Shown here piece after piece: positions 1 to 64,000 of a stretch of DNA of 64,000 nt. Where the stretch lies: contig QPGO01000028.1 in the NCBI GenBank assembly GCA_008632985.1, positions 553,598-617,597 on the forward strand, given 5' to 3'. The DNA comes from Psammoneis japonica. Lineage: Eukaryota. A program made the translations under genes and the position numbers. Numbering within the stretch: position 1 is the stretch's first letter; the number at the start of each line of letters is the position of its first letter. The notes beneath the pieces were generated by a model. The model worked only from the letters and a program-made list of their open reading frames with translations. It did no database searches and had not been told where the DNA came from.

Positions 1-3000
1 TTTCCATCAGGCGCCGCCGCGTCGGCAGGAGCTAGCTTTGGAGAAACAAACTTTGGAGGAACACACAGTCCTCCCAGTGAGTTGAGACTTGTAGCATCGC
101 ATCAAAACCACGGAAAAGTTGTGCTTATGGAGTTCCCACTTTGGGGAGATCAAGACTTTGGTGCCATGGAACTTGGCAGTCCACTTCGATATGTGCTCTC
201 GGTTTCAGAAGACCAAAGAATATCATCAGCGATTGGGTGCTTCAAGCGAAACCTCGAACGACTTCCCGTGTGCATGGACCACGAGTCGAGTCGACTCTGT
301 GCACGCATTGAGACTGGCGCAAAATCCGTATCGCTGACTTGGAGAAGGCAGGGAAGCATGTATATTCTACCAGGTCCTCATCACTCAATTAATGTCGGGA
401 TTTCTATGGTGCATTCATTGGCATCGACCATCTCTGTCGACTCCAAGATGAGCCATCACACATTTGACTCTAATGAAAGGCACTCGAGAGGTCCGGAACC
501 GTATTCTGATATTAGCGTTGTTCCCGTTCCGCTCACTCTGCCAACGCTGAGACTGCCGCGGAATGAAAGTTGTAGTCACGATGAGACGATTGTTGCGTTA
601 ATGTGGTGGCCAGACGATAACTTTGGTGCTCCTCTTCAGCTTGCCGCAATTACTTCCCGTGGTACATTTATTTTGTATGAAATGCCTCCTCCTTGGAGCG
701 TGATTGAGCCTCCCATGCCGAGTTACGACCCTCTTGATCTTTCGACCGCGAGTAGTTTAGCTGGCGGGGACGGTACACCAACGTTTCTTGGAAGCCGAGA
801 CTCGAGTGACGAAGATAGTACCGCGGGGGTCGAACGGAAGGAGTACGAAACAATGATAACGCCACACGTAGATTTTGGAATCGGTTTGAGATTAGAGTCC
901 CAGGCGGAAGGAATGCCTGCAATCGCTGGATCATACAAAAAGAATCCCTGTATGTACTTTTGAATCGTTGACTGATCTTGAAATCTGGGTCATAATTCTT
1001 CTCACTATCCATCCATCACTTTTCGACCTTCCACAGTAACTGGCGGACGATTACCTGCTGAACGAACTGGCATGATAGTTCTTGGTGATGAGCTCGTAGC
1101 TATCAATGGTGTAAGCTTGGAAGGTCGTTCTTTCGATGACATAATAGGGACGGTCCGACGAGTTGGATCGGCAGTAAACCCGGGAGCACCGCTGTGCATG
1201 CGCTTTCGTCCCAATCTATCAAATAGACGCCGTATACATAGCGGCATTACATTCGACGGAGAGGGAAGCCCATCAAGTAAATCCTCTCGACAGAATGGAA
1301 GACGAACGATAGAACAAATATTGGGTGTATCGCCCTCACCAAAGCAACGAAAGAGAAAAGATACTAAAGGCAATGAGTCTGATTCTGATGATAGTCAATT
1401 TTCAGTGCTCGTCGGCGCAGAGAGTGAGATGCAACAAGAGTTCAGTCGAATTGTTGCAATGGTTCGAAATGCCTTGGATATTGGTAACGAAGAATTAAGT
1501 TCGGCGGAAGCACAGTCCCTGATTGAGTTGCTACCATGGCATGTATCCATCGGCACGCCGGATCTAGAGCATGTTCGCGGGGCCGCGTTGCTGGTCTCCG
1601 CCAGAAAGAGTACTCTTTGCACAAAACGCATTGAAGTTGCGGCAGATGGAGATCCTAATAGCGCTCAATGCGTTGACCTCGGTTCTGTTGACCTGCAAAT
1701 CTCGCCAGCTAGCATCCGCAGTCTTGTCGTTGTCAAACCTCGGATAGATGGGTGGTGTCTCGCCGTTTGTGACAGCAATGGAGCTGTCACCCTGGTGTTT
1801 GTTGAAATCGAAGTTGACGCGAAATCAAGCGACGGCAGCGGAAGAACGGCCGGAGCTTCACCCGCTAATCTGCGCGCCGTCTTTCGTTATCACCTTATCA
1901 TACAATGCAACACTTCGTCGAGACTCCTCTATCGAGCAGCATCTGTTGAATTGATGGCAACAATGCCTCAAGGGGAAGCATGTCGAACTCTAACGGTGTG
2001 GTCAGCTTGCCCTCAGGCTGTGGACGTAGACGAAAAAGAGAAGCATCACTCTGCTTACGTTCAGTCACATCTATCCTTGAACGAGGATGCTCTGTCAATT
2101 TCAAGCAATGAGATTGTTGACTTCCGTTTTGTACCTTCTGGCTCTCTGGATTCATTTCCATGGATAGTCTTATTATCACGAACTGCAGCTGTTGTACATC
2201 GTAGAAGTTGCGTGAGCCATTCATGGGAGCCAATCGCTGAAATGGCTTACTCTGGCTTGGCCAATTCTACCCATCAGCCCAATCTCGGGGCTAGAATGCC
2301 TCCTCTGGATAGAATCAAGCACGTGGTGGCATTTGGTGATAGAGTATTGAGTCCTTCTGACGCATTTCCGCATCTGGTTCCAGCTCTACGCGACGCTGTT
2401 TCTGCATGCGACGAACGGAAGAACGTAAGGTCAGATTGGCATCCTGACTCCATCTTGGCGTATGTGTGTACAGAAAGCGAGGGTGCAAAAAGAGGTCTTA
2501 GCCGTAGAGCGCGAGGAATATTCGAATGGCTGTCAAGTTGGATGAGTCAAGATGACCAGAACCACCCCACTTTGAATTTGCAGTTTCCTCTTGGAGTTAC
2601 ACCACTGTCATCGCTTAATGAAGACAGACCCCTGGAGGAAAATCAGGAACAAGCTGATAACGTTGAAAGCGCCGCTAACCTTATGGCGTCCTTTTCGCTG
2701 GCGCCATCTGTCAAACAAACAAAGCCATTAAGCGAAGAGCAGAAACTACTTCGTGAACTGCAGAAAGTGTTATGCCCCGCTCACGCCTCTTCCAAGCACG
2801 AGAACAATGACTCTATCGGCAAACGAAGCAAGGAATTCTTGATCGCAATGGGCCAGCTAACGCAGTCAACCGACGGTGAAGAATCCGGTGGCTTTGATCT
2901 CCCTCCACCGCTGAGGAAATTGAATCGAGACGAGCTACGTCTTCTTTGGGCAATCGGAGAAGTTTTGGCATCTCCTCCTAATTTCAAAGCGTTGGATGTA

Positions 3001-6000
3001 CCAGGGCAGCTTACTTTGTTCTGCACGTCGCTTTTGCGACACATTGATGCCGCTGCAGGTGACGAGGAAGTTTCAACCAACGACGCGTCGTTTGCTACCG
3101 GAAGTCGACCATTATTTTCAATCGGGCATTCCCACCAGCAATCAAGTAAAGTCAAACGAAACAACGCGATCCCGTCGGCCGGGATGTTATCCGCCCTTAT
3201 CAGCGATCATCAAGGTTTTCTCTTGGAACGATGCCGAAGTCCAAATGAAAAGATGGACTGGCCAACAGCCAGACAGTTGCGTTTACCATTTTGGATTCGT
3301 TCGGACTCGGAGCTTCGAAAGATTGCCGAAGAGATTGGTCAGCGCACCTACAAGGATACCAGGGATGTGATGAATGCTGCGCTATATTTTATTGCTGTTC
3401 GGAACATGCGAACGTTGAGAAACCTCGCTGCCACCGATCAGAGCACCAGTGGAAGGACGTTTCTAAAATTCATAACCAATCACGACTTTAGCAGTCAGCG
3501 AGGACGGAAAGCTGCGGAGAAGAATGCGTATAGTTTACTCCGCAAACGACGATACTCGGTAGCTGCTGCATTTTTCATATTGGCAGAACCACCAATGCTG
3601 AAAACGGCGCTGGAAGTAATCGTTAATCAGATGGAAGATTTGGATCTTGCATTCATGATTGCTCGGCTCGTCGAAAATGCCGTTTCTCCCTCACAATCTA
3701 ATGGTGTTCTAGGAGGATTGGCGTCCGGTGGCATAAATCTTCAGGGCATGGGTGGGGGCGGTGGCTTCGCTTCCGGAGGGGTCACACAATCTAGCTACGC
3801 GCAGTTTGCTGAACAGAAATACGTCGATTGGAAGCCAAAACTTGGAAAATGCGCTAGAAAACTGATAAAGGAACGAGGACTTGGCTTGGCCGAATTAGAC
3901 TCATGTTTGAAGGCAACCCAGCTTCTCTGGTTGGGTCGTGTCAATGAAGCCTCATCCTGTCTCGCGGAGCCAGTATACGCGTCTAAGAAGAACGATAGCC
4001 CCCTTCGCGATGCCGTTGTTCCACAGTTGGTTGATCATGACACGAATTCAACACAAGCCGCAGTGAAACAGTTAGTTGGTTCCGCGAATGCAAGAGTCTT
4101 AGAGAAAACAAGTTCGTTAATCAATTTCACGTCGTGCCCCATCATACTGAAGGCTATGCGAGCTCAGACCCGAGAGATATGGGCATCAGCCCTTCTTGTA
4201 TCGCGAGCTCTGGGTCGCCGTGGAATCGAAATTCCTTCTATGCAGCTCTTGCTTGACACCACAGATCCTACCGATCTTGACAATCGTGTGGACACCGAAG
4301 AGAAAATCGCGACGAAGGAGTTGAACGGCAAAGGAAACCAAGCAATTGCTCCTTCAACTTCGATTTTCGATGCGTTCGACGCTCCGAGACCTACGCAAGC
4401 GCCACCGATGGCCACCAGCGCAGCCAGCAGTGACCCAATGACTGCGTCGTCGTCGATCTTTGATACGTTTGACGCTCCACCACCAAAGAAGCCATCGAAG
4501 CCTGCGCAGGCAGCCTCGTCGTCGATCTTTGACACATTTGACGCTCCACCAAAGAAGCCAGCAAAACCTACACATATGCTGACAGCGACGAATGACGTCG
4601 TCAATAACGACCCAATGGCAGCCTCGTCGTCGATCTTTGATACATTTGACGTCCCCACAAAAAAGCCAGCTGCGACTGCCACCGTTTCAACGTCACAGGA
4701 TACAATGACTTCATCAATCTTCGATTCCTTTGATGCACCGCAGGCGAAATCGAAATCGGTTTCCGCACCGAAACAATCGCAGTCTACAGAAATGTCATCT
4801 TCGATCTTCGACTCCTTCGATGCTCCACCGGCACGGAAAGCGCCGACTCCACAACCAGATAAGCAGAAGTCGACGCCCACATTTGCGGAGTCTGCTTCTT
4901 CAGGAAACCCGGCTGCTTCAAGTGAAGACACGGATGACAACGAGGAAGATGCCGATACAGTCTCAATGCCCACGCCGCGGCTGTGGCTAGAATGGCGTGT
5001 CAGTATTATTGAAACATCAGTTGCTCGGCGATTTGTTCGCGAGGTGGCGCGAATCATTTCTCAATTCCATGGTGACGCTCAGGATGACTCCATGAAATTG
5101 TTTCGCCGCCACATCCACCCACTTGTGCCCCACAGCGCTGCCGAAGTTCTACGAACCCATTGTGACGGAGACGCCCTCCTCGGAAGTGTAAGACGTGCAC
5201 TCGATGAACTTTCTGAAATGTCCAGTTTGGGGCAACGATCGATTCTTGATAAGTCACTCGATTTGCTTGCGTGTCAATCTCAGCCAAAACGAATCATCTT
5301 TGCGGTACTCTTGTACGCGGTTATGGGTCGCTCTGACCTGGCCGAAGACGTTGTTAGAGATGTATCGCAGAATGTGATGCAAATGTGCGATGGCGCGGCC
5401 TTGTTGAATGACGACCTCGTGTACAATAGGAAAACTTTTGGGCACATGTCAAGTCAGTACCTTCGGCGGCAAGCCGCACGATTAAGTTGGCAATTGGAGT
5501 TATGCTTGTGGTTGCACCGGGGTGGCACATTCTCATTGTCTTCCACCACGGTGAAAGAAGCAGCTATTGCTGTTCGAATCGCGCTCTTCGTTGCTTCATG
5601 GGGGCGTAGTCATGAATGTATCGAGAAAATGATAAGGTGCGAGCTAGACATGATATCAGACTACGAAGCGGGCCGCCAACTTTGGAGCAGCATGAAGTTG
5701 ATATCATCACCGGAAGAAGACGCAAACAAGGCCAGTGGAGCTACAAGCGGAGGTTGGGAGTTCCTTGTCGACTGCAGTCGAGACGAAGCAACTGACATGC
5801 TCCGAAATAGGCCGCCTGGCAGTTTCATTATAAGACCCCATACGGAAGATCATGGTGTGTTTACTCTCAGTTTCAAGACAAACCTCACTCCAACAGTGGA
5901 AGGAGACGAACATTATACTGCCGACATTGATTCGAACAACCCTGCAGCTATAGGAGGGGAAGAGGCCCCTGGAGGTTTGCCAAAACCAGCGAATGCACGA

Positions 6001-8133
6001 CCGGTCAAGAAGGACGAAGTAGTTCAGCATGCAATTATTCGACTCTCCGATTCCGGTTTCAGGTGCGGCTCATTTGGTCCGTTTTCTTCTTTAATGAAAC
6101 TACTCGAAGCTGTTTCCGGATCGCTGCCCTTTGCGCTTCTGTTCAACGAGCCGCCAACCGAGAGGATCATTCAAGATCTGGGTGGAGGTCCTTCCCCCAA
6201 TTCTTTACTGTTTCGAAAACTTGCACTCGCGACTCACTCAGAATCGCTTCGTTGGAATGCTGCGACGCGCCAGTCCATTTCTTCTCCAACTGATGTCGAA
6301 ACTTCTGGCTCAGGCATTCCTGACGATGTTGATGATGATAAGCAAGACGAAGGTGACAAGGACGAATTCGCGACAATGAGGCGTTTTGGATTGTTTTCGC
6401 TGCTCCTGTCACTTTCAGAAATTCGCAAGAGCGTGTGCGCCGTTGCTGCCGCAGACTTGGATCCCGGCAGAAAAGACGACCAGCCGCACCCGGACGTAGC
6501 AGACATCCCGGTGCGTCCTTTCGACGAAGTGGAGTCTGTTGGTAGCATATCCGATGAATCGGATGATTTTGGCGTTGAGCAGCAATATGCTGATGCTTCG
6601 AGAATAGTGCGACCATTTCTGTCGTGGTGCCGCTTGCTGGAAATCGCAATTGCGTTAGAGCTTGCACCATCGTTGGACGACGTGACGCAAGCGACCGAGG
6701 CAAAGCCAGTCGCATTGACTGCATCAGATACGGCGATCGAGGTCGCACCTACTGATGTCGGAAGTTGCATAGACGGCGGTGATGCCGTGATCAGGCAATT
6801 GATTCAACCAGACTCTGGCGTTGAGTTCCGAACGTTGCGTGTTGGCGAAGGCGGGGATAGCGCTATGTTGGTACTTTTCAATAAGAAAGAGGCCGCTGAA
6901 TGGTTTGTGTCAAGAAATCTGGAGAAGAACGCTGATGATGCGTCGGCACGGTTAGAATTAATGGAGAAGCGACGAGTGATTGAGCAGGTCGATCTGGGTG
7001 AACTAGCCGCAGAGGATGAAGTGCGTTACCGGTTTGTAGATCCTTGGGAGGTTGAGGCGTTGGGTAGCAAGGAAGGCGAAACAATGGCGGCGGCGTTAGG
7101 ACGGGAGCGGTTCTATGAATTCAGTATCGCACGAATTGCCAGTTCCTGCGAGTTCATGCAGAGGTCTCTTGGAGGTCTACATCTTATGGGCTTATGGAGT
7201 GCAGCAAAAGGAGGGGTATGTCTGACGAAGGCAGTTGCTTCGGTTCACCCTCCCTGGGAACGTGATGCCGGCGGTGACCTGCAAATGGTTGGCGGAGTCT
7301 CTGCGGAACCTTCATCCTTTTCCAATAGTATCCGCGAGCATTTATACCGCAATGCTCTTTTTCGAAGACTGACGCTCCCCCAACGTTTCTTGGCTCTCGT
7401 GCAAGTGGAATTGCTTGATTTGAAGAATCTAACATCACCCGGTGGTTCCTCTTCTCTCACCGTGTATGCGCTGCTTCGTCTGAAACGGCCGGGATCGGGT
7501 GCTCCTCTAAGTCTCAAGGCCCGAACCTTGGACAGCTCATGCACTCCACCAACCAAAATCACAAAGACGTCTGGTCCAAACGCACCTGCTTCATGGGGTA
7601 GTTTGGTTCGTTTCAGGTTTCCTCTTCCAGAAGATGTGAATTTCGATGGTATCAGCTTTGATGGCGACAGAGAAGCTCTGTTCAAGGTGTGTATAGCGTC
7701 TCTGTTTTAAGTTGTGGTTTGACAGTGTATCGATCGTTGACCAGATTTCTTTCTCTTTTCAAACTTTCAGGGCCCGCCTTGCGCATTGCAAATTTCGGTT
7801 TACGAGAAGAAGTTCATGAAGGACATTCTCATCGGTGGCGCAGATGTCCAGCTGGACTCGCTCGCGGGTGGACGACAACTAGAAGAGTGGGTGCCATTGC
7901 GTGCAGAACGAGACGGTATCCATTGGTTTGCCCGCATTCGATTGACTCTTCGTTTTGAATTGATGTGCTTGGAAACACACGAAGAAACCACCGAGGAGTC
8001 ACCTCCCAGTGTTGGTTTGAGAAAGATTCAAGAACTCAGCAAACTCGGAGGGGCTCACGAGGATCCAAAGGGCGTCGCCAAGAGCGTGAGTACGCCTGAT
8101 CTTTTGAGTTACTTTGAAAGTATGGTCTACTAG
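1..8133 (+). CDS. RAV1: RAVE complex Rav1 / rabconnectin-3alpha (DMXL)-like protein with extra PDZ, SH2, DEP-like and C2 domains; 5' end lies outside the window
   Basis: Frame is open from base 1. GT-AG introns at 950-1036 and 7687-7770 join the three ORFs in frame (KNP-L-TGGR; LFK-GPPCALQISVY). Rav1p_C-type motifs: WPTARQLRLPFWIRS and DFSSQRGRKAAEKNAYSLLRKRRYSVAAAFFILA. PDZ-like: FGIGLRL...GDELVAING. SH2-like: SRDEATDMLRNRPPGSFIIRP...FTLSF...VQHAII. C2-like: VQVELLDLKNL...QISVYEKKFMKDILIGGADVQL. Confidence 0.8.
4354..4827 (+). repeat. Six copies of an (S/T)SIFD(S/T/A)FD(A/V)P peptide motif in a low-complexity linker of the Rav1-like protein
   Basis: Read directly from the translation of ORF 1072..7710. 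Confidence 0.9.
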
Positions 8134-8802
8134 AGAGAGCAGCGGTTTTTTCAATCGACGATAGTAGTGAGCAAATGTTAAACTAGAGTGGAAGAGACCA
8201 CTGACTGTCATATCATGACTTTCATACCTACTGGATTCTACTAGAGATGGAAGCCTTTCGTGTTCCTGCTCACGCATGCAATGGAGAGTGAACATGGGAA
8301 CATTTCAATATATCCATTGATGGATAGGACCAATGTTTGCTGTACAGCATCCCACCAATCAAAATTGCTCGTGTTGTGCCGCCGATAACATCTCCCCCTA
8401 ATTAGCGACCGTTTCTTCACCAGAAAGAAAACAGTGTCATCCCAACTTCTGTTTGCAAAGAGGTTATAAAAGTGAGTTGATTTCGTTTGATTGTAAGCGT
8501 GCGAAAAAGAGACCATTTTGCAAACATACCGTTCGATCATGCATCGTGCTTCGTGGTGGTTGCCTCGTGCAAGTGATCTTTCTGTACATTTCTACGTGTT
8601 CTTTGGTATGACATTTTCACGTACGATGATTCGTTTCCTTATTTCCCCTGTGCCTACTGCGTGTTTCTCAACCAACCTCTAAAAGAGTAGCCCTACAAAC
8701 AGAACTCATCTTCTTCTCTCTGCTTCTTCGCACAGCCTTTCTCAAAACGAAAACTCCTCGGGAACCTGGCATGAGGTACAGCGTTAATAAAAGAGGCTTA
8801 CA

Positions 8803-11284
8803 ATGACCGACAGAAATGAAGCCCTACCGAAGTCTCCTCTGAGACACTACTTTTCTCAGCGATCTTCCATGCGAATCCGTACGAACGACTTACCTCTGGA
8901 GCCAAATGCCCACGGTTTCTATTCGCCTGCTGGATTCTTTTTTATATTTATTGGTCTGACGGTACCCTTTGCATATATCTACATTTTGTTAATTTTGTTT
9001 CGAGAGCTGTGCATCAACTTTCCCGAGACGTTTTACCAACCTCTTCAGAATTACATCCCATGGCTCGCCAATGTGGTTAGTACCATGCAACAGAGCTCTA
9101 TTTTTGTGGAGGCATGGTGTGTCATTGAGGCTATTTTCTATGTCTATCTGAAACTGAGACTCTCGTGGTTGCAGCATCAGGATGTTTTAGAAGCGAGTTT
9201 GCGTAGTGCTCCCATGCTCGAGTTGGACGAACGGCAAGAATTGTGGGATCGAATGATGGAAACCGAACAAAAGGAGCCAGGGGCTTTTATCTCGGGATGG
9301 TTCTTTGACGAACCCATTGAAGCAATTTCTCTCCACGATGTAAGGGACTTTTGCGCTTGGAGTATGTTTGAGGGTAGAAATCTGGAACACTTGACCAGTG
9401 AGGAGTCGGAGCAATTAGATCGCTTTGTGGAAGACTACGAATACAAAATCAGTGTTCACCTGTACGGATTAGAAGAAAAGAATGAGGAAGAACAGAAAGA
9501 GAACGGCATCATCGATTCGAAATATGAAATGGAGGGACATGTTTTGGCAAAAAGACCGAAAACTACTGATGTAGGTGAATCGACGACAGTCATAGATGGT
9601 CGACCGCCTCCAAAGCAATGTAAGTCATTATGCGCGAACGCGTGATTTTTGCTATTGTCTTCTAAGCGTTGAGCCTTTTTCTAATTCGAATCCTCTGTTT
9701 TGCTTTTCGGGCCTTACAGATTTCCGCTTTCATGAGACAAGTCATGATGAGCACACGAGTTTCTTTACCAACATGTACGAGGACTTTAAACATCGTTACG
9801 AACAATACAAAAATAGGCTAGAGAATTCAGAGTTTCACCCTGTTCAGGACTTGAGAAATTTCATGGCGGGAACCCGACAACATATTGTCGATGCGGAAGA
9901 AAGCGCCGTTGCGACCGCCACAAACATGGCTGAAACCGCAAGCAACATGGCTGAAAATGCCTACCACACGATTGTTGCTCCCGGGTCCGCTGTAGACAAG
10001 CAGCTTTCTGCGATTGGACATGCCACTCATGTACAATTGACAGAAGCTTGGAATTCAGTAAAGGATATGCGAGAACGTATGGAAACCGCCGAATTCCTGT
10101 CGTCTCAACGAAACGCAATTCGACAACGACTCAAAGGCTACCAGCTCTTGTTGAAGCAAATGCGACAAATGTCATCTGCCATGCCGTCTAAGCAAATGGC
10201 CGTTATCATGAGGAAGATCACAGAGTGCAACGAGAACATGGAGCGATTGGAAGTTTCGGCACGGGATGCTTTTTTTAATGCTACTGGATTTGCCCGAAAG
10301 AATCTCTGGCAGCGACGAGAACCACAAAGATACGCCAAGTACTCGTCTGATCCATTGCTGGGGATTTGCACGTATCCTCTGGGCTTTCATTTGTTGATTC
10401 TAGCCTTTACCGAAGGTGGACTGAGATTCATGATGAATCGACGAGGCTTTGTTCGGTTGAGCGAGGGTCCCGTGAATTACTACTACCATCCCGGAAAACC
10501 GTCTCTCGGCAATCGCGAGGAAGCAACGGACAAGACTCCGGTTGTGTTTGTACACGGCATTGGGATTGGATTGATTTATTACATTCCGCTCATTGACCGT
10601 TTGCTGGAGACTGGACAGCCGGTTTTTCTGCCCGAGATTCCTTACGTGACTGGCTTTCGTCCATGGCAAAGCCCGAATTCTGTACTTCCACCTGCTGTTG
10701 TAGTCAGCACATTGACTGGAATGCTTGCCACTCACGGATTCCTTCGTGGCCTCTTCGCGGGTCACTCTTATGGAACGTCTTGGTTGAGCTACATGTGCAA
10801 GTATGCCCCGGATGCTGTGGCAGGAGTTGTATTTTTGGATCCCATTTGTTTTTGCCTTCACATTCCCCGATTAACCAAGAAGTTTGTATACCACCGTGCG
10901 GATCCTGGGGTCATTAGTTACATGATTCGAACAGACATGATTATCAACTGCACAATCCAGCGAAGCTTTCCGTGGGCTCGTATTGTTTTGTTTTCCGAAC
11001 AAATCAAAGCTCCGTGCTGTGTGTTTTTGAGTGCTCAAGACGAATTGTGTCCTGCTCTCAAGGTGGAAGAGTACCTTGGTAGCAAGGGTGCACCCGTCAA
11101 GGACAGCGTTGATGCTGATCCGGATCATTTTGCAACTGATCTGAATGTAACCGTCTTTCGAGGCATGGGTCACGGCGACTGGTCCGAGCGAGCACCGGAT
11201 GTGTCTTTAGTTGCAGACTGCGTTAATGTCATGTGCAACCGCCTCGAAGTCAACGCTATAACAGAAAAAAATAGAGAAACGTGA
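8803..11284 (+). CDS. Membrane-anchored alpha/beta-fold hydrolase, two exons
   Basis: Intron 9620-9719 (gtaagt...ttacag) joins ORFs 8803.. and 9596.. in frame. Motifs PVVFVHGIGIG, nucleophile elbow GHSYG, FLDPICF and a C-terminal GHG. Hydrophobic N-terminal segments. Confidence 0.85.
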
Positions 11285-11440
11285 GGCTTAAAAAATTGCA
11301 GTTTCTCTCTCTAAAGATTTAACAAGAAGTCGAGTGTGGGTTCCGGCCTCCATGCGTCCTGGCTCCAAGGGTTTACAAGCAGCTCAGCTTAGAAAAAAAA
11401 AAAAAAAAACAGAAAAAAAAATCATTATTTTTAGGAACAG

Positions 11441-12277
11441 TCAAAAGAGAACTTGTGCAGGTCCGCGCAATCTGAACACATCAGCCATTCCACAGTGTGT
11501 AACATGCTTCTTGGCTTCAACATAAACCCCAAGCTTTTCTACCCCATTTGAGTCTCGCAACTTCACAGCACCAGCACCCATGGCGGGATCTGGATGGACC
11601 TTGCAATGGCATGTCTGCAATCCATGCTTCTGGTTGAAAACCCCAACTTTGACCCCAATCTGTTGCAAGAACCTGGGGTCAACGACCGGGAGGAACACAA
11701 GCTTGTCGGTAGGAGGCAAAACTGTTCCGCGTCCATGGTGATGGCTGTGGTGCACTGCACCAGCACAAGGAAAGTTCTGTGTCAAATTAAATGCTGCAAC
11801 ACCGTGGCAGGTGCCATCATTGTGCTTGACAAATGAAAGGGTGCCGCTGTTGCCAGGCTCACCATGGTTGAGGCAGAACCCCACCAAAAGCCATCAGAGC
11901 ATCCGTTGGGGTGATCATTGATGATTGAGCCATTGCAGCTTGAAACGGCACCAAAGAGACCACGTCCAACAAGTTGAGATTGTTGGCTCTCTTCTTGCGT
12001 CTGTGGTGATCAGGGGCTTGCATTCTGGAATTCTGCCATTGGCGGCGTCAATCACAATGATGTTTTTTGATGCAGGGAGTGGATTTTTAAAGTCTCGATG
12101 ACATGGGTTGACCAAGTGCACCCACCCCAAGAACACCCAATTGGCGAATCAATTCCAGCAGTTTGACAAAGACATGAGGTTTGTCTGTTGGTGAATTTGT
12201 TGACATCACCGACAGAGCACACAATGAGCAGCACCAACGATGGTGTTCTTTGCTCCACCAAAATGGTTGAACCACAG
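11441..12277 (-). pseudogene. Decayed, TpA-depleted coding remnant interrupted by the copia element (it appears to continue at about 19335-19750); weak resemblance to a trypsin-like protease GxSG motif
   Basis: Protein-like frame containing GEPGNSGTLSFV...GVAAF. TpA is nearly absent. Identity is uncertain. Confidence 0.3.
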
Positions 12278-12553
12278 TGACAGAAATTGAAGGCAAATGG
12301 CAAGAATTCAAACAACAACTCCTTGCTGCTGTCTAAATGGCAGATGAGTCTCCGCTCAGAGACCGTTGCAGGAGCCGAAAGACGTGCAAGTCGGCATGAT
12401 CGGGCTGCTGTTGTCATTCTTGTGAGCCTTGTGGCTCGAAAGCAAACTACATCGTGCGCAAACGCGCGGAACTAAAGCACACAAAACTGTGCGCGGCAAA
12501 CTAAACAGTGCGCGACATTTCGCGCGCACCCAAATCCTGTTCAAATCCTGTCA
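12278..12553 (-). repeat. 3' LTR of the copia element
   Basis: Direct repeat of 19059-19334 with TG...CA ends. Confidence 0.95.
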
Positions 12554-12559
12554 CTCCCC

Positions 12560-15500
12560 AGTTTGCTTGAGGAGTCACAGAAACAGATTCGACTTCGGAT
12601 GGAATGAAGTTCCAGAACATGAGGGGGCAGAGAAGGTCCCAGATTTGGGAGTGACCCCAATGCTTGCTGAGAATGTCAGCAGGGTTGCGGGAGCCTTCGA
12701 TGAAGTGGAACTCAAGGTGACCAGAGGCGATTGCCTCACGCACACAGTGGAACAACAGTGCGGTGTGTCGCTTGTGTAACTTGGAGTGCGGGATGGTGGC
12801 ACTGTCTACAACTGACTTGTTGTCACCGAACATGTGACTGACATTACGGATCGGGACGCCAAGGTGGCGCAGGGTGATGCGCAGGTCGATGATCTGCTCG
12901 ACACAAGTCCTTGCGGCAACAAATTCAGACCCACAGGTCGCAGTCTCCACGGTGGCTTGCTTCTTAGAGAACCAATCAGCCGGGAATTTGTTGAGGAAGT
13001 GGAGCATTCCCATGACAGAGCGTCCGGTGAGCATGCAATGGTGCAAGTTTGCATCAACGCAGGGGGTGGCAGTGACAAAACTTGCCAAGGGGCAGTGGAG
13101 CATCCTTCGGGATCATCTCTTCTGCTTCGCCGCACACGGAATGCATCCATTCGTGGGCCGGAGCAGGGAGATCCAAACAGTCGGGCTCTTCCGTGCGAAC
13201 GCGGAGAGCGCCGTGTCGCATCTTGGAGAGGCACCCACAGACGCGTTTGGCACGATCCAAGTGGCCTTGACGGGGCGCAGCTCGGAAGCTAGAGAGTGAC
13301 ATGACGGCCGTGGCAATGTCAATTCGACCAAGAGACACTGCCCATTGGAGTGAACCAACAAGGGACTGGAACTTGTGAATGCCATCGGGCTCCAGCAGTT
13401 CGGAAGTGTCCAGTTCGGGGTGGTCACCCTTCTCCAGAGGTGACAGGGCATTGGTGGCAGGTTTCTCCCCAAACAGTCGGGTGCAGCTGTCGACCATGCG
13501 CTCAATGTACTTGCACGGAGACAGGCTCAAGGCACCGTCGGGATCCCGGAAAAAGTCACAACCCAGATGGAACTCAATGGGTCCCGCACCCTTGAGCTTG
13601 AACTTGCACTTTTCCGTGAGAGTGTCGACGAAAGATTGAGGGTCCTTCACAGCAATGGCGAGGTCATCCACATAAACGGCAATGCATTCACAGTGGTCGC
13701 CATTCCTGCGCATCCAAATGTCGGGTTCGGCGCGGCAGGGGAAGAAGCCTTCAGCTCGCAGGCAGTCGGCAAAGCGCTCGTGCCAGCGGAGACCGGAGCT
13801 GCGCAGTCCATGCAGGGCCTTGTGGAAGACAAGGATGTGTCCTTCGAGTTTGCCAAATTCGGGTCCGGCTGCAATGTGGAGCTTCTCCTCAGTGGTGGCT
13901 TCAAGACAGGCATTGCCAATGTCGGTGGCCCATGTCTCCAACTCGTTGAGTTCGGCCAGGAAAATCATCAGCCGAAGGCCACGGAGGGAGACTGCTCCGG
14001 AGTGGACACTGTCGACAGGCACGTCTGTGAGGTGCCCATCAGCTACGAGTCGTGCCTTGTGGCGACCGTCGTGTTTCACGTCGTACACCAGGTGCACTCG
14101 GATCTTCTTGTGTCCGCAGGAGGAGTGGAAGACTCGAAGGGCCCGCAGTCATGGAAGACTTCGTATTCCTCGAGTTGGTCCATCTCGAGATTAGTTGCGT
14201 CTCCCCATTTGCGGTCACCGTTGCGCTCATCTAGTGACATGGCGTGTTCGCAGTTCCGGGGAACTTCGCATCCGCACTTGTGGCGAGGTGCAGTGCGGAA
14301 GGAGCGAAGCTTGGCTTGGTTGGCCATGCGAAATAGCTTCTTTTGGCACCTCGCGATGGTGCGGAACCGCTTCCAGCCATCCGTGTCGAGGAGTCCATTC
14401 TCTCGTGCATAGATGGCGCAGGTGACGGGGTCGTCCTTGGCGATGATGGCAAGAGGCTCGGACATTGTCTCCCCACTTTCCCATTCGAGCATGATGTTGT
14501 AGCTTGAGCCTTTCCAGGTTGGGTCATGAGGCTTCAGAGGTCCTTCGTGTGACACGGTGCGTCGGAATTTCCAAACAGCAGTGTCTTCGTCTTCTTGCTC
14601 AATGTGATTCATGATGTTGTTGCAGGCAAGGACTTCCTCGCATTCGTCATTGTTGACAGAGCAGACGAACTCAGCAAGCTCGGGATTGCCGTTCACTTTC
14701 CATTCATGGTCTTGACGGCCTTGACGATGCGAGCTCTGTGGCGTTGTCCGTCCTCTTGTGGCTGCATGAGGAAGGCACATCCGATGATGTCTTGCGGATT
14801 GAAAACTGGCATCTTGGGTGTCCTGATCTCCCCATCAGGAGAATCGACGGGGTTGTCGTCATGGCGAGATTTGATGATGGGTTCAGGTGGCTCCCCATCA
14901 GGAGGATCAAGACGCAGGTTTCAAACGGCAGGATCGGTGGTGGCGGAGCGTACGTTGGACCGGTGGAGGATCTTCTGAGTCTCGTCAGAGAGAATCTTGA
15001 AGGTCATCTGGTGGCCAACGTGCTCAGCAATGCCAACGAAGCGTCCACGCAACTCACGGGATTCGGACAGCCAATCGGAGTCATCGAGGTGGAAGCACAC
15101 GGGTTCCCACCAGTGAAAGCAAAGCAATGGGCTGATGTCCGGGGTGGAGCCAGTGAGAGTCTCGAGGGGCGTGCGCCAGTGGAGACGTGGGGACGCTGCA
15201 TGGTTGAGCATGAAGCACACATGCATGAGTGCCAGCAGCCATGTGTGGGCGGGCGAACCAAAACGATCCATGACAGTGTTTGCCATGCGCTTCACGGTCT
15301 GGTGTCGACGCTCAGCAAAGTTTTGGTGTTGCTGGTGAGGCTCACTTTGCCAGCTGGAGATGAAGTGGGCTCGCAGGATCCCGAGCACTTTGTTGCTGAT
15401 CTCAACTTGAGCACGGTCGCTAATGAGTTTGGATGGGGCACCACGCTCATGGATCTGATCCTCGAGTGTGTTGACAAACTCTTTGTCCATCTTGGTGCCG

Positions 15501-18117
15501 CAGACGTCAGTGATGGTAGACTCGGTGCCAACAAACAGTTGGGCGCTGGTGCAACCAGAGTCGATGGCGGGGGTGTCGGCACAAACGGTGTCAGTGGCGA
15601 CAGGCTCGTTGCGGCGGTGCACATTAAGGGCGGGGTTGGATGATTTGCAGGCCTTCCTAAGGTGTGTGCCGGCGGGCATGCGGGCGCACTGCGTGGTGCA
15701 GTCAAAAGTGCGACGGACCGCATCGGCAGGTGGGAAGCCAAAGTGGGGCCGAAGAGACTCGAAGGGGGGGTCCTTGGGCTGTGCAGTGCGCTCCGGGGGC
15801 GGAACGTCGTCGTCCTTGTGGTCAATCGCGTGCAGATGACACTCGTAGAACACGTCGTTGTTCGGAATGAGGTGATCATCGAGGGCGGACGCGTGATCGG
15901 CAGACAAGGAAGCGGACATGATGGTCTCGTTGACAATGACACGATGACGGCAGTTGCCGCATTCGTCAAACAGGTTGGCAGTGGGATCGTCCTGTGGGTC
16001 AGAGATCGCGTCGCACCACTGGTCGTCGTCAGTGACAGAGTGATCGAGGATGGAAGGATCCCATGTGTCATCACCGGTGAGGATGACATGGGGCAGGGTG
16101 TCCCATTCGGCGTCAGTGCAAGGTCGCATGGCAACACAAGGCAAGCCGGCCTTGATGTCAATGGGGATGACACAGCCATCAGGAGTGGCAATGTGTTGCA
16201 AGCCGTTGGGCACCTTGACAGAGCAATCGTTGACATCCTGTTTGCACCATTCGAGCTGGCTGCAGGAATGGATTGTCTTGCCCTTGCCCGTGCATGCGTG
16301 CTGATGGAGGATGGCGATGACGGGACCACGCTGGGTCTCAATGACGGCACCAGCGGTGACAACAGGGGTGTCCACCAATTGATGGTCGTCAATGCCCTGA
16401 ACGTCGACTTGGCCCCACGATCGACCAGAGCACCAGTGCGTGTGGAGCAATGAGCAGAGGCAGAGCAAATGACATTGTGGTCATCAACGTGATGGCAAGT
16501 GCGGCCGTTAAGTTCCATGTCATCGGCAGAAGCTGGCGGGGTAGAGGGAGCGGCGGATGGCCCCAATCGACTGGCATTGGGGGCTTGGTTAGGAGACAAC
16601 AGACGTTGCAGATCACCGGGTGGCAGTGGCTTGCGCTTGGTGAGGTGCGCCAGGATGGGATTGTCTGAAGTGGCACCCACATTTGGAGCGGAGTCACCAG
16701 AGTCAGCAGGAGTCGTGTTGGACAAGTTGACATCACCGTCACTCCCAAGGCGTTGGTCGTGAGGGTTGGCCGTAACGGACTCATGGCAGTTGCTGTCTTG
16801 CGGGTTACGGGGAGGCGGACGAGAATGTTCAAGGATGATTGCCTTGGAGGAATGGGGCAACGAATCCCAAATCCGTTGGTGGTCGGGAGGGAGACGTTTC
16901 CATTGGTCACCGGTGAGGCTGGGACCACGGGTGTGGGCAGCATTGGCCTGAAGGACGTCAATGTCACTGTCAATGTCGCAGAACACATCGTTGGACGGTT
17001 CCTCGGAGCAGACGTCGTGTGCGCACATGGTGCGTCGGGGAGCTCGAGGTGTCGTCTTGGGTTGAAACGCACTGTCGTGTTGAGCTGCCGCGGAGAGGAG
17101 CAAGCCACAGTGTTGATCGCATGTGAGGCTCTTGCCACTCTGCGTACGATGCTGATCAGCTTGGTTCTTGACAGCACGGAGTTCCTCGACAGGGTGTGCG
17201 GCATTCTCGAGCATGACGCACTTCTGTCCTTCAGAGAAGTGGTCACTGGCCGGGATGAGTGCCTCGCACTTGCGCAACTGATGTTGCCAATGTAGGATGA
17301 ACCCGTGGGTTGGACCTTTCCAAGTGCCATCACCAAGACGTGCGGTGGCAAGGTACGTTGGCAAGGTGGAGGACTCGACAGATGCGCGGGTGGAGGCGAG
17401 CGCATGCTCAGACAAGGCGCGGTAGACGGTCTGGGCGTCAGAAGACCCCACATTTTCGCGGATGAGAGCCTTGCCCTTGTCGGTGAGAAGGATGCGTTCA
17501 AAGACGGCGAACATGTGCTTTTGCTGTTCAGCAAAGAGCAGTTTGTCTTCGGGGCTGGTCGGTTTGTACGACGAGTCTAGAATGCACTTGACGTCTTGGG
17601 CACGGGCTTGTGCCACAAGTGAGGTGTGCCAAGTGTGCCACTGCTTGTCGGATTTGAGAGCTGTGAAAGCGGTGGGATCACGCTTGATGCCTCGCTTGAA
17701 GTCCCGCACTGGGTCGCGTGCCTTGGTCGGGTTGGTGACATGCGGAGGTGCGAGGGGTGAGCTGCAGATGGACACAGAAGACATGCAGTCAGGGCTGAGG
17801 CGGCAGGCAAGGAACTCGTCATGCGTGAACAATGAGGAGTCATTGGCAACGTCAAGACCTTTGTGTGCTTTGACAATGTGCAGACCAACTGGAGCTGCTA
17901 ACATGTTCTTATAACCACGGGGCAAAGGGATCACATCAGTGCCGTTGTCGCACTCAAGCGAGTCGATTTGGGACGGTGTGAACGTGAACAGTTCTTGATG
18001 CGAGTCCGTGCTGTCTTGGGCCAAAGCCAAACGAAGAGGGCTCCCAGGACCTTGGGCAAGCACGGTTCCAACAACATGCTCGAAACCATCGGTTTGTTGC
18101 TGACGAGTGAGAACCAT
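12560..18117 (-). pseudogene. Copia gag-pol, frameshifted and with pervasive Tyr>Cys/His substitutions
   Basis: Fragments lie in ORFs 15292..18147, 14921..16468, 14076..14780, 13054..14097 and 12501..13103. DIGNACLEA, KALHGLRSSG and ETATCGSEF occur where copia proteins have Tyr. Confidence 0.93.
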
Positions 18118-19058
18118 GGTAGACAAAAGTGGTGTCAGGACAAGCAATTCTTGTTGGGAAGCGAAGGCAGACTTGAAGCTTGGGTGAGAACAGACTTGAC
18201 TTGAAACAGACTTGACTTGAAATCTTGAACTGCCTTAAAATCAGAAGTCGCCGGGCTTTGCTGTCCCGTTTGTTGTCAAGTGCTAAACTTCCCATCCGGT
18301 CCGTAGAGTTGTGCTGCCGGCACATCCGAACCCGCAGCCAGTGGCGCTTTGGGTTGCTTGCGAGCGGAGCAGCGGGTTGCAAACCCCTGCAGGCAAGCTG
18401 ACTGGAGGTGGACAAGACCCCCGAACCGTTCTCATTTTGTGTCGGTTGGATTTCCTGATCAGGCTGGCCAGTTGACGCAGGCGTTGGGCGCTGTGGACGA
18501 ACGAACAAACGCGGGAAAGCACCCTCGCCCCAACGCAGGCTGCAATCACGGCTGCTTGCTCTCACAGTCGTCCTCGTGGACCTGGCAGAACTGTGGAGCA
18601 CCAGCAGTCTGGGGCAGATCAGGCACAATGGACTCGGTGTGCTTGCAGAGTGGTGGCAAAACCGCAGTCTGAAGAGTGGGTGCAGGTTCTTGGCCGTGAA
18701 GACATGTGTGTGCACGCATGTCTTCAGCGACGAAGATCCTTGAATGTGTGGGGTTCTTGACCGTCAACCGATGAATGGGTGCATCAAGGGATGACGATCA
18801 AGGACAGACTTGGACATGACCGTTGAATGCATGTCTTCAGCAATCAAAGGCAGTGCAATCAATCCAGATGTCCAGCGGTAAGGAGACTTGACGGTGATTT
18901 AACTTCCTGCCGATGCCCTGGCATTGAATGCGCGCAGACTTGCCAATGTGTGTAGAACACACACGGAGGTCCACGCAAAATTGAAATGGCGTCGTTGGTA
19001 AATCAACGACGACGATGGCGGTTGCTCAATGGGTTGACAATGTGCAAGACTGTCAATC

Positions 19059-19334
19059 TGACAGAAATTGAAGGCAAATGGCAAGAATTCAAACAACAAC
19101 TCCTTGCTGCTGTCTAAATGGCAGATGAGTCTCCGCTCAGAGACTGTCACAGGAGCCGAAAGACGTGCAAGTCGGCACAATCGGGCCACTGTCATCATTC
19201 TTGTGAGCCTTGTGGCTTGAAAGCAAACTGCATCACGTGCGAACGCGCGGAACCAAAGCACACAAAACTGTGCGCGGCAAACTAAACAGTGCGCGACATT
19301 TCGCGCGCACCCAAATCCTGCTCAAATCCTGTCA
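19059..19334 (-). repeat. 5' LTR of the copia element
   Basis: Direct repeat of 12278-12553. Confidence 0.95.
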
Positions 19335-20064
19335 CACAACAATGTGCATGTTGCTTGTTTGTTGGGGTCAGCACAGTCAAACTGTGGTTGTCAGCACCAA
19401 TCATGGGAATTTCATAAATTCCATTGCAGAGGATCAGCAGCAAGCTTGAAGCTGCAGATCCTTTGCGGCCACTTCAAGTCGGTTGACGGACCCTTCGATT
19501 CGCTTGAGAGACTCAACCATCCATTGTTCAAACCATGTCAATGGCTTGTTGTGTGGACTTGTCAGTGTGCTCATTGCTGCAGCCAGCTACAGAGAAAGAT
19601 GGCAGACCAGAGAGTGACAGCATGGAAATTTGAGTTTTGAGGTTGCTTCAGAAAAGTGCGTTCTGCAAGAGATTGCAGTCTCAATCAAGCTGAGTGCGAT
19701 TCCATGCTGTTTGCAGAGAGCGCTCCGGAGTGTCGCGTGTTGATGGAGTTGCCTTGCAGACTATATTTTGCAACGTCGAGGCGATGACTATTCTAGAGCT
19801 AGAGCGTGATAAACCCAAAACGTTGGTGACAACACGGAACACTGCCGTTTTTGACTGAAGCTTTCCGCGAACTTGGGCCCGCCCAACGTGGGTCGAAAGA
19901 GTCGTATGATTCGTCGCCCCTTTCGTTTCACGGCGGGGTTCGCATCGGAAGATTAATGATGTACAAGAATATGAATACTTTTCAATGATCCCGACGCCGA
20001 AATCAATCGCATCGATGCGTCCGACGCTGTCACAACGAAGAAGAGCACAACAGCAACAAACACC

Positions 20065-20729
20065 ATGTCATTAACCCGTATGTCCATGTTCGCCTTGAGG
20101 GCGGCTCCTAGAGCTCGTGTCATGTCTGTCGTCGAGCAACGAACCATGTCTACGTTGGGTGATTCGTTTGGTAAAAAGGTACGTCTGATGTCGATTCAGA
20201 ACGGTGACATGTGCTGCTGTGTTGTACTCCTACGTTGTTTTGGAAGAAGCAGCACAGAGATATCGATAGATTCTATAGCAGAGCTTTGCATTTGCATTCT
20301 CTTGTATGTTATGATTGTATGTGGCGGCAGGTATTAACGAAGGGTCACAGCGCATTTATACAAAGATCGAGCCTCCTACCAGCAGCGACAGAAAAGTTCT
20401 CAAAGCTGTTTTCACTCATGTTGTTCCATATCCTTATTTTATTATCACAGGAAAAAGTAGAGGAAGAGCTGTACATTCGAAAGAAGGAAAAGGAGGCGCT
20501 CGATAAACTAAGGGAGAAGCTCTTGCAGGAGCAAAAGGAGTTGTTGGAGCAGTACGAAAAGGACGTGCACGAGCAGGTTGTATCCCCCACCATGAATGAG
20601 ATTGCAATCCTGCTGGAAAAGACTGGGGACAAGGTTAGTCCCGAAGGATTGGAGGCTCTTGCCAAGTGGCACCAGAATCACCCTGCTCCCAAGCTCATTA
20701 TTGGCGTTGACCAGAAGGACGAAGATTGA
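20065..20729 (+). CDS. Mitochondrial F1Fo-ATPase inhibitor (IF1/IATP)-like protein, two exons
   Basis: Intron 20179-20450 (gtacgt...tcacag) gives GDSFGKK|EKVEEELYIRKKEKEALDKLREKL, which resembles the IF1 core. The Arg/Ser-rich N-terminus resembles a mitochondrial presequence. Confidence 0.75.
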
Positions 20730-21333
20730 GGCGCTTTTTTGAGAGGCTTGTCAGCTTCAAAGCACCAGTAGTAGGTTAGAATTTTTCAGAAAAACTTATC
20801 TTTTGTGAAGCTGTCTTATCCTATTAATAAGTCCTAAGTCGTTGTTAAATCATGGCTGAGTTTGCTCGTGAGCCAACTGATGCTTGTACGGTATGGAAAG
20901 AAAGTATGTTTATCAGAATGTATCGAGCACATCCGTATTTGCGACTACGCGATTGGGTGTTTGTTGGAAAGCGTAGGAGAACCAGCAGTAGGTAAGAAAA
21001 AAATCAGATAGATCCTTATCTTTTTCTGCCTCTGCCTGAACACTTTATGTTGTAGCTCTATGCGTTGTTTGCTACCCGGTGACTCATACCGGGTAAGTCA
21101 ACTACTGTAGACATGGACTTGGAGGCCTGCTGTTAATGTGTAGAGAGGCTTTCGTCAAGTCGAGTAGTGGCTTGCTTTCAGCAGCTTATAAATACTTTTT
21201 TACCATTTCAACGAGGTGCCTCTCTCGTTCGACGCCCAACCTGTTCGATTGAAGAGCTACTATTGTAGTTTCACATGACGCGAGCTGTTACGATACATTG
21301 GAGCTATAAACAGAATCTTTTATGAATTATCCT

Positions 21334-22475
21334 TTACACCGTTCTGGGAGCACCAAACGTGAAGAGAGTTCCCAGACTTCCATCAGGACGTACCGCCTGT
21401 GCTGTCCAAGGTTCTGTCGGATGCGCATTAATGGCAATGGTTGCCTTGTACCAGTCCTTGCCGACCGAGTCTCCGTGGAGGACCTCGTCGTTCCACACGC
21501 GGTCAGAATCTTTCTGCACACCCTCTAAAACTTCTGATCCATAGGGGCCTCCAGCATTGGCGTATATAACCTTCACAACATCGCCCGATTCGACTGCTTC
21601 CTTTCCAACCTTCATTTCTCGAATCATTCTCTCGTCCACACTCTTTTGAGCACAGGTCAAGTCATTTACTGTAAAGTGAAGAGCGAGCTTGTTGTATCCC
21701 TTTGGAAAGAAATGGTCAATGTAATGAAACATGGCCACGTCCCTTCCCGATGTTTCGCACATGGCATTGATGTTTTTCGCTTGAGCCTGTCTCAACAGGA
21801 GCGCGCCAAGGAGCTCGGAAATGGTGCGGTACCGAGAAAAGATGGCCGCCTTGAGATCGGAATACTTTTGTACCAGCTCCTTGGATGGTTGTTCTGAATC
21901 CTTCATTTGCTCGCTCGTGAGAGAATACAGCGTGCTAAAGTCTTCGTTGCACAGAGTCGTAATCATGTGATCAAGCTGTCGAAAGAACGAGTTTTCGCCA
22001 TTGGGCAGGGATTCCGGTGTAAAGTCAGCCTTGCTGCCCGGTGGTGACACGAGCGCTTCTGCTAGCAATTGCGGAAACCACGGTTGGTACATGGAGGTGG
22101 TTTTGCGGATACCGTTGACACCCGTCACCAACACGGCCCACGGTTGTTCTTCTTGTTGTTGATTCGATGCGTGCTTGACCGCTCCCTCCCAGTTGCCTTC
22201 ATGCAAAATCCGTTCAAACATTTGACAAGCTTGCGGAGTCATACCATCGGGTGTGATTATTTGGCCAGCTTTCCTGCATTGACTCCTGTCCGATCCCAAT
22301 CCTTGTGTGACAGATGCGCAGCGTCCTTCAGAAACCGCTCGAGCTCAAACCAGTCCACATTGGCGTCTTGTGGAGTAATGTTGAGAAGTGAATTGATAAC
22401 GTCATCTAATTCGGACTGAACGAGAGGCAAGCCCTCCTTGGCTCGTCCCGCCATGGCTGTTGTACGTTCCTTCAT
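21334..22475 (-). CDS. Zeta-toxin-like P-loop kinase; one-base frameshift near 22260; true start uncertain
   Basis: Walker-A-like VLVTGVNGIRKTT, plus MCETSGRD and RMIRE. Adding one A in gccaaataatc joins ORFs 22257..22475 and 21334..22299. Confidence 0.7.
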
Positions 22476-23179
22476 TGTCTTTTCTGCCGTTTCTGTCTCG
22501 TCGGCGTAAGCGTACTGCTCATTTGCCGAACCGTTGGTCGGCGCATGGCAAATACATCATTGGGAGGCATGATAAAGGCAGGAGAAGAAGAAACAAAAGC
22601 TTGACAAGAGGCGACGGCAAGAGCCAACAAGAGTGATTGAAGCATGTGATAGAGTTGTAAGGTGCTCTTGTTCTCTCTGCAAGTTGAACAAGTGCGGATT
22701 GATGGATTGTAGCCCTAGGGCCCTAGGCGTAGAAATGTGACCAATCGTGGTCGGAACTCTTTTTGTGACCACCTTTGTTTGTGACGGAAGTTTGATGTAC
22801 TAATTCCTACGTAGGCGCCTACGTGTCGTACAAACACGCGTACAACACGTCATTTTGCCGCCAACTATGTTAGAGTACTGTAGGTACGCGCCCTGTGCAC
22901 TTATGGAGCCCGACGAGGAGGGTTCGGCCCCGCCGAACCCGACGAGAAGGGTCCAAGCAACGAGGTGGAGACCGACGAGGGGGGTTGCACAATGGCGAGA
23001 ACGACCCACGATTGAGACGGACTTGTCACACCATCAAACACGACAAACGAGCGAGTTTCGCAATAGGAATCATTCGAAAATGTCGCAAGAGTCATAATTA
23101 GCATTTTACAGTGCATGAGGAAAAATGCCAAATCGTGTAGAAATGTACACAATGTCATACGAGAGGGTGATTAGAGCTG

Positions 23180-26100
23180 CTGTGCTAACTTTTCGGGAAC
23201 TCAATTGAAATGTTATCTGACCAAAGGCATTTTGATTTGCACAGTGAAGAGCAGTGCCTTTGGTCAGATGACATTTCAATTGATTTCCCGAGAAGTTGAC
23301 ATTTGAGTGCGGATGGTCGCACAGACTGGCAGCGATTGTTTCTGGCACTCTTCTGCACAATTTGCTTCTGCGCAATGATTCTGAGAGCCGCGATGACTGC
23401 CATTGCCGACGATTGTCGCATGTTTTCGCATGCACAACCTCAAAAATCACAAGATCTCTTGGATCTTGGGTGCAAATGACAGCACATCACAGAATTTGAA
23501 GGGAGCAAACTTTGGCCACGTCCCCGCCCAAGCTTCCCTCTTTCACGTCAATCGCACTTTGACACCACAAAAGGCAGAAACATTGAACAACTGCAGTGCT
23601 GATTGGTTGTGGCAGGGCACATGTTTTTCTCAATGCAGCCATCGAGATGAAGGAGCTGGAGGGAAAAGGGGGCAAGGGGGGGCTTGCCAATTTTCCCATT
23701 GCCGCATGCTTTGAAAAAGCCCCAGAGTCAGAAGGTGAGGAGAAACAAGAAACCAACCATGTTGGCAAAGCATTGTGTCTCTTTGGAGAGGCTCACATGT
23801 GCACAAGCCCATTCATTTTTTTTGCAGGCATGTGGAAGAAGTCCAGCTGACAGGATGAGACGAGCTGAGAGCCAAAAACACTGCAGAACCTTCAGTCACA
23901 AAACGTGCACAATGAATTGTGGATGTCAAGCAGAAGGAGCTTGTTGAGTTCTTTGATTGCACATTTGATGACACATGGTGCCATGAAAAAAGATCCTTGA
24001 GCACATTCTTGCAAGAGTCGCACAAAATGCCCCAACTCTTTATGAGGCGAATGTTGAGTTTGACACAACAGCGACTTCTGTCATGTGCATCGGCACACAC
24101 CAGCTTCTTGTGACAAGCCAAAACAACCTTGCTGGGGGTGATGCTGCCACAAGCAAGTGTGACAAGTGCATTTTTGGGTGGCAGGAACAAGCTGTGAGAA
24201 AGGTGCACACCCAACAACATGCCAGATTTGCCAGCAAAGGTGTTTGAAAGCTTTTTTTGGGGACGGCAATTCACTCATCGGATGCAAGCAACCTGAAGAA
24301 AAATGCATGCCAAGGCAAACACATCTTGACAATTGGAAGAGAGAATTTGGTGGAAGATCTGGCCTTGATGGAAATCACCGCGTGTGTGTGTTTTCCTGAT
24401 TTTTGTGGTGACCTTGAAACCACCAAGAGGATTTGTCCAAAGAACATCCATTTCTGACAAAATTAGACTGTGAAAATGGGGCACTGAACAAAAGGGTGAA
24501 CAGAATGTTTGCTTGTGTGGTGAGTTGTGAAATGATCATGCACGACAAAAGTGTGAGATTGCACCTGTGACTGACATGTGTTGCAACTAAATTGCACAGG
24601 TCTCCTGTGACTGACTGTGCCAACAGTCTGCAATTGTCAAGGATTTGGCATGTCTCACTGACTTCCCACCAAAGTGTTCTGAAGAAGGGGGGTTCCATCC
24701 TGGTTTTGTTTGGAGCTGTCTGTCATGTGGCCTTGCCAGGTTGACATTGCATTGATGTGCCCTTGCCAGATTGTTGACATGGTGTCAATTGGCAAAATTC
24801 TGCAATGCTTGGTGTTGTGTGGTCTTGCCCAATGTTTCAGGAGGCTGGTCTTGTTTGTCACAAAATGGCACCAAACTTCTTGTCAAACAGTGCAAATTGG
24901 TTCTAAACGACTTGGTTGTTGTGTGCTGATGGCATGGTCAGTCTCAGGAGACCTGCCTGATTTGGCAATGGCATGTGCCAGCATTTTCTAGAGCAACCAC
25001 AATGGGATCTTTCAGTGTCTCAAAATGAACATTTGCAACAACAAACAAACTTTCAAAAGGCGTGTTGGCTTCCTGTGCATCTCATTGAGCAAGCAAAAGT
25101 GGCTGGAGCAACTTCTGACAGATGAAGTCAGCCAGCTGCAGCCATGTCTGCAAGGCTCATTTTCACAAGATCAGTCCCATGTGAAAATGTCACAAAAACA
25201 AAAATGTGACCAGTTGAGCCTCAAGGCTGGAGCCAGGAGTGCAGACAACCACGATGGTGGAAACCACAGATGACAATGAAAAGAACACTGCAGCAAAAGA
25301 GGGTTGACAAAAACAAGACAGGCAACCTCATGACTGCAATTTCAACTTGAAAGGAAAAGCCCAAAGAACAATGCATGCAACTTCCATGGATTTGACAGAA
25401 ATGGTCTGTCCAAGTGTCCATCTGAACAATTGTGATGGGAGTTTTGTTGAGCACTGGGTTGACTCATGAGCTGTTTCAAGTCCTGGCAAATTTGAGTGGG
25501 GGTTGATTCCTGAAAAGCATCACACCTCGTTGAACTTGCAGGTGTCTGTTGAGAGACTGGGGCCACAAGGATGTCATGGAGATGGTCAAAGTCTCAGCAG
25601 CAAGTTGGTGAGGGGCTTCACTGAAATGGAAATGACAGCTGATGTGATGTTTGAAGGAAAAGTCAGAGTGAGCCAAACACTGGCAATTGGTTGCATGATG
25701 ATGATTCACTTTGATGTCAAGTGGAAAGGAGGTCACGGACACAGCACTTTGGCCATCAAGAAGGAAGGGAAGTGGTTCAGTCATTGATGCCTGCACAGTT
25801 GATTTTGACTTGTGATGTGCAGAATGAGTGGTGGCCCCTTGGATGTGCACTCGCCTGCAAATCTGACAGCATCTCACATCAATGAATCAATTGCAGCAAA
25901 GATTGCCAACATGCTCACACATTTGGGCTTGATTCAGAATTCTGGCAAATCTTCTCTGGCGCAGCATGTGCACGCAAGATCATGCATTTTCACACACTTT
26001 GCTCCATGTCAATCTGCCAGTCAGCAACACTGCCATGTTTTGCAGAAAAACAACAACGTGACATTGCACTCAGCATCAACAGTGCAGCTGAACATGCAAT

Positions 26101-29100
26101 CAATGCAGAAACTTCCTTGCAACATGCAAGAGTGGGTGTCAGAGTGTGGTTGAAGCTGTGAAACATGTGGCCAGAAAATGCCACATCACTCTCACAACAG
26201 AAATTCTGCAGAGGAATTCTGGAAGAACCCTTGATTCTGGGAGATTGGGTTGTCTTGATTTTGCCAGAATCTTGACATTGCTGCTGTTTTCACAGGGTGG
26301 GACAGTGCAGCCAGAACAGGAGTGCACAACCAAGGTGGTTGCCACATGGTGGTTGTGCAAGCAGTGTTTTCTCAACCTTGATGGAGAGTTCATGGCAATG
26401 GCGGGGCTGGCACGAAACTGCTTTGGACAACAAACTTGAATGAAGATTCCCCTGTGACCCCAATGGCACCGCAGTTGATGCTGTCATCATGACTCAAAAG
26501 CAAAATTTCAAGTTGAAGCTCAGGCCCATGCCACTTGTGTGAACAGAGCAAATGATGGCAATTTTGCCATCAACTGTGCTTGACAAGGACTGTTGTTTCC
26601 ACAACCAGCAATGACTTTGCAATGGATGCATGTTCTTGGGTCCTCTGGGTCAAGGCCCAGAACAATCATGAAGAAGTGTTGGTGCTTGATCATGCCACTT
26701 GAAACATTGACACCAAATTGTTGAACTTGTTTGCAGACACAGCAAAGAAATGCATTGGAAAACTGTCTGCCAATCAGTGTGACAGAGTGGACAGGTGTGT
26801 TGGCCAAACATGTTGCTGCAGCTGATGCTCCTGGACAAATTAAATGAGCTCCAATCTCACGCACTTTGCATCCTGACTTCTCTTTGCCCAGAGCCACTGC
26901 AGCTGCTCTTTTCTTTGCAAGGATGACAGAGGAAGACAGGGGCTGGAGTTTGCCATTGGCAAAGATGGTGCCCGCTGGGGAATTGGGAGCTGCGCCGGAG
27001 CAGGAGGAGACATGGCACATGACCGCCACCCAAGGTTGTGCAGGACAGAGGGAGTCATTGCTTGTTCTGAACATCGTCACTGCATTGTGTTGCCCATTGT
27101 TCTTCTGATGCTTGAAGGTGATTGAGATTGTGCCAGCCAATGCAAGACCTTGGTCAGAGTGGGAGAGTTCCTTGTTTTCTCTGAAGAAGCAAAGATCATT
27201 CAAAACAAGAATTTCAGTGCACCGATTGCCTTTCATCAAAGAGCATTTGCAAGATTGCACTGCAAAGAACCAGGCTCCGACTGTCAGCTGGCTTGTTGCA
27301 ACATGTCCTTGCAGGCAGTTTGGTTTCACAACAAGGCTCGGAGGAGGGAGGCAGTGATCACTTTCTGCTGTTTCTGCTTTCTGTCTTGGTTCTTGCATCC
27401 TCAGCATTGGTGGATCAGAAGGCAAGAGGGTCAACCATCTTTGTCAAGTCTTGGATCCTTCCGGTCATCAAGCCCGAAGGTCAGCGCCACATTGTTCATG
27501 GTGGCTCTGATGGTGTCTGCCACCAGTCAGTCAAATTGATTGGAGGAGCATCGGCCTTCTTGTGTGGAATTCACCAAATGTGACATTCGCAGCTGAGTGA
27601 AAACAAAACCTGATCTCATCTGTTCATTTGCCCAACAATCTTGCACACGAGAGTGTGCAAACTGCTCTGACTCACAGGACCAGCACAACGCCTGGATTTT
27701 GTCTGCATGGCATTTGGCAGAATGAGTGTGCAGAGAGCTGACAACAAACATCAACAACAGCAAAACAACAATGTGGAGTCGGCACAAATGGCAATGACAG
27801 CAAAGCTGTGGTGCAGGTGAGTTGGTGTGATGCCGCAATGCATGCAAGTGCAATGACACATGTGTGCACTCTGTGTGCAGCAAATGGCAGGGATGACGCA
27901 CAGCAATGCAACTTCACGATTGTGACACTCTCTTGGGTGCAACAATCAAATTTGCTGGGTGTGAGCAATCCCATCATTTTGTTGCACACAGTTGTTTGTG
28001 TTTTGTCATTCTTGAGCTGACAAATGTGCCAAATGCTCCAAAAGAATTTGATGAGTCTTTTCAAAGAATGACAACATCAATGCCACCCACAGCACTCAAT
28101 GCACTCATGGCTGCATTGTTTGATTGTCTCCATTCCCTTCATTTCTGTGGTGGCTGAAACTTGCTGCTTGTGCTCTTGAGAGTTGCTGCTTCTGATCTTT
28201 CATGGTTGAAGTGCAAACATCAACAATGCCAGTGTTTGGAATCTTCACAATGCTTTTGCGCACAAAACTCAAAAATGCTGAAGGTGGGGATGAAGATGGT
28301 GAATTGACGTGTTCCAGCCCCAGGCGATGCACAAAACGACAATCCGTTTTGAGCGCAATTTGCTTGCACAAGCTTTGTGTGTTGAGGCTGTTCACTGAAA
28401 TTCTCATGCATTCTGGCTTTTATGTTCAATCAGAGTGTGAACATTTAAAAGATTTTACATCATTGTTCAAGTCTTTGCGACACATGTGTCACAAAACTGT
28501 TGTGTGGAAGAAACAACGCTGACTGTGCGTCAGTGCTCATGCCACAGAAACTTTTGTGCACTCACGTCAACACCACAAAATGGGCACACAAACATTTCAT
28601 GTCATCCTTCAAACAGCAACAGTGTGTGAATCTTCAAAAATTTTGGCCAAAGTCATCCGTTTGCAACTCGTTTGTTGCAACAAAAAAACATTGACCACAC
28701 AAAAACAACGAGACCCCATTGCAACACTGATGCGAGTCTTGTCAGTGTTGCAAAACATTGTTTGCATTTGTGTGAATCCATGCTTTTCATGGTGAAAGCT
28801 TGTTTGCATGTCAGACACCATGCAAAAATTGTGCGAATGTTGTTTTTGTGCACGTTTTCGCTCATGTGCGGCTGGGACACGTCAATTGACAGAGCGCGGG
28901 GAGGAGTGTTGCTGCCAGCCATTTCATTGCCATGCACTGAAGTTGTTTCAAGTGTTGTTGGTCTTAAGCTGACAATGTTTCATGCCACTGCCACCACTGT
29001 CTCCCTCTCCATCTGTCTCTGCTGTGGTTGCCAGCACAAAACACACTTCTGTCACATCGCCAGCACCCACACCAGTGCAACCAGCATCAAGTGAATCTGG

Positions 29101-29480
29101 AGTTCTCAATGGTGAGGAACCTGCTTGTGCCTCCTCAGCCATGCCCAATTGCTGTTGATGCCACAAACTCGATGGCGTGATGAGAAACCAACGTTTGTTG
29201 TTCTTTTGGGGCACTCTGTTGTTGCTGCGGCAACAAGCCTCGCGTGTGTTGTTGTTTTGTCGTGAGTTGCACTGCAACTGGCACCGGCGCGCATCACGCC
29301 GGTTCACGTGTTGGCGGCATAACGTCGAAACTGTTCGGACCGTTGGAACTGTTGATTCAACGATCAACGATCTAAGTGTTCACATGTCATAAATTACACA
29401 GCAGCTCAACGGCCTTCGCCAAAGTGAAAAACACGCGTCACTCCCGGGTTTTTGCGCGCGCCCTCAGCCCTCACCACCAA
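23180..29480. mobile_element. Heavily decayed repeat block, depleted of both TpA and CpG; mostly unassignable
   Basis: TG/CA-saturated sequence with many spurious Cys/His-rich ORFs. Contains a tyrosine recombinase remnant. Confidence 0.7.
26520..27720 (-). pseudogene. Tyrosine recombinase remnant of a DIRS/Ngaro- or Crypton-like element
   Basis: Motifs GAWFFAVQSCKC (from FFAMRSxEY), SITFKHQKN, SLCPAQPW, EIGAHLICPG (from GTHSIRSG) and LIGRQFSNAFLCCVCKQV (from GRWSSDAFLRYIRKQV). Another frame upstream gives LVADTIRATMNNVALTF..DPRLDKDG..KNQDRKQKQQK. Confidence 0.8.
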
Positions 29481-29862
29481 ACGATGAGACCATTCTACGT
29501 GCAACTCAGGTGCTGTACTGTAGTATGCGCGATAGTTGGACATACGGAGCTTGAGTCCCGCGCGATTATGGTCTCATTTTCGGGAGAGCGAGTCAGTCGC
29601 ATGCGCGAGGCCAGTCGTGCCGTAACTCGGTCGTATGGAACTCCTGTAGCCTGTCGTAGGTCTGGTACGCGCTTTTCACAGTATTGCAATTTTTACTATT
29701 TATTCGTACTTTTAAGAATTTATTTATGTAATCGCGTTAACCGCCGCGGGACTTGTGTCCTGTACGGTGACATCTGTAACGTCTCATAAAAAATTCAACT
29801 CACACGAAATAAGAACTTTGAGGCAAACTACCAATTACCATTCAAGAAGACTTGTGAACAAG

Positions 29863-30402
29863 ATGAAGTTCTCTATCGCTATCGTGCTCAGCCTTTTGGC
29901 TTCCGTTGGAGTCGTCGTCAACGCAGATGGCAGAGTTGCCAAGATAAAGTACACTGAAAGCCCGCCAGAAGGCTGCATGACGGTCCAAGGAGACGGATTG
30001 AAATATGTCGCTTGCGAAAGCGCTGACTCATGGTATGTTGATTTTGACACCAATAAGTTCCGTTTGAATTCTGATCGGAGCAAGTGCATCCAGATTGCCT
30101 CAGGCGGACCATTTAAGGATGGGTCTAAGATGCGACTAGCGGACTGCTCCAACGACCCTTACCTCAATCGCCTTCAAAAGTTTGAACTTCAGGATGACAT
30201 TCGCCCCAAAATTTTTCCCGACTACTGCGTCACCGTTCATGGGAATCCGCATCGCCTCGGCAACGATATTATTCTCAAGCTGTGCCAAAACCTTAATGAT
30301 CGAGACATTGGGTCATGGGATTATCCGGACCCTAATAGGAGAAACCTTAGAAGTAATCCGTCCTCTGTTGGTAGCTGGAAACTGACGTATATCGAGGAGT
30401 AA
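29863..30402 (+). CDS. Secreted ricin-B-lectin-like (beta-trefoil) protein
   Basis: Signal peptide MKFSIAIVLSLLASVGVVVNA. Three Cys-pair repeats (GCMTV..VAC, KCIQI..LADC, YCVTV..KLC) with QxF/W endings. Confidence 0.7.
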   Translation: MKFSIAIVLSLLASVGVVVNADGRVAKIKYTESPPEGCMTVQGDGLKYVACESADSWYVDFDTNKFRLNSDRSKCIQIASGGPFKDGSKMRLADCSNDPYLNRLQKFELQDDIRPKIFPDYCVTVHGNPHRLGNDIILKLCQNLNDRDIGSWDYPDPNRRNLRSNPSSVGSWKLTYIEE

Positions 30403-30789
30403 CTCTGACTTTGGATTGTACTGTTTTGTCATACCGAGACTTGCAGAATCCATGCTTGTTCATGTTCTTGCCTCATCGGGCATTTGATAGCTGGAAACTG
30501 ACTAACATCAAGGAGAAACCTGACTTTGGATTGTATCGTTACATGCTCGTTTTATATTCTTGCCTCATCGGGCAATCGATAGGTCGTCTTAAAAGACACC
30601 ATTCATTTTAAATCATAAGTAGTAGTTCATTGGTCATCTATCTACAGCAGCTAACAAGTCCAAAAACTTTGTACAGTAGGTTACACGAATCTCGTCATTT
30701 CGAACCCCAACGAACAACAAAACGGAGCACCCCCGATCCTTTGATTTGCTTGCAGCACTCCAGCTCGACTAGTAGGAACCAAGACAAGA

Positions 30790-31550
30790 CTTGGTTCAAT
30801 CCATCTCGGAAGGAGCCATCGTTGCCCTTGCGGCTACAATTCTTGTAGAACGCCAGCCAATTCCAGCAACGTGCAGGAAAACGCATTCCGCCGTGCAATG
30901 CCATTGTGTTTGGTCAACGCGGCAGGGTGCTCTGTCATCTGTACTACGTATCTTGCACTTGCAATCAGCTTTCCGACACTGACGGACAAGTCCAAGGACT
31001 GGATTGAAAATCAAAAAATGGAACGGTTTGATTTCTTTTTGTTGTCTTTTATCCCTTTGCTGTTGGTTTTCATTATGAGCATCCATCTTCAGTTTGGGTT
31101 GTGTCTGACTGCTGTTCCTGCTGTAATATAATCGAAAACAAGTCGGCGAGTTAAGCTCTGAAACGGGCCCGCCAACTCTATCCGAGAGATATTTTCTCGC
31201 CCTTCGTCTGGGTCTGTGCCCTTTTGTTCCTGGGGTACCATTCATGCGTATATTATGTAAATGTGTCGACAATTGAGGATTTCGATACGTGGGGAGCCGG
31301 CGCTTTTCTGAAGGATAGCGTTTTCTACAGAGCTTTGGCCGGTATCGTCTATTATCCAACCATGGCGGTTGTGCGCACAATTGCGTTCTTAGAGTGGAGG
31401 CTCAAAACAGAGAACAAGGGGTTGGCTGCATTGAGACAAGATGTGAGTAAGGACGACGACGCAAGCAGCAACCAAGAGACAGAAGAAAACCAGACACCAT
31501 TGTTGAACGACAATCTTGTCCAGGATAACATGTCGTTAGTGGTCGTTTGA
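30790..31550 (+). pseudogene. Frameshifted multi-pass membrane protein gene or fragment of unknown family
   Basis: Three successive hydrophobic ORF pieces (30791.., 30871.., 31224..) end in a polar tail. TpA content is normal. Confidence 0.4.
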
Positions 31551-31859
31551 ATAAGATGGTATCAGCCGGTCACCGAGTTGGTATAGTAAGTAGGTGGAAA
31601 TAAATCGCGACGCTTTACTTTTAGTTTTAACAGCCCAGCATTAGGGCTAGTGGGTTAACCGCATTTTGAGCATGCATAACGTATAACATCGTGCTAGCCT
31701 GTGCGGTCGCGTCTTTTGCGGTTTGAAGAAAAGGAGCAGACTGCAAGTCCTCGCCACCCACACTCGAGGTATGCTCTCCACGAATAATAGAGAGTTCGAT
31801 GGACTCCCTCATTCATGCTTCACTTATTAGACGAGAGGCATTGGCTGGATTCCATTCAT

Positions 31860-32660
31860 TTGCCGCGTGAACCGAATCAGAATTGGCAAACTCGGCGTCC
31901 AATCCAAACGTAAAACACAAGACCCAACCGCGCGGTCGAGCCAGTGACTGGAGGAGCTCTGTGGAAACTGTGTGCTCCTGAAAAGAAGATGAGCATGCCA
32001 GGTTCGGGAAGGATGCTTCTCATTTTATCAACCTTTCCCTCCATGACAACTTCTCTCACAGTGTCGTGACCCTGCGTGTCATTTTTGTCGAGAGTGGATC
32101 GACTCCATGGCACACATTCAAACTCTCCCCCATTTTCGCCATTCTGTTGACAGAGAACTGCAGTGCAGGGACTTTCATCAAAGTGCCAACAAGGCGCCTT
32201 GTGTTTGTCATGTGTCTGGCATGAATGGACAGACCCATTTTCATCGGTCGACCTGCACAGTGGCTTGGCAGCAACCTCCGAAAGAAAGCGCAACAATCGA
32301 TCATCCTCACAAAGTGACATTCCTCATCGATCAACGGTTTCTTCCAATGATTTCCTCCCCCACAAAGGACGTGGATGCATGGGTCATAAAGTTGCGCGGA
32401 TGAGACGGTGGGTGAGCTTCATGATCGCCCTGACATTGCCAGCAGGTGCAGCACTGAGTGGATTCATTTTGCACGGGCACGACAGAATCTCATCCTTGAG
32501 CCGTCGCATCCCATCGGGTGATGCAAAGTTGCGGATCATCATTGCACCATCATCTCGAAGTGTTGTCCGACATTGCTTGAGGATGGTTGTTCTCGAGCAA
32601 AGACCAGTTGAACATCAGGTCGTTCTTGGTGCTTGTTGTGCGTGAGCTCGTTGACATGAT
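31860..32660 (-). pseudogene. 2OG-Fe(II) oxygenase (HalD/BesD/ArpA-like) pseudogene, TpA-mutated
   Basis: Motifs WHFDESP, GGEFECVP and PGMLIFFSGAHSFHRA..VTG..RLGLVF. Upstream frame QCRTTLRDDGAMMIRNF. Probable Tyr positions read Cys or His. Confidence 0.75.
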
Positions 32661-32749
32661 GTTTCGCGGGTTTTTCGGTGTGGCAGGAGCAGTTCAAAGA
32701 TGTGTCAGAACAACAACTAATTCGGTGATCAGAGATTGGGGCTCAACCA

Positions 32750-35575
32750 AGACAATGTGGGCCATGCTGGAGTTGCGACAAGTGCTGGCCAAGTTCCCTG
32801 AGTTGTTTGATGGAAAATTGGGTTGGTGTCCTCACAAGTTGGTCCACTTGGACATTGATCCCGCCACAGTTCCCATCCATGCCCAAGTGCACTCTGTTCC
32901 AAGAGTTCATGAAGAGGTTTTCAAGAAAGAGCTTCAGCATCTTGCTCAGATGAAGGTGTTGAGACCTTGTGGTCCTGCTCAATGGGTGTCTCCTTCATTT
33001 GTCATTCCCAAAAAGGATCAGCGAGTGTGGCGGGCATCTGATTTTTGTGTGCTCAACAATGCCTTAAAGAGGTTGATTTGCCCCTTGCCAAGGATTCAAG
33101 ATGTTTTCAAGAAAAGGAAAGGACACAAGCATTTTGCCAAGTTGGGCTTGTCCATGTTCTGTTGCACCTTGGAATTGGATGAGGAGTCCAAAGAGCTGTG
33201 CACTGTTGCTTGTTGCTCCTTGTGGCAAGCTCCAATGTTGTCAACTCGAGATGGGATTGAAGCCAGCTCCGGACATTGCTCAAGTGGTGATCGAGGAAGT
33301 GTCAAATGGCATGGATGCAGATTGTTTTGTTGATGATGTTGGTCTCTTCTCAATCTTTTGGTTGGAACATTTTGCAACATTGAGTGCTGTGCTGAAACGG
33401 CTGGAAGAAAAGGGTTTGAAAGCAAATCCGCTCAAGTGTGAATGGGCCGTTCAAGAAACTGACTTTCTCGGATGTCAGATGACTCCAGAAGGTGTCAGAC
33501 CTTGCCACCCCACAAAACAACTCTGGAAAACCAAATTTACATAGAAGGAGCACCAGGGCCCCAGCAGAAATGACAAATGAGTCGGGAATGTCCAGAAACT
33601 GTGTAGAATCCATCGTAGAATCAGCGCCAGGGATGTCAAAAAATCATGAAATTCCGGACTCATTTGGCATTTCTGCTGGGTCCCTGGTGCTTCTTCTGCG
33701 TAAATTTGGTTTTCCAGAGTTCTTTTGCAGGGCAGCTTGGAAGAAGAAAGTGGAGGCAGTGCCCAAGCTTTCTCCTCCTAAGAACAACATGCAACTTAGA
33801 TCTTTCATTGGAGCTGTCACTTGCTGTCATGACATGTGGCCTTGGCGATCGCATGTTTTGGCACCATTGACAGAACTGATGGGAAAGCAACATTTTGAGT
33901 GGACACCAGCTTGTCAGAAAGCCTTTGAAGAGATCAAGACCATTGTGGTGGGTGATGTGTTGCTTGCTTGCCCTGATCATGACCTTTCTTTCCAGGTTCG
34001 CACAGATGCAAGCAGCTGTCAGCTTGGCACAATGATCACACAAAATGGCAAGTTGATTGCGTGTTGGTTCCAAAAACTTGTCACAGCCCAGAAGAACTGC
34101 TCTGCTGTGGAAAAAGAAATGCTTGCTGCAGTTCTTTGTTTTAAAGAGCTCCAATCTGTGTTGTTGGGAGCTGACACAACAGCCCACACGGACCACAAAA
34201 ATTTGACTTTCAAGATGCTCAACACGCAACAAGTGCTTTGTTGGTGCCTTTTTCTCAAAGAATTTGCACTCAAGTTCAAATGTGTCAAGGGCAAGGAAAA
34301 CATTGTGGCTGATTTCTTTTCACAATTTCCTCATGTGGAGGAAACCATGGAAGGGAAGAGTTTTTCTAAAGTGAAGTCAAAAGGCACCATTGTTGATTTC
34401 TCTCTTCCTCCAATTGCTGATGCTCCAGAAGACGAGTTGTTGGAAGAAGGTTTGGGTCCCAAGTTGAGCACCTTGTTCTCCTGCACCATTCAAGATCAGG
34501 AGCTGGTGGATTGTTTTCTGAATTGTCCAAGTCCAGAAGAGATTCAGCATCCTCTGAATCATCCTGACATGCAAAACTTTCAGTTTGAAGATCAAGAGCT
34601 GAATCAAGAGCGGCAAAGGAATCCACTTCATTTTCCAACTCGAAATGTTGGCGAAACTCCATTGATTTGTTGGAGGCCTGAACTCAATGCACAAGAGGTC
34701 AGAATGATTGGAAAATTGCTTTGCCAACTGCTGCCTTGTTGCTCCCATTGTCAGGTGGTGTCATCAAGTTTTGTTTCACTGTGGCATGCAGAAGCTCTGC
34801 CACACGATTTGTGTGCATTGTTGTCACACGTTGCTGTGTCGATTGGTCAAAAATTGTCGCTGCAACACGTGCCGAATGAACAACAAGCTCTGGGGAGCTG
34901 GGTGTGGTTTTGTTTGCCACCAAGAGAAGCTCCTTCAGTTCCTTAGGATGAAGTCACTGTTGATTTAATTGGTCCTTGGAAAATGCAAGCACAAGGACAG
35001 GAGGTGGAGTTTGAAGCTCTGGCTGTGATTGATGCTGTTTCTGACCTGGTTGAGTTGGCTCGCATTGACAACAAAACTTCAGATCATGTGCAGATGAAGT
35101 TTGCCAATTGCTGGCCAATGAGATGTCCAAGGCTGAACCATTGCATTCATGGCAAGGGCGGTGAATTCATTGGACAACCATTTCAGATTCCATTGGCGAG
35201 AGCAGGAATCAAGGGCGCAGAGGCCACCACTGAAAATCCTCAAGCCAATGCCGTGTGCAAGAGAATGCATCAAACTGCTGGCAACATTGTTCACAGAATG
35301 GTTGGAGGACATCCTCCACACAATGTGATGGGAGCTCAGCAGATTGTTGATGATGCATTGGCCACTGCCATGCACAGTCTGCAATGTGCCACTTCGAGAG
35401 TTTTGGGCATTTCACCTGGATGGAGCTCCAATCCACCAAAGAGACGTGTTTCATGATTTGCCTCTCATTGGAGATTCAATTGCCATTTGGAGTCATTGAC
35501 AAGTGTTGATTGATGACAACTTGTGCCAACAAAACCTCAAAAGACACATTTTCGACTGTCGTGTTGGGCAACAAA
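32750..35575 (+). mobile_element. Truncated Ty3/gypsy pol remnant (RT-RNaseH-integrase); no LTRs seen
   Basis: Motifs LFDGKLG, WVSPSFVIPKKD, PLPRIQD, LELDEESKELCT, CFVDDV, LRSFIGAV, TDASSCQLG, EKEMLA, TDHKNL, DLIGPW and NPQANAVCKRMHQ. Confidence 0.93.
33505..33735. mobile_element. 231-bp MITE inserted in the gypsy RT
   Basis: Terminal inverted repeats of about 85 bp. 4-bp TSD cttg at 33501-33504 and 33736-33739. Removing it restores aga cct tgg aag (TPEGVRP-WKKKV). Confidence 0.92.
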
Positions 35576-35850
35576 TTTGATCATGACAGACAATGTAAAC
35601 TTCTGCATCACAATTACGTCAGCGGCTGCAAGATTTGGGAGATTCAAATGACCGCCACATCCCGATCACTGGTCAACCCCCATGCGTCATGCGGACGTCA
35701 CTCACCCACCCCGCCCTGCCATTTTGTTTTCAACTGCATTGACGAATGTGATCATGATTTGAAATTAAAACCTGCCGTCATTGTTGGCATGCCCACTTGC
35801 TCGCATCAAAGGCCCCACCAACATTCATCATCATTCTGAGCTTTGTCACC

Positions 35851-38800
35851 ATGGTTTCCTTTTTTGATTCTGACTCAGACGATGACTCCATTGCCTCTGA
35901 TGAATTTGGGTGTTGTCCCACCGATGACGAAGAGGATGACGAAGAGGATGTCTCTGACATCCCCCCACTTGGTCCTCGCATGCACGATCCGGATGAATTG
36001 GATGACGAAGAGGAGGAACTGGCTGTTGATGACGATGACTCCTTGTTTCTTGATGACACCAACGCACATCGCGCCGCCGTTGCTGCTGCTTTACGCAACC
36101 ATGAAGCAGACAGAGAAAATCATGATGACGACAATGGTGGTGGCTGGCACCAAGCCGGTGACCAGTTGTTTGCTGATCGCGAGGAAGAGCAGGACGATGA
36201 CAATGCATCGCTTTGTGATCCAAACAACCTGTGCGACATGCTCAGTGTTGTTGACACCATGTTCGCTGGGTTGGAATCCGATTGGAAAAGCCCCATGGCA
36301 ATGCCCATTGCTCTCGTCATGACCAAGGGAATTCTGCCATCCCAATTTCTGGATGAAGACATCACCGAGTTTTTGGGCGGGGGCCCCAAGGTAAATCTGC
36401 ACAAAGGTGCTCTTGTTCACTTCAACAATGTGAAATGCCCCCCTCCGCCCCCACCTGTCAAGGGATGCAGCAAAGCCAACGTAACATGCAGCACTCTGTG
36501 CGCAGACATCTGCTCTCTCGCCCACACTTCAGGATTCGAAACCACAGCCAATGGGTCGGGCCGCATCCTTTGCCAATTGCACTCACGCAAGAGACACCCA
36601 GCAGACTCTTCACTCAAGCAACTCAGGCAATGTGCATCGCAAGTCGTCTCTTCGAGATGATCATCATCGCAACAATCGCAAGCAAGGAAACAAGAGACAG
36701 CCTCGTCGCACCCAAACCACAAAGTCAATCGGTCCCGAAGACACCTGTGGATGGATTCTCCAAATCAAGAGTGACCAATTTGGGCATCACTTCATTTGTG
36801 GCAATGGTCATTGTTGTCACGAGAACCACATGTGCCGTCTCCCCGAGGAAATTGTTGCCAAGGTCAGACACATTGGTTCGTCGGAGATCACCACCATGAA
36901 GCAAATGAGAAAAGGTCATTTGGGTGCAGGACATGTTCGCAACTACATTCTGGCCAACGAGGATTTTTTTTTGACAAGGTCGCAAATCCAGCACGTGATG
37001 AGAGCAGCTGACAAAGAAAATCTTGCTCCGTTGATTCCCCCAGCTGACGCCACTCTCCAGGATGGCATGATGGAGTTGCAACGTTTCTTTGACAGCTGGG
37101 ACTGCATCGACTGTTGCATGCTCGCAAGTGGCAAACGCCAGTCGGACTCCTGACCGACAGCGAAATCTGCAATTTCAGTCTGCCTTGCTCTTCAATGAAG
37201 TGAGAGTCGACGGCAAAAGACAAGTGCAAGACTTGGAGCAGTTGTGTTCTGACGTGATGCAACAGTGTCAACGTGAGCAAGACTCCTTCAAGCTTCGATC
37301 TTGTGACAATCTTTTCATTGGTTCTGCCTGGACCATTGGTGGTGAGGAACGATTGTTCCGCATGTTGCCTCATGTCGTAAAAGTGAGAAGAGGACGCTCC
37401 TCACATTTTCAGCAAGATCACCGGATGGATTGCACCTCGTTTTCCTGCGTGTCTGCTTGCCGGACCAGACTCAACCCACCTTTCGCTGGGTGTTCCAAGT
37501 CACTCTTCCAACGCTTTTGGACAAGGCTTCCTTGCAACGCATCCACATGATGTTCACCGACGGTGATTCCCAAGAGATTGAAGAGCTTCGTGATGCCATC
37601 CGGAGGCACATGCCGGGAACACACCAAGCAAGATGTGGATGGCACATTGTCGAAAAAGGTTGGACGATGCACTGTCCCGGAGAAAAAAGTGCATCCGCTG
37701 GACCCACAAGGGAACAGTTCAAGCTTTTTGTTGCCACAATGAAGGCGTGGTTGCACTTGTTCATGCATCCTGGTGGATGCAAAAACGAGGAGGAAATGAT
37801 GGTGTCCAAGGCTCTTCTGCTCATGTTCCTTCATTCTCTGCTTGTTCTCCAAGTTTGCGATGGTGTCGAATCAACACCCAGCCGTTTCTTTGTGTTTGTC
37901 CATGGCAAAGTTTTCGACAAGGAAGCGAGTTACGCCCACTGCAAAAAAAATGGATTCAACATTATGAAGAAGCAAACAACTCGAGTCATGAAGGAACAAA
38001 TTTTGGCATGAAAAGTCACGCCACGCCAGTCCATCCGTCGCAAAACCTTGCAACTGGTGCAACCAATCTAGCCATGCAGTCGGATGTGAAGGTGGCGGAA
38101 TTGACCAGGGAATCAAGCAGGATGGCGCACACACGGTGCCTTTGGTCAAAGCTCCCAACAGCCAATCACATGCTGACAAAGTGTGAGGGCATGCTGGCAC
38201 AATGTTGGAAGGCCGTCCATTTCTATGAGATTGGGCGAAGGCCGAACCCTCAAGGAATTGATCCCAACATTGCAGTTTGGGAAGTGGTTTGCAAAGCACC
38301 AAGCAAAGAAGAAGGAACAAACTCTCAAGGAGACCCAGAAGACCAAGCAAGGACGGATCAAGAATGTGTCGATGAGGTTGGCAACCCATTCTTCAAGTGC
38401 ATGCCGAAGTTCCGCCGGGTTCATGTTGCAAGAATGGACGGAGCGTGTGTCCTTCATTGCACCTGTGCTGAGTTCCAACGCACAGGCATGGGATGCATTC
38501 ACCAGATGTCCACAATGAAGCACGAGTTGGGGAACCAATTTAAAGGTTTCTCTCATCATGACATGTCCATCGCATGGTGGCACAAGCACTTCCACCATGC
38601 GTTCAGTGGAGACAAGCATGTGGATGGGCTTGACGACATTTTCGAAACGTTGTTGGACAATGACGTAAAGGGTCCCCAGATGCCGGATCACTTTGATGCG
38701 TCCATTGCACCTGAGCCATCCACCTGTGATGAGTCTGCATTTGATGCTCCCCATGATGTCATGTCCTCTTTGACGAACTGCTCAGTGGAACAAGCAAAGC

Positions 38801-39282
38801 TTGCTGTCGATTCAACCATGCCTTTGTTCAACACCGCTGCCACTGGGTTTTCACAAATGTCGAACGTCAACACAAACGATGACGACAATGAAGAAGACCA
38901 AGACCTTGCGTTTGGTTTTCTAGAGGAAGCTTGTCAATCCGGATGTGAAGCATGGTCTCAAAACTTCCATCAAGAAGTGGTTGCAATTGCGGACCAAAGT
39001 GTGCGGAACATTTTGGTGCCCAGGATTAACACCCTCGCAGGGTTGTTTGAATCTCAAGATGTGTCATCTGTGGACATGCCAGATGTTGCACCCTTGGCTA
39101 CGATGACAGACAAGATGATTGCAGACATGCGGGGCAAGATGCACTCTCTGCGTCTTCCTTCGTCGATCCGGGATGAGGATGACACACCTCATTGGGTGTC
39201 GAATTGTTCCGAGAGAGACACCAAGTGCCGACACACACACACATGCCGCAATGGTCTAACTGAATGGCAACACACACAGTGA
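35851..39282 (+). pseudogene. Mutator-like (MULE) transposase with SWIM zinc finger, disrupted
   Basis: Motifs FIGSAW..EERLFRMLPHV, FRWVFQVTLPTLL, MFTDGDSQEI, ARCGWHIV, NNSSHEGTNFGMK and SWIM CTCAEFQRTGMGCIH. Several frameshifts. Confidence 0.85.
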
Positions 39283-39329
39283 CAAATGCAAATGTTTGTT
39301 GCAAGTGCAACACACACTGACAGAACGAG

Positions 39330-42300
39330 CCACAATTGAGCCCAGTTGCGATGACGGATTTGGTGGTCGAGGCGCAAACTGATTGCCTCTTGAAGAACTT
39401 TGCGTGACAAATCCATGCCATCCCAACCAAGCGTTTCCAACAGATTCACCGGATGGTTCACGGCGAACCAATGCCTGGGAGTCATGAGTTCCTTGGGGAA
39501 CTCAAACGACTTCAAAGTCTCCACACTTGGCAAGGTGCTGGCACTCATGTCCACCGACATGTCCACATGCCTGGCTGTCTCGTCCCAATCAAGCAACTCA
39601 TCACCAAAAGGGAAACGCTCGACAATGCACTCGCACGTTCCAGCATTGTCTCGTCCTGGCAAATGAACCGCAAGCACATTTTCATCAATGCGTTGAAACA
39701 AGGGAGTGTCCTTAAATGTCGTGTCACAAAACTCTTGCTCTTCGTGGTTGTCTTGTTTCTTCTCCTCGCAAATGTGCGATTCGAACCATCTCTCTCTGCA
39801 GTGCTCTGCCAATCCATGTTCTCTCCTCAAAATGTGAAGCAGCATCTTTCCAAAGCTGCAAATCTTGGGTTTGCTGTTCAATCGTTTGTCCGCAGACATG
39901 TTGCCACTTGTGGCACCAACAGCTGCGTTTCCCGGTTTGACAATGGCCTGAATTGCCATCCAGGAAGGAAGTGGTCCAACAGTGGCCTTTTGTCCAATGT
40001 CATGAGTTCCGGTTGAGTTGCCGCATCGTTTCACATTTTCATTCAGAAGGGAAAGGAAAGACTTACAAGCCTTGATTTGGTCGAGCTGAGCTGGGATCAC
40101 CCCCACAAATCTCTTCCTAAAACAAAGACAAGCCGCAGCCTGAACGCGTGCCTCAACTTTCCACTTGTCTTCAGGCATGACATTCGCGTTGGGCTTCACT
40201 GCATTTCCAAAACGGCAGAAGTCCTCTCGTCCACTGCACATTCCTCCTTGCACAAGTGGAACAAGTGGATGAACATCTTGGAAAAGTAGAAACCAAATGA
40301 CTCATCAACCATGTTGGGTCGCAGGGCGTCTCGAGTTCCAGCCAAAAGCAGCATTCGGGATGCTGCACCCAAGAAATGTGGACCCGGAGCACATGCGTGT
40401 GTCACACATTGGACGGAGATCAATTCCAGGTGGTTTAGATTAAAGACCAAGCACAGACGAAGGCACACCTCGTAGACAAGTTGTGAGCATCCGTCGGGGT
40501 CAAGGTTGCACTGGTTTTTGATGGCGGGAAATCCAGGCAACCATTCGGTCCGCTCACCGTCATGCAATCCATTGCCAATGTTGCGATGAGACGGCTCAAA
40601 TCATTGGCAGTTGCGGACATGCCCAGCCAGAATCGGATCACAGGCATCTTGGTTTTTCACCACATCATCGCACACCTTGTGCATTTGACAATTGACTGCG
40701 TGTCGTTTCAACACTCCGGTGACTGGGTCAGGCATGAGGGAAGAAAGACTGACTGCCACACTGTTGTCTCCATTCTTGGTGTCGTCGTGATGCTCGCAAT
40801 GGCATCCAGGAATTTGCCAGGTGTGACTGAATCGGCCATGGTCAGGGTTTGCCTTGGGGTGAACAGTTCCGCCAAACTTGGCACTACGATCTGGATGGTT
40901 GGGATTGGCAAATGGGTGCTGACCCTTGGGGACAAAGCTGGCCATCTTACCCAACAATGCGGCAGCCACCGAAGCCTCAATCATGGCATCAACAAAGATG
41001 GGGTTGGGCTCTCAGTTGCTTGATTTGGACTTGGATTTGGGCAACCATGTGGCTTGAAGAATGCCAGGACGGCTGTGTCCATTGGTGCTGGCAGTTCGTC
41101 CATTGGATTGCCCACCGGCAAAGCCCACGTCACAGAAGTCAGTGGGATTTTGCCGATTTGCCGATTTCTTCTTGGGAATGCAGTTGAATTTACATCCACA
41201 ATCAATGCCTTCATGGACACCACGCCAGTCCATGTCCTTTGCCAAAGAACCAGCACCTTGGTCTCCGTTGTGGAGAACAACCGTGTCGCTGGTGTGCACC
41301 AATGTCTTCGGATCATGCAAGTGCACGGTCGGAGACACACCGGGAGATTCGAAAACCTGCTCGAGTCTGTTCATCAAAAAACTGACATTGCACTGGCCAT
41401 GACCACACACACCAGATTCCAACAGATGTCCTTGGCACTTTGCCTGCAGCCAAAAGTGAATCTCGGAAACATGTTTGAGCATGCGGTCAATGTCCAGTCT
41501 GCCTCGTTCAACAAGAGCGGCTTTTTCATCTCGGGGTGGGTCGAACCACTTGTCACTAAACTTCTCGACAAAAAAGCCTTGGTTGCAAATGGAAGACTGG
41601 TGCAAAGAGGCAGGCAATGATTGGCGCAAAATACGAAAATCCTTTTCAGTGCGGATGGGAGATGATGGCAAGAAGAAAGGCTCGTCGGCGGGGTTCTCTG
41701 TGGTGCAATCGACGTTTGCAGCAGGGGAGAAGGATTCCGGACCACGGACATCATCAACACTGCATGGGTCACCATCTGCAAACATGCACACAGTGGGGGA
41801 ACTGACGCTGTTCTCGTCAACAGCGGCAGCAGCACGGCTGCTGTTCTCGTCAACATCATCGGCTGAACGATCACTGAACAGGCGGGCAGGATGCAAGGCA
41901 GCAGCATCAACAGTGGAAACCGCTGTGGGAGGAGCAAGGGAGACAAGCAGCCTGCCAACCCTGTCAAATCAGGCACAGGGTGAGGACTCAACACCAGCGG
42001 CGGAGTTTCAACAGCCGAAGCAGCTGCACCCACGAGGTGACGCCACCCAACCTTGATCTTGTCCAGCCATGAAGACGGAGAGAATGGGTGCACATGAGGT
42101 GCACCAGACTTGGCACACCCCTTGCAATGACGTTTGTGCTTCCCACCACAACTGCCAGAGCGACGGCGCTTCCTGTCAGAGCGACGTTGCGAACGATGCC
42201 CAGCCACCATTTGGCCAACATCAGCCCAGAGAAGAGTGGTGAGAGAACTGGTCATTGCATGTGTCGAACTGAAAGTGAGAATCACAATGCGTGTTGGTGA

Positions 42301-42330
42301 GGACACTTACGACAGGGGGGGTTCTGCCAT
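39330..42330 (-). pseudogene. Large convergent gene of unknown function, probably cargo of the MULE element
   Basis: ORFs 41012..41896, 40601..40984 and 40196..40567 share one frame and are separated by single TGA stops. The gene continues after a frameshift in 39189..40253. Its mutation state matches the transposase. Confidence 0.6.
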
Positions 42331-42374
42331 GGTGGTTGGTTGACTTTTTTTGTGGCACTGTTGCGTGTGGGAGA

Positions 42375-42428
42375 AAACGAGCGTTGAGTTCAAACCGAGC
42401 GTTGGGTTCGAACCAAGCGTTGAGTTCA
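42375..42428. repeat. Three tandem 18-bp units (aaccgagcgttgagttca consensus), probably subterminal repeats of the MULE
   Basis: Units at 42375-42392, 42393-42410 and 42411-42428. Confidence 0.85.
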
Positions 42429-42751
42429 AAAATTTCATCTAGCATGCGCCATTAATACAACATAAATTTATATTATATTGGAGATTTAATACACACATAC
42501 AGTCAACGGTCCAAGGGACGAATACTTAACGCACATGACGTCCGCATGACGCATGGGGGTTGACCAGTAATCGGGACGTTGACACCTCGAAGAATTTCTG
42601 TGACAGAAACCCGAACAGTGGCATCTACGGCACTGTACGGTATGTAGTCTACGTACAGTATCTATTTTAGGTACCCTTTTGGTAGACATTTCGTCGCTGA
42701 TTGACTGCATCGCTGTTTACTGGGGAGAAGAAACACGAGCTTTTCTTGGAA

Positions 42752-43567
42752 ATGATGAATGTTGCGGAAGATGACAAAGAAGATGAGGGGGGCTTCATGC
42801 ATTTTTCAGTTCATGTTGAGAGAGCTGGAATCACGGAAGTCAACGGCGAGTATGAACAAGCTGGTGAATTCAATGGCGCTAGAAAGTTCATTAAGGAAGG
42901 CGTCTGGGGAAAGCGTCCGGTTGTTTTCTTGCTGTTTCGGTGCTACGTTTGCGACGACTTGAGACGCTGGTACATTTCTGTTGCGCCCAGAGGCCTGCAG
43001 CCAGGGACAAACGCTGACATCGATTTCTACACTGCGCCAGCCGATAACCCGCGAGTAGTAACTCCTCCTGAGGATGGCTGGAAAACTGTTGGAGTAGGAA
43101 GGGATCCGCCACCTCAGTTGATAGTGAAAACCCAGGAAATGCAGTCGGACTGGGATATGTCCTGTACGCAAGACTCGGGCGAAGAAGACGAGGGGGTCTT
43201 AGTGGATGTTAAATATTTGCCCGACCACTCAGCAGTTCGTGTTGAGAGAGCTGGAATCCTAGAAGTCAACGGCACGTATGAACAAGCTGGTGAATTCAAT
43301 GGCGCTAGAAAGTTCATTAAGGAAGGCGTCTGGGGAAAGCGTCCGGTTGTTTTCTCGCTGTTTCGGTGCTACGTTTGCGACGACTTGAGACGCTGGTACA
43401 TTTCTGTTGCGCCCAGAGGCCTGCAGCCAGGGACAAACGCTGACATCGATTTCTACACTGCGCCAGCCGATAACCCGCGAGTAGTAACTCCTCCGGAGGA
43501 TGGCTGGAAAGCTGTTGGAGTAGGAAGGGATCCGCCTCCTTCAGTTGGTAGTATAGCGACCATTTAG
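42752..43567 (+). CDS. Protein with two near-identical domains of about 105 aa (VERAG..VNG.Y...RRWYIS..PGTNADIDFY..PP.DGW)
   Basis: 426-bp period DNA duplication (about 42806-43195 versus 43232-43627). The domain resembles the C-terminal module of diatom BTB/POZ proteins (from recall, not verified). Confidence 0.7.
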   Translation: MMNVAEDDKEDEGGFMHFSVHVERAGITEVNGEYEQAGEFNGARKFIKEGVWGKRPVVFLLFRCYVCDDLRRWYISVAPRGLQPGTNADIDFYTAPADNPRVVTPPEDGWKTVGVGRDPPPQLIVKTQEMQSDWDMSCTQDSGEEDEGVLVDVKYLPDHSAVRVERAGILEVNGTYEQAGEFNGARKFIKEGVWGKRPVVFSLFRCYVCDDLRRWYISVAPRGLQPGTNADIDFYTAPADNPRVVTPPEDGWKAVGVGRDPPPSVGSIATI

Positions 43568-44063
43568 GAAATGCACTCGGACTCGGATATGTCCTGTACG
43601 CAAGACTCAGCCCAAGAAGACGAGGGTAGGCCTCATTGGCAAATTCTTAGGGAAGATGCGCATCATTATGAGTTGATATCCTTATTTACGTCCTTGTGGT
43701 GAGGTAGGCCACCCTCTTGACTTGGGATCATACGACATCAAAGTTGTGTCGGAGCTCCGAGAAAAGTATTTGGGTTTGTTAGCTAGATCGTTTCGCAAAA
43801 TAAGTCAAAGCAGAACAAACTCTCTTTTTGCGTACTAGAGAAGATGATGACGGCTTTTTTCGGAAACGACAATGAAGAGGAAGCCGCGTGGAGTAAGTTG
43901 TATGTCTTGCAATATAGCTTTTTTCTTTACACACCGTCATGACTTCTACATATTCAGCAAGCATGAGTATAAAACTGACACTACAAGAATCACCTCTAAG
44001 CTGATGACTTCTAAAAACCCGAGAAAATGGTCTATTTGGCTATCCTGAGGCATACCGGATTGA

Positions 44064-46332
44064 TCACATTGACATGATCTGGTCAAAACGCTCCACTTCT
44101 TCTGGACTCATTTCCGGTTCCTTGGTGTAACGAATGCGCCGTTCGTAAAAAGTCGAATGAACATGCTCAGCGACTTCTTCCGCCAAGGCCTTTGGGATTG
44201 CCGCCGCATTCCATTGCCTCCCGTGAGACCTTGCCCCAATGGGGTGCGTCCCCCCAGCAAAAGGACACTTGCTGTCGCATTTGAATTCGGCCAAGGTGCC
44301 ATGCAAGCGAAAGTCATTAGTCCAAATGTAGGTTGGCTTCTTGTCCTCTCGCCCTAATGCACAGTAGTGGACAATAGTGGGATACAACCCCATAGTCTCG
44401 ACGATCTCCTTCATGAGCGGCATCTTGCGCAAGAAACCCACGGGGTTTTCAATAACCACAAGTAGATGAGGATTATGGGATCGCGCCCACTTCATAATGG
44501 CAAACATTTGTGCCAACAACCTGTTGTGCTCCCGTGCTTCTGGTGTCTTTTCGAATTCACCTTTTTCTGGATTACGATGCTTGCCCCCCGACAAGTTGGA
44601 ATAGGTGAAACAGGGTGGACTGGCCCAAATAAAGTCGGGTATCATATCAATGTCGCTGTATTTCAACTTCATAATATCCAACCTGTCAGTCGCATACGAC
44701 GTGGGAGAGTTGTCAATGCTCCGGACGCGCCATTTGCGATCCGCAAATTCTTGCGTCACCACACCACAGCCCGAGAAGAGCTCCAGACAACACAATTGTC
44801 GTCCTCGGACGGGATGCATCCGCATGGGGCGACTGGCCCGACACCTCATGAGCTCGTGAAACTCGAAATCTTCCTTTTCGCCGTCATCATACGTGACTTC
44901 CCACATTTTGACCTTGAGGCCATCCACTTCCAACCATTCAGCGTCCTTGGTGACGGTTCCATGATAGGCCGAGCCGTCGAAATTCTTGCGAATCCTCAAG
45001 CCGACACGTGGATTAAAGCGCTCTTCGTCTGTAACGTCGTCCGTGTCTTGTTGTTTCTTGGCTTGATGGATGAGCTGCATGGCCTTGTTGAGTCCATATG
45101 GCGGCTTCATTTGACTCAGAGCCGCAACGACTTCCACCTCGGTGACTCCCATGCGAAAGCACAAATCTCGTTTTGCGGTTGCATAGTCCCAAGTCCGTTG
45201 GGAAGGCGGTGCATGTTTCCGCGGCGGCTTGGAAGTCTTGTCGTCTTTACCTTCAACTTCTTCTCCAGAGGGTTCTTCTTCGTCGTCTTCATCTTCTTCC
45301 CTTACTGCACATTCAAGCAATTCGTCCATATCCAAGTCCTCATGGTCTCCGTCTTGGTAACGCACCCGCCAACTCATGACTACTTTTCCGTTCTCGTTGG
45401 TTGCTTCCGGTCCAGAAATCACTTTTCCCCGATAGTATATCCCATCGTCAAAGAGTTTCCGAATCTTCATACCGACACACGGTTCTTCATTGAAATCTTG
45501 ATGCTTGCGTTTACGAGGATGATGATGAGCCATAGTAGCAGTTTCATACTCGTTTAGATGAGACGGTGGCTGGCGTTCGCGAGTCGTCATCCTCTTGTTG
45601 GCGGCATCCCTCTCGTTCAACTCATCATGATGATCATCATCTTTTTTAGCAGCAGGCTTTTTCTGTTCATCCTCCTCGTCCACGTCCGTGTCATCTTCTA
45701 CTTGCTTCCTGGTATCTTCAGGATTCGTAGCAGTGTCCTCGGGATTCATTCTGGACAGCAGGGCTTTCTTGGGAGGCGACTGGACCAACGCAACGTCGTC
45801 TTCTTCCCAACACTTCCTCCTCCAACTCTTCTTTTTCTTCTTCTTCCAACTCTTTTTCTACAGAGTACTTGTCTTTACCGATTGCACATTCGAGTAACTC
45901 TTGCTTGGTCAAATCCTCTTGGTCGCCGTCTCGGTAGCGTACTCGCCAACTCATGACCATGCTACCGTTCTCGGCGGTTGCTTCTGGCCCAGAAATCACC
46001 TTGCCAAAAAATTTCCCTTCTGGAAATTGTTTGCAAATCGGCATGCCAATGTATGGATTATCTTCTTGAGGATCTTGATGCTTGCGCTGTACAGGAGTCG
46101 TCGTCCCCATGGCCGTAGTCGTAAGATTGGTAGTCACACCTTCAGTGTCAACAACCGGAGCTCGCTCCGTTTTCTTCTTGTTGCCATCCGGAGTCACTGC
46201 AGCAGCAGCAGCAGCAGCTACAACTTCCTTTGCAGACGTTTTCGTTGACGCCGTATCGCCTTTGTGACCCTTGTGCAAAGACACCGCCTTTGCCACCACT
46301 TGCGCAACTCCTAAATCTTCCTCGTCCATCAT
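44064..46332 (-). CDS. Cytosine-5 DNA methyltransferase with three Tudor-like domains and a UBA-like segment; one-base frameshift at 45806-45808
   Basis: Motif I LELFSGCG, motif IV IWASPPC, motif VI VIENP, VHYCALG..KKPTYIWTN, and motif X AIPKALAEEV. Tudor-like G..I.K.F....(Y/F).G.V.....W.V.Y.DGD.ED units occur three times. Removing one G in ttgggaagaagac joins ORFs 45718..46359 and 44064..45788. Confidence 0.85.
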
Positions 46333-46457
46333 GGTTGATTTTTTTGTGAGGGCGGGCAACGCACGATATCGTCGCCATAATCATCAGCGATCTTTTCTGT
46401 ACGGGGCATGTGTGTATAATTCTACATACTGATTTTGCTACGAGACTACATTACCAT

Positions 46458-49400
46458 AAGATCTTGCGCCACATTTTTTTCTGATTCCAACGACCGGCCG
46501 TGGTCCGTCGAAACTGCATTACACGATGTTGTGTCACACAATGATGCATGGCATGGAATTCGCTGTTGTCGCTTTTATCATTCTTGCAGGGCCAGGGCAT
46601 ACCTTATTTCTAAAAGCACTCTTCAAGTCTTCCTGTAGTCTTCTTCTGTTTTGTCAGGTCCATCATTGTTGTTTTTGTTTTTGCATGGGTTGCATTTGCT
46701 CCAATCAGAGTGCCCTGTCAACGGCGGCACAAGAACAAGAGATTGATGCACCTTGCGACACTGCACGAGAGGTTGTGTCGGGCATTGAAAGCATTCCCTT
46801 GATGGTGAGAAATGTGGAGAAGGTTGAATTTCTGGATGTGTTTCCGAATTTGCCATGGCGATGCGGACGCGTTCCAGCTCCAGGTGGGGCCTTGCACTGT
46901 GCCACTGAACTGTGGCACAATTGTTTTTTATGAGTCAGCCGGGGCAGGGCTAGTTGGTCGCGCATGTTTGGGTTTGATGCAGCCGTGCAACTAGCCATGC
47001 CCTGCAGGCAAAGCTGTTGGTGGCACGTGAGCAGATGCAGCACAGTGCCGTGGAAGCAACAAAGCAAAGAGCACGGCGTGGGTCAAAACGTTGTAAAATG
47101 ATGCGACAACAAGCAGTGAGAAGAAACCCAACTTGACCCATGAACACAGCGCACAAACATTGTCCAACAACTTCAATGGTGTCTCGCATTCCCTGCTTGC
47201 AGATCAGTGAACGCCACTCGTGCGTTGCTCGCCATGGTGTTGTTGGGCGTTGTCGTGTTGTTTGCGTGCGAAGAACATTCTGTCCATTCATCTGACAGTG
47301 AATCTGTTTTGGCAACAGTGGATGTTTTGCTGCATCCAATCTGAAAACATTTTGAGAAGCGCTTCGGGGCGACCCTGTTCAGGGCGTTAAACAGAAATTT
47401 TTTTGTGCAGATTCCAGAGTTCTTTCGGGGTGTTCTGTGAGATTTTTGAAATGCCGCGTGCATGTGTCAATTAAAAGCACAACAAAATTTTATCTCAAGC
47501 ACGCAGTGCATGGTCATCAGACTGTGCAGGCGTGTGTGCATGTGTGAGGTGCAAGTGGAACATGTGTGGAATCACCACTGAGTGAGTTGACAGGCGGTGG
47601 ATTTTCACCGGTGCACAATCTGCAGGCTCTGCAGGGAAGACAAATTCATGTCAGTTCCTGAGGCTTTCACACATCATTGAATTTTCCAACGCCTTTAATT
47701 TGCACATGCAAGAACTCAAAAGTCTGACAGAACACCCCGAAAGAACTCTGGAATCTGGATGAAAAAAATTCTGTTTGACGGTCCGAACAGGGTTGTCGCG
47801 AAGCGCTTCTCAAAACATCTTCCGATTGAACACAGCAAAATGTCTGCTGTTGGCAAAACAGAGTCACCATGGGCAAAATAGATCCCCGTCCTTCGCGCAC
47901 AATGACAGTGGCACGACAACACACAACAACACCATGGCGAGCAACGGGAATGCTGTTCACTTGTCTGCACACCAGCTGGCATTTCCACATGAGATCAAAG
48001 CCATTGGAAAATGTTTGTGTGCTGCATTCCTGGGTCAAGTTGGGTTTCTTCTCATTGCTTCTTGTTGTTGTGTCACTTTACAACGTCTTGACCTGCACCA
48101 TGTTTTTTGCTTTGGCTGCAAGTTGGCTGCTTCTGCTCGATCCATCCGCGCCGCACCACCGAACAGCTTTTCCTGCAGGGTGTGGCCAGTTGCTCATCAC
48201 ATCAAACCCAAATGTGCATGAACAACCAGCCCCACCCCGGCTGACTCACAATGTCCAGAAGCATCAGAGACTGACACAAATTTGTCTTTCATGCAGACCA
48301 CGTAGACAGAGCGTGCACCTGCGGAAAATCCACCGCATGTCAACTCACTCAGTGGTGATTCTGCATGTGTTCTGCTTGCACCTCACACACACACACACAC
48401 CTGCACAGTCCAACAACCGCGCACACGTGCATGAGATCATCCGTCGCATGTTTCACATGTGCATTTCTGCGTGTTCTGTTGTAAAAAATTGTTCATTCAT
48501 GACAACAAAAAATGCACTGGGTGCATTCTTTAATGTCTGAAGAACACACCCAGGCACATTGTAAAGAATGCACTTCAAGTGTGGAGGAGGAGATGCATTC
48601 GCAAAATTGCCTCTTTTTCTGTTGGTGATCATTGACACATTCATTGCTTGACAATTTTGCTGCAGAGCTCACACGCAGAATTCTGCAGGCCCAATGTCAC
48701 AAAAAGTCCCAAATGGGACTGGAGCCCATCTGTGTTCCAGGTGTGCCACAGGTGGGACCTCATGCTGCTGGAACTGTGACATCGACAGTTTTTTAATCGC
48801 GTCGCATGTCGCGCACGTGCATTTCTGCGTGACTTTGGTGACATTTTGCATCATTTACGGTGCAATTGTTGGGCGATCCATTCAACAACTTTTTTGACAT
48901 TTTTTCCTTCTGCGCCATTCTTGAATGTCTTGAGAATGGCACAGGGCAGGCGGATTGTCCAAAACTTTGAGTGGGGACAGGGGCATGTGTGCCACAAACT
49001 TGGTCACTCATTTCATGTCGAAGACAAACATGTGCATCAACCAGAGCATGAACCACAGAGCTTGCGCGCAGAATTCCACGGGGCAGGAACACATCTGGCA
49101 CAAGAAAGCATCACAGAACAGAAAAAAAACAAGAAGTGTGTGGCTGGGCAACAACAAGAAGGAACCCTCGTTTGCTCAAATCAAGATGATTCCTTGGGTT
49201 GAAAAGAAGAACACCCATGTTCATTCAGTCTCAACATTGGCTTTTCAAACAAAGAGGGCAAAGGATCAGAAGACATTGAAAATTTGTGTGTGTTTTCTGC
49301 CACAACATCCCAGTCAGAAAGAGAGTCTTGATTTTGTCCATTGGCTTTGCCAGCAAAGACAATGCACTGAGTTTCTGTTCATGCTTGGTGCTGAAATGTG

Positions 49401-49494
49401 CAAGAAACATCTTGGTGATGAAGTGCCAGCAGAGGATCATGCCAATGCTGCAATGAAATGTCAAGAAGAGAAACAAGCAGAAAATCAATGGTGA
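46458..49494 (+). pseudogene. Decayed duplicate of the SRPBCC gene at 60510-61049, including its upstream region, split by an insertion of about 2.25 kb (about 46859-49111)
   Basis: 46458-46858 aligns with about 60291-60681. About 49112-49494 aligns with about 60683-61045. Confidence 0.9.
46928..48430. repeat. Interleaved inverted repeats A-B-A'-B' inside the insertion
   Basis: A (about 46928-47470) is the diverged reverse complement of about 47695-48250. B (about 47500-47665) is the reverse complement of about 48260-48430. Confidence 0.8.
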
Positions 49495-49957
49495 GGAAGC
49501 ATTCCATCAAAATCTGCTGACTTCAGCTGTGCAAGTGCAGCCCATCTGCTCCAAGGTGCACTGGGGTTTTTGACTCAGATGACCTTCAAAAGAGGAAAGC
49601 CAATGACATTCTTGATCTCATGCAAAGCTTCATGGAACAGCCAAGTGTTCTTAACTTGCTGACATGCCCCCATTTCTGATGTGCAGCTTTGAGACATCAA
49701 GCTGTGCAATGCCCAGAGGCTTTGGCTTGCTCTGGATTTGAAAGCCAACTTTCAATTTGGCAGTTCTGGGGCTCTTTCTTCATTGCATCAAAGTCACATT
49801 TTTGGGGACTTGAAGCACATGAGAATGAACTTCAGGTGTGAACCAGAACAAGTGACTTGAGACTCTGGAAATCTGACTTGTTTGCAAGGAGGTGCATTTG
49901 TGCAAGAGCGTCTGGGGTGTTTTCATCAAAAGTGGATTTTTCCAATCAACTCTGGCT

Positions 49958-50216
49958 GGCCTGTTCCAGCTCCAGGTGATCTGCTTTTCATCACACGAGA
50001 GGCCGATTTTCTGTGCAGTTTGGCGCAATTGACTCCTTCAATTTTGATGGTTTCGAAAATCAAAAGGTGAGTGCACACCCAAAAATGCATGCAAAGTGTG
50101 CACTTGCCCTTTGATTTGGCAAAAAACGGATTGGAAAAAGTCAATTGTGCTGAATGCACAAATTGCCAAATGATGGGAATCGAGCCCGCGCGGAGCACCT
50201 GGAGCTGGAACAGGCC
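49958..50216. mobile_element. MITE, copy 1 (259 bp)
   Basis: 21-bp TIR ggcctgttccagctccaggtg. 4-bp TSD ggct at 49954-49957 and 50217-50220. Confidence 0.9.
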
Positions 50217-50543
50217 GGCTGGTGGGCACTCAAGAGAGCTTGTCATTGTCACAGAGTGATTTGCTGCTGGCTCTTGTGCACCTTCCTGCATCTTCTCTAC
50301 ATGTGTGCTGTCATTTCCAATTCTGCCACATTGTCTGCTGTCAGCATCACCCCATTTTCAGGAGCCAATTTTGCCTTGGGTTCAAGACAAGCTGCAGTGC
50401 ATTTGGCAGCCTTTGCAACACCTTGTTTTCTGTTGACTGCTGCAAATCCAACTAGAGTGTGCATGTTTTTGCCACCCTTGTCTGTTTCAACCACTGCTTG
50501 CTCTGTGAGCAGCAGGCAGGCCATCTGTTCTGATTGTTCCCCT

Positions 50544-50806
50544 GGCCTGTTCCAGCTCCAGGTGCTCCGTGCGGGCTTGAATCCCATCATTTGGCAATTT
50601 GTGCATTTGGCGCAATTGACTTTTTCCAAATCCTGTTTTGCCAAATCAAAGGGCAAGTGCACACTTTACATGTGTTTTCGGGTGCACACTCACCTTTTGA
50701 TTTTCGAAACGATCAAAATTGAAGGAGTCAATTGTGCTGAACTGCGCAGAAAAGGCCAACCGGCCTCTCGCGATGAAAAGCGGATCACCTGGAGCTGGAA
50801 CAGCCC
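50544..50806. mobile_element. MITE, copy 2 (263 bp), same family in the opposite orientation
   Basis: Same TIR with one mismatch. 4-bp TSD ccct at 50540-50543 and 50807-50810. Confidence 0.9.
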
Positions 50807-52169
50807 CCCTCGTGCCACACCATCACTTTGTTTTTCTCAGAGGTGCTCCTGTGTTTTTGTAACTTGGTGTGGGGGGTTCCTCTTTTTTTGACAGGAGCTG
50901 GGTGTTCAACCTCAACAACACAAGGGACTCACTTTGAAATGGCGACCAACTGACCAACCCACATGCCAATTGATGGATGTGAAAAAGCAAACCTGCATCC
51001 ATTTGAAGTGCTTGTGGATGTGACAAACAGTTCTGTGGTGAACCCGATTTGACTTCAGATGATGGTTGGAACACGGATGTAAAACAACTTTGCCAGTGTG
51101 GTTGCTCACTTGGGGTCTGATCTTTTTGCTCCTTTTGAACAGACACGTTTCTTTTGCCTTTCAAAAAGACACAAGAAGATCGTTGCTGTGTGGGGTCATG
51201 GATGACATGTTGTCATCAGAGCATGAGCTTCAGCAGCTCTGCAAGCCGTCACATGCAAGCATGTCCATGTGGCCAACAACTGGGGGGACCGCGGTGCCGC
51301 TGCAGGATCCAGCTGCGTCAACTCAGCTGCAAACAGTCTTTGCAGCAGATGCAGTCTTGTCAGAGCATCTTCAAGACCCATCACTCAACAGTGCCAGTTT
51401 GGGTGTTGCTGTTCAGGCCACTCAAGCTCAAATCTCTGGTGACACAGCAGTCCATCTGGCAGACAATCATGAGAGTGCAATTGCCGTGGACTGCCTTTTT
51501 CACAAACTTCTTGAGGATGAGAAAAAGCACTCAATGAACCTGAGTGTGACTTGCCTGTTGAAGTCTCTGTCCCAGCGGCCATGCATTTGACAAAAGAGAT
51601 TGATGGCGGCTGGAGTGGCTGGAGTTGGTTCTTGATTTGAAGACTGCAGAAAAACCATCTTGTCATCACAAAGTGACACGTTAACCATCTGTTTGCTTGA
51701 GGAGAGAGCAGATTCTGTCATCAAAAGAAGCTGCTCTCTGGTGCACTTTCCTGCCACCAAGCGGCACAACCAGTCATGGAGCATCATGCAAAACACCATG
51801 ACAAGAAGCACAAACAAGAGAGCACTGGCAAAAAGGCCAAATGCCCCATCATGCAGTGATGGCAGGCACAGCTGTTGGGTCTTGCTCTTGCAGCACTGCT
51901 TTTTGTAGTCGGTGCTCATCTGTCGCAAAAGGGCAACAAAGCACACGTCAGGCACACCTTGTGCTCAGGTCTCCCAAACAGTGGACATTGAAACAACACA
52001 GCCATGATCAACACAAATGGGATTGCAACAGTGCAGACTTTGGATGAGGAGTCACTCGTGAAATGAGCATTCTCTCATGCTGGGGCTCAGTCAAGGCTGC
52101 TGACCTTCCATGTGAATTTGCCATGCATTCAAGGCACAAGAACCATTTTTAGAGACACTCTCTCTGGGA

Positions 52170-52524
52170 TTGGCAAGGGGGGAATTGAAATGCTGTTTCA
52201 GGAGAGGGAGGGACAAGCGTCCAAAAGTTCACAGGAGAGAGCGTCACCATTGGGAACAATGGTCAAATTGTGAAACTCACGCCTGCCACACTCTCCAAAA
52301 CTTGCCAGACGTGTTTCATCGTCTCACTGGCCCAAGGGAACTTGAAATCTCAGATTGCCCTAACTAGAGGGCTGCCCCAATCGATTCGATCTTGCAAGCT
52401 GAAAAAGTGTGTGTTCCTCCACCCCCGAAACAGATGCCATCCACCACATCTCGATGTCGTTGACGACTTGAGTCTTGGCCTGCTGTTCACAATAATTTCA
52501 ACTACATCAAAATGTTGTGAATAG
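52170..52524 (+). pseudogene. Possible leucine-rich-repeat gene fragment
   Basis: LQNLPDVFHRLTGPRELEISDCPN followed, after a frameshift, by GLPQSIRSCKLK. Confidence 0.35.
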
Positions 52525-52912
52525 AACATGGCGTCTAATGAACCTGACGCTCCTACGAAAAAAAAGAACACATGTTTTTACAGTGATCCAGTTGATCGAT
52601 ATACCTTGACATTACTAGAGGACAAAACAAGCTAACAAGCCTCTGAGAAGAAGATAGGGTGACATGGCTGACTGATGCCTAATACGTCGCAAGCTGCCTT
52701 GTTGGGGAAGATACCCAAAATTGAACTGGCAACGCAGACGCAATCTCTCAATTGTCTTGGATAGGAAGGACAGTTTTGTCGTTGCAGTACACCGATTAAA
52801 CAGTTTTAGGCCCTGACAAGTCTTCTGCCGCCATTCTTTCTATGCCAGCAAGTCGTACTTGTGCTCACGGACACCAGGGAAGACTAAGACACACTGCTTG
52901 CTATATCCAGGT

Positions 52913-55298
52913 TCAATTGTCAGTATTTGCGATCCACGTTCTTATGCGAGGTTGGTAGAGAAGCAACTGCCCACCACTCCCCAGTTTGTGCTCATTGAGC
53001 ATTCCCTGGTTGTAATTCTTGGCTGCGACAGTTACAGCTATGCTTTTTCTGTTTAATGGAACCGATCGACTGGCCTCAATCGCTTGGTGTCCTTTGCCAA
53101 AGATGGTGTCTCGGATCCAAAAATTTCCAGTGGAAGTCTTTTTCAGGAGACCCGAAATGTCCACAGCGCTGGAAAATTCGTGGCGAAAGGATCCCTTTGT
53201 GTTTACTCCCGCCGGAATCCCTACCTTTGCCATATTCCGAGTATTCTTTTTGCCTCCCGTCATTGCTACGAAAAAATAATCAAGTTCTCGACCATCATTC
53301 TCGTGCTCAAGAGCTGAAGAAATGAACATTCGCTCCCCATAATCATTTCTGGAAGACTCTTGAATGACTAGATGCATCGTATTTGCCTTGGGAGTGTCGG
53401 TAAGACAAGTTCGATGTTGGAAGGCTCGTGAAATTTGTGCTTTGTCCGCCTTGATCTATCCACTGCGGATCGTCCCCAACCATGTTGTACTTGGCGCTGA
53501 CTCCATTGGCGTACATACCTTTCCCCCCAAGTCTGATTGGATTTGCAACGGGGACTTCTGCCTGATACACATAGTATTCACCTTGTAGTATCGACGGAAA
53601 ATGTGACCCTTGCGATAAGCCAGATAAAGCTGACGACAGCCCCGTCACATAATAATGGCCGAAATACCCGTCGTCCGATCCGAGGACGAATCCGCACTTG
53701 CCTTGACGGGGATCTGCCGCATTGTGCGTCAAGGGGTAGCCTCTTTCATTTCCATCCTTCCGTTCCAGTAAGACCATTCGCGTCCGAGTTGATAAGGAAT
53801 GTCCTGCCATTCCCATATGCTTCCGTCATGTGCAATGTCGCGAACAACTCCGTTCCATTGCCAGTCAATTGCAACCCATTTCCCTAGCACTTGGCTCCAT
53901 TAACCAGCGACGGCCCATGCGAATGCCAATAGTCTCTGCCTTGGGCCATGGTAGTGGCAAAGCCGTACACCTTTCCGTACCGTAACCCATTTCTGGCCAA
54001 AAAGTCATTGGTATTACGTGAACCGTCTTCCATGAATCCTTTTTTGCCAATGTACACTCGAGCCGGGACAATCGATTTTGGGTTTTTCCATGATTGACCA
54101 TCCCGACGCGTGCCGTGCTTGTTATGTCGTCGCCTAAGGATTCTGGTCAGGGATGAATGGAAGTCTCCATTGTCGCCGGATAGAGCCAAGGCAACATAGT
54201 CATTATGCATGCTTTGAATCTCCACGATTTTCTTGTAGCCCCCAAATCCAAGCACTCCCAGAGCGTAAGCCGTTCTTGTTTTTACATCAATTGCATACGA
54301 ACCCAACCCCACCATTCTCTTAACGTTATCGGGATAGTAGCCACGTGATTCACTGGTGAACAAAATGTCGTCAACAAATCCTCTAGTGTCGGACCACTGA
54401 TACTTTGGCGCCAAATGGATGGCGCCTGGCCTGCTCATGATCCAATCGGCACCGTCATTGGGGTACTCATTCAGGATGTAGTTGCCGGAGGGATCCGTGT
54501 TAGAAAAGTGAGCACCGATTCCGGTGGTCCCAGTGATACGATTGCGAGGCCTCACCAATTCGCCCTTGACGTTGTAAAAGGTTTGGATGAATTCCCCGCT
54601 CCACAGGAACGCGATGGAATAAGAAAGGTCGTTCGATCGCATCCCGACCAGAAGTGCCATGAGTCTACGGTCGTAATCCACAAACTGTAAATGCCCACCG
54701 CTGAATGAGACGGCTCCATTATTTACTCGATAGGGATACGGATTTTTGTTGTATGGTCCCTTGGCACTTTGTACAAGCATTCGGACCGTCGCAAAATTGG
54801 GTAGGTACGCAGCCACCCCCACAGGCATGCCGACAAGGTATTTCCCAGTCTTTTTATTAACTTCTCCACTGTAGCAATGGATGACAAAGATCCGTGGGGG
54901 AAATACGTATCGCCGCTTTGGCCGTCCTCTACTTTTACGCCTCGTGTCTGTTTCGCATCGTTAGCTTCCGGAATAAGAGCTGTAATTTCTCCAATGCCAT
55001 ACCTGTATGTTGACGCGGAGTTTATGCGCCTGGAAGTAGAAAGTTCAAGACTCGAAGTCTCGTTTCGAATAGTGGATGGCGAGCTTGCAGTCTTCAAACT
55101 ATTGATGTCGAGTCTTCCTCTGGTCGTTGACAAGCTCTCTTTTGTGATGCTGCCTGCCATTGTCCTCGCCCCTTCTCCTTCATTTCGAGGTATCCTAGCT
55201 TCTTTGTTTGTCCCACGGAGATGAATTGGGGTTTCCTCGGCTCTCACTAGTACTTCCATAAGGAACAACGTCAGAACAACAAGAAGTTCTCGTCTCAT
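52913..55298 (-). CDS. Secreted PhoX/alkaline-phosphatase-like beta-propeller protein with four single-base frameshifts (pseudogene or assembly errors)
   Basis: Signal peptide. Motifs FPHGSLSSIATV(GE), TVRMLVQS, VPARVYIGKKG, FLARNGLRYGKVYGFA, GYFGHYYV, IQE..NDYGERMFISS and GGQLLLYQP. Shifts near 54866, 53892, 53757 and 53383, all in short homopolymers. Confidence 0.6.
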
Positions 55299-55450
55299 GT
55301 TGAATTTTGTATCGTAGACCTTGTGATGATACCTTAGCCCTTAGAGTAGTTGTATATTGAGGAAAATGAAAATGAAAAAATGAGAAAAGAGCGCAAAACC
55401 GTGCTCGCTCCGTTTTTGATTTTATGTTTTGCTCGCTGATAGATGTCGAC

Positions 55451-56688
55451 TGTCGACATTCTCTCTTTTGAATAAGTAATGTGTGCTACATGTATGAAGG
55501 TTGTTCATAAAAAGGGCTTTAATGAGCCTGTTTATAATTGTCTCTTCATGAATGTACAGCATAGAGAATCTTTTGAATCATTGGTCAAACCTCGCATTCA
55601 GCATCTGTCAAGAGCACTCTGGTGTTACAACAGACACACATTGTAACATCTGCAATGTGTGTTTAAGAAATCCAATGTGAAAGACCGTCAGAGCCAACTG
55701 AATGTGCTTGCAATGCCTGGCACAATTAACTGGCTTGTGTGCCCGCACATTGCGCATGTGAAGACCTTGTCTGGCACACCCAAACAAGGGTTGAGACACC
55801 CACCTTCTCTGCAGCCCACATTCTTGATGATGGCATGCTGAACAGTTTCTGAGAGCATGCTTGAAATTCCAAGAGATGATGCATTTCAGCAGGAGAGAGA
55901 AGAACTGCCATGTCTTCATTGATGGGCACTTTTCAAATGTGGTGGGTGTGGCTGACTTCATTCTCAGCAGTGCTTGCATCAGAGGTGGCAATGCAGTGGT
56001 TTCCACTTTCCTTTGTAAAATTTTGAGTGTGCATTGTTAAAATTGTCAACAAGCAGAACTTAAAAAATGCCAGCAAAAGTGCTTGACAAAATGAAGGTGT
56101 TTTTTGCATTTCATCTGATGTCTCATTAACTTTTCTTGCACAAGCTTCAATCAAATGCATGCAATGTTTAATTTGGTTGGGAACAAAATCCATTTTTTGT
56201 CATGCATGGTTTGGTTTCCTTTTGATCATAATTAATTTGAACTTGGTTTTAACTTTGTCCTCCTCACTCACGTGTGTGTGTCTTTGCATGTGTGCAGTCT
56301 GCAGCACTTCACGCAAGCACGTGACCCACCTTCATTTTTCTTCACTTTTGCACAGCCTGTTGGTCTACGGCATTTTCAGCATGTGTTTTACATGCGCAAT
56401 TTTCCACACATTTCACAACAGTGCACGCTCTCCCCAAATTTGAAAAACGAGAGCGTGTGCTGTTGTGATTCACGTGGATCCTGCGTGTGGTCACAAATCT
56501 GCAAATCGACAACTGGCCATGGCGGTGAAAGACTTTGTGTCGACATTCTCTCTTTTGAACAAGCATTGTGTGCTGCATGTGTGGAGGTTGTTCACAAAAA
56601 GGGCTTTGTCAATGAGCTGGCTTGCAGTTGCCTCATCATGAACACACAGCAACACATGGAGAATTTTTTGAATCATTGGTCAAACCTC
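55451..56688. repeat. Dispersed direct repeat of about 145 bp: 55451-55593 (TpA intact) and 56538-56688 (TpA lost)
   Basis: Both copies run tgtcgacattctctcttttgaa...ttgaatcattggtcaaacctc. Confidence 0.92.
55603..55979 (-). pseudogene. RNA polymerase III largest subunit (RPC1) N-terminal fragment, copy 1
   Basis: LLSPAEMHHLLEFQACSQKLFSMP and NCARHCKHIQLALTVFHIGFLKHTLQMLQCV (clamp region, GHFGHI.L..PVFHIG). Duplicate of 58557-58953. Confidence 0.75.
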
Positions 56689-58049
56689 CGCGGGTGCCGC
56701 ACATGCGCGCAGCTCCCCCCCAAAGCAAGTGAGCCTTGGCAAGCGGTCGAGTCATGGTCCCACGAGGAGCAACCCCACCATTCCAGAAACAGTTGTGCTT
56801 GTCATTGCAGTTCAGTGAGTCACACAGCATCTCAGAAAATCCCACAGCCAGAAGCCAAGGAGGAAGCCGTGACAGTGCTTTTTCTCTCTCTCTGGAGGCT
56901 GGAACAGCCACAAGAGATGATGGCAAAGAGACTGAAACCAAGAGTGCAGCACGTGAGGGTTGCAACCTGACAGAGCATTCCTGTCAACAATCTAAGATGT
57001 GTGCATGGTGGCAACAACCTGCATTTTAGATTGTCAAAGAGTGAGCAGATCTCAAACGACCCATCTGGAGGAAGATCAGCATGTCTGTCATGTGTGCATC
57101 TCATGTGCTGGCACTGCAGCACATGGTGACTGACAGCCCAGTTTCATGTTTCATGGACAGATCACAGATCAGATTGCAGCTTTTGCTCACAACATTGTTT
57201 GAATGGAAGGTGGTTTCTCAAATTGTTTTTGGGGAGATTGGCTCGGGAGGACAGGTAGGGCACACACGCAGATTTTGTGCTGTTCATTGTGAATTCTGTG
57301 TTTGTCAATGGAAGAGACTCTCAGGAAAAACTGGCATTGAACAATGATCAAATCATTTGACAATCAGATCGTGGCAATGACAAAGCAAAAAACGACATGT
57401 GGCAGATCTTCAACAGCTCACATCTCACATTGGCCCCAACCATGTTGGGTGGAACATGTGTGATGTGCCAGCATGACTCTGTGACGCAAGAGCTTCTCAA
57501 GACAACGTGAGATGTCACTTTTTTGTGTGGAAAAAACAAAAAAAGAAAAATCTGAGTCTGACCCCATCACAAAAAAAGACAATGTCTCATGCATCATGTT
57601 GAGCCATGAGTCAAGCAAAGCCAAGAAGAAGATGAAAGTTGCTTGCAAGAGGGTTTTGCTTGTGCTTGTGTTTGCTCTTTGCAAGGTGGCAGGTGTGTGC
57701 TGGCCCCCTTTGCTGCAATTCTTAAAGTGCACAAATTGTTGCAGACCAACAAGCAATTTCCACTGCTGCTTTCCCATCTGGTCTCTGCTTCTTCCTCAGA
57801 GCTTGTGGCAGCACCAGAGTTCACACCAAACAATGTCACCTCTCCAATTGCAAGTGCTGCTGCAGACATCCAAAAGAATCATGGAGTTCATTTTGTCATG
57901 TGTTGCACATTCTCACAGTTTCTGCAGTCTGTTTTTGCTGTTCTCGGAAGGATTTTGGATCTGGCAAAATGACAGTTCTGCCAGAAAAATCAACATGCTT
58001 TCCAGACAAGTTCTTGCCACAAAACCATCCTCATTGTCTGCCTTTGAGT

Positions 58050-58953
58050 CTCTGGCACAGTTCCCACATGGGATTTGTCCAAAGTCATGCTCCTGGACAA
58101 TGGCTCTGGTGTGCGGCAATCATTTGGTGAGAACAAGCTCAAGAGCTGTGCTGACATCAACAATCTCTTGGGAGTTTGACAGCCAGATCATCTTTGTTCT
58201 TGCTGCCTCCACGAATGTCCACAGCTGCAGAGGGATGGCTGAGAACTGTGGGGAAAGAATGCTTTGCAGAATCAAGTTCTCTGGATGACCAATGAGAGGG
58301 TCAATCCAAAGGATCTTGCAATCATCATTGGGCATCATGGAGAACAGTTCCAGAACCCTCATTGGAAACAAGTCTTCTGCAGGTGGATTGCTCCCAGCAT
58401 GGACAGATGGCATGACATCTTCATTGTGCTTCATGGCAGATTCAAGGCTTTCCCCAAGTTGCTCCATCTTGCCATCCAAGTGCTTTCCTTTTGCTCAGTG
58501 CCCAGCCTTTTTTTATTGATTTCTCAGCATTCTTCAAAGCTGCTGATCACATTTGGCATCCGTCAAGAGCACTCCTCTGGCAAAAGTCTTGCAGACAAAT
58601 TGCAACATCTGCAATGTGTGTTCAAGAAATCCAATGTGAAAGACCATTGGAGCCAACTGAATGTGTTTGCAATGCCTGGCACAATTGACTGGCTTGTGTT
58701 TGCACATTTGTGTGAGGAGATCTTGTCTGACACACCCAAACAAGGATTGAGACACCCAACTGCAGCTCGCATTCTTGATGGCATGCCAAACAGTTTCTGA
58801 GAGCATGCTTGAAATTCCAAGAGATGATGCATTTCAGCATGAGAGAGAAGAACCAATTTGAGGTAGGAGATCCTCTTTGAAGAGCCATGTCTTCATTGAT
58901 GAGGCATTTTTCAGATGTGGTGAGTGTGACTTCATTCTCAGCAGTGCTTCCAT
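58050..58953 (-). pseudogene. RNA polymerase III largest subunit (RPC1) N-terminal fragment, copy 2 (longer)
   Basis: GCLNPCLGVSDK, HIQLAPMVFHIGF, EDLFPMRVLELF..PNDDCKILWIDPLIGHPENLIL and DDLAVKL.EIVDV. Confidence 0.8.
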
Positions 58954-59811
58954 GATGCAACCTGTTCACATCATGAGACATGAAGCCACATTCTCTCAAG
59001 CATCTGGAATTCTTGCTGCACAAACACAGCTTGTGATTCTGTCAGTTCAAAAATGAGAAGCCCTGTTGAGCATCAAACCACCTTGATGCCATGGCCTTGT
59101 GATGCTGCTCTCCACCATGAGCCTCTGCTTGAAATGGTGGAAACAAGTGTTGTGATGCCTCTGAAAAGGAATCTGAACATGAGCCAAGGGATGCTGATGG
59201 GATGTTGATGACTGCATGAAAACGGACATTGAAAACTTTGGTGTTTGTTGCTCCCTTCAGTTTGGTTTTCACAAAAAGAACCCGGGTCAGCAACAAGGTG
59301 TGGTGTTTCTGCCATTGCCATGCTTCCAACACATGAGGACTGTCATGGCATTGTTCATGGAGTCATTGCTCTCATTGCCAAGCCACATCACACACAACAA
59401 GCCCTCACTCAACCTGGCTGCAATTGGTGTCTCCTCCTCTTTTGGCAGCTGCTTCCAAGAGGGCCTTTGTGTTCTTATGTGATCCTCATGCAAAGGAGTT
59501 ACTTTGCACATTTGTGACAAACTCGTCAATCGACGCCACCTCTGGAGCTGTGGAAGCATGTGAGAATCACACCCATCATCTCAGCCCTTGCCACATGCTC
59601 CCAGCTTGAAAAAGACTGTTGTGCACCATGGTGGAACAAGCAGATTTTTGCAAACCTGGCCCATGCAAAAATCACAAGGTGACAGATGCAGTTGCAGGAG
59701 AAGCACCTGATGCTCTTTTGCCTGCAGATGTGTGTGAGAGTTGTTTGTGGTGCCATGACATGGTGGCAAAGCAGCTTGTGGATGCCAGTGCCTGTCGCCA
59801 ATGCTGTCACA

Positions 59812-60278
59812 ACAATTGAAGAACTTTGATGACACTCAATTGCTCACAAGACAAATGGGGTCAAAGGGAGATCATTTTGTGATGCAGTTGCAGCTGTTGA
59901 GCTGGTCTTGTTGGCTCGTGCCTGCCTGGTGTGCTGAGCGAGAAGAACATTGGAAGAGCGGGCCAGTGTTTGAATGACTTTGATGGAATCAATTGCTCAC
60001 AAAACAAATGGGGGGGGGGGGGGGGGGGNGCAAAGGGAGTTTGTTTTGAAGCAAGTGTGGCCATTGAAGTGGTCTTGTTGGCTGGCGCACTTGCAAATTG
60101 GTGTCGCTGAGAGCAAGTGGAGCGTTGGAAGAATGGGCCAGTGTTTGAACAGCTTCGGTGACATTCAATCACTTGCAAGACAAATGGGGTAACAAAAAGT
60201 TCATTTTGAAGCGAGTGCAGCCATTGAACTGGTTTTGTTGGCTGACGCACTTGCAAATTGGCATCACCAAGAGTGAGC
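59812..60278. repeat. Three diverged tandem units of about 155-175 bp; the middle unit has a poly-G run and an N
   Basis: Recurring ttgaa..cttt/cgg/atg..caat..ct..caa.acaaatgggg...ttttg...ggtcttgttggct. Confidence 0.8.
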
Positions 60279-60509
60279 TTCATTGCCATGAGACCTTGCG
60301 CCACATTTTTCTGATTCCATAGACCGGCCGTCGTCCGTCGAACAGCATTAGCCTGCATGCTGGAATTTGGATATTGCTTGCCTCGCTTTTAGGCCCCAGT
60401 ATTCTTCTGCGGTTGCAAGGGCCGGAGCATAGGGATACTTAGTTCTAAAAGCATTCAAGTCTTCCTGTCGTCTTCTTCTGTTGTCGGGGCTGTTGTTTTG
60501 TGTTTTTGC

Positions 60510-61049
60510 ATGGGTTGTATTTGTTCCAATCAGAGTGCCCTGTCAACGGCGGTGCAACAAGAGATTGATGCGCCTTGCGACATTGTATGGGAGGTTGTGT
60601 CGGATATTGAAAACGTTCCCTTGACAGTGAGAAACGTGGACAAGGTTGAATTTATGGACAATGTTTCGGAATTTGCCGTGGGTACAAAATGGAAAGAAAC
60701 AAGACGTGTCGGCAAGGAACCCTATTTTACTCAAATCAAGACGATTGCTCGAATTGAAAAAGAAGAATACCCGCGTTCATTCAGTCTCAACATTAGTTTT
60801 CCAAACAAAGAGGGCAAAGGAACGGAAGATATTGAAAACACGTGTACTTTTACCGTAACACCCGTCAGCGAGACCACGAGCGTCTTGATTTTGTCCATTG
60901 GCTTTGCTAGTAAAGACAATACACTGAGTTGCTGCTCGTGTTTGGTGCTGAAATATGCAGAGAAATACCTTGGTGACGAGGTAGAGGATTATGCCAATGC
61001 TGCAATGAAACGTCAGAAGAGAAACAAGCAGCAAATCAATAGAATATGA
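60510..61049 (+). CDS. SRPBCC / polyketide-cyclase (START-like) protein with an N-terminal MGC acylation motif
   Basis: QEIDAPCDIVWEVVSDIENVP...VEF...FAVGTKWKETR...FTVTPVSETTSVL. ORF is intact and TpA content is normal. Confidence 0.8.
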   Translation: MGCICSNQSALSTAVQQEIDAPCDIVWEVVSDIENVPLTVRNVDKVEFMDNVSEFAVGTKWKETRRVGKEPYFTQIKTIARIEKEEYPRSFSLNISFPNKEGKGTEDIENTCTFTVTPVSETTSVLILSIGFASKDNTLSCCSCLVLKYAEKYLGDEVEDYANAAMKRQKRNKQQINRI

Positions 61050-61210
61050 CATGTACAGTGACGACGACAGAGAGGAGTACCCATTTCTCTAACTTTTGAA
61101 AGACCAATGGTGAATGGAGTCTAAGCAAGTCGGAAGAACAATTCTTACGCTCCATTACTCGCGCTCTTCAATCGTTTCCGCGTGTGAAGAGACGAAGCAT
61201 GCGTTCAACC

Positions 61211-62236
61211 TTACAAAGATGAGGCTGGTTTCACCGTAGGATTTCTGTAGAAAACGCTTTGGCGTTGATGCTCCCCGATGATTGAAATACGCTGTATTCT
61301 AAGGCGTATTTTATTTATCGAATCCTTAGCATTGTTCTTTTTGTTTCCGCTTTTTGAAAACGCAGAATTCCCTACATATGACAATCCGGAAGCAATTGTT
61401 GTGCCTCCCGTGACAATGCTATGTGTGGCATGTGGGACGACAAGACAGATCTTTGTTGAGTAACAAGGAAGAAAAGCATACAAAAACCTAGTAGAATCGC
61501 ATCGCTTACCAAGCAGAATCCAGAACCCACGGTGCTAGTCCCGCAATTGGCTGCAACATGCCCAGAGACAGCGTTAGAAATTGCAAAACTGTATTTGCCT
61601 TGCTAATGTTGGTCGGTTCCACCTTGAGTGGCGTATTGACGGGATCAATAATCCACCGCCCACGCTGTCGCTCTCCCTTTAATGTTGCCGTTCGAACATG
61701 CCAATACGATCCACCCACCAAGAGCACGTCCCGTCCCAGCCACAGCACAATGAGCGGCGTGGGCAGTATACCCGAATAACACATGGAGAGGGCAAGCACA
61801 TTAATCATGACCTTGTCCGCAAAGGGATCTAGGTAGGTTCCAAGGACGGTGGACATGTCGTATTTTTAGCCAAGTATCCGTCGAGCCAATCGGAACAACC
61901 CGCTACAACGCAACCCACCAAGGCGTACTCGTGTTGTTGTGTGATGATAAGGTAAGACAAGACTGGTGTCGACAAGATGCGGGCGCTTGTAATCATATTT
62001 GGTGGTGATCGCAATTGCTTTAACCAGTTTTTTGCAACTTCTCTCGTGTCGCTTGAAATTTGAGTGTTGTTTTTGTTTTGTTGTTTCTTTTCGTCATGCA
62101 ACGTGCTAATCCATTGTACAGACGAAATAATGCTGGGTGGTGATTTTCTTCTCCAAGCACCAACTCCGAAACTGCAAACGCAACTTCGATCAAGAGTCCA
62201 TCGGATCATAAGTCTTCCTCTCATTATAGTTGACAT
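61211..62236 (-). CDS. CDP-alcohol phosphatidyltransferase (cardiolipin synthase-like); frameshift in the A-run at about 61863-61867 and an intron at about 61422-61509
   Basis: Motifs PNMITSARIL, SDWLDGYLAK..MSTVLGTYLDPFADK, LGRDVLL and PTNISKANTVLQ. Last exon IVTGGTTIASGLSY. Confidence 0.85.
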
Positions 62237-62291
62237 TGTTGTTGCTTTCAGCACCTTTTTAAAGGGCGATCGACTGTGAAAATGAAATGAG

Positions 62292-62620
62292 CACTTTCAC
62301 TACTACAAATTGCAAGACAATTGCGCGATTCACGTGCCCGAAGGTGGAATATCGTTGCCCGAAGCAACATTCTCCCTTCGCGCAGATGTCATTTCTACGT
62401 ATGATGTGGTATCAAAATTTTCATTTTGGTCGTCTAAATCGTCCCAGTCATTTCATCAAATGACCTTGTGGTACTCTCCTACGTGATCTACGCAAATCGG
62501 AGCTTCGGGCTGGCTGGTACATTTTCTACAGGCTCTACGTGCGCGAAGCTCGAATTTCAACAATCACCCTTCGGGCACGTGAATCGCGCAATTGTCTTGC
62601 AATTCGTAGTAATAAACGTG
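62292..62620. repeat. Inverted repeat of about 55 bp (62292-62346 / 62565-62620) in a divergent promoter; MITE-like
   Basis: tactac(a/g)aattgcaagacaattgcgcgattcacgtgcccgaagg is present on both strands. Confidence 0.85.
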
Positions 62621-62920
62621 AAGAGGAAGAAAGCGTTGAGAAGCGCGATCCAAAGGCGGGCGCGCGAGATTTGAAGATTTGATGCCAACACGTACGTGTT
62701 TTCCTCGTAGAAGTTGCCGTACGATGACGTCCTCGTACTAAATTTACGTAGAATCTGCTGTGTAGCCCTCTTCACCGCACGTTTTCAACGCGACGTTTTT
62801 GCGCGGGAAGACGATACGTGATCAACTTTTTTTTTCTCGTGACGACGGCTCACTCTTTTGTGTGATTGATTGGGGTCCGCTCATTATCTCTCTCTCTTGT
62901 CAGGCGACGTTGTTGCAGCA

Positions 62921-64000
62921 ATGGTATGTATCAAATCCATACGTATTGGTGCCTAGTTCGTGGCGAGAACTTAAGGAACGAAACTGGCAAAGGTTTGTAC
63001 TTTCTTTTCGCGTCGCACCTCCGCGATGAATCAAAGCTGATTGATGTGTGATCCTGAAGAGTGTACCGTGATGGTTGACGCTGTGACGTTCATCATGCAG
63101 TAAAAAGGCAGAGTAATGCTCAACTTCTGTTTCTTTCCTCGTACAGTCGAACTTTTTCGCGGCGTTGGATGACTCGGGAGATGAAGGGGAGAAAAGGATT
63201 ACCAAGCCAGCCGCCAAGAAAAAGGTTGAGGTAGTTGAACCTTCCAAGCCCGATCGTAGGTAAGAATCTTAAACACGAATCAAAATACACTGCAAGACTT
63301 GACTTGACTTATGTGCTGTGTCTTCAACTCTTATTTGAAATTAGAAAACAACCAAACCATGGCGATCGCAACACAAAGGGCGGTCGCGGTGGTCGTGCCC
63401 CACCCGTGAAGGCAAGCGTGCCTACGATCGTCGTTCTGGAACGGGACGTGGTAAGGAAATCAAAAAGGGTGGCGGTGGTGCACGAAACTGGGGAAACGAC
63501 AAGGCTGATGCTCGCAAGATGGAAGGTGCCATTGATGAAGAAGCAAAGAACAACAACAACAAAAGCTCAGAAGAAGCAAACGAAGAAGAAGAAAAGGAAC
63601 CAGAAGTTGTAGTAGAAGACAAGACATTTCGTATGAAGAGTTCATGGCAAACAAGGAGAAACCGAAATCGGACGCCTTTGCTAGTATCCAAGTCCGTGAG
63701 GTCGAGAATGAGTTTGCAAATTTGAAGACAGCCTCCAAAGGTGACCAAGAGGATTTCCTAGTCATGGGCGGCGGCAAACAGAAACGCACGCGAGAAAAGA
63801 AGGAGGGCAAAAAGACGGTTGAATCTGGATTTAAGGTGGCCGCCTCAACACCTCAGTCTCAAGACAGAAGAGGAGGTCGACGAGACGGCGGTGATCGGCG
63901 TGACCGCCGAGGTGGTGGCGGAAACCGGCGCGATAACCGAGGGCGTGACAGTGGACGCGGTGGAGGCCGTGGTGGTGGACAAAAGAAGGCTTCTGTCGAC
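62921..64000 (+). CDS. Stm1/SERBP1/HABP4-family RGG RNA-binding protein; runs off the window; contains apparent frameshifts
   Basis: ATG, then intron 62924-63146, then SNFFAALDDSGDE. Second intron at about 63260-63344. Motif GKRAYDRRSGTGRGKEIKKGGGGARNWG and an RGG-rich tail. Confidence 0.8.

Follow-up and report, generated by a model that had tools for sequence, protein, structure and literature searches.

TpA-specific hypermutation as the probable cause of TA-free islands of mobile DNA in the diatom Psammoneis japonica

How can the dinucleotide TA all but disappear from some parts of a chromosome while the genes between them keep it? This question is raised by a window of 64,000 nucleotides from the diatom Psammoneis japonica (the whole stretch of DNA analysed here), in which a first-pass annotation had described five TA-poor blocks separated by genes of normal TA content. 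The TA shortage was confirmed and is stronger than first described, and the block limits, which were set here from TA positions (Table 1), agree with the earlier coordinates to within a few hundred bases. We consider it probable, at roughly three in four, that each block is an island of mobile DNA which, once integrated, underwent TpA-specific hypermutation, kin to a process recently reported from the alga Bigelowiella natans. Documented in the window are the pattern itself, the direction of change, the fact that it came after integration, the dependence on sequence context and, approximately, the speed; the agent and its targeting are matters of graded likelihood.

In a 1-kb profile, the observed/expected ratio of TA is 0.00-0.19 for segments fully inside the blocks and 0.35-0.80 for those fully outside, segments that straddle a boundary being intermediate; TG and CA are over-represented 1.4-2.0 times in the blocks. 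Pooled over all five blocks, 154 TA with four-letter context (159 by a second count) are left in 34,899 bp, a density of 4.4 per kb, and the density of the window outside the blocks is 38.4 per kb. The longest run without TA spans 1852 bp (24989-26841), a gap with a chance probability of ~e^-71 at 38 TA/kb. How abruptly the depletion can end is seen at the right edge of block 3, where TA occurs at 42308 and 42440 and then at 42453, 42456, 42463 and on. More than half of the open frames of at least 90 residues in the window fall within the blocks (169/248). By their domains, the blocks hold Copia (RVT_2), Gypsy (RVT_1 and RNase H) and MULE transposase sequences as well as host-type gene fragments, in keeping with the earlier statement that LTR elements, a DNA transposon and pieces of host genes are affected alike; the MITEs also named there were confirmed only in part, as short palindromic elements (23187-23297 and 33513-33727). 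A viral origin of the polymerase-like fragments in block 5 was considered and rejected: no relative was found in viral_contigs, and the best solved-structure matches were the cellular subunits RPC1 and RPB1.

Table 1. Blocks, elements and gene copies in the P. japonica window (positions counted from its first letter)
Feature	Position	Strand	Remarks
Block 1	11541-19762		6.7 TA/kb; no CpG depletion; GC reaching 0.59; Copia element plus TA-poor flanks of ~740 bp and 430 bp
Block 2	23215-29320		most extreme island; 1.8 TA/kb; CpG 0.14-0.59; without recognisable domain
Block 3	about 31912/32027-42440		Gypsy element, MULE element, HalD/2OG-Fe(II) oxygenase-like fragment
Block 4	about 46650-52493		foldback element 46928-48437; inverted repeat 49958-50806
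Block 5	55728-60320		internal repeats and two fragments like the largest subunit of RNA polymerase III
Copia LTR	12278-12554		block 1; pair of 19059-19335
Copia second LTR	19059-19335		block 1; pair of 12278-12554
Copia reverse-transcriptase frame (RVT_2)	13057-14148	minus	block 1
Gypsy RNase H frame	33483-34943	plus	block 3
MULE transposase domain	37346-38008	plus	block 3; DNA transposon, TA-depleted
SRPBCC-type gene fragment	49159-49489	plus	inside block 4; 0 TA, 1 CG
Outside copy of SRPBCC-type gene	60278-61040	plus	Polyketide_cyc2 match; untouched
RNA polymerase III largest-subunit-like fragments	55611-56036 and 58123-58494	minus	block 5

Such sequence could conceivably be produced by a base-calling or assembly error at modified bases in long reads, and the islands, given their CpG decay, probably do consist of modified DNA. 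However, contigs built from accurate reads show the same TA-free sequence. In the public run X1, one contig of 3211 nt covers 23305-26514 with 1 other letter and 1 gap, and another of 1707 nt covers 26487-28193 with 1 other letter; together, these word-based contigs account for 4.9 kb of block 2, from which they depart by 2 letters and 1 gap. A strand-dependent miscall would fragment contigs of 31-letter words at each affected site. Moreover, the alternation of TG and CA is random and does not track the local strand majority, and proteins from other public sources share the replacement of Tyr by Cys or His (P0164 in 9/15 columns; P0342, P0274 and P0291 in 8-9/11). X1 excludes a long-read miscall but may be the very data used to polish the assembly and hence does not represent an independent strain; taken together, an artefact is highly improbable.

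Two further runs gave side observations. A contig of run X2, which is labelled 'DNA?', omits 20176-20449 with GT..AG ends and thus looks like RNA. The depth of X2 is nearly nil in block bins within 11001-31000, which is not counted as evidence. The stretch is present in none of the runs on record as RNA. The small run X3 yielded a match to the Copia only.

Direction and timing can be read most directly from the Copia element of block 1, the LTRs of which differ at 17 of 277 bases, in every case (17/17) by a transition. These differences comprise four TG/CA doublets, two sites with TA in one LTR and TG or CA in the other, two at which CG stands against TG, an alternating pyrimidine-purine cluster and a single further difference; 10/17 thus belong to TG/CA doublets or TA-versus-TG/CA sites, and a single difference lies outside TA, CG and the alternating cluster. 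As the two LTRs were identical when inserted and yet now differ by TG/CA doublets, the loss of TA must have followed integration. All four doublets have the same direction, which is compatible with chance (p = 0.125). The protein frames carry the same signature: in the Copia frame, 176 of 200 conserved columns are intact, while 8 of 12 conserved tyrosines are replaced by Cys or His (codons TGT, TGC, CAC and CAT). Some TA in 'fast' contexts do persist, among them the TAT codon of the YVDD motif, which counts against the hypermutation reading. The 487 residues of the Gypsy frame include no Tyr at all, with 4 of 8 conserved Tyr columns reading Cys; at 8 of 10 conserved arginines, CGN codons have given way to CAN or TGN, so that Gln, His or Cys is encoded. 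Tyr amounts in the MULE domain to 0.5% versus 3.2% in relatives, and one of its conserved Tyr columns is His, these columns being only 2 and too few to count.

An internal control for the ancestral state is provided by the SRPBCC-type gene, of which one fragment lies inside block 4 and a second copy outside the blocks. Relative to the outside copy, the fragment shows a transition at 12/14 TA sites versus 4 at 162 other A/T bases, that is, the excess of TpA over other A/T contexts that the first-pass reading called for. LTR pair, protein frames and this paralogue pair jointly bear out the direction proposed there, in which TA gives way to TG or CA and both strands are affected, and with it the idea of a mutation process that acts on genomic DNA at the A:T pairs of TpA, after integration, on both strands and in islands of mobile DNA only. 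The question whether active copies might be equally TA-free was likewise answered in favour of the finding, since TA-free copies have conserved tyrosines replaced by Cys or His and such copies cannot be active.

The Copia family as a whole tells a consistent story. Its summed depth in X1 is ~1000 times that of a single copy, and its copies differ at 485 places, with 406 transitions versus 73 transversions; among the 40 best-supported of these 485 places there are five CA/TG doublets, and TA that the majority of copies retain is confined there to slow contexts, GTAA and GTAG for example. Family composition as the cause of low TA was rejected, given the ordinary TA of related Copia loci: the best 80 of 561 related metagenome loci have 49.6 TA/kb and observed/expected ratios of 0.49-1.15. 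No TA-free copy was found among these 80 (lowest 1-kb value 0.26), and the trait is therefore not general, as far as can be judged from a scan that used patterns with Tyr or Phe, retained the best 80 of 561 loci and is biased against mutated copies.

The TA that survive reveal a rule. Survival depends on the four-letter context and ranges from 0/63 for ATAT up to 0.45 for TTAA, and an additive per-strand model with four parameters reproduces all ten context classes (likelihood-ratio statistic 127-156, 3 degrees of freedom), the resulting per-strand motif being 5'-TA followed by T > C > G > A. TG and CA succeed each other in random order (runs z -0.02 to +1.86; window dispersion likewise), and tracts coordinated by strand, of the kind that RIP or APOBEC clusters show, were rejected, as both runs tests and window dispersion match random order. 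Product direction was also considered from four-letter word counts, a measure that is confounded by CpG decay and was set aside. As to speed, ~85% of TA has been lost from block 1, and the LTR divergence at other sites is 1/277; from this one LTR pair and assumed ancestral TA densities, the TpA rate is estimated to be roughly 1000 times background. CpG, a depletion of which the first-pass annotation had not stressed, has an observed/expected ratio of 0.08-0.72 in blocks 2-5 and of 0.74-0.94 in block 1, where most TA is already gone; the decay of CpG in the islands (CG -> TG or CA, in the manner expected from methylated cytosine) is slower, roughly 40-fold, and separate from the loss of TA. The order of events is TpA loss first and CpG loss later.

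These observations can be accommodated in one scenario. The islands would represent integrated Copia, Gypsy, MULE and foldback elements together with gene fragments caught between them. After integration, one A:T pair of each TpA would be exchanged for G:C, yielding TpG or CpA, with sites mutated independently and either strand serving as a target; on each strand, the apparent target would be 5'-T-A-N, the preference at N falling in the order T > C > G > A. The affected domain would stop about 0-300 bp from the outermost element and spare the adjoining genes, and the removal of Tyr codons and of TAA/TAG stops would kill the elements permanently. Chemically, adenine in DNA may be deaminated enzymatically and the resulting inosine then be read as G; a DNA adenine deaminase is our leading guess for this step, at somewhat less than even odds.

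What delimits the affected domain bears directly on the term 'RIP-like', under which the pattern had first been filed. In analogy to fungal RIP, repeats might be recognised by their sequence homology, regardless of chromatin, and be mutated along their whole extent, a reading that draws support from the sharp block boundaries, from a content that consists mostly of transposons (the Copia family alone at ~1000 times single-copy depth) and from diatom DNMT4 enzymes that are described as related to fungal RID (PMC9998398). However, only the island-internal parts of the duplicated gene segment are mutated, whereas its copy at 60278-61040 is spared (one case), and a copy that lies half in and half out of a block retains TA to 46611 and is converted from 46693 on. 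For the core of block 2, X1 moreover contains no further contig with a likeness of 85% or above, and the contigs of the core have a depth of 66-71 versus 55.5 on the adjoining genes, which corresponds to a single copy; hypermutated copies would diverge fast, though, and past repetitiveness is possible. Depletion also spills over by 240-740 bp into the flanks, which in X1 are single contigs of single-copy depth, beginning ~240-320 bp to the left of the first transposon junction in block 4, and the main B. natans target is reported to be single-copy (bioRxiv 10.64898/2026.01.13.699255). Recognition by homology is thus unlikely, and the repeat dependence implied by 'RIP-like' was not borne out, nor does the term hold in its strict sense, the chemistry being opposite to that of RIP. 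Judging from two cases, it would rather be silent chromatin than sequence homology that defines the mutated domain.

With regard to the mutagenic agent, tRNA-type adenine deaminases that act on DNA (TadA-derived editors; amphioxus ADAT2/3) resemble the present case in that A is converted to I and read as G. In the tRNA that is their natural substrate, the target A34 is always preceded by U33, from which a 5'-T rule would result; we know of no such enzyme that acts on chromatin domains. The one natural ADAT2 for which deamination of A in DNA has been demonstrated, that of amphioxus, favours GAA when it acts on A and TCG when it acts on C and is most active on hairpin loops of single-stranded DNA, with no TA preference in duplex DNA in the text of that study (PMC10354150), and this preference counts against the adenine-deaminase reading. 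The target may instead be thymine. In silenced DNA, a TET/JBP-type dioxygenase might oxidise the T of 5'-R-T-A to 5-hydroxymethyl- or 5-formyluracil (5hmU or 5fU), and mispairing with G or wrong repair would then lead to T>C. As 5'-TA-Y is the same duplex as 5'-R-TA opposite, the sequence cannot separate A from T as target; 5fU is mutagenic towards T>C, whereas 5hmU:A pairs are weakly mutagenic, which is difficult to reconcile with a required rate of ~1000 times background. In dinoflagellates, enzymatic 5hmU has been tied to transposon silencing (PMC11572971). On balance, oxidation of thymine appears quite unlikely.

Error-prone patch repair of heterochromatin by a Pol eta-like polymerase, one of the options first listed, has the attraction that WA motifs, TA included, are where Pol eta commits A>G errors. 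It fits poorly, however: words containing AA are not depleted (in/out ratio 0.97 for AAA and 0.91 for AAT), the changes in the paralogue pair concentrate on TA (12/14 TA sites versus 4/162 other A/T bases), and near-total removal of TA would require that each island be resynthesised repeatedly, all of which renders this option very unlikely. Least probable of all is that RNA (by an ADAR-type enzyme) or cDNA was edited before insertion. ADAR does prefer a 5' U (as stated in bioRxiv 10.64898/2026.01.13.699255), but the LTRs, identical at integration, differ by TG/CA doublets, the changes extend to the MULE DNA transposon, to gene fragments and to flanks, and both strands are mutated in random order.

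Mutation directed at the A:T pairs of selected chromosomal domains was not measured until 2026, and then in a single alga. If hypermutation of the islands is the correct reading, the process is peculiar neither to one species nor to viral inserts and can dispose of whole transposon families. The saturated record of the islands supplies a flanking-base rule against which candidate enzymes can be tested, shows how far the changes leak into the flanks and tells in which order TpA and CpG were lost, none of which mutation-accumulation experiments can provide. There are also practical consequences: TA-free DNA has few stop codons, by which gene callers are misled, and LTR-based insertion dates will come out far too old unless sites of both TA and CG are masked. 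For base-editing work, furthermore, a natural enzyme able to edit A within duplex chromatin would be of interest. It is possible, albeit doubtful, that diatoms and chlorarachniophytes share an old defence, perhaps one that is SAR-wide, in which a chromatin-recruited DNA adenine deaminase changes A:T to G:C at 5'-TA-Y in silent or foreign-marked DNA and needs neither repeats nor an RNA stage. Were this so, the process would run to completion in the diatom and, together with CpG decay, erase both self-complementary pyrimidine-purine steps from its transposons.

Among known systems, fungal RIP changes C:G to T:A, mostly CpA to TpA, and thereby creates TpA and lowers GC; it needs a duplication, mutates both copies, depends on a homologue of RID-type methyltransferases and is pre-meiotic. 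The islands resemble its products in that mobile DNA is permanently killed, within sharp limits, by transitions only and with some leakage into flanks, but here TpA is destroyed and GC raised (in block 1 to 0.59), and the duplicate outside is spared in the one case at hand. With the CpG decay of methylated transposons, blocks 2-5 (and only these) share the change of CG to TG or CA and the CpG deficit, whereas the loss of TA is something that deamination of 5-methylcytosine cannot produce. Editing of retroelements by ADAR or APOBEC likewise leaves deaminase-type transitions clustered in mobile elements; its strand bias, its restriction to retroelements and edits shared between LTRs are, however, all absent here.

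The closest counterpart is the process in B. natans. According to the preprint (bioRxiv 10.64898/2026.01.13.699255), two viral regions that are integrated and silent acquired 231 new mutations, of which 230 were A>G or T>C, all GC-biased mutations of these regions fell on TpA, the rate was ~6e-7 versus 3.5e-10, and the new mutations appeared during culture in some lines only; TpA-poor coding sequences were enriched in reverse transcriptase and DDE domains. Common to both hosts are A:T -> G:C transitions only at TpA, which give TpG or CpA on either strand, and the confinement to discrete foreign or mobile regions amid normal sequence. The rate in B. natans is ~1000 times that of the rest of the genome, and the indirect estimate here, from one LTR pair, would be of the same order. 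The larger, NCLDV-derived region of B. natans is reported to be transcriptionally silent, and the P. japonica blocks may be silent as well. The hosts themselves differ, a rhizarian (chlorarachniophyte) there and a diatom (stramenopile) here, as do the targets, giant-virus and virophage inserts in the one and transposon islands in the other, and the extent, with TA observed/expected of 0.45 reported for the NCLDV region and near-complete loss (0.00-0.19) in our blocks. The supposition that the phenomenon was undescribed hence stands for diatoms, for which literature searches found no description of TpA hypermutation and which the text of the preprint, as far as available, does not mention, but not in general, as the 2026 preprint describes the same hypermutation. 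In B. natans the process was watched as it happened, whereas here it is read from its end state, and P. japonica is a real, new diatom case of this newly described kind. The words 'flanking', 'trinucleotide' and 'CpG' are absent from the available text of the preprint, the supplementary files of which may hold context data; what the diatom islands add is the TAT > TAC > TAG > TAA rule, limits within 0-300 bp and a parallel decay of CpG.

The first-pass annotation had placed five TA-poor blocks in this window, and a 1-kb dinucleotide profile together with the TA positions essentially matches its placement, so that the TA-depleted blocks are confirmed as an observation. TA observed/expected is 0.00–0.19 in 1-kb windows wholly inside the blocks as compared to 0.35–0.80 in those wholly outside, with boundary-straddling windows being intermediate, while TG and CA each rise to 1.4–2.0 inside. 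TA density is 4.4 per kb in the blocks versus 38.4 per kb in the remainder of the window, and 49.6 per kb in 80 related Copia loci from metagenomes; the longest run without TA measures 1852 bp. Block limits were drawn from the position of every TA and one paralogue alignment. These limits are abrupt, as on the right side of block 3 (TA at 42308 and 42440, then at 42453, 42456, 42463, etc.). CpG is likewise depleted, which had been little stressed: its observed/expected ratio is 0.08–0.72 in blocks 2–5 and 0.74–0.94 in block 1, where GC reaches 0.59. A single N lies at 60029, within block 5.

TA-depleted blocks, their contents and neighbouring features (window positions)
Feature	Coordinates	Strand	Content or remark
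Frame	982–7710	+	unbroken, 2242 residues; Rav1p_C domain (V-ATPase assembly) and short SH2-like match
Block 1	11541–19762		Copia element
Copia element		minus	in block 1; RVT_2 match
LTRs of Copia element	12278–12554 and 19059–19335		
Short palindromic element	23187–23297		spans left limit of block 2; TA in outer arm, CA in inner arm
Block 2	23215–29320		no recognisable domain in domain search
Block 3	~31912/32027–42440		Gypsy element (RVT_1, RNase H), MULE transposase domain, HalD/2OG-oxygenase-like fragment
Short palindromic element	33513–33727		inside Gypsy element; retains several TAs
Tandem duplication	42807–43194 / 43233–43626		93% identical, within open frame 42701–43567; gene-type DNA with normal TA, differences unrelated to TA
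PTM/DIR17-like Tudor frames	44064–45857 and 45718–46380	minus, minus	adjacent pair immediately left of block 4; Tudor match of second 26.6 bits, slightly below Pfam cut-off of 27.2 bits
Block 4	~46650–52493		foldback element, inverted repeat, part of duplicated SRPBCC-type gene
Block 5	55728–60320		two fragments resembling largest subunit of RNA polymerase III

The alpha/beta-hydrolase gene adjoining block 1 has its top named relatives in Attheya (64%), Triceratium, Detonula, and Thalassiosira (best unnamed relative, 74%), and the host is a diatom. The Tudor domain beside the TA-depleted island is of the chromatin-reader type, which may be coincidence. Of the window's 248 open frames of at least 90 residues, 169 fall in the blocks, on both strands; such stop-free frames abound there because TAA and TAG are gone, and they represent a trap for gene prediction.

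The possibility of a base-calling artefact, raised by the first-pass annotation, was checked against the public sequencing run X1, which contains 93% of the sampled words of 20001–30000 and whose platform is not on record. Its contigs, assembled from exact 31-letter words and mapped over 11001–31000, carry the TA-free sequence of block 2 accurately: 23305–26514 is found in a 3211-nt contig with one other letter and one gap, and 26487–28193 in a 1707-nt contig with one other letter, at depths of 66–71 as compared to 55.5 for adjacent genes. As these contigs consist of exact words, a strand-dependent reading of a modified base would break them at each site, and the random alternation of TG and CA along the blocks is unlike the local strand majority of a long-read consensus. 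X1 possibly represents the polishing data of the assembly and does not count as an independent strain; its contigs rule out long-read miscalling as the source of the TA-free sequence. Proteins from other public sources with tyrosine loss of the same type hint at independent support. A contig of a second run, X2, omits 272 bases in 20176–20449 with GT..AG ends, probably an intron, which suggests that X2 is RNA despite its label “DNA?”.

Direction and timing can be read from the block 1 Copia element. The LTRs of one element are identical at integration; those of this element have since diverged at 17 of 277 positions, by a transition in every case. Four adjacent doublets read TG in one copy and CA in its partner, which would be the expected outcome of one ancestral TA resolved independently in each LTR; two further positions are TA versus TG or CA, two CG versus TG, four lie in a single alternating pyrimidine–purine cluster, and one elsewhere. 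The alternating run (12454–12460 against 19235–19241), for which the two LTRs have CGTGCGCA and CACGTGCG, suggests multiple hits in a once TA-rich run, and such hits can make new CpG. Copies of this Copia family in X1 add up to a depth of ~1000x single copy and differ from the window at 485 places (406 transitions, 73 transversions), the 40 best supported of which include five CA/TG doublets and show TA retained by most copies in GTAA and GTAG contexts.

The proteins point the same way. Of 200 columns conserved in a comparison with 80 relatives, 176 are unchanged in the Copia reverse-transcriptase frame, which has Cys or His at 8 of 12 conserved Tyr columns (codons TGT, TGC, CAC, CAT) and a Tyr content of 0.8% versus 4.8% in the relatives; among the 24 replaced columns, 11 correspond to a single TA>TG/CA change, TA spanning codon borders included, and one to CG>TG. 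None of the 487 residues of the Gypsy frame is Tyr; the frame has Cys at 4 of 8 conserved Tyr columns, and Gln, His, or Cys at 8 of 10 conserved Arg columns via CGN to CAN or TGN. Since Tyr cannot be encoded without TA, the TA-free copies are dead derivatives, and an unusual living family is ruled out. In block 4, the copy at 49159–49489 of a gene of normal composition (60278–61040) carries transitions at 12 of 14 TA sites versus 4 of 162 other A/T bases, and at 11 of 28 CpG bases versus 6 of 106 other C/G bases. LTRs, proteins, and paralogue together support the proposed mutator of integrated DNA, with the A:T pairs of TpA as its target. Editing before integration is ruled out as the source of TA loss, and so is CpG decay, a separate process running in parallel.

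The fraction of TA surviving depends on context, being 0 of 63 expected for ATAT, 0.01 for ATAC, 0.04 for ATAG, 0.05 for GTAC, 0.06 for ATAA, 0.13 for CTAC, 0.19 for CTAG, 0.21 for GTAA, 0.23 for CTAA, and 0.45 for TTAA. A per-strand model, in which each strand adds independently as set by the base 3' of its A, fits all ten classes with either baseline (cumulative hazards: TAT 2.6–2.7, TAC 1.3–1.5, TAG 0.9–1.0, TAA 0.4; likelihood-ratio statistic against a uniform rate 127–156, 3 degrees of freedom). The same duplex equally reads 5'-R-T-A with T as target, so that A and T are indistinguishable from sequence alone. TG and CA follow each other in random order (runs z −0.02 to +1.86), and sites were therefore hit singly, in contrast to the tracts left by RIP or APOBEC. 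Block 1 is young: it keeps 6.7 TA per kb, six GTAC sites among them, with CpG intact, whereas the other blocks have lost CpG and keep 1.8–4.9 TA per kb, chiefly TTAA, CTAA, and GTAA. With ~85% of block 1 TA gone and a single LTR difference in 277 positions falling outside TA and CG sites and the alternating cluster, the TpA rate, estimated from this one LTR pair, would be ~1000x background and roughly 40x the CpG rate.

Confinement to islands of mobile DNA belongs to the supported core of the annotation's interpretation, and the segment duplicated in block 4 illustrates it most clearly. The first part of this segment lies left of that block's first transposon and retains TA to 46611 but is converted from 46693 on, i.e., 240–320 bp ahead of the transposon junction at ~46930; the second part, between transposons, is fully converted. 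Block 1 reaches ~740 bp and ~430 bp past its LTRs. The pattern is consistent with a domain that nucleates at mobile DNA and extends outward by one or two nucleosomes. Targeting by homology recognition of repeats fits less well: hypermutated copies diverge fast and the blocks may have been repetitive earlier, but only the island parts of the duplicated segment are mutated while the parent copy is untouched, the depletion enters block 1 flanks that are single contigs at single-copy depth in X1, and the block 2 core has no second X1 contig at ≥85% likeness. Behind the process we infer an enzyme and a targeting signal.

The process is probably also at work in other organisms or samples, judging from Copia and Gypsy proteins of other public assemblies. 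P0164, 65% identical to the Copia frame, has Cys or His at 9 of 15 conserved Tyr columns and CVDD instead of YVDD, as compared to 0–2 such columns in the other 119 of the best 120 relatives. Among 120 Gypsy-frame relatives, P0342, P0274, and P0291 show such replacements at 8–9 of 11 columns, P0250 at five, and P0352 at three, while 99 show none. The 80 related metagenome Copia loci include no TA-free locus, in a scan biased against mutated copies.

“RIP-like” holds as an analogy of outcome; RIP in the strict sense is ruled out, as it creates TpA and requires duplication. The annotation knew of no such process in diatoms, and searches of the literature on RIP-like processes and A-to-G hypermutation yielded no description for them. 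A 2026 preprint, the one description of this kind of hypermutation that these searches gave, reports it for Bigelowiella natans (bioRxiv 10.64898/2026.01.13.699255). In its mutation-accumulation experiment, 231 of 302 nuclear mutations fell in a pair of viral regions integrated in the genome, of which one is silent. A>G and T>C changes made up 230 of these 231, every such GC-biased mutation falling on TpA, at a rate of ~6e-7 versus 3.5e-10 elsewhere, and 11 of the 15 lines acquired them; reverse transcriptase and DDE domains are over-represented among TpA-poor coding sequences (bioRxiv 10.64898/2026.01.13.699255). The terms “diatom”, “stramenopile”, “flanking”, “trinucleotide”, and “CpG” are absent from its main text, and its authors propose an ADAT2-like adenine deaminase (bioRxiv 10.64898/2026.01.13.699255). 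Amphioxus ADAT2 is a natural tRNA deaminase able to deaminate A and C in DNA, but its reported GAA and TCG contexts and hairpin-loop preference mismatch the pattern seen here (PMC10354150). The window matches the B. natans kind and therefore represents a new case of TpA hypermutation, new for diatoms, which differs in belonging to another major lineage and in having reached saturation, and which supplies mechanistic constraints on the process.

What the first reader, a model, noticed from the sequence alone, without database searches (positions are those of the whole stretch)
12278..19334. The two LTRs diverged almost only at TA/CG sites, with reciprocal TG-versus-CA pairs
Established: LTRs are identical at insertion. 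Seen: about 17 differences in 276 bp by hand count, all transitions, and all but one at TA, CG, TG or CA sites. They include actac/actgc, actaaa/accaaa and four adjacent double differences TG versus CA (gttgca/gtcaca, catgat/cacaat, gctgct/gccact, gttgtc/gtcatc). Inference: one palindromic dinucleotide was hit on opposite strands in each LTR after integration, so the process acts on chromosomal DNA rather than on RNA or cDNA. LTR-divergence dating would overestimate ages in this genome.
Basis: partly seen in the sequence, partly recalled or inferred. Interest (0 to 1): 0.75.

Follow-up and report, generated by a model that had tools for sequence, protein, structure and literature searches.

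The report
TA-erasing mutation recorded in LTR pair
The two end-repeats of a dead copia-type jumping gene differ almost only where TA or CG steps were rewritten to TG or CA after it inserted, which records a rarely described TA-specific DNA mutation process and makes the element look about eight times older than it is.

Summary
The two 276-bp LTRs (12278-12553, 19059-19334) differ at 17 sites, all transitions, and 16 of them interconvert TA or CG with TG or CA. Four are adjacent TG-versus-CA pairs.

The element is a full-length, frameshifted Ty1/copia on the minus strand. I polarised its coding changes against 59 relatives. Tyr codons conserved in at least 80% of them are now TGN or CAN at 27 of 33 sites. 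CGN Arg codons are hit at only 4 of 48. None of 79 metagenomic relatives shows this Tyr loss.

With these rates, about 4.05 opposite-strand double hits are expected from ancestral TA in an LTR pair, against 0.07 from CG. Family contigs read A at 12398 in most of the depth, which supports a TA ancestor for one pair directly. The reciprocal pairs are therefore most likely TA sites hit independently in each LTR. The six CG-versus-TG/CA differences are ordinary CpG decay.

LTR dating is inflated about 8-fold.

The signature matches the one reported in a 2026 preprint on Bigelowiella natans. Earlier notes of this scan reported it on other DNA of this same genome. The enzyme is unknown.

The parts
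12273..12277 (.). Left target-site duplication candidate, CACAG
   Evidence: Read directly. It matches 4 of 5 bases of CACAA at 19335-19339. The mismatch is a G/A transition.
12278..12553 (-). LTR (3' LTR in the element's own orientation), 276 bp, TG...CA ends. It keeps 4 TA and 19 CG.
12554..19058 (-). Internal gag-pol region of a Ty1/copia element. It is colinear with residues 1-1848 of a 1859-aa relative (P0005) in 5 pieces with frames -2, -1, -3, -2, -3, which means 4 frameshifts. There is 1 in-frame stop in 1754 aligned codons. TA O/E is 0.14 and CG O/E is 0.83.
13054..14148 (-). Reverse transcriptase open frame (Pfam RVT_2, E = 2.8e-25)
19059..19334 (-). LTR (5' LTR in the element's own orientation), 276 bp. 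It keeps 2 TA and 17 CG.
19335..19339 (.). Right target-site duplication candidate, CACAA
12367..12368 (.). Reciprocal pair 1: TG here, CA at 19148-19149
   Evidence: TA origin is inferred.
12397..12398 (.). Reciprocal pair 2: TG here, CA at 19178-19179. Family contigs read A at 12398 (74% of depth in X1, all depth in X2-X4), and no T>C row for 12397 is among the 40 rows shown.
12406..12407 (.). Reciprocal pair 3: TG here, CA at 19187-19188
   Evidence: TA origin is inferred.
12412..12413 (.). Reciprocal pair 4: TG here, CA at 19193-19194
   Evidence: TA origin is inferred.
12453..12460 (.). 8-bp block reading CGTGCGCA here and CACGTGCG at 19234-19241. Family loose ends read CGCGCG, so this looks like two CpG hits in each LTR.
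   Evidence: and the loose ends (X3 at 12446 and 12469).
12449..12449 (.). TA kept here, TG at 19230. This is an unambiguous TA hit in the right LTR. The family loose end also reads TA.
12473..12473 (.). TA kept here, CA at 19254. This is an unambiguous TA hit in the right LTR.
12364..12364 (.). CG here, TG at 19145. There is a second CG/TG difference at 12437/19218.
12540..12540 (.). The only difference outside the TA/CG classes (T here, C at 19321)
11545..12277 (.). Left flank, TA-poor (3 TA in 733 bp, O/E 0.07) and CG-poor (O/E 0.41). It is at single-copy depth at 11900-12223. Probably an older mutated tract into which the element inserted.
19335..19760 (.). Right flank, TA-poor (2 TA in 426 bp, O/E 0.07), CG O/E 0.45. 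Normal TA density resumes at 19762.

Best explanation
A full-length Ty1/copia retrotransposon inserted here, minus strand, with identical 276-bp LTRs. Afterwards the chromosomal copy was hit by two transition processes, each directed at one dinucleotide.

(1) A fast process converts TpA to TpG or CpA (A:T to G:C), on either strand. It has converted about four fifths of the element's TA sites.

(2) A roughly ten-fold slower CpG to TpG/CpA decay, of the kind expected from deamination of methylated cytosine in silenced transposons.

The four reciprocal TG/CA pairs are, most probably all or nearly all, ancestral TA sites. Each was hit independently in both LTRs: A to G on the plus strand in the left LTR, and T to C on the plus strand in the right LTR. 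The six CG-versus-TG/CA differences are CpG decay.

Shown here: the direction of change, the dinucleotide specificity, that both strands are hit, the rate contrast, the restriction to transposon-derived tracts, and the post-integration timing of the LTR differences.

Inferred: the chemistry. I think enzymatic deamination of adenine in a 5'-TA-3' context is the most likely, acting on DNA marked as repeat or silent chromatin, as the preprint proposes for Bigelowiella natans. A modified thymine at TpA that mispairs with G gives the same double-strand outcome and is not excluded.
For: **Anatomy**
- RVT_2 hit on the minus strand.
- Colinear with residues 1-1848 of P0005.
- TG...CA LTRs and a 4-of-5 TSD.

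**Direction and rates**
- At columns where at least 80% of 59 full-length relatives have Tyr (37 columns), the element has TA 6, TG 19, CA 8, other 4. That is 27 of 33 hit.
- At the 52 conserved Arg columns it has CGN 44, TGN 3, CAN 1, AGR 2, other 2. That is 4 of 48 hit.
- At the 27 hit Tyr columns the nearest relative has Y at 25. The 59 relatives have Y in 1513 of 1593 cells, and Cys is not among the eight commonest residues listed.
- No Tyr became Arg (0 of 37), so a TA is not hit on both strands.
- Conserved His (26 of 29 kept), Gln (19 of 20), Trp (22 of 24) and Cys (5 of 6) did not become Tyr or stop. This excludes RIP-type C to T at CpA.
- All single-step non-synonymous changes at columns conserved at 80% or more: TA>TG 25, TA>CA 11, CG>TG 8, CG>CA 6, other transitions 8, transversions 25, multi-step 19, ambiguous 1 (103 in all).

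**Control**
- In 79 metagenomic relatives, no locus has more than 3 TG+CA at conserved Tyr columns, while the window element scored 28 there (6 still TA; this call maps columns through P0006, so it gives 28 of 34 where the mapping gives 27 of 33). Their TA O/E is 0.35-1.15 against 0.14 here.

**LTR logic**
- With internal rates, 4.05 opposite-strand double hits are expected from TA and 0.07 from CG. P(TA origin) per pair is 0.98, or 0.85 with LTR-only rates.
- The CG-only reading needs TA 2/8 versus 27/33 (P = 0.004) and CG 14/50 versus 4/48 (P = 0.018). The TA reading fits (P = 0.17 and 0.51).

**Family contigs**
- 12398 G>A: 74820 of 101547 depth, 54 contigs in X1, and all depth in X2-X4. 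No 12397 row is shown.
- Loose ends give TA at 12448-9.
- At 14216-7 this copy has CA and the family TG, while the relatives conserve Asn there, so the ancestor had A, not G. This is an internal example of a reciprocal pair from TA.

**Action on chromosomal DNA**
- TA-poor tracts (36280 of 64000 bases by my tract rule) include a MULE transposase relic, a gypsy RNase H, and a pseudocopy of a gene. In that pair TA goes from 15 to 0 and CG from 14 to 1.
- Genes keep TA O/E of about 0.5-0.6.

**Precedent**
- Mettrop et al. 2026 preprint: I read the abstract, passages, section 11 and the Discussion.
- CG methylation of diatom transposons: passages of PMC9998398.
Against: - Only one of the four pairs has direct outgroup support, and that rests partly on a row not being shown. 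One search printed 40 of 153 difference rows, and the expected CpG rows for 12455 and 12460 are not shown either. Absence from that table is therefore weak evidence.
- A divergent subfamily read as a loose end at 12383 (9 contigs, agreement 0.75) appears to carry TG at three of the pair sites. I aligned it by eye only.
- The LTR TA-hit rate under the TA reading (10 of 16) is lower than the internal rate (27 of 33), though not significantly.
- CpG hits in the LTR cluster in one block (4 of 6), so local CpG hot spots exist. With pessimistic rates (p = 0.5, q = 0.2), P(TA) per pair falls to 0.60.
- The family is extremely repeated (5282 contig pieces laid in X1). A chimeric assembly or recombinant element cannot be excluded except by the 4-of-5 TSD.
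- The flanks are more CG-depleted than the element, so they do not prove spreading from the element.
- No whole genome is held, so I could not look for a candidate enzyme, methylation data or genome-wide LTR pairs.
- That the host is a diatom comes from earlier notes only. Two Atlas look-ups did not resolve the taxon.
Confidence: 0.8

Rival explanations
1. All four TG/CA pairs, like the six CG-versus-TG/CA differences, come from ancestral CpG. Methylated cytosine was deaminated on the top strand in one LTR and on the bottom strand in the other. On this view the TA differences are a minor side effect.
For: The LTR is CG-rich, with 19 and 17 CG left. Six differences are unambiguous CpG decay, and one 8-bp CG block was hit twice in each LTR. 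Transposons of diatoms are CG-methylated (passages of PMC9998398). Three of the four pairs have no direct outgroup evidence.
Against: This reading needs 14 CpG hits in 50 site-copies, against 4 of 48 in the coding region (P = 0.018). It needs only 2 TA hits in 8, against 27 of 33 (P = 0.004). The expected number of CG-derived opposite-strand double hits is 0.07-0.44. Position 12398 reads A in most family depth. Under this reading the strand of the hits would run against the local CpG trend at both ends. Near the left LTR (12455-12813) unambiguous CpG hits give CA on the plus strand at 4 of 6, and in the right LTR they give TG at 3 of 4.
Confidence: 0.07
2. The two LTRs were never identical in this locus. 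The element would be a recombinant or gene-conversion product of two differently mutated copies, or an assembly chimera of a very abundant family. The differences would then be inherited polymorphisms and would say nothing about timing at this site.
For: The family is hugely repeated and polymorphic at exactly these kinds of site. At 14003-4 the family depth splits among TA, TG and CA states. No laid contig spans an LTR together with both its neighbours (table 8).
Against: The flanking 5-bp duplication matches at 4 of 5, which by my own arithmetic has a chance of about 1.6%. The first 86 bp and last 80 bp of the LTRs are identical apart from one site. The mutational signature and its direction hold regardless of this rival.
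Confidence: 0.06
3. The changes arose before integration, by editing of the element's RNA (ADAR-like, UA preference) or of its single-stranded cDNA, and not on chromosomal DNA.
For: A to G on the sense strand is the commoner direction in the coding region, 25 against 11 (P = 0.029). RNA editing followed by reverse transcription would give that bias.
Against: RNA editing cannot make the two LTRs of one insertion differ. Both strands are hit: 11 of 36 coding hits are on the other strand, and the two LTRs are hit in opposite directions. A DNA-transposon relic (MULE) and a pseudogene copy, which have no cDNA stage, lie in the same kind of tract.
Confidence: 0.04

Closest known systems
TpA-restricted A:T to G:C hypermutation of integrated giant-virus and virophage DNA in Bigelowiella natans (Mettrop et al., bioRxiv 10.64898/2026.01.13.699255; abstract, passages, section 11 and Discussion read)
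   Same: Both show the same signature: TpA to TpG or CpA depending on the strand, almost no other change, confined to foreign or repeat DNA, and long-term TA depletion with TG+CA enrichment in clusters.
   Different: The host is a different lineage (a diatom according to earlier notes; not tested here). The targets here are LTR retrotransposons, a DNA-transposon relic and a pseudogene copy, not viral integrations. Conversion is near saturation here (TA O/E 0.14 and below, against 0.45 for their NCLDV region). It is accompanied here by CpG decay. I also see a flanking-base effect: surviving TA is enriched in TTAA and absent in ATAT. The word 'diatom' does not occur in that text. Their evidence is experimental (mutation-accumulation lines); mine is comparative.
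Repeat-induced point mutation (RIP) of Neurospora and other ascomycetes (features recalled; also mentioned in the preprint's Discussion)
   Same: Both are dinucleotide-directed transition hypermutation of repeated or foreign DNA in the chromosome. Both hit either strand and inactivate transposons.
   Different: The chemistry and outcome are opposite. RIP changes C:G to T:A, mostly at CpA, which creates TpA and stop codons. Here TpA is destroyed, GC rises, only 1 stop is seen in 1754 aligned codons, and conserved His, Gln, Trp and Cys are not converted.
CpG decay of methylated transposons (5-methylcytosine deamination; CG methylation of diatom transposons by DNMT5a, passages of PMC9998398)
   Same: It explains the six CG-versus-TG/CA LTR differences, the 14 CG>TG/CA coding changes, and the progressive CG loss in older tracts (CG O/E 0.14-0.6).
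   Different: It cannot explain Tyr to Cys/His at 27 of 33 conserved Tyr codons, nor the TA loss. Per site it is about ten times slower here than the TA process.
APOBEC3 and ADAR editing of retroelements (recalled; discussed in the preprint)
   Same: These are deaminase-driven hypermutation of retroelement sequences with neighbour-base preferences. ADAR favours a 5' U.
   Different: They act on cDNA or RNA and on one strand, and they leave the two LTRs of an insertion identical. Here both strands are hit, the LTRs differ, and elements without any RNA stage are hit as well.

Membership tests
Ty1/copia LTR retrotransposon | Copia-type reverse transcriptase (Pfam RVT_2) | tested here: met
   RVT_2 E = 2.8e-25 on the open frame 13054-14148, minus strand.
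Ty1/copia LTR retrotransposon | Direct long terminal repeats with TG...CA ends, flanked by a short target-site duplication | tested here: met
   276-bp LTRs begin with TG and end with CA. The 5-bp flanks are CACAG and CACAA, a 4-of-5 match.
Ty1/copia LTR retrotransposon | Single gag-pol polyprotein with integrase upstream of reverse transcriptase | tested here: inconclusive
   The element is colinear with a 1859-aa relative over residues 1-1848. RVT_2 lies at residues 1338-1554 of that relative, near the C-terminal end as in copia. Pfam reported no integrase or protease family for the relative or for the element.
TpA-specific A:T to G:C hypermutation (Bigelowiella natans type) | Changes are A to G or T to C at TpA, giving TpG or CpA | tested here: met
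   27 of 33 conserved Tyr codons are now TGN or CAN. There are 36 TA>TG/CA among 103 classified coding changes. Two LTR differences are unambiguous TA hits.
TpA-specific A:T to G:C hypermutation (Bigelowiella natans type) | [quoted passage not shown] | tested here: met
   Tracts have TA O/E 0.08, TG 1.61 and CA 1.69, against 0.58, 1.15 and 1.11 outside. Tracts hold copia, gypsy and MULE relics and a pseudogene copy, and genes lie outside them.
TpA-specific A:T to G:C hypermutation (Bigelowiella natans type) | Elevated de novo mutation rate seen in propagated lines | not testable with these tools
   This needs mutation-accumulation lines or duplex sequencing of this organism.
TpA-specific A:T to G:C hypermutation (Bigelowiella natans type) | Same enzyme or pathway as in B. 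natans | not testable with these tools
   The enzyme is unknown in both organisms. No whole genome is held for this window.
Fungal RIP | C:G to T:A transitions (CpA to TpA) that raise TpA and create stop codons | tested here: not met
   TA is depleted (O/E 0.14). Conserved His is kept at 26 of 29, Gln at 19 of 20 and Trp at 22 of 24. There is 1 stop in 1754 aligned codons.
CpG decay of methylated DNA | CG to TG or CA with the CG state ancestral | tested here: met
   4 of 48 CGN Arg codons are hit. There are 14 CG>TG/CA coding changes. Ten displayed rows where this copy has CA have the family at CG in 82-100% of depth. The LTR block reads CGCGCG in the family.
CpG decay of methylated DNA | Cytosine methylation present on the element | not testable with these tools
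   No bisulfite or nanopore data were examined.

The most novel reading that the evidence does not exclude
TpA in this organism's silent chromatin may carry a symmetric, maintained base modification on the T or on the A of both strands. This would be a second DNA mark beside CpG methylation, and the TA-to-TG/CA hypermutation would be its mutational decay. That would explain three things: both palindromic pyrimidine-purine steps (TpA and CpG) are erased in the same tracts; hits fall on either strand site by site; and flanking bases modulate survival (TTAA spared, ATAT erased).
Probability: 0.15. Interest if true: 0.9.

Novelty: new member of a known kind. Interest (0 to 1): 0.7.

Why it matters
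A mutation process that rewrites TA to TG or CA in resident transposons is documented in print only by one 2026 preprint on an unrelated alga, as far as four full-text searches show. A second, distant lineage would suggest a widespread genome-defence or chromatin-linked DNA editor.

This LTR pair gives site-by-site evidence that the process acts after integration and on both strands. It runs about ten times faster per site than CpG decay.

Practical consequences:
- LTR-divergence dating in this genome is inflated about 8-fold here: 17 of 276 against 1 of 132 at other sites.
- Hypermutated elements lose Tyr codons and stop codons. They therefore show long spurious open frames in all six frames (44 frames of 80 aa or more over the element) and weak domain hits (only RVT_2).
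- A natural TA-specific A-to-G activity on DNA would interest people who build base editors.

Tried and rejected
**Whole genome.** None is held.

**Other copies in the window.** blastn of the element against the window finds only itself.

**Direct polarisation of the LTR sites**
- Scans for a degenerate 26-base LTR motif found 0 stretches in metagenome contigs and 0 in viral contigs.
- A search with the 140-aa frame that runs through the right LTR found no protein at E of 0.001 or better (69 candidates).
- An earlier-findings look-up by sequence and one by words each returned nothing.
- The single read-laying run printed only 40 of 153 difference rows. Seven of the eight pair positions remain unseen.

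**Spreading into host DNA.** The flanks are TA-poor, but they are more CG-depleted than the element (O/E 0.41-0.45 against 0.83). I read them as an older tract and dropped them as evidence for spreading.

**Strand tracts.** A runs test on 36 coding TA hits is not significant (13 runs, P = 0.14). With the LTR sites added under the TA reading, P = 0.033, but that is partly circular. I do not claim processive tracts.

**Common strand for TA and CpG hits.** The two agree at the element's ends but disagree at 12.9-15.1 kb. I rejected this as a rule.

**Host taxon.** Two Atlas look-ups on host genes gave only generic eukaryotic clusters.

**RIP and RNA/cDNA editing.** Both rejected; see rivals and membership test.

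**Literature on LTR dating and CpG.** A search found 3 papers. I saw the listing only and read none.


Full report
**1. The observation**

The repeat finder gives a single direct-repeat pair at 12278-12569 and 19059-19350. Alignment and trimming to the TG...CA ends give two gap-free 276-bp LTRs, 12278-12553 and 19059-19334.

They differ at exactly 17 columns, all transitions:
- Eight differences form four adjacent pairs. In each, the left LTR has TG and the right LTR has CA (12367-8, 12397-8, 12406-7, 12412-3).
- Two are TA in the left LTR against TG (12449) or CA (12473) in the right.
- Six are CG against TG or CA. Four of these lie in one 8-bp block, 12453-12460.
- One (12540) is outside these classes.

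Only 142 of 274 possible single transitions on this LTR interconvert TA/CG with TG/CA, so 16 or more of 17 has P = 2.4e-4. Five or more adjacent difference pairs among 17 random sites has P = 0.0015.

**2. What the element is**

The open frame 13054-14148 on the minus strand hits Pfam RVT_2 with E = 2.8e-25. The other 10 frames tested gave nothing.

A database search returned 2033 relatives. The best by identity is P0005, 1859 aa, 74% identical over the RT frame. tblastn of P0005 covers its residues 1-1848 in five pieces on frames -2, -1, -3, -2, -3. The copy is therefore full-length with four frameshifts.

The flanking pentamers are CACAG and CACAA. blastn finds no second copy in the window.

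The family is very abundant in the organism. 5282 contig pieces of run X1 lay on 2.4 kb of it. Summed depth is 5e4-7e5 inside the element against 57-80 in the unique flank. The tool warns that this depth is not a copy number.

**3. Composition**

Per-kb profiles show TA O/E of 0.07-0.19 across the element, with CG at 0.72-0.94 and TG and CA at 1.1-1.8. The neighbouring genes have TA 0.5-0.7 and CG about 1.

Other tracts (about 23.2-29.4, 31.9-42.4, 46.6-52.5 and 55.6-60.3 kb) have TA O/E near 0 and CG O/E of 0.1-0.7. By my tract rule, 36280 of 64000 bases are TA-poor.

I scanned 40 of the 46 long frames outside the element. Three of the six left out had been scanned, and three are antisense frames inside a gene. 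The tracts hold a gypsy-type RNase H (33483-34943) and a MULE transposase relic (37346-38008). Genes lie outside the tracts: Rav1 (982-7707), a hydrolase (9596-11284) and a Tudor protein (44067-45857).

**4. Direction of change, from an outgroup**

I aligned 59 full-length relatives (1780-1990 aa, of the 120 listed) and mapped 1754 codons of the element onto the alignment.

- Tyr. Where at least 80% of relatives have Tyr (37 columns), the element has TA 6, TG 19, CA 8 and other 4. That is 27 of 33 TA codons converted.
- Arg. At the 52 conserved Arg columns it has CGN 44, TGN 3, CAN 1, AGR 2 and other 2. That is 4 of 48 CG codons converted.
- Stability across thresholds. The proportions are the same at thresholds of 70% and 90%: Tyr 34 of 42 and 21 of 26; Arg 5 of 55 and 3 of 38.
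- Outgroup check. At the 27 converted Tyr columns, the nearest relative has Y at 25. The 59 relatives have Y in 1513 of 1593 cells.
- No double hit. No Tyr became Arg.
- Not RIP. Conserved His, Gln, Trp and Cys were not converted to Tyr or stop.

The direction is therefore TA to TG/CA, not the RIP direction. A TA is hit on only one strand.

All 103 differences at columns conserved at 80% or more classify as: TA>TG 25, TA>CA 11, CG>TG 8, CG>CA 6, other transitions 8, transversions 25, multi-step 19, ambiguous 1. The transversions and multi-step cases are ordinary family divergence and include alignment noise near the frameshifts.

**5. Control with relatives from elsewhere**

79 loci of related copia elements from metagenomes were fetched with P0006 as query. 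Their TA O/E is 0.35-1.15. At the same conserved Tyr columns, none has more than 3 TG+CA codons, while the window element has 28 with 6 TA left (maps columns through P0006, so its tally of 28 of 34 differs by one from the 27 of 33 of section 4). Several loci show CpG decay only, for example L013 with 8 of 34 and L072 with 11 of 35 CG-type Arg codons hit.

Caveat: the loci were found with peptide words that contain Tyr and Trp, so heavily mutated copies would have been missed.

**6. Origin of the reciprocal pairs**

*Likelihood.* With internal rates (p = 27/33 for TA, q = 4/48 for CG), the four unambiguous TA sites imply about 12 ancestral TA sites per LTR. That predicts 4.05 opposite-strand double hits, and 4 are observed. 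The 21 CG sites predict 0.07. P(TA origin) per pair is 0.98. With LTR-only rates it is 0.85, and with deliberately pessimistic rates 0.60.

The CG-only reading requires LTR rates unlike the internal ones: TA 2/8 against 27/33 (P = 0.004) and CG 14/50 against 4/48 (P = 0.018). The TA reading fits, with P = 0.17 and 0.51.

*Direct evidence.* Family contigs read A at 12398 in 74820 of 101547 depth (54 contigs) in X1 and in all depth of X2-X4. No T>C row for 12397 appears among the 40 rows shown. If those contigs carried CA, the 12397 row would have had the same support and would have been shown. Most of them therefore carry TA.

The table hides 113 rows, and the expected rows for 12455 and 12460 are also absent. 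I draw nothing from the absence of rows for the other three pairs.

Loose ends confirm TA at 12448-9 and CGCGCG in the block.

An internal analogue exists at 14216-7. This copy has CA, and all family depth there has TG. The relatives conserve Asn at that codon, so the ancestor had A, not G.

*Evidence against.* A divergent subfamily seen as a loose end at 12383 seems, by my eye alignment, to have TG at three pair sites. It may itself be mutated.

**7. Timing and substrate**

RNA editing cannot make the LTRs of one insertion differ. Editing of one cDNA strand would give one direction only.

- In the coding region, 25 hits are A to G on the sense strand and 11 are on the other strand (P = 0.029).
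- The left LTR is hit 4 of 4 as plus-strand A to G. The right LTR is hit 5 of 6 as plus-strand T to C (TA reading).
- The nearest polarised internal hits share the direction of the adjacent LTR: 12653, 12719, 12836 and 12866 on the left, and the site 19053 on the right, read from loose ends.
- A DNA-transposon relic lies in a tract with TA O/E of 0.05-0.08.
- A gene at 60714-61040 (TA 15, CG 14) has a pseudocopy at 49159-49489 with TA 0 and CG 1. It shows 11 TA>TG/CA and 10 CG>TG/CA changes, and none in the opposite direction.

I conclude that the process acts on chromosomal DNA.

The element's own flanks (11545-12277 and 19335-19760) are TA-poor but more CG-depleted than the element. They look like an older tract and do not show spreading.

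**8. How it probably works**

*Shown:*
- A:T to G:C at TpA, on either strand, never both strands at one site.
- About 80% conversion in an element whose CpG sites are only about 8-14% converted.
- Confinement to transposon-derived tracts with edges within a few hundred bases of genes.
- A flanking-base effect. Of 183 TA left in tracts against 1099 outside, TTAA is 3.9-fold over-represented and GTAA and CTAA 1.8-fold. ATAC is at 0.14 and ATAT at 0 of 63 expected-scale (chi-square P = 8.5e-20). Three of the four TA left in the left LTR are CTAA.

*Inferred:*
- An enzyme recognising TpA in DNA marked as silent or repeated. Adenine deamination to hypoxanthine, read as G, is the simplest chemistry. 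It is the hypothesis of the B. natans preprint, which names an ADAT2-like candidate.
- A modified thymine that mispairs with G would give the same result. This idea rests on my recall of thymine-modifying TET/JBP enzymes and comes from no call.
- The slower CG loss fits deamination of 5-methylcytosine. Transposons are the main targets of CG methylation in diatoms (passages of PMC9998398).

**9. Consequence for dating**

There is 1 difference in 132 sites where a transition is not of the TA/CG type, against 17 in 276 overall. That is an 8-fold inflation, with a wide interval: the Poisson 95% range for one event is 0.03-5.6.

**10. Known or new**

Full-text searches gave these results:
- 'TpA, hypermutation, Bigelowiella': 1 paper.
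- 'diatom, TpA, transposable elements, TpG', at least 3 of 4 terms: 165 papers, 15 listed, none on this process in diatoms.
- 'diatom, retrotransposon, hypermutation': 6 papers, none relevant by title or abstract.
- 'TpA depletion, transposable': 2 papers.

Only the Mettrop et al. preprint describes the signature.

Earlier notes of this scan report the same signature on other pieces of this genome, including other LTR pairs. Those notes are unchecked. They gave me the TA lead and the preprint, and I then tested both here. My first reading had been CpG decay at 60%.

I file this as a new member of the kind described in that preprint, in a different host and on transposons. Whether it is the same enzyme system cannot be tested here.

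Noticed in passing
window 12746-17583 (minus-strand element): The strand of the 14 protein-polarised CpG hits switches with position. C to T on the element's sense strand occurs at 12746-15069 (8 sites). G to A on the sense strand occurs at 14495-17583 (6 sites). Mann-Whitney P = 0.0027. Family rows on the left side agree: 10 CG>CA against 5 CG>TG on the plus strand. A fork-direction switch or another strand-asymmetric exposure near 15 kb could explain it. It remains unexplained.
   Followed up: partly
whole window, TA-poor tracts: Surviving TA dinucleotides depend strongly on flanking bases. TTAA is 3.9-fold enriched, and GTAA and CTAA 1.8-fold. ATAC is at 0.14 and ATAT at 0 (183 TA in tracts against 1099 outside, chi-square P = 8.5e-20). 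This may reflect the mutator's sequence preference. Tract edges were set by my own rule.
   Followed up: partly
window 49159-49489 versus 60714-61040, and 46468-46858 versus 60300-60681: A gene with a weak Polyketide_cyc2/START-like hit (frame 60393-61046, E = 2.9e-5, below Pfam's cut-off) has two diverged partial copies inside TA-poor tracts. The first copy lost all 15 TA and 13 of 14 CG. The second kept 6 of 13 TA.
   Followed up: partly
window 37346-38008 and 33483-34943: A MULE transposase relic (E = 4.1e-7) and a gypsy-type RNase H (E = 3.4e-20) lie inside TA-poor tracts. DNA transposons and a second retroelement class are therefore affected too.
   Followed up: no
window 14216-14217: This copy reads CA where all laid family depth (26 contigs in X1) reads TG. 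The relatives conserve Asn at that codon. This suggests that a synonymous TA>CA change is fixed in the main family lineage, while this copy was hit on the other strand.
   Followed up: partly
window 12497 and 12509 (both LTRs identical there): Both LTRs have CA at 12497, where 54% of family depth has TA. Both have TG at 12509, where 99% has CG. Some TA and CG hits therefore predate this insertion or occurred in parallel in both LTRs.
   Followed up: no
loci L002, L005, L013, L026, L072, L075, L078 (metagenomic relatives): Several environmental copia relatives show strong CpG depletion (CG O/E 0.20-0.64) or Arg CGN to TGN/CAN changes without Tyr loss. CpG decay alone is common among relatives, and the TA process is not seen in this biased sample.
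   Followed up: partly
window 42807-43106 and 43233-43532: A 300-nt tandem-like direct repeat at 97% identity, 426 bases apart, in a region of normal TA content. Not examined.
   Followed up: no
window 6052-6498 and 44776-45083: My tract rule flags two short TA-poor patches inside otherwise normal genes (Rav1 and the Tudor-domain gene). They may be compositional noise.
   Followed up: no
window 60029: A single N in the window.
   Followed up: no

Follow-up and report, generated by a model that had tools for sequence, protein, structure and literature searches.

In the window analysed here, the whole 64,000-nucleotide stretch of Psammoneis japonica contig QPGO01000028.1, the dinucleotide TA has been almost wholly replaced by TG and CA wherever the DNA carries transposons. 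The replacement is specific to this dinucleotide, is restricted to the transposon blocks, took place after the elements had inserted, and alters the proteins that they encode. TA O/E is 0-0.2 in five transposon blocks with sharp edges and 0.4-0.9 in gene regions, and TG and CA O/E reach 1.6-1.9 within the blocks. We consider it very likely that a mutation process turns TA into TG or CA directly in chromosomal DNA, in domains that bear transposons, after insertion.

Using tblastn with full-length relatives, we identified a degraded Ty1/copia coding region (gag-protease-integrase-RT-RNase H; 12609..17541, minus strand), recovered in pieces that lie in differing frames (16411-17541, 14711-16408, 14142-14714, 13075-14115 and 12609-13091) and interrupted by four frameshifts. 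Its membership in the copia group rests on the position of the integrase upstream of the RT in the order of the tblastn pieces, on an RT of the RVT_2 type (PF07727, matching 13054-14148 with E = 2.8e-25), and on 276-bp LTRs with TG...CA ends inside a flanking 5-bp repeat. The 3' LTR (12278..12553, minus strand) and the 5' LTR (19059..19334, minus strand) are direct repeats of each other, and the flanking repeat reads CACAG at 12273-12277 and CACAA at 19335-19339, a match at four of five positions. Of the relatives with a name, a hypothetical protein from the diatom Epithemia is the nearest.

The initial annotation had described a protease-integrase frame of 515 aa (14921..16468) with a single Tyr, and this was borne out: stop to stop, the frame spans 14921..16480 on the minus strand and encodes 519 aa, with one Tyr (0.19%), 24 Cys (4.62%) and 33 His (6.35%). 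The mean composition of 120 relatives is 3.68% Tyr, 1.34% Cys and 3.62% His, and the lowest Tyr content among 240 copia relatives is 2.28%; taking the family mean for Tyr, the probability of at most one Tyr in this frame is about 1e-7. The sole Tyr (TAC at 15845-15847) occupies a column that is Tyr in just 29% of relatives. When the frame was aligned with 60 relatives, it lacked Tyr at each of the 16 columns where at least 50% of them have it (10 Cys, four His and two Phe). The motifs said to have lost Tyr were all located on the minus strand, among them HQHAC (16292-16306), ATDTVC (15581-15598), GNACLEA (13897-13917) and KALHGL (13804-13821). Family members were checked for Cys or His at these positions, and the relatives have Tyr there: 60 of 60 in the GNACLEA and KALHGL columns, 58 of 60 at the Cys column of DGCVIP, 50 of 60 in the TDVCG column and 48 of 50 at the first His of HQHAC. 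EWCK is the weakest case, with Tyr in 26 and Phe in 21 of 53 relatives.

Across the whole copia polyprotein, the window keeps nine of 62 Tyr columns, the others having become 31 Cys, 16 His, five Phe and one Trp, versus 941 of 1137 non-Tyr columns kept (Fisher p = 2e-29); each non-Tyr residue type is retained at 62-93%. The Tyr of the RT 'YVDD' motif is still present (TAT, 13672-13674). The same pattern had been claimed for a gypsy pol and a tyrosine recombinase, and it was seen in both frames. The degraded Ty3/gypsy pol (RT, RNase H and part of the integrase; 32770..35577, plus strand), recovered in four pieces by tblastn of 60 relatives and matching RT_RNaseH_2 with E = 3.4e-20, keeps none of 23 Tyr columns (15 Cys, two His, two Phe, two Trp, one Leu and one Arg). 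The degraded tyrosine-recombinase-like frame (26520..27443, minus strand), with 934 relatives at E <= 0.001, has no Tyr in 307 aa and keeps none of six Tyr columns. As regards a Crypton/DIRS-like tyrosine-recombinase element, only two of seven relatives tested touched the phage-integrase family PF00589, both below its cut-off, and the relatives share the consensus H-S-x-R ... G-R-W-S-S-D-A-F-L-x-Y-I-R. In the window, both the Arg and the Tyr position of the signature are Cys: the Arg of H-x-x-R (71 of 77 relatives) reads TGT at 26835-26837, and a near-invariant Tyr (68 of 71 relatives), the presumed catalytic residue, reads TGT at 26739..26741 (minus strand), within the motif AFLCCVCKQ (26727-26753).

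At the DNA level, the loss follows one dinucleotide. TA is shared by at least 60% of relatives at 52 dinucleotide positions; the window reads TA at eight of them, TG at 28, CA at 13 and TT at three, whereas each of the remaining 15 dinucleotides is kept at 61-96%, 933 of 1166 positions overall (p = 4e-22 against TA). The proposed process would convert 5'-TA-3' into TG or CA, i.e. A:T into G:C on either strand, in transposon-bearing domains, with ordinary CpG decay proceeding beside it; recognition of these domains and a role in genome defence would presumably belong to it. As a best guess at the chemistry, a tRNA-adenosine-deaminase-like enzyme could deaminate adenine to hypoxanthine. The natural substrate context of tRNA-adenosine deaminase is U33-A34. 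The 3' neighbour has a weak effect on survival (TAT 0.04, TAC 0.10, TAG 0.15, TAA 0.27), and the share of His increases with the matching neighbour on the opposite strand. The same process could instead attack thymine, through a modified T at TA (5hmU-like) that mispairs with G or through error-prone repair; since TA is self-complementary, T-to-C change on either strand would yield identical TG and CA products. The neighbour effect is compatible with a T-A-Y preference for adenine and equally with an R-T-A preference for thymine, but adenine deamination is the sole hypothesis in print, in the text of one preprint (10.64898/2026.01.13.699255), and we judge the thymine chemistry unlikely.

Beyond the copia element, TA depletion is seen in block 2 (23400..29400), which is poor in both TA (O/E 0-0.18 in 500-bp bins) and CpG (mostly 0.08-0.57, with 0.91 in the last bin), in block 3 (32000..42000; TA O/E 0-0.2), which holds the gypsy element, a MULE-like frame (37346-38011; MULE domain PF10551, E = 4.1e-7) and others, in block 4 (46800..52500; TA O/E 0-0.12) and in block 5 (55500..60000; TA O/E 0-0.26, CG O/E 0.07-0.52). 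Two TA-poor flanks lie outside the copia element. The left one (11540..12277) has three TA in 737 bp, TA density being normal up to 11540, and a contig depth of 51-62 versus 5e4-2.7e5 summed over the copia element; no Pfam family was found in it at E <= 1. The right one (19335..19762) has two TA in about 430 bp, with a depth of 26.7 over 19346-19600 and normal TA density from 19762 on. These flanks may represent ancient transposon remnants present in single copy, and not the result of spreading. The loss of Tyr in three element classes, together with the TA-poor MULE-like region and low-depth flanks, supports a process at the DNA level.

The LTR pair places the change in time. The two copies differ at 17 of 276 bases, of which 10 fall in six TA-derived sites (four double sites with TG in one copy and CA in the other, and two with TA versus TG or CA), six are of the CpG type and one is neither. 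Because 16 of the 17 mismatches are at TA-derived or CpG sites, the TA change came after insertion, and dating the insertion from LTR divergence would give a badly inflated age, with one of 276 bases differing outside such sites. Since insertion, change has reached at least 10 of the 16 TA site-copies that can be detected and six of 42 CpG site-copies, a per-site rate for the TA change at least four times that of CpG decay. Furthermore, among the 40 of 349 variable sites listed in a comparison with other copia copies, there are some where other copies read Cys and the window reads His (17110-17112 and 13153-13155) or Tyr (14083-14085), evidence that separate copies were hit independently. Tyr-to-Cys and Tyr-to-His changes common to all copies could predate amplification.

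This timing bears on an RNA-level origin, in which transposon transcripts would be hyperedited from A to I, reverse-transcribed and inserted, so that copies were mutated from birth. Although A-to-G plus T-to-C change on both strands is the expected trace of dsRNA editing, and retroelements make up two of the three elements tested, LTRs made from one template should not carry those six TA-derived differences, and the MULE-like region, which has no RNA intermediate, is just as TA-poor, as is low-depth DNA beyond the target-site duplication. The near-total loss of one dinucleotide also reflects a narrower context than the neighbours that ADAR enzymes prefer. We thus regard editing of transcripts as very unlikely.

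A sequencing or assembly artefact, for instance the consistent misreading of a modified base at TA within silent chromatin, is more improbable still. The sequencing runs found to contain the stretch all derive from a single sample, possibly the one from which the assembly was made, yet the pattern recurs in two unrelated metagenome contigs, one with a TA O/E of 0.01 and one of 32 Tyr columns kept (L051), the other with 0.31 and 16 of 35 (L042), and Tyr is missing altogether from a public predicted protein (P0364). Moreover, different copies have TG or CA at a shared site, and the older blocks also bear CpG decay, a genuine evolutionary mark. We give just as little credence to general AT-to-GC pressure without TA specificity, such as GC-biased gene conversion in repeats. 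The copia element has a G+C content of 57%, versus about 47% around it, which by a rough estimate is higher than TA loss alone explains, and some A-to-G and T-to-C changes fall outside the TA rule (TG to CG at 20 of 85 positions); however, AA, TT and AT are kept at 78%, 84% and 61% versus 15% for TA, and the older blocks have an ordinary G+C content (0.44-0.49) despite a TA O/E of 0-0.1. That these transposon families are by nature low in TA and Tyr, owing to codon bias or to selection acting against TA, is the least probable reading: the family shows a mild shortage of TA (median O/E 0.70, range 0.01-1.00 over 79 related copia loci; window 0.13), as do host genes, but 77 of the 79 loci are normal, retaining 71-97% of 53 Tyr columns with no Cys there among the 12 loci listed, no relative falls below the minimum Tyr content given above, the loss is common to three unrelated element classes, and the frameshifts in the copia element make selection on its protein implausible. 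The closest DNA relative found is just 69% identical to the copia copy of the window, so the directions of change are deduced from the consensus of the family, the logic of the LTR pair and the other copies.

The in-place mutation of TA has a particular coding outcome. Both Tyr codons are TAY, so nearly all transposon Tyr turn into Cys (TGY) or His (CAY), and the proposal of the initial annotation that a TA-directed change strikes every tyrosine is supported. Its further claim, that the proteins are degraded without stop codons, is upheld by enumeration of all hexamers: TA to TG or CA yields no new stop in any codon phase, and TAA and TAG are only removed. As no stops can be created in this way, the frames stay mostly open even as missense changes accumulate throughout the protein. 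The only in-frame stop in the copia coding region (TGA, 14921..14923, minus strand), where the consensus of the relatives is Arg, fits a CpG-type change from CGA; the stops of the gypsy pol are TAG at 34944, where the consensus is Trp, and TGA at 35497, where it is Arg. CpG decay appears to account for the Arg-to-Cys, -His and -Gln changes and the CGA-to-TGA stops in the window. All 19 ORFs of at least 200 aa inside transposon blocks are low in Tyr (0-1.19%) and high in Cys and His, and ten host-like ORFs have 1.03-6.42% Tyr. The predicted signature of low Tyr with high Cys and His therefore stood, with its His part weaker: 46 Cys versus 18 His were gained at lost Tyr columns of copia and gypsy. 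Loss of Tyr would be an efficient route of transposon inactivation.

Among known systems, RIP of Neurospora and other ascomycetes is a dinucleotide-specific, in-place mutation of DNA that is targeted to repeats and transposons and can leak into neighbouring DNA, and the process in the window resembles it in the first three respects and perhaps in the fourth. RIP changes CpA to TpA, raising TA and A+T, and by enumeration makes stops from CAA, CAG and TGG. As a cause it was rejected: TA falls to O/E 0-0.2, the G+C content of the copia element rises, and the TA change makes no stops. Decay of CpG in methylated transposons by deamination of 5-methylcytosine gives the same end products, TG and CA, in the same blocks, but affects another dinucleotide and is slower here. 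APOBEC3 G-to-A hypermutation of retroviruses and ADAR A-to-G hyperediting of retroelement RNA are deaminase-driven, context-dependent and directed against mobile elements; they work on replication intermediates, so that both LTRs are born alike, and APOBEC3G makes TGG-to-TAG stops. In contrast, the LTRs in the window diverged in place and no stops were made.

The closest parallel is with Bigelowiella natans, in which mutation-accumulation lines showed de novo TpA-to-TpG and TpA-to-CpA changes in integrated giant-virus and virophage DNA at about 1000-fold the background rate, with an ADAT2-like candidate enzyme proposed (Mettrop et al., bioRxiv 10.64898/2026.01.13.699255). Both cases involve A:T-to-G:C change only, are confined to bounded non-host DNA, and show long-term loss of TpA with gain of TpG and CpA; in the window, the mobile-DNA blocks are bounded and the host-like ORFs have normal Tyr. 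B. natans differs in having new mutations in some lines and mild depletion (Rho TpA 0.45 in a viral region), as opposed to the saturated historical signature of the window, where LTR retroelements, a recombinase element and a MULE-like region have been hit, and the named transposon relatives are from diatoms. The terms tyrosine, stop codon, missense, trinucleotide and diatom are absent from the main text of the preprint.

To conclude, the signature can be sought cheaply in protein databases alone, as near-zero Tyr with raised Cys and, less so, His; such a screen singled out two environmental contigs and a single public predicted protein. Stop-poor frames of dead transposons will be offered to gene finders, and profile searches are less sensitive on frames whose Tyr have been erased. 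More tentatively, and as a possibility that we think less likely than not, diatoms may possess a DNA adenine deaminase directed to chromatin domains, with a T-A-Y preference and perhaps derived from a tRNA deaminase, as a defence mirroring RIP that is shared or convergent with Bigelowiella and maybe SAR-wide. Such an enzyme would kill transposons through erasure of Tyr, including the recombinase nucleophile, while removing stops, so that dead frames persist open and rich in Cys and His, contaminate proteomes and could seed genes. If real, the TA process, which has so far been published only in a single 2026 preprint (10.64898/2026.01.13.699255) dealing with an unrelated alga, would give eukaryotes a second type of genome defence by mutation, with a chemistry opposite to that of RIP.

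The initial annotation had drawn attention to a protease-integrase frame, inside a degraded Ty1/copia element, that is nearly devoid of tyrosine, and this is borne out: the frame (14921-16480, minus strand) contains a single Tyr among its 519 residues (0.19%; Cys 4.62%, His 6.35%), compared to means of 3.68% Tyr, 1.34% Cys and 3.62% His in 120 relatives, and the least Tyr-rich of 240 relatives still has 2.28%. Each of the quoted motifs was found where it had been placed. At the 16 columns of this frame where the majority of 60 aligned relatives have Tyr, the window has 10 Cys, 4 His and 2 Phe. When the whole polyprotein was compared with 60 of the 89 relatives of at least 1600 aa, 62 Tyr columns (alignment columns where relatives have Tyr) were obtained. 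The window retains Tyr at 9 of them and has Cys at 31, His at 16, Phe at 5 and Trp at 1; each of the other residue types is 62-93% kept (941 of 1137 columns; p = 2e-29 vs Tyr). Ten of the columns are invariant, all 60 relatives having Tyr, and here the window has Cys or His at six and Phe at one, and keeps Tyr at three. Arg encoded by CGY occurs at none of the copia Tyr columns, consistent with a process that requires an intact TA, and at one Tyr column of the gypsy pol. The loss of Tyr is genuine, and chance falls far short of explaining it. Of the nine conserved Tyr codons that survive, seven are grouped in two short stretches, 14083-14501 and 17353-17568, and the bin 14001-14500 has an observed/expected ratio (O/E) of TA of 0.32, vs 0-0.2 in the rest of the element.

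The frame belongs to a minus-strand Ty1/copia LTR retrotransposon that is complete but dead. Its two 276-bp LTRs have TG...CA ends (12278-12553 at the downstream end and 19059-19334 at the upstream end, both minus strand) and are bordered by the short repeats CACAG and CACAA. Using full-length relatives as tblastn queries, we located gag (16411-17541), protease-integrase (14711-16408), a linker (14142-14714), reverse transcriptase (RT; 13075-14115, RVT_2 match E = 2.8e-25) and RNase H (12609-13091), all on the minus strand, in five frame segments that imply four frameshifts. The nearest named relatives of both the copia and the gypsy elements come from raphid diatoms (Epithemia, Nitzschia and Mayamaea), so that the genome probably belongs to a diatom. 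The integrase frame had no Pfam match at E <= 0.01; the precomputed integrase domain is also absent from most intact relatives, so that this miss is not an effect of mutation. A 980-aa ORF (15292-18234, minus strand) is the gag frame continuing out of frame over the integrase region, that is, a stop-poor false ORF.

The tyrosine loss is caused by a dinucleotide process rather than by anything specific to Tyr. In a codon-anchored comparison with 77 related loci, limited to sites with TA in at least 60% of the loci, the 52 conserved-TA positions read TA at 8, TG at 28, CA at 13 and TT at 3 in the window, and the remaining 15 dinucleotides are 61-96% kept; every one of the 52 lies in a Tyr codon, the sole setting in which the family conserves TA. 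In 500-bp bins, TA O/E drops to 0-0.2 in five blocks of the window (about 11500-19500, 23400-29400, 32000-42000, 46800-52500 and 55500-60000), with values of 0.4-0.9 in the intervening regions, and the O/E values of TG and of CA in the blocks are raised to 1.4-1.9. The low-Tyr signature predicted for transposon frames holds in all 19 ORFs of at least 200 aa inside the blocks (0-1.19% Tyr, vs 1.03-6.42% in ten host-like ORFs). The window also contains an uninterrupted host ORF of 2242 aa (982-7710, plus strand) with a Rav1p_C domain, a weak SH2 match, normal TA and no apparent intron. CpG decay is overlaid on the TA loss and accounts for the R>C and R>H changes in copia; the heavy R>Q/H/C/W replacement in the older gypsy element, where 13 of 35 Arg are kept, and the low CpG of the second, fourth and fifth blocks are likewise attributed to it. 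At 20 of 85 positions in 12200-19400, TG in relatives corresponds to CG in the window; the G+C content of the copia element is 57%, and the TG>CG share of its GC gain is unexplained by the TA rule.

Low TA is not native to the copia family. A metagenome scan with the copia frame of the window itself recovered no loci, as its peptide words included the mutated Cys positions; intact relatives, aligned and used as the query instead, provided a baseline of 79 related copia loci. Their median TA O/E is 0.70 (range 0.01-1.00), vs 0.13 in the coding region of the window. The possibility that active family members have Cys or His at these positions does not hold: in 77 of the loci, 71-97% of 53 Tyr columns are kept, vs 8 of 53 in the window. 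The two remaining loci are environmental contigs of other copia lineages, with DNA about 66% identical to the window element. L051 (match 5-2617) keeps 1 of 32 Tyr columns, with 8 Cys, 12 His and a TA O/E of 0.01, and L042 (match 1-2759) is half-mutated, with 16 of 35 columns kept, 10 Cys, 6 His and a TA O/E of 0.31. Thus, the same process struck these two contigs as well. None of the DNA relatives exceeds 69% identity, which makes direct base-by-base polarisation impossible.

The pattern extends, as had been claimed, to the gypsy pol and the tyrosine recombinase. At none of its 23 Tyr columns does the gypsy pol (32770-35577, plus strand) retain Tyr; it has Cys at 15, His, Phe and Trp at 2 each, and Leu and Arg at 1 each. 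The recombinase-like frame (26520-27443, minus strand) has no Tyr in 307 residues. The relatives of the latter show the consensus H-S-x-R ... G-R-W-S-S-D-A-F-L-x-Y-I-R, and its near-invariant Tyr is, from the tyrosine-recombinase motif, presumably catalytic. The second Cys of the AFLCCVCKQ segment (TGT, 26739-26741) aligns with this Tyr, found in 68 of 71 relatives, so that the segment appears to cover the catalytic region, as proposed. The window frame also has Cys in place of the H-x-x-R Arg, which is present in 71 of 77 relatives; PF00589 gave weak, sub-threshold matches in two of seven relatives. A public predicted recombinase homologue of 402 aa (P0364) has no Tyr and has Cys at three of five Tyr-majority columns; hence, public protein sets already contain Tyr-erased transposon frames. 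Furthermore, a MULE transposase domain (37346-38011, plus strand, E = 4.1e-7) lies in a block with a TA O/E of 0.03-0.09, that is, TA-poor to the same degree as the retroelements, which indicates that a DNA transposon was hit like them.

The TA change occurred in DNA, in place. Between the two LTRs, 17 of 276 bases differ, and once sites derived from TA or CpG are set aside only 1 of 276 remains; by class, four sites are TG vs CA, two TA vs TG/CA, six CpG-type and one other. At the four TG-vs-CA sites, both states derive from TA via independent events; at all four, plus-strand TG belongs to one and the same LTR. Of 16 detectable TA site-copies, 10 or more have changed since insertion, compared to 6 of 42 CpG site-copies, which puts the per-site rate of the TA process in this element at no less than four times that of CpG decay. 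LTR dating of the copia element would accordingly exaggerate its age many-fold. The sequencing data comprise four runs of one sample, with no RNA run among them. Contig depth in this sample is 27-62 in the flanks and sums to 5e4-2.7e5 over the element (12,113 contig pieces), indicating many diverged copies of the copia family, although these depths do not equate to copy number. In one run (X1), 288 of 327 differing places are transitions, and among the best-supported 40 of 349 differences, 34 are transitions within TA, TG, CA or CG dinucleotides and five places are TG vs CA. Other copies have Cys at the window His codons 17110-17112 and 13153-13155 and at the window Tyr codon 14083-14085.

TA-poor DNA also extends beyond the target-site duplication, for about 740 bp on the left (11540-12277) and 430 bp on the right (19335-19762); at 11540 and 19762 the TA content is abruptly normal again, and flank depth is single-copy-like. 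RNA editing before insertion is argued against by the LTR pair, the other copies, the MULE-like region and the TA-poor flanks, and the same observations suggest that the process recognises domains and does not depend strictly on repeat homology. The flanks could instead be old single-copy relics rather than a sign of the process spreading; apart from one chance-level match, no Pfam family was found there at E <= 1.

Cys outnumbers His 46:18 in copia and gypsy, which lie on opposite strands (p = 6e-4), and the bias narrows to 18:10 after a preceding purine. The share of His by the base before the codon follows the predicted order, in small numbers (T 0.18, C 0.24, G 0.31, A 0.42). A 3'-neighbour preference explains the excess of Cys at least as well as the transcription strand and is the better fit. 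Survival of TA by the following base, in blocks relative to outside with strands pooled, is 0.27 for TAA, 0.15 for TAG, 0.10 for TAC and 0.04 for TAT, and against the family baseline 0.15, 0.19, 0.16 and 0.03, respectively; in L042, survival is 0.32 for TAY and 0.42-0.48 for TAR. TAY, the form of the Tyr codons, thus seems to be the preferred target, although the preference is moderate. An asymmetry between transcription strands as the cause is unsupported, since the raw TG and CA counts of the copia block do not favour TG on the sense strand. Patchwise single-strand events were unsupported by runs tests of TG vs CA (z -0.23 to +1.86 in blocks, -1.06 to +0.55 outside); a hand count of Cys/His order along copia gave 17 runs vs about 22 expected, which is no more than suggestive.

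Transposon proteins had been described as degraded by Tyr>Cys/His and not by stop codons, and our results support this. When all hexamers were enumerated, TA>TG/CA gave rise to no stop, whatever the phase, and eliminated TAA (yielding CAA) and TAG (yielding CAG or TGG); CGA>TGA is the sole new stop possible through CpG decay, and changes of the type of ascomycete repeat-induced point mutation (RIP) convert CAA, CAG and TGG to TAA and TAG. Consistent with this, the copia element has one in-frame stop, a TGA where relatives have Arg, and the gypsy pol has a TGA at an Arg column and a TAG at a Trp column. Three Trp columns read CAG (gypsy 33476-33478 and recombinase 26763-26765) and TAG (gypsy 34944-34946); that ordinary nonsense mutations were later erased by the TA process (TGG>TAG>CAG) is only a suggestion from these three sites. 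Six-frame stops per kb amount to 4.4 TAA, 2.4 TAG and 49.0 TGA in the blocks, vs 16.7, 16.1 and 37.0 outside; total stop density is thus down by only about one fifth, which cautions against making too much of the surplus of long spurious ORFs.

As to the mechanism, an enzyme may deaminate adenine to hypoxanthine, which would be read as G. tRNA adenosine deaminases target A34 after the universal U33, i.e. in a "TA" context, and the own substrate of TadA is U-A-C. Thymine-directed chemistry, a possible alternative, would leave identical products. The TA process could be a defence, with Tyr erasure being what would inactivate the elements; however, the copia element also carries its four frameshifts, and the Tyr of the RT motif YVDD survives (13672-13674).

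The closest described process is TpA>TpG/CpA mutation in a chlorarachniophyte, Bigelowiella (Mettrop et al., bioRxiv 2026); according to that paper, such mutations arose in some mutation-accumulation lines, the targets are integrated giant-virus and virophage DNA, long-term depletion is mild, and an ADAT2-like enzyme is proposed. Its main text makes no mention of diatoms, tyrosine, stop codons, missense or trinucleotide context. In a paper on diatom DNA methyltransferases, RID-related DNMT4 enzymes are described as of unknown function in diatoms, and a term search of its main text found neither TpA nor deamination. Full-text literature searches recovered no paper dealing with diatom transposons that have lost TpA or with the erasure of Tyr to Cys/His. 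Transposon-directed, TA-erasing mutation has hardly been described in the literature, and not at all in this lineage.

To conclude, we show that the chromosomal DNA of transposon domains undergoes a TA-specific A:T>G:C change that is faster than CpG decay, and the initial explanation is correct in substance, Tyr loss being the protein-level read-out of a TA-erasing mutation of DNA directed at transposons. New here are the baseline of 79 related loci across the copia family, the confirmation in three element classes, including the presumed nucleophile of the recombinase, the formal demonstration that no stop can be created, the comparison of rates in the LTR pair, the hint of a T-A-Y context and the TA-poor flanks.

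What the first reader, a model, noticed from the sequence alone, without database searches (positions are those of the whole stretch)
44064..46332. Non-canonical DNA methyltransferase: three Tudor-like domains, a UBA-like segment and a compact phage/giant-virus-type C5-MTase
Seen: C5-MTase motifs appear intact and in canonical order with a very short variable region containing CxxxC..H. They are preceded by three Tudor-like units (about 45890-46060, 45308-45483 and 44840-45012), the first two clearly duplicated from each other. A helical segment RMGVTEVEVVAALSQMKPPYGLNKAMQLI resembles UBA. Established: described eukaryotic families are DNMT1-6, CMT, DRM and Dim-2. Plant DRM2 carries UBA domains, RID/DNMT4 drives RIP, and Tudor domains read methyl-lysine. 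Inference: this is a histone-mark-guided methyltransferase outside those families and a candidate for marking repeat chromatin. Its position between two hypermutated blocks may be coincidental.
Basis: partly seen in the sequence, partly recalled or inferred. Interest (0 to 1): 0.75.

Follow-up and report, generated by a model that had tools for sequence, protein, structure and literature searches.

The report
Diatom Tudor-fused virus-type cytosine methyltransferase
A diatom gene joins three histone-mark-reading Tudor domains and a small helical module to a compact DNA cytosine methyltransferase of the kind otherwise found in phages and giant viruses, a combination that standard surveys of eukaryotic DNA methyltransferases appear to have missed.

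Summary
On the minus strand, 46332 to 44064 encodes three Tudor domains, a three-helix UBA-like segment and a 230-residue C5-methyltransferase-like domain.

- **Frameshift:** the shift at 45806-45808 is in the window. Two independently assembled read contigs carry in-frame lengths there, giving one uninterrupted ORF of 755 or 756 codons. It is an assembly artefact at a TTC-repeat length difference, not a pseudogene or intron.
- **Catalytic domain:** it misses Pfam PF00145 (12.6 bits against a cut-off of 22) and matches phage family phrog_757 end to end. It folds confidently, and its best structural matches are DNMT3A/B, M.HhaI and other C5-MTases. The catalytic Cys and the ENP Glu are invariant in 137 of 137 relatives.
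- **Distribution:** orthologues with the same Tudor / UBA-like / Tudor / MTase layout occur in raphid pennate diatoms, some as transcripts. They form one supported clade with no viral row inside it. A published diatom DNMT census does not list the Pseudo-nitzschia orthologue.
- **Function:** the best reading is a histone-mark-guided DNA 5mC writer of viral descent.
- **Not supported:** the idea that it targets repeats.
- **Not established:** the UBA assignment is weak, expression in this organism is unknown, and no tree with DNMT1-6 was built.

The parts
44064..46332 (-). Whole coding region of the Tudor / UBA-like / MTase protein (Met at 46332, stop at 44064-44066). It is a single exon of 755 or 756 codons once the one-base assembly error is allowed for.
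45889..46047 (-). Tudor unit 1 (PF21743 type)
   Evidence: E 5.3e-6, 26.6 bits, just under the cut-off; 62% identical to unit 2; nucleotide duplication
45806..45808 (-). Apparent frameshift. The window carries a length that neither read contig shows. The site is a TTC (plus strand) repeat inside an acidic linker.
45312..45473 (-). Tudor unit 2 (PF21743 type), predicted five-stranded barrel
   Evidence: SMN Tudor Z 7.0, rmsd 2.0, 54 aligned; RDM15 Tudor Z 6.2, 31% identity
45033..45185 (-). UBA-like three-helix module (MGVTE..AAL..PPYGLN.AM.LIH), conserved in orthologues
44844..44996 (-). Tudor unit 3, directly before the catalytic domain
   Evidence: (KDM4A Tudor E 9.2e-5 with the profile)
44067..44819 (-). 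Compact C5-cytosine methyltransferase-like domain (251 aa as analysed; structured core is residues 10-226)
44763..44783 (-). Motif I, ELFSGCG (SAM-binding FxGxG)
44610..44639 (-). Motif IV, PDFIWASPPC. The Cys is invariant in 137 of 137 aligned relatives.
44442..44450 (-). Motif VI, ENP. The Glu is invariant in 137 of 137.
44316..44339 (-). KPTxxWTN, the family signature at the position where canonical enzymes carry motif VIII. Lys is invariant in 137 of 137.
44244..44279 (-). Mini target-recognition region with CxxxC......H. Together with the Cys of HYC (domain residue 153) it makes a conserved Cys3-His set, which is a probable zinc site (inference).

Best explanation
This is an intact nuclear gene of a raphid pennate diatom. 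It encodes a chromatin-targeted DNA cytosine-5 methyltransferase whose catalytic domain descends from the compact methyltransferases of phages and giant viruses, not from DNMT1-6. Proposed mechanism, with the status of each step: (1) The three Tudor barrels dock on a methylated histone lysine. The cage and acidic residues match the H3K4me1-reading Tudor of RDM15. This is inferred from alignment and predicted fold. (2) The three-helix module binds ubiquitin or gates the enzyme. This is speculative. (3) The unit 3 Tudor sits immediately before the catalytic domain in nearly all orthologues and so places that domain on nearby DNA. The conserved arrangement is shown; its role is inferred. (4) The invariant motif IV Cys attacks C6 of a flipped cytosine, the ENP Glu protonates N3, and SAM held by FxGxG and the beta-2 Asp donates the methyl group. 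Residue conservation and fold are shown; activity is inferred. (5) The target-recognition region is only about 40 residues, held by a Cys3-His set, which implies a short or loose target sequence. This is inferred.
For: - Intactness: read contigs give in-frame lengths at the only break, and the ORF is then continuous at 755 or 756 codons.
- Fold: AlphaFold2 pLDDT 94.5, pTM 0.92. In the search of 48,161 chains, the top 19 rows are all C5-MTase-fold proteins: DNMT3B Z 14.3, DNMT3A 14.2, M.HhaI 14.1, down to DNMT3B3 at 10.3. Unrelated Rossmann proteins start at 9.9. Foldseek against the PDB puts DNMT3B first at E 5e-9.
- Family: phrog_757 E 1.8e-13, nearly end to end. BFVD hits at E 2e-17 and, for Tetraselmis virus 1, 1e-12. 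30 phage records. 320 of 593 IMG/VR candidates confirmed. The nearest Atlas clusters are viral.
- Catalytic conservation: Cys70, Glu124 and Lys161 in 137 of 137; Asn125 and Pro126 in 136 of 137; Thr163 in 136 of 137.
- Host gene rather than passenger: a 47-row clade (SH-aLRT 96) holds all 26 Pfam-Tudor rows and no IMG/VR row. Within that clade, 35 of the 40 proteins with at least 75 residues upstream have a Tudor ending right before the MTase, and 27 of the 37 with at least 150 residues upstream have the helical module.
- Named orthologues: Amphora coffeaeformis, Pseudo-nitzschia multiseries, Nitzschia inconspicua, Epithemia clementina and a Bacillariaceae MAG, all Bacillariophycidae where looked up.
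- Transcription of orthologues: records under MMETSP labels, which I recall to be a transcriptome collection.
- Context: the gene's dinucleotide make-up is like that of the other genic stretches in the window, and a Rav1-like host gene lies in the window.
- Tudor: Pfam E 1e-15. Predicted barrels match SMN, ERCC6L2, PHF19 and RDM15 Tudors at Z 6.2-7.0. RDM15 residues Tyr623, Tyr641, Asp643, Asp645 and Glu647 (passages read) align with Y, Y, D, D, E in units 1 and 2.
Against: - No activity, methylome or expression data exist for this organism, and no RNA run holds the stretch.
- PF00145 is below its cut-off here (12.6 against 22 bits) and in 60 of 64 relatives.
- The canonical motif VIII QxRxR and motif IX are not recognisable. 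They are replaced by KPTxxWTN, so catalytic competence is assumed by analogy.
- I found no experimentally characterised member of the compact family.
- The sequence link of the Tudor units to RDM15 is not significant on its own (E 0.11 and 0.034). Unit 3 is closer to KDM4A. The structural Z-scores of 6-7 are ties among many Tudor, SH3-like and other small barrels.
- The UBA-like call rests on Z 5.8 at rmsd 4.9 and on sub-threshold HMM hits.
- DNMT2 shows that a C5-MTase fold can act on RNA.
Confidence: 0.7

Rival explanations
1. The domain has the C5-MTase fold but does not methylate DNA. It may act on RNA, as DNMT2 does on tRNA, or transfer another group. Alternatively the domain serves as a non-catalytic DNA- or SAM-binding module within a chromatin reader protein.
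For: Canonical motifs VIII and IX are absent. PF00145 scores below its cut-off. With the profile, the best sequence-level PDB matches among methyltransferases are Dnmt2-type enzymes: EhMeth E 0.0057 and DNMT2 0.018-0.03. A C5-carboxymethyltransferase also appears among the fold matches (row 11).
Against: The nucleophile Cys, the ENP Glu, the FxGxG motif and the beta-2 Asp are invariant or nearly so across 137 relatives, which argues against a dead enzyme. Phage and giant-virus relatives are annotated as DNA methylases and sit in DNA viruses. Fusion to histone-reader domains points to chromatin.
Confidence: 0.12
2. It is a RID-like effector of repeat-directed hypermutation. Like RID in fungal RIP, a methyltransferase-fold enzyme would drive C-to-T change at CpG in duplicated DNA. 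That would produce the CpG-loss half of the CpG+TpA to TpG/CpA signature seen in blocks on both sides of the gene.
For: Blocks at 23-29, 32-42, 47-52 and 56-60 kb have CpG o/e of 0.08-0.7 and TpA o/e of 0.00-0.15, with TpG and CpA at 1.4-2.1. One hypermutated copy (49159-49489) of a genic stretch (60714-61040) has lost 14 of 14 CpG and 14 of 14 TpA, mostly to TpG/CpA. That C5-MTases can deaminate cytosine when SAM is limiting is recalled knowledge, not a result of any call.
Against: Proximity of the gene to the blocks is the only link. The TpA half of the signature (A-to-G / T-to-C) cannot be made by a cytosine methyltransferase. Spontaneous deamination of 5mC laid down by any DNMT would give the CpG half. 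I could not obtain long contigs from other diatoms to test co-occurrence.
Confidence: 0.08
3. It is a passenger gene of an integrated virus or transposable element rather than a host chromatin gene.
For: The catalytic domain is of viral type. The gene lies between degraded repeat blocks, with a retroelement RNase H relic at 33483-34943. Published work describes 'orphan' DNMTs brought into eukaryotes by viruses (PMC12344493, passages read).
Against: The same multi-domain architecture recurs in several diatom genera and forms one clade without viral rows. The reader domains are eukaryotic. The orphans described in that paper are said to be 'generally sparse, lacking companion domains'. The gene itself is not hypermutated: CpG o/e 0.98 and TpA 0.45. 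No viral hallmark genes were seen among the 28 neighbouring ORFs scanned.
Confidence: 0.05
4. It is a pseudogene, broken by the frameshift at 45806-45808.
For: The window sequence has the frame break.
Against: Both read-derived contigs show lengths that restore the frame, one letter fewer and two letters more. The ORF is then open over 755 or 756 codons. All catalytic residues are intact. Caveat: both runs come from one sample, which may be the source of the assembly, so they are an independent assembly but not independent material.
Confidence: 0.03

Closest known systems
Compact phage and giant-virus cytosine methyltransferases (PHROG phrog_757; Tetraselmis virus 1 putative cytosine DNA methyltransferase; Bacillus phage Deep Blue/Bcp1 'C-5 cytosine-specific DNA methylase I')
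   Same: The catalytic domain has the same length (about 210-250 aa) and the same motif set, with 27-38% identity: ELF.G.G, PD.IWASPPC, ENP, KPT..W.N, C...C..H and IP..L.
   Different: The viral proteins are mostly stand-alone. The diatom clade adds Tudor and helical modules, plus a six-residue insertion and an Arg (residue 197, 33 of 47) in the mini recognition region.
DNMT3A/DNMT3B (animal de novo methyltransferases)
   Same: They are the best structural matches (Z 14.3 and 14.2; Foldseek E 5e-9). They also have a short recognition region and are guided by histone-reader domains.
   Different: Only 13-16% identity. DNMT3 uses PWWP and ADD readers and matches PF00145 (recalled), whereas this protein uses Tudor units and fails the PF00145 cut-off.
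Plant CMT/ZMET2 and DRM2; fungal DIM2
   Same: The logic is the same: a C5-MTase coupled to a histone reader (chromodomain/BAH) or to UBA domains. ZMET2 (Z 11.4) and DIM2 (Z 13.3) are among the fold matches.
   Different: The catalytic lineage differs. There is no chromodomain or BAH, and no motif permutation as in DRM. That DRM2 carries UBA domains is recalled, not tested here.
Diatom DNMT5b forms with Tudor domains, and the diatom DNMT3/4/5/6 set (Hoguin et al. 2023, PMC9998398)
   Same: They occur in the same organisms, and that paper reports Tudor plus C5-MTase in one polypeptide for some DNMT5b (passages).
   Different: Those are long PF00145 plus SNF2 proteins. Supplementary Data 1 and 4 of that paper list Pseudo-nitzschia multiseries models 285042, 192957 and 170853, but not 190972, which is the orthologue of this gene.
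Arabidopsis RDM15/PDS5C Tudor domain (PDB 7de9), an H3K4me1 reader acting in RNA-directed DNA methylation
   Same: It has the highest sequence identity among the 50 solved structures shown for the reader module (31%, Z 6.2, rmsd 2.3, 55 aligned). The cage Tyr/Tyr and the Asp/Asp/Glu positions align.
   Different: The diatom units carry a nine-to-ten-residue insertion between strands, and Phe in place of Trp616. The sequence match alone is not significant (E 0.11).

Membership tests
C5-cytosine methyltransferase superfamily (Dcm/DNMT fold) | Motif I FxGxG and an acidic residue at the end of beta-2, for SAM binding | tested here: met
   ELFSGCG. In the 137-row alignment F15 is kept in 130, G17 in 133 and the D36 position is D or E in all 137. 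All three are invariant or nearly so in the 33-sequence A1.
C5-cytosine methyltransferase superfamily (Dcm/DNMT fold) | Motif IV Pro-Cys with the catalytic nucleophile | tested here: met
   SPPC; the Cys is kept in 137 of 137.
C5-cytosine methyltransferase superfamily (Dcm/DNMT fold) | Motif VI ENV glutamate | tested here: met
   Present as ENP; Glu is kept in 137 of 137.
C5-cytosine methyltransferase superfamily (Dcm/DNMT fold) | Motif VIII QxRxR arginines | tested here: inconclusive
   No QxRxR. The strand carries the invariant K161-P-T163..W..N. Whether Lys161 or Arg157 takes over the role cannot be told from sequence.
C5-cytosine methyltransferase superfamily (Dcm/DNMT fold) | Overall fold | tested here: met
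   The model has pLDDT 94.5. The top 19 of 48,161 chains are C5-MTase-fold proteins at Z 14.3-10.3, and the next row is unrelated at 9.9.
C5-cytosine methyltransferase superfamily (Dcm/DNMT fold) | Pfam PF00145 at its gathering score | tested here: not met
   12.6 bits against 22, covering only profile positions 4-80. 4 of 64 relatives reach the cut-off.
C5-cytosine methyltransferase superfamily (Dcm/DNMT fold) | SAM-dependent methylation of cytosine C5 in DNA | not testable with these tools
   Needs an enzyme assay or a methylome.
DNMT1-6 / CMT / DRM / Dim-2 | Family-specific companion domains (RFTS/CXXC/BAH, PWWP/ADD, SNF2, embedded chromodomain, permuted motifs) | tested here: not met
   At E up to 1, Pfam finds only PF21743 plus three sub-threshold rows: DUF7141 on both ORFs and APS-reductase_C on the upstream ORF. 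The motif order is I, IV, VI, then the tail.
DNMT1-6 / CMT / DRM / Dim-2 | Phylogenetic placement inside one of these clades | not tested
The indirect evidence is that all close relatives belong to the compact family.
Compact viral methyltransferases (phrog_757 type) | Near full-length match to the family profile | tested here: met
   E 1.8e-13; residues 8-227 match profile positions 14-225 of 247.
Compact viral methyltransferases (phrog_757 type) | Signature KPT..W.N and the Cys3-His mini recognition region | tested here: met
   Counts for the diatom clade and for the other rows: C153 46/47 and 84/90; C181 46/47 and 77/90; C185 46/47 and 85/90; H192 47/47 and 76/90.
Tudor domain (Pfam PF21743, PTM/DIR17-like) | HMM match at the gathering score | tested here: met
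   57.7 bits against 27.2 for units 2 and 3 together. Unit 1 scores 26.6 bits, just under the cut-off.
Tudor domain (Pfam PF21743, PTM/DIR17-like) | Five-stranded barrel fold | tested here: met
   Units 2 and 3 are predicted with block pLDDT of 93-98. The best matches are Tudor domains at Z 6.2-7.0, although no row reaches Z 8. Unit 1 was not folded.
Tudor domain (Pfam PF21743, PTM/DIR17-like) | Aromatic cage and binding of a methylated lysine | tested here: inconclusive
   The cage positions are F, Y, Y with D, D, E by alignment to RDM15. Binding itself cannot be tested here.
UBA domain | HMM match to a UBA family | tested here: not met
   The window's segment gives only AMPK_alpha_AID (E 0.025) and CMD (E 0.03). 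UBA_2 appears in 2 of 11 orthologue segments (best E 0.0046) and UBA_6 in 1 of 11. All are below their cut-offs.
UBA domain | Compact three-helix bundle resembling solved UBA domains | tested here: inconclusive
   Three helices are predicted at residues 126-176 of the model. The match to the UBAP1 SOUBA domain is Z 5.8, rmsd 4.9, 52 aligned. The Ede1 UBA domain scores E 1.1 with the profile.

The most novel reading that the evidence does not exclude
Raphid pennate diatoms fixed a virus-derived compact cytosine methyltransferase as a further, uncatalogued lineage of eukaryotic DNA methyltransferases, wired to H3K4me1-type Tudor readers and a ubiquitin-binding-like module. In the boldest reading, this enzyme is the cytosine arm of a repeat-directed hypermutation system that erases both CpG and TpA in duplicated DNA, a process that I did not find described for diatoms.
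Probability: 0.1. Interest if true: 0.9.

Novelty: new variant of a known kind. Interest (0 to 1): 0.62.

Why it matters
Surveys of eukaryotic DNA methyltransferases start from Pfam PF00145. This family falls below that model's cut-off, so it is easily dropped. The published diatom census does not list the Pseudo-nitzschia orthologue.

If the enzyme is active, raphid pennate diatoms would carry an extra 5mC writer with its own histone-mark logic. That would bear on how methylation patterns in these ecologically important algae are read. It would also be a clear case of a viral or phage enzyme domesticated into a chromatin regulator by fusion to reader domains.

The compact catalytic core (about 230 aa with a minimal recognition region) might also interest people who build targeted methylation tools.

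Tried and rejected
- **Intron:** a GTAAAG donor at 45878 with AG acceptors at 45803 or 45800 would restore the frame. I rejected this because the read contigs show a simple length difference at 45806.
- **Expression:** no RNA holder was listed for the stretch, so nothing can be said about expression in this organism.
- **Whole-genome search:** no genome is held for this window.
- **Single-sequence PDB searches:** P0001 gave no significant match (best E 0.6). Tudor unit 2 alone matched only purine-synthesis ligases at E 0.07-0.09, which I take as chance.
- **NCBIfam:** no family for the catalytic domain.
- **Foldseek on the reader module:** no match at E 0.001 or better; the best was the SETDB1 Tudor at 1.6e-3.
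- **Metagenome scan for long diatom contigs** (to test synteny and the TpA/CpG-loss signature in other species): 284 of 596 candidates were relatives, but the 80 loci kept were mostly 27-40% identical. Only one short contig (L081, 1,875 bases) scored far above the rest, at E 6e-56, so the test could not be done.
- **Earlier findings of this scan:** nothing by place or by sequence.
- **Literature:** searches for this fusion in diatoms and for a TpA-loss hypermutation in diatoms found nothing relevant.
- **Supplements:** for PMC9998398, 12 of 23 files plus files 18 and 21 were searched. Files 13-17, 19, 20, 22 and 23 were not. The one held supplement of PMC12344493 names no Nitzschia or Pseudo-nitzschia species.
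Full report
**What is in the sequence.**
The minus strand between 46380 and 44064 holds two long reading frames that overlap in different phases: 45718..46380 (220 aa) and 44064..45857 (597 aa). The first Met of the upstream frame lies at 46332, and the downstream frame ends at a stop at 44064-44066.

Pfam finds the PTM/DIR17-like Tudor domain (PF21743) twice in the long frame (E 1e-15, 57.7 bits). It finds it once in the upstream frame (E 5.3e-6, 26.6 bits, just under the 27.2 cut-off).

Units 1 and 2 are a duplication. They are 72.6% identical over 208 nucleotides (E 1.6e-23) and 62% identical as protein.

**The frameshift is an assembly artefact.**
No whole genome is held for this window, and no RNA run holds the stretch. 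Two DNA runs of one sample do hold it.

When their Logan contigs were laid on 44000-46450, one contig lacked one letter at 45806 and the other had two extra letters behind 45806. The site is a TTC repeat on the plus strand, inside an acidic linker.

A script that applied either length to the window gave one open frame from 46332 to the stop, of 755 or 756 codons. The two contigs therefore look like two alleles differing by one repeat unit, and the window's length looks like a polishing error between them.

I had considered a 76- or 79-base intron, but it is not needed. One caveat applies: both runs come from a single sample that may be the source of the assembly. They are an independent assembly, not independent material.

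**The catalytic domain.**
The last 251 residues (window 44067-44819) score only 12.6 bits on Pfam PF00145 (cut-off 22; profile positions 4-80 of 324), and NCBIfam gives nothing. They match PHROG phrog_757, 'DNA methyltransferase', almost end to end (E 1.8e-13).

An exhaustive HMMER search of 1.84 billion representatives found 1,144 relatives at E up to 0.001, 339 up to 1e-10 and 73 up to 1e-30.

With a 33-sequence alignment, AlphaFold2 gave a confident model (pLDDT 94.5, pTM 0.92).
- A full scan of 48,161 solved chains ranked 19 C5-methyltransferase-fold proteins first: DNMT3B Z 14.3, DNMT3A 14.2, M.HhaI 14.1, a prophage enzyme 13.8, M.MpeI and DIM2 13.3, then MET1, DNMT5, DNMT1, M.HaeIII, ZMET2 and Dnmt2-type enzymes, down to 10.3.
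- Unrelated Rossmann-fold dehydrogenases begin at 9.9.
- Foldseek agrees, with DNMT3B at E 5e-9.
- Against predicted viral structures, the best matches are a 210-residue unnamed protein (E 2e-17, TM 0.68/0.80) and the putative cytosine methyltransferase of Tetraselmis virus 1 (E 1e-12).

Relatives at 27-38% identity occur widely in viral sequence:
- 30 phage records, of which 20 are Bacillus phages, variously annotated as C-5 cytosine-specific DNA methylase or simply DNA methyltransferase.
- 320 of 593 IMG/VR candidates.
- The nearest protein-atlas clusters are viral.

**Motifs and conservation.**
In an alignment of 137 non-identical domain sequences (47 in the diatom clade, 90 others), I counted the key positions.

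| Position | Diatom clade | Others |
|---|---|---|
| Motif IV Cys (SPPC) | 47/47 | 90/90 |
| Motif VI Glu (ENP) | 47/47 | 90/90 |
| Lys161 | 47/47 | 90/90 |
| Asn125 | 46/47 | 90/90 |
| Pro126 | 46/47 | 90/90 |
| Thr163 | 46/47 | 90/90 |

- Motif I (ELFSGCG) and the beta-2 Asp are nearly invariant.
- The canonical motif VIII QxRxR is absent. Its strand carries the family signature KPTxxWTN.
- The region between that strand and the final helix is only about 40 residues.
With the Cys of HYC, these form a conserved Cys3-His set: 46/47, 46/47, 46/47 and 47/47 in the diatom clade. I read this as a probable zinc site (inference).

Of 64 family members scanned with Pfam, PF00145 was listed at E up to 0.01 in 16 and reached its cut-off in 4, always over the N-terminal half of the profile. 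The family is thus a divergent branch of the C5-methyltransferase superfamily that the standard model mostly misses.

**The reader module.**
A second model (window 44808-45560, 24-sequence alignment) has pLDDT above 90 in three separate units and low confidence in the linkers (mean 83.1, pTM 0.38). The units are a barrel at residues 32-77, three helices at 126-176 and a second barrel at 189-239.
- Foldseek found nothing at E 0.001 or better; the best was the SETDB1 Tudor at 1.6e-3.
- The full scan gave Tudor domains as top matches for the first barrel: SMN Z 7.0 (rmsd 2.0, 54 aligned), ERCC6L2 7.0 and PHF19 6.8. No row reaches Z 8, and rows within one unit are ties.
- Among the 50 rows shown, the highest identity (31%; Z 6.2, rmsd 2.3, 55 aligned) is to the Tudor of Arabidopsis RDM15 bound to an H3K4me1 peptide.

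The RDM15 paper (PMC8184781, passages read) names Trp616, Tyr623 and Tyr641 as the cage, Asp643 and Asp645 as the ligands of the monomethylammonium, and Glu647 as a ligand of H3R2.

A profile of ten unit-1/2-type segments has RDM15 as its best PDB hit, but at E 0.11. It aligns Y, Y, D, D, E with Tyr623, Tyr641, Asp643, Asp645 and Glu647, with an invariant Phe where Trp616 would fall.

Unit 3 is closer in sequence to the KDM4A Tudor (E 9.2e-5 with the profile). The Tudor fold and an intact cage are therefore supported. The mark that is read is not settled.

**The helical segment.**
It is conserved in orthologues. Its link to UBA is weak:
- Z 5.8 at rmsd 4.9 to the UBAP1 SOUBA domain.
- Ede1 UBA at E 1.1.
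- Sub-threshold Pfam hits to AMPK_alpha_AID in 3 of 11 segments, UBA_2 in 2 of 11 and UBA_6 in 1 of 11.

'UBA-like three-helix module' is a fair description. 'UBA domain' is not shown.

**Distribution and architecture.**
A word-indexed search with the long frame found 47 proteins, the best at 66% identity. Named sources are:
- Amphora coffeaeformis, Pseudo-nitzschia multiseries (model 190972), Nitzschia inconspicua and an MMETSP record.
- Epithemia clementina, a Bacillariaceae MAG and a second MMETSP record.
- A Nitzschia MMETSP record.

The genera I looked up are all Bacillariophycidae. That MMETSP is a transcriptome collection, so that these orthologues are transcribed, is recalled rather than shown by a call.

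Only about a quarter of database proteins carry names. The absence of named hits from other diatoms is therefore not evidence of absence.

A maximum-likelihood tree of 137 domain sequences (quick search, LG+G4) has a 47-row clade with SH-aLRT 96. It holds all 26 rows with a Pfam Tudor hit and none of the 72 IMG/VR rows. Its neighbours are stand-alone proteins and a group containing long lysine-rich, giant-virus-like proteins and viral contigs. The tree is unrooted, and I left out partial domains (under 80-85% profile coverage) and identical rows.

Within the clade:
- 35 of the 40 proteins with at least 75 residues before the catalytic domain have a Tudor ending within 40 residues of it.
- 27 of the 37 with at least 150 residues upstream have the helical module.
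- Total Tudor units number up to four per protein; five of the 40 proteins with at least 75 residues upstream show none.

One relative outside the clade (P0133) carries a chromodomain instead.

**Context.**
The window is eukaryotic nuclear DNA. It holds a Rav1-like gene at 982-7707, an alpha/beta hydrolase and a retroelement RNase H relic at 33483-34943. The other neighbouring ORFs I scanned had no Pfam hit (28 scanned, 4 with hits).

The gene's dinucleotide make-up (CpG o/e 0.98, TpA 0.45) matches the other genic stretches. I see no sign that it sits in an integrated virus.

**Comparison with the literature.**
- Hoguin et al. 2023 (PMC9998398; passages plus Supplementary Data 1 and 4 searched) screened with PF00145. 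For Pseudo-nitzschia multiseries they list models 285042 (DNMT4), 192957 (DNMT5b) and 170853 (DNMT6), but not 190972.
- A 2025 reassessment (PMC12344493; passages read) describes lineage-specific 'orphan' DNMTs, often of viral origin, as 'generally sparse, lacking companion domains'. Its one held supplement names no Nitzschia or Pseudo-nitzschia.
- Maumus et al. 2011 (PMC3145265; passages) mention a bacterial-like C5-MTase in Phaeodactylum and Thalassiosira. I could not test whether that is this family.
- Three searches for the fusion found no description of it.
- Nine of the 23 supplement files of PMC9998398 were not searched.

**Verdict.**
The architecture and the virus-type catalytic domain are well supported.

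The gene is intact and belongs to a conserved diatom family that stands apart from DNMT1-6 by every HMM and architectural criterion I could apply. No joint phylogeny was built.

The most likely function is histone-mark-guided DNA cytosine-5 methylation. I put this at about 0.7 overall, with homology and architecture near certain and the activity and target inferred.

The proposal that it marks repeats has no support beyond its position between hypermutated blocks.

Noticed in passing
window 11000-20000, 23000-29000, 32000-42000, 47000-52000, 56000-60000: These blocks are almost free of TpA (o/e 0.00-0.15 in most 1-kb bins, up to 0.3 at the edges of the first block) and poor in CpG (0.08-0.7; milder at 11-20 kb, 0.6-0.94). 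TpG and CpA are mostly 1.4-2.1, and base composition stays near 25% each. A hypermutated copy (49159-49489) of the genic stretch 60714-61040 has lost 14 of 14 TpA (6 to CpA, 5 to TpG) and 14 of 14 CpG (7 to TpG, 3 to CpA). This is the opposite of fungal RIP, which creates TpA. One literature search found no report for diatoms. The lack of TAA and TAG explains the many long overlapping ORFs in these blocks.
   Followed up: partly
window 46446-46858 and 49159-49489 against 60278-61040: The DNA just upstream of the methyltransferase gene, and a piece 2.3 kb further on, are diverged copies (76.6% and 81.6%) of a genic stretch at 60.3-61.0 kb. That stretch encodes a Polyketide_cyc2/START-like ORF.
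   Followed up: partly
window 42701-43567 (+): This ORF has two 93%-identical tandem repeats (42807-43194 and 43233-43626) of a roughly 130-residue unit with no Pfam match at E 0.001. It lies directly downstream of the methyltransferase gene, on the other strand.
   Followed up: no
window 12278-12554 and 19059-19335: A direct repeat pair, 93.9% identical over 277 bases and about 6.8 kb apart, looks like the LTRs of a retroelement. All 17 differences are transitions.
   Followed up: no
protein P0133 (546 aa, unnamed source): A relative outside the diatom clade joins an N-terminal chromodomain (Pfam E 2.3e-5) to the same compact methyltransferase family. This is a second, independent reader fusion.
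   Followed up: no
window 44031, 45207, 45243, 45859, 46041: Single-letter differences between the window and one or both read contigs, consistent with two haplotypes in the sample.
   Followed up: no

Follow-up and report, generated by a model that had tools for sequence, protein, structure and literature searches.

Loss of TA dinucleotides to TG and CA in a decayed host gene copy within transposon-rich DNA of the diatom Psammoneis japonica

A decayed duplicate of a host gene in the diatom Psammoneis japonica has lost all of its aligned coding TA dinucleotides, mostly to TG or CA. Together with a protein-level outgroup, the decayed and intact copies fix the direction of change. We are almost certain that a TA to TG/CA process restricted to certain chromosome domains is real and runs in that direction. 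The best overall explanation, which on sequence grounds we favour with moderate confidence, is silent-chromatin-targeted DNA adenine deamination by a putative enzyme, combined with decay of 5-methylcytosine. The window, i.e. the whole stretch of DNA analysed, is 64 kb long (GCA_008632985.1 QPGO01000028.1:553598-617597). Its host genes match those of diatoms, the best named matches beginning "Atthe" (64%) and "Trice" (59%), with pennate genera ranking below them. The features of the pair are as follows.

60510..61049, plus strand: intact gene, intronless, START/Bet v 1 (SRPBCC)-like, 179 amino acids as assembled, 22 TA
60278..60509, plus strand: upstream flank of the intact copy, matching 46446-46684 by homology; its initial 40 bp or so lie in a TA-poor block
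44064..46332, minus strand: neighbouring gene with Tudor-like domains and a phage-type DNA methyltransferase domain; its upstream region is zone A
46446..46636, plus strand: zone A, upstream flank of the duplicate, mostly unconverted
46637..46858, plus strand: zone B, host DNA that lies outside the insertion: last part of the flank and 5' half of the dead coding sequence
46859..49116, no strand: insertion of nested, high-copy inverted-repeat elements that interrupts the dead copy
49117..49492, plus strand: zone C, frameshifted 3' half of the dead coding sequence; homology runs as far as the probable stop codon

The initial annotation paired 46458-46858 and 49112-49494 with 60291-61049. The pair is real, and its homology borders are refined here to 46446-46858 and 49117-49492 in the dead copy and 60278-61043 in the intact copy. 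All 12 intact to decayed changes quoted there are present at matching aligned positions (12/12), and the claimed absence of TA from 49112-49494 is confirmed, with 0 TA over 383 nt. Shuffling the bases of this interval gave a mean of 31.5 TA and a minimum of 15, and zero TA in 0 of 20,000 shuffles; the rate in TA-normal DNA of the window predicts 15 TA (P=3e-7 for zero). The intact coding region has 22 TA, 18 of which align without an adjacent gap; the four excluded are at 60683 (insertion junction), 60845 and 60982 (beside gaps) and 61045 (beyond the end of homology). None of the 18 is kept in the dead copy: 10 have become CA, 6 TG and 2 TC. Across the coding alignment TA>TG/CA changes number 16 and the reverse changes 0 (p=3e-5). 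A transition-tolerant search within the window neither lengthened the homology of the duplicate nor detected other copies of eight flanking segments (best scores 38.5-49, against 27-42 for shuffled sequence).

The SRPBCC label given earlier to the intact gene is plausible, although weak, as Pfam PF10604 scores 25.6 bits against a cut-off of 27.4 (E=1.6e-5). PDB profile matches occur only at E>=0.13. The low-confidence protein model (pLDDT 52) has six strands and a helix at 142-178, and its listed fold matches are of PR-10/Bet v 1/PYL/START type, the best with E=5e-5 and a TM of only about 0.3. The window appears to be short of one base near 61014. Contigs from two sequencing runs, X1 and X2, are each 1 nt longer there, and the shifted frame ends at TAG 61040-61042, which is probably the true stop.

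Whether TG/CA could be the ancestral state was examined with homologous proteins. Among 29 homologues the intact residue, and with it the TA-containing codon, is backed at 11 of 11 amino-acid-changing TA sites, in agreement with the TA to TG/CA direction claimed in the initial annotation. These sites include Tyr87, Tyr149, Tyr153 and Tyr161, whose codons must contain TA. A smaller test with three homologues favoured the intact state at 11 sites, the decayed state at 0, and was uninformative at 1. It should be noted that this outgroup works at the protein level only and leaves four silent TA sites unpolarised; a DNA outgroup search gave three distant loci with 27-40% identity, unusable for silent sites or synteny. 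TA is also mutated more often than other sites, as transitions affect 16 of 36 bases in TA and 13 of 249 other A/T bases (odds ratio 14.5, p=3e-9). In the intact copy 16 of the 22 TA could silently become TG or CA, yet they persist, and protein selection alone is therefore insufficient to explain the intact copy.

The loss depends on location. Zone A, which lies no more than about 300 bp from the start codon (46332) of the neighbouring gene, keeps 5/7 TA and 6/8 CG. Zone B keeps 0/4 TA and 4/11 CG, and zone C keeps 0/14 TA (7 CA, 6 TG, 1 TC). TA density itself was used to place the domain borders, which makes the difference in TA between zones partly circular; the difference in CG (6/8 in zone A vs 0/15 in zone C, p=3e-4) is free of that circularity. 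The pair maps the edge of the process, with TA conversion ahead of CG decay and ending near the promoter of the neighbouring gene. Ordinary host sequence is a substrate, and foreign origin is therefore not required. The surrounding domains and the control duplicates are listed below.

46637..52492, no strand: TA-poor domain with the dead copy, TA o/e 0.07, CG 0.43, TG+CA 1.72
55728..60319, no strand: TA-poor domain, TA o/e 0.06, CG 0.22, TG+CA 1.81
55434..58690, plus strand: second normal/converted pair, 55434-55730 copied at 56523-56689 and 58541-58690
42807..43626, plus strand: negative control, an adjacent 388-bp tandem duplicate in TA-normal DNA

There are five TA-poor domains in the window, carrying copia and gypsy RT domains and high-copy repeats. 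TA o/e is 0.02-0.13 across 35 of the 64 kb, and CG o/e in these domains is 0.22-0.78. Conversion extends at least 220 bp past the nearest repeat and halts a few hundred bases upstream of intact genes; the domain at 55728-60319 stops 190 bp upstream of the intact gene's ATG. In the second pair 0 of 14 aligned TA are kept and 12 have become TG/CA. The location dependence proposed earlier is thus borne out by the three zones, by two reversed sites in the 5' flank, by the converted second pair and by the unconverted tandem duplicate.

The two reversed sites, 60284 and 60289, have TG in the "intact" copy and TA in the dead copy, and act as a reciprocal control consisting of 2 unpolarised sites. The annotation described the right copy as an untouched source. 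Its coding TA are indeed kept, but with its 5' edge in a TA-poor block and two reversed sites it is not wholly untouched. Nor is its role as the source established, as each copy runs into normal DNA on one side, the left copy upstream into normal single-copy DNA and the right copy downstream. The arrangement therefore looks like a direct duplication of approximately 770 bp around an insert of approximately 11 kb, and repeats would have reached the left copy later. The 2.26-kb insertion that separates the halves of the dead copy has inverted-repeat arms at about 46928-47478/47691-48251 and 47492-47666/48259-48437. The summed contig depth of its repeats is 2,261-22,493, against about 57 in unique DNA, and one contig joint skips 46894-48771.

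CG changes were a side remark in the initial annotation. They do occur, but in the 3' half they are a co-equal signature, with a loss as complete as that of TA; none of the 15 CG is kept and 10 have become TG/CA. The excess of CG>TG/CA is 15/49 vs 11/169 (p=3e-5). Seven of eight amino-acid-changing CG sites polarise forward, while the apparent CG>CA at codon 36 (homologues 0 vs 7 of 27) probably ran the opposite way. In diatoms CG methylation on transposons is described as maintained by DNMT5a (PMC9998398). We suggest that CG is lost here through the usual deamination of 5-methylcytosine, with DNMT5 as the methylating enzyme. Such decay of CG-methylated transposons would account for CG>TG/CA in these domains, but is unable to yield TA>TG/CA, the faster of the two processes here.

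The relative rates come from the LTRs of one retrotransposon.

12278..19335, minus strand: copia retrotransposon used as a clock; LTRs 12278-12554 and 19059-19335

The LTRs differ at 17 of 277 sites, 16 of the 17 being in the TA/CG/TG/CA classes, and four are TG/CA double differences. The fit gives a TA loss of 0.70 per LTR (95% 0.26-0.88), a CG loss of 0.18 and one unrelated difference. The TA rate is about 250-fold background, or at least about 12-fold at joint pessimistic bounds, an estimate resting on one background difference. On this clock, the LTRs show that TA conversion happens in DNA after insertion and far faster than background, and that CpG decays to the same products more slowly.

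We suggest that the dead copy is a pseudogene of the host START/Bet v 1-like gene, caught in a silenced, transposon-rich chromosome domain. Targeting would be by chromatin state, i.e. CG-methylated, untranscribed DNA, and not by pairing of duplicates. A candidate DNA adenine deaminase, of the TadA/ADAT-like or a related zinc-deaminase type, would turn A into inosine, which is read as G. It would need a 5' T, favour a 3' pyrimidine and build up its changes a few at a time through many generations. Mobile DNA would thereby be permanently inactivated and spare host genes lost as bystanders. That the chemistry of the TA change is adenine deamination by such a putative enzyme is, judged from the substitutions, somewhat more probable than the alternatives taken together.

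Survival weights by 3' base are T 2.31, C 1.28, G 0.85 and A 0.39, from a comparison of non-homologous DNA. A pyrimidine follows the mutated A at 11 of the 14 informative sites (p=0.057), and in the direct pairs the preference is borderline, as 6 of 21 informative sites oppose the ranking. TAT ranks above TAC, although TAC is expected for TadA, which is described as recognising UACG (PMC10586758). Editors derived from TadA are reported to leave A>G/T>C changes at TA motifs throughout the genome (PMC13225742). The shared feature is A>G with a 5' T/U preference; natural TadA, according to these sources, edits tRNA, and its activity on DNA was engineered (PMC10586758, PMC13225742). A processive single-strand deaminase might leave strand-coordinated runs. 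None were found among neighbouring TA events (10 of 24 concordant, null 12.1), and the same comparison was negative for CG and for the TG/CA doubles.

Because an A>G change in TA looks no different from a T>C change, the sequence is blind to adenine versus thymine chemistry. In silent DNA an enzyme, for instance of TET/JBP type, could modify the T of TpA, e.g. by oxidation to 5-hydroxymethyl- or 5-formyluracil; the altered T would mispair with G and give T>C in 5'-RTA, an identical spectrum. Modified thymines mark repeats in other protists, as base J and dinoflagellate 5hmU. Oxidised thymines are however expected to yield transversions too, whereas 16 of the 18 lost TA went to TG/CA, and a literature search by title and start of abstract found no report of thymine modification in diatoms; we consider this chemistry unlikely. 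A similarly low probability is given to error-prone repair, in which T:G mismatches from 5-methylcytosine deamination are resynthesised in patches by a polymerase-eta-like enzyme that mis-copies T in TA, making TA loss a by-product of CG methylation. TA and CG are lost in the same five domains, and the signature of polymerase eta is WA>WG. The AA context is slightly raised, but not clearly so (8/106 vs 5/143, i.e. 7.5% vs 3.5%, p=0.25); none of the differences between the LTRs is in AA context, and AA+TT is undepleted in the domains (1.12-1.28 vs 1.14-1.28). TA loss also outpaces CG loss in the LTRs (0.70 vs 0.18), the copia block has a TA o/e of 0.13 with a CG o/e of 0.78, and in Bigelowiella 210 of 211 changes are given as A:T>G:C, all at TpA (bioRxiv 10.64898/2026.01.13.699255).

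Targeting, with any chemistry, might instead follow a RIP-like homology trigger that hits paired repeats, the dead copy being converted by leakage from the inserted inverted repeats. The insertion adjoining the dead copy is of high copy number and its inverted arms are long. For Neurospora, RIP is described as rarely affecting short coding duplicates, and mutation as raised within 400 bp of duplicates (PMC7296669); zone B, at about 220 bp, would fit inside such a flank. The annotation saw the spared partner as a difference from fungal RIP; the partner is spared, but sparing alone is compatible with such a trigger. Against it, the adjacent tandem pair, 388 bp with 21 mismatches (95% identity), keeps 13 TA in both copies. 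The region 56674-60008 is fully converted at near single-copy depth (64-87 vs 57), and the hypermutated giant-virus region of Bigelowiella is reported as single-copy (bioRxiv 10.64898/2026.01.13.699255). A homology trigger, with leakage from the inserted repeats, is unlikely. RNA-level editing of ADAR type in UA context, fixed via reverse transcription, has in its favour that ADAR prefers U before the edited A, as stated in the discussion of Mettrop et al. We regard it as very improbable, since outcomes over the two normal/converted pairs are 12 TG and 17 CA, i.e. both strands are hit, non-retro repeats are converted too, the duplicate includes DNA upstream of the transcribed contig, and the two LTRs diverged independently after insertion, with double differences that largely refute it.

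An assembly or base-calling artefact, or selection on composition, has a negligible probability. The window does have small indel errors (one-base differences from X1 and X2 contigs, and one N in a G run), and X1, whose library type is not on record, may be the assembly's own sample. Nevertheless, X1 contains 70% of the sampled words of 46400-56300, and its k-mer contigs reproduce TA-poor DNA, differing at 7 of 2,310 and at 4 of 1,219 bases. The outcomes are a site-specific mix of TG and CA, a homologue from another record shares the Tyr>Cys/His pattern described below, and a frameshifted pseudogene gives little for selection to act on. X2 carries the label "DNA?", and is probably RNA given that a GT..AG intron is spliced in it. 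Both the intact gene (634 nt, 0 other letters) and the neighbouring gene (contig 44001-46320) are covered by X2, which has no depth in bins 48670-50003 over the dead 3' half, an absence not counted as evidence; among the X1 and X2 pieces listed, no contig lies over this half. At seven positions that are TG/CA in the window, a single X2 contig from the inserted repeat reads TA, the paralogue counts being from a best-supported subset (the best 40 of 856 variant rows and a few contig pieces). Activity may protect from conversion.

The closest known system is the chlorarachniophyte Bigelowiella natans, for which Mettrop et al. describe TpA-restricted hypermutation of integrated viral DNA, with the de novo spectrum seen directly in mutation-accumulation lines, of which only some were affected, and host-type domains in the TpA-poor gene lists (bioRxiv 10.64898/2026.01.13.699255). 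Shared features are TpA>TpG/CpA on both strands, confinement to regions, clusters poor in TpA and rich in TpG/CpA, and enrichment of transposon domains. There, the preprint gives a very high rate and proposes an adenine deaminase (ADAT2-like candidate), which it leaves unproven. Our case is a diatom, i.e. a stramenopile, and is near saturation (TA o/e 0.02-0.13, against a Rho of 0.45 given for the Bigelowiella giant-virus region). CG decay is heavy here, in contrast to almost no C>T described for Bigelowiella, a long-term record being compared with a short-term experiment. There is a borderline 3' pyrimidine preference here and none in the available preprint text. The diatom case is polarised site by site in a host-gene copy and rests on sequence, whereas Bigelowiella has the mutation-accumulation evidence. 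The TpA>TpG/CpA signature is thus already known from Bigelowiella natans; new here is that it is near-saturating, paired with CG decay and hits host-gene copies. A literature search, with subscription journals mostly outside it, found no earlier report of such TA loss in diatoms.

RIP in ascomycetes, as described in PMC7296669, also makes permanent, dinucleotide-biased transitions in repeats that spread into flanks, and acts in the sexual cycle through RID/DIM-2. RIP changes C to T and creates TA, whereas the process here destroys TA (0 TG/CA>TA vs 16 opposite), and RIP is triggered by duplication, of which there is no clear sign as a trigger here. If the genome-defence reading is true, the process would amount to natural A-to-G editing of DNA across the genome, with a chemistry that mirrors that of fungal RIP. 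We tentatively speculate, at somewhat less than even probability, that diatoms, and perhaps SAR eukaryotes widely, use a dedicated chromatin-guided DNA adenine deaminase as genome defence, which would read a silent-chromatin mark, erase T-A-Y motifs unshielded by an active promoter and kill spare host genes too. The loss could instead be a by-product of silent chromatin. Together with the Bigelowiella preprint, our findings point towards genome defence directed at adenine in two distantly related groups of algae. They may also uncover a naturally occurring DNA adenine deaminase, whose activity had to be engineered for base editing. As diatoms are genetically tractable, the nature of the enzyme is open to experiment.

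Such a process would restrict gene duplication as a source of new genes. It would also mislead transposon dating and annotation, with conserved Tyr read as Cys or His. The RT of the copia element, which likewise speaks for the TA to TG/CA direction, has Cys/His at 10 of 13 conserved Tyr columns, with none in 108 of 120 homologues, and the homologue P0045, which is from another record though not necessarily another species, has Tyr>Cys/His at 9 of the 13.

The intact gene of the pair starts at 60510 on the plus strand and matches the START/Bet v 1 (SRPBCC) superfamily weakly. Its dead copy (46446-46858 and 49117-49492) is interrupted over 2.26 kb by nested, high-copy inverted repeats. All 12 intact to decayed changes quoted in the initial annotation were located. 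The reported absence of TA from 49112-49494 was confirmed: the segment holds 0 TA, against a minimum of 15 in 20,000 shuffles and 15 expected at the host rate. In the intact coding region, 18 of 22 TA align cleanly to the dead copy, which keeps none of the 18; 16 have become TG (6) or CA (10). Counted per base over the coding region, transitions affect 16 of 36 A/T within TA and 13 of 249 A/T elsewhere (p=3e-9), the former being near its ceiling of one half because one change destroys the TA site. TA is thus mutated above other sites, as had been proposed. CG transitions are in parallel excess (15/49 versus 11/169, p=3e-5). The label of the right, intact copy as the source is unproven, as the unbroken upstream flank belongs to the left copy and the unbroken downstream flank to the right copy.

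The k-mer contigs of two sequencing runs, X1 and X2, each exceed the window by 1 nt in length over the intact gene at 61010-61049, where the dead copy likewise has one base more. Probably one base was deleted by the assembly near 61014, and the intact frame would then end at TAG 61040-61042. This end is 17 residues past Tyr161, the same spacing as in the homologous proteins P0003 and P0245, and the last change quoted in the initial annotation would be the stop codon itself.

With three homologues, the amino-acid-changing TA codons favored the intact state by 11 to 0, with one uninformative and four silent sites. The set was enlarged to 29, comprising these three and the next 26 of 150 listed; codon 178, probably the stop codon, was dropped, and the previously uninformative site became informative. 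At all 11 sites the intact residue is the commoner of the two, as at Tyr161 (21 versus 0), Tyr153 (15 versus 1) and Val116 (21 versus 0), with thin columns at codon 138 (1 versus 0 of 4) and codon 87 (5 versus 0 of 11). By this protein outgroup test the TA-containing state is ancestral at the amino-acid-changing sites, which was the direction originally claimed. At CG sites, 7 of 8 polarise forward in the 29 homologues, and codon 36 goes in the opposite direction. The other copies of the inserted repeat were compared at 17 variant sites from the best-supported subset (best 40 of 856 entries): TA is restored at 7 and CG at 7, 2 more fall within these classes and 1 is unrelated. Independent support comes from the reverse transcriptase of the copia element (12278..19335, minus strand): among 13 columns in which Tyr is carried by at least 70% of 120 homologues, 10 are Cys or His in this protein, and 108 of the 120 have Cys or His at none. 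We conclude that the TA loss in the dead copy is genuine, that its direction was read correctly, and that the pair serves well as an internal control for the process.

One copia reverse transcriptase from another record, P0045, bears the same signature, with Cys or His at 9 of the 13 conserved Tyr columns. Judged from its sequence, it may come from another organism with the same process.

The two LTRs of one element are identical at insertion. Those of the copia element (12278-12554 and 19059-19335) show 17 differences over 277 sites, of which 16 fall in the TA/CG/TG/CA classes, with the caveat that four CG-class differences lie in one run for which two small indels are an alternative account. 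Four of the sites are TG/CA doubles, each requiring independent mutation in both LTRs. The fitted TA loss is 0.70 (0.26-0.88) per LTR, approximately 250-fold background, with a floor near 12-fold because the background rests on one LTR difference; CG loss is 0.18 per LTR, approximately 40-fold background. This divergence after integration indicates that the process acts in DNA, and it argues against RNA editing as the source. The four doubles have TG in one LTR and CA in the other, all within 45 bp (12367-12413 and 19148-19194); the hint of strand-coordinated patches is not significant and was not seen in other pairs. A base-calling artefact is opposed by the X1 contigs, which reproduce TA-poor stretches with 7 differences in 2,310 bases and 4 in 1,219. 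It should be noted that X1 is possibly the source sample of the assembly and that the dead 3' half lies outside the contig pieces listed.

Two-state segmentation of the 64-kb window on TA density gave five TA-poor domains, totaling 35.4 kb (observed/expected TA 0.02-0.13, CG 0.22-0.78, TG+CA 1.50-1.87), and six normal stretches, totaling 28.6 kb (TA 0.51-0.71, CG 0.91-1.13). The window comes from a diatom: the named homologues of the host hydrolase gene at 9596-11284 are diatom proteins, e.g. from Cylindrotheca, Nitzschia, Seminavis and Thalassiosira, and those of the copia reverse transcriptase are from Cylindrotheca. Further features are as follows.

31829-42439: TA-poor domain containing the remnant of a gypsy-type RNase H/RT (33492-34946) and long ORFs that lack a Pfam match
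35657-35700 and 42536-42579: 44-bp inverted repeats bounding the gypsy-remnant domain
44064-46332, minus strand: neighbouring gene, whose product has Tudor-like domains plus a DNA methyltransferase domain of phage type (phrog_757, E=8.5e-13)
49956-50224 and 50542-50814 (inverted to each other), with one end at 46864-46889: short inverted-repeat element family with a shared 26-nt terminal motif
52493-55727: TA-normal island of 3.2 kb with minus-strand ORFs, flanked on both sides by converted domains
59816-60261: three tandem TA-poor units of ~150 bp, directly upstream of the intact gene

The 46864-46889 end lies where the insertion into the dead gene begins. The island ORFs gave no clear Pfam or PHROG match. 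The joints and diverged pieces at 51079-51936, 55648-58766 and 59473-60033 are common to X1 contigs, at single-copy depth, and X2 contigs, which suggests that these TA-poor segments arose by decay of duplicates of other single-copy genes, located elsewhere and probably expressed.

Conversion of the dead copy is graded. The upstream flank (46446-46636), no more than ~300 bp from the neighbouring gene's start codon (46332), keeps 5 of 7 TA and 6 of 8 CG. The flank end and 5' coding half (46637-46858) keep 0 of 4 TA and 4 of 11 CG, and the 3' coding half keeps 0 of 14 TA and 0 of 15 CG. The TA contrast is partly circular, since the border between the first two zones was set from TA density; the CG contrast is not. 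The middle zone consists of host DNA and lies outside the insertion. Conversion therefore spreads 220 bp or more, and the earlier proposal that ordinary host sequence is converted holds. TA conversion extends further than CG decay. At the right locus normal TA density is back 190 bp before the intact ATG. The right copy had been called untouched: its coding TA are kept, but within 40 bp beyond this edge two sites are TG against TA in the dead copy. Selection on the protein fails to account for the intact copy, in which 16 of the 22 TA had a silent change available.

A second pair (55434-55730 versus 56523-56689 and 58541-58690), whose normal partner is the upstream region of the island, shows 0 of 14 TA kept, 12 having become TG or CA. 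Both copies of the adjacent 388-bp tandem duplicate (42807..43626), which lies in normal DNA, retain 13 TA although they mismatch at 21 positions. Among the X2 contigs are ones that cover the intact gene and the gene at 44064-46332, and one in which the inserted repeat still has seven TA. X2 carries the label 'DNA?', but a joint removes a canonical 85-nt GT..AG intron (63260-63344), so we read it as probably RNA. The zone gradient, the edge near the intact gene, the second pair, the tandem duplicate and the X2 coverage fit a process in which gene activity protects and silent chromatin is targeted, and this we infer. Leakage of mutation from paired repeats, a homology trigger like that of RIP, would be in keeping with Neurospora, where short coding duplicates are described as tending to escape RIP and flanks as being mutated (PMC7296669); we consider it quite unlikely. 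The outcome of fungal RIP is similar, but its defining C>T chemistry is not that of the window.

The closest system is Bigelowiella natans, in which TpA-restricted hypermutation has been measured (bioRxiv 10.64898/2026.01.13.699255). As far as that preprint describes it, the motif, the both-strand outcome and the regional confinement are shared, whereas the window shows another lineage, near-saturation, joint CG decay, a flank preference and a polarised host-gene target. The process is a variant of the kind described in this one preprint. No earlier diatom report of a TA to TG/CA process was found in the literature searched.

Surviving TA are skewed toward TTAA, CTAA/TTAG, GTAA/TTAC and CTAG. 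In an additive fit, the base 3' of the mutated A ranks T > C > G > A, and in direct pairs a 3' pyrimidine follows the mutated A at 11 of 14 informative sites (p=0.057). This preference resembles the UACG recognition described for TadA-type enzymes (PMC10586758) and the TA-motif footprint reported for TadA-derived editors (PMC13225742). We lean slightly towards loss of TpA by adenine deamination in DNA, and only slightly because A>G and T>C chemistry are identical in sequence. The same ambiguity leaves room for thymine modification at TpA, which we regard as unlikely. Error-prone repair of the polymerase-eta type has a similarly low probability; against it, the AA context is neither depleted nor clearly over-mutated. 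No strand-coordinated runs of mutation were found in the window pairs tested. By analogy, the CG decay would fit the DNMT5 methylation reported for diatom transposons (PMC9998398).

The gene at 44064-46332 is spread over two window frames, possibly through an assembly indel. Its product is a predicted chromatin-reading methyltransferase, encoded next to a converted domain.
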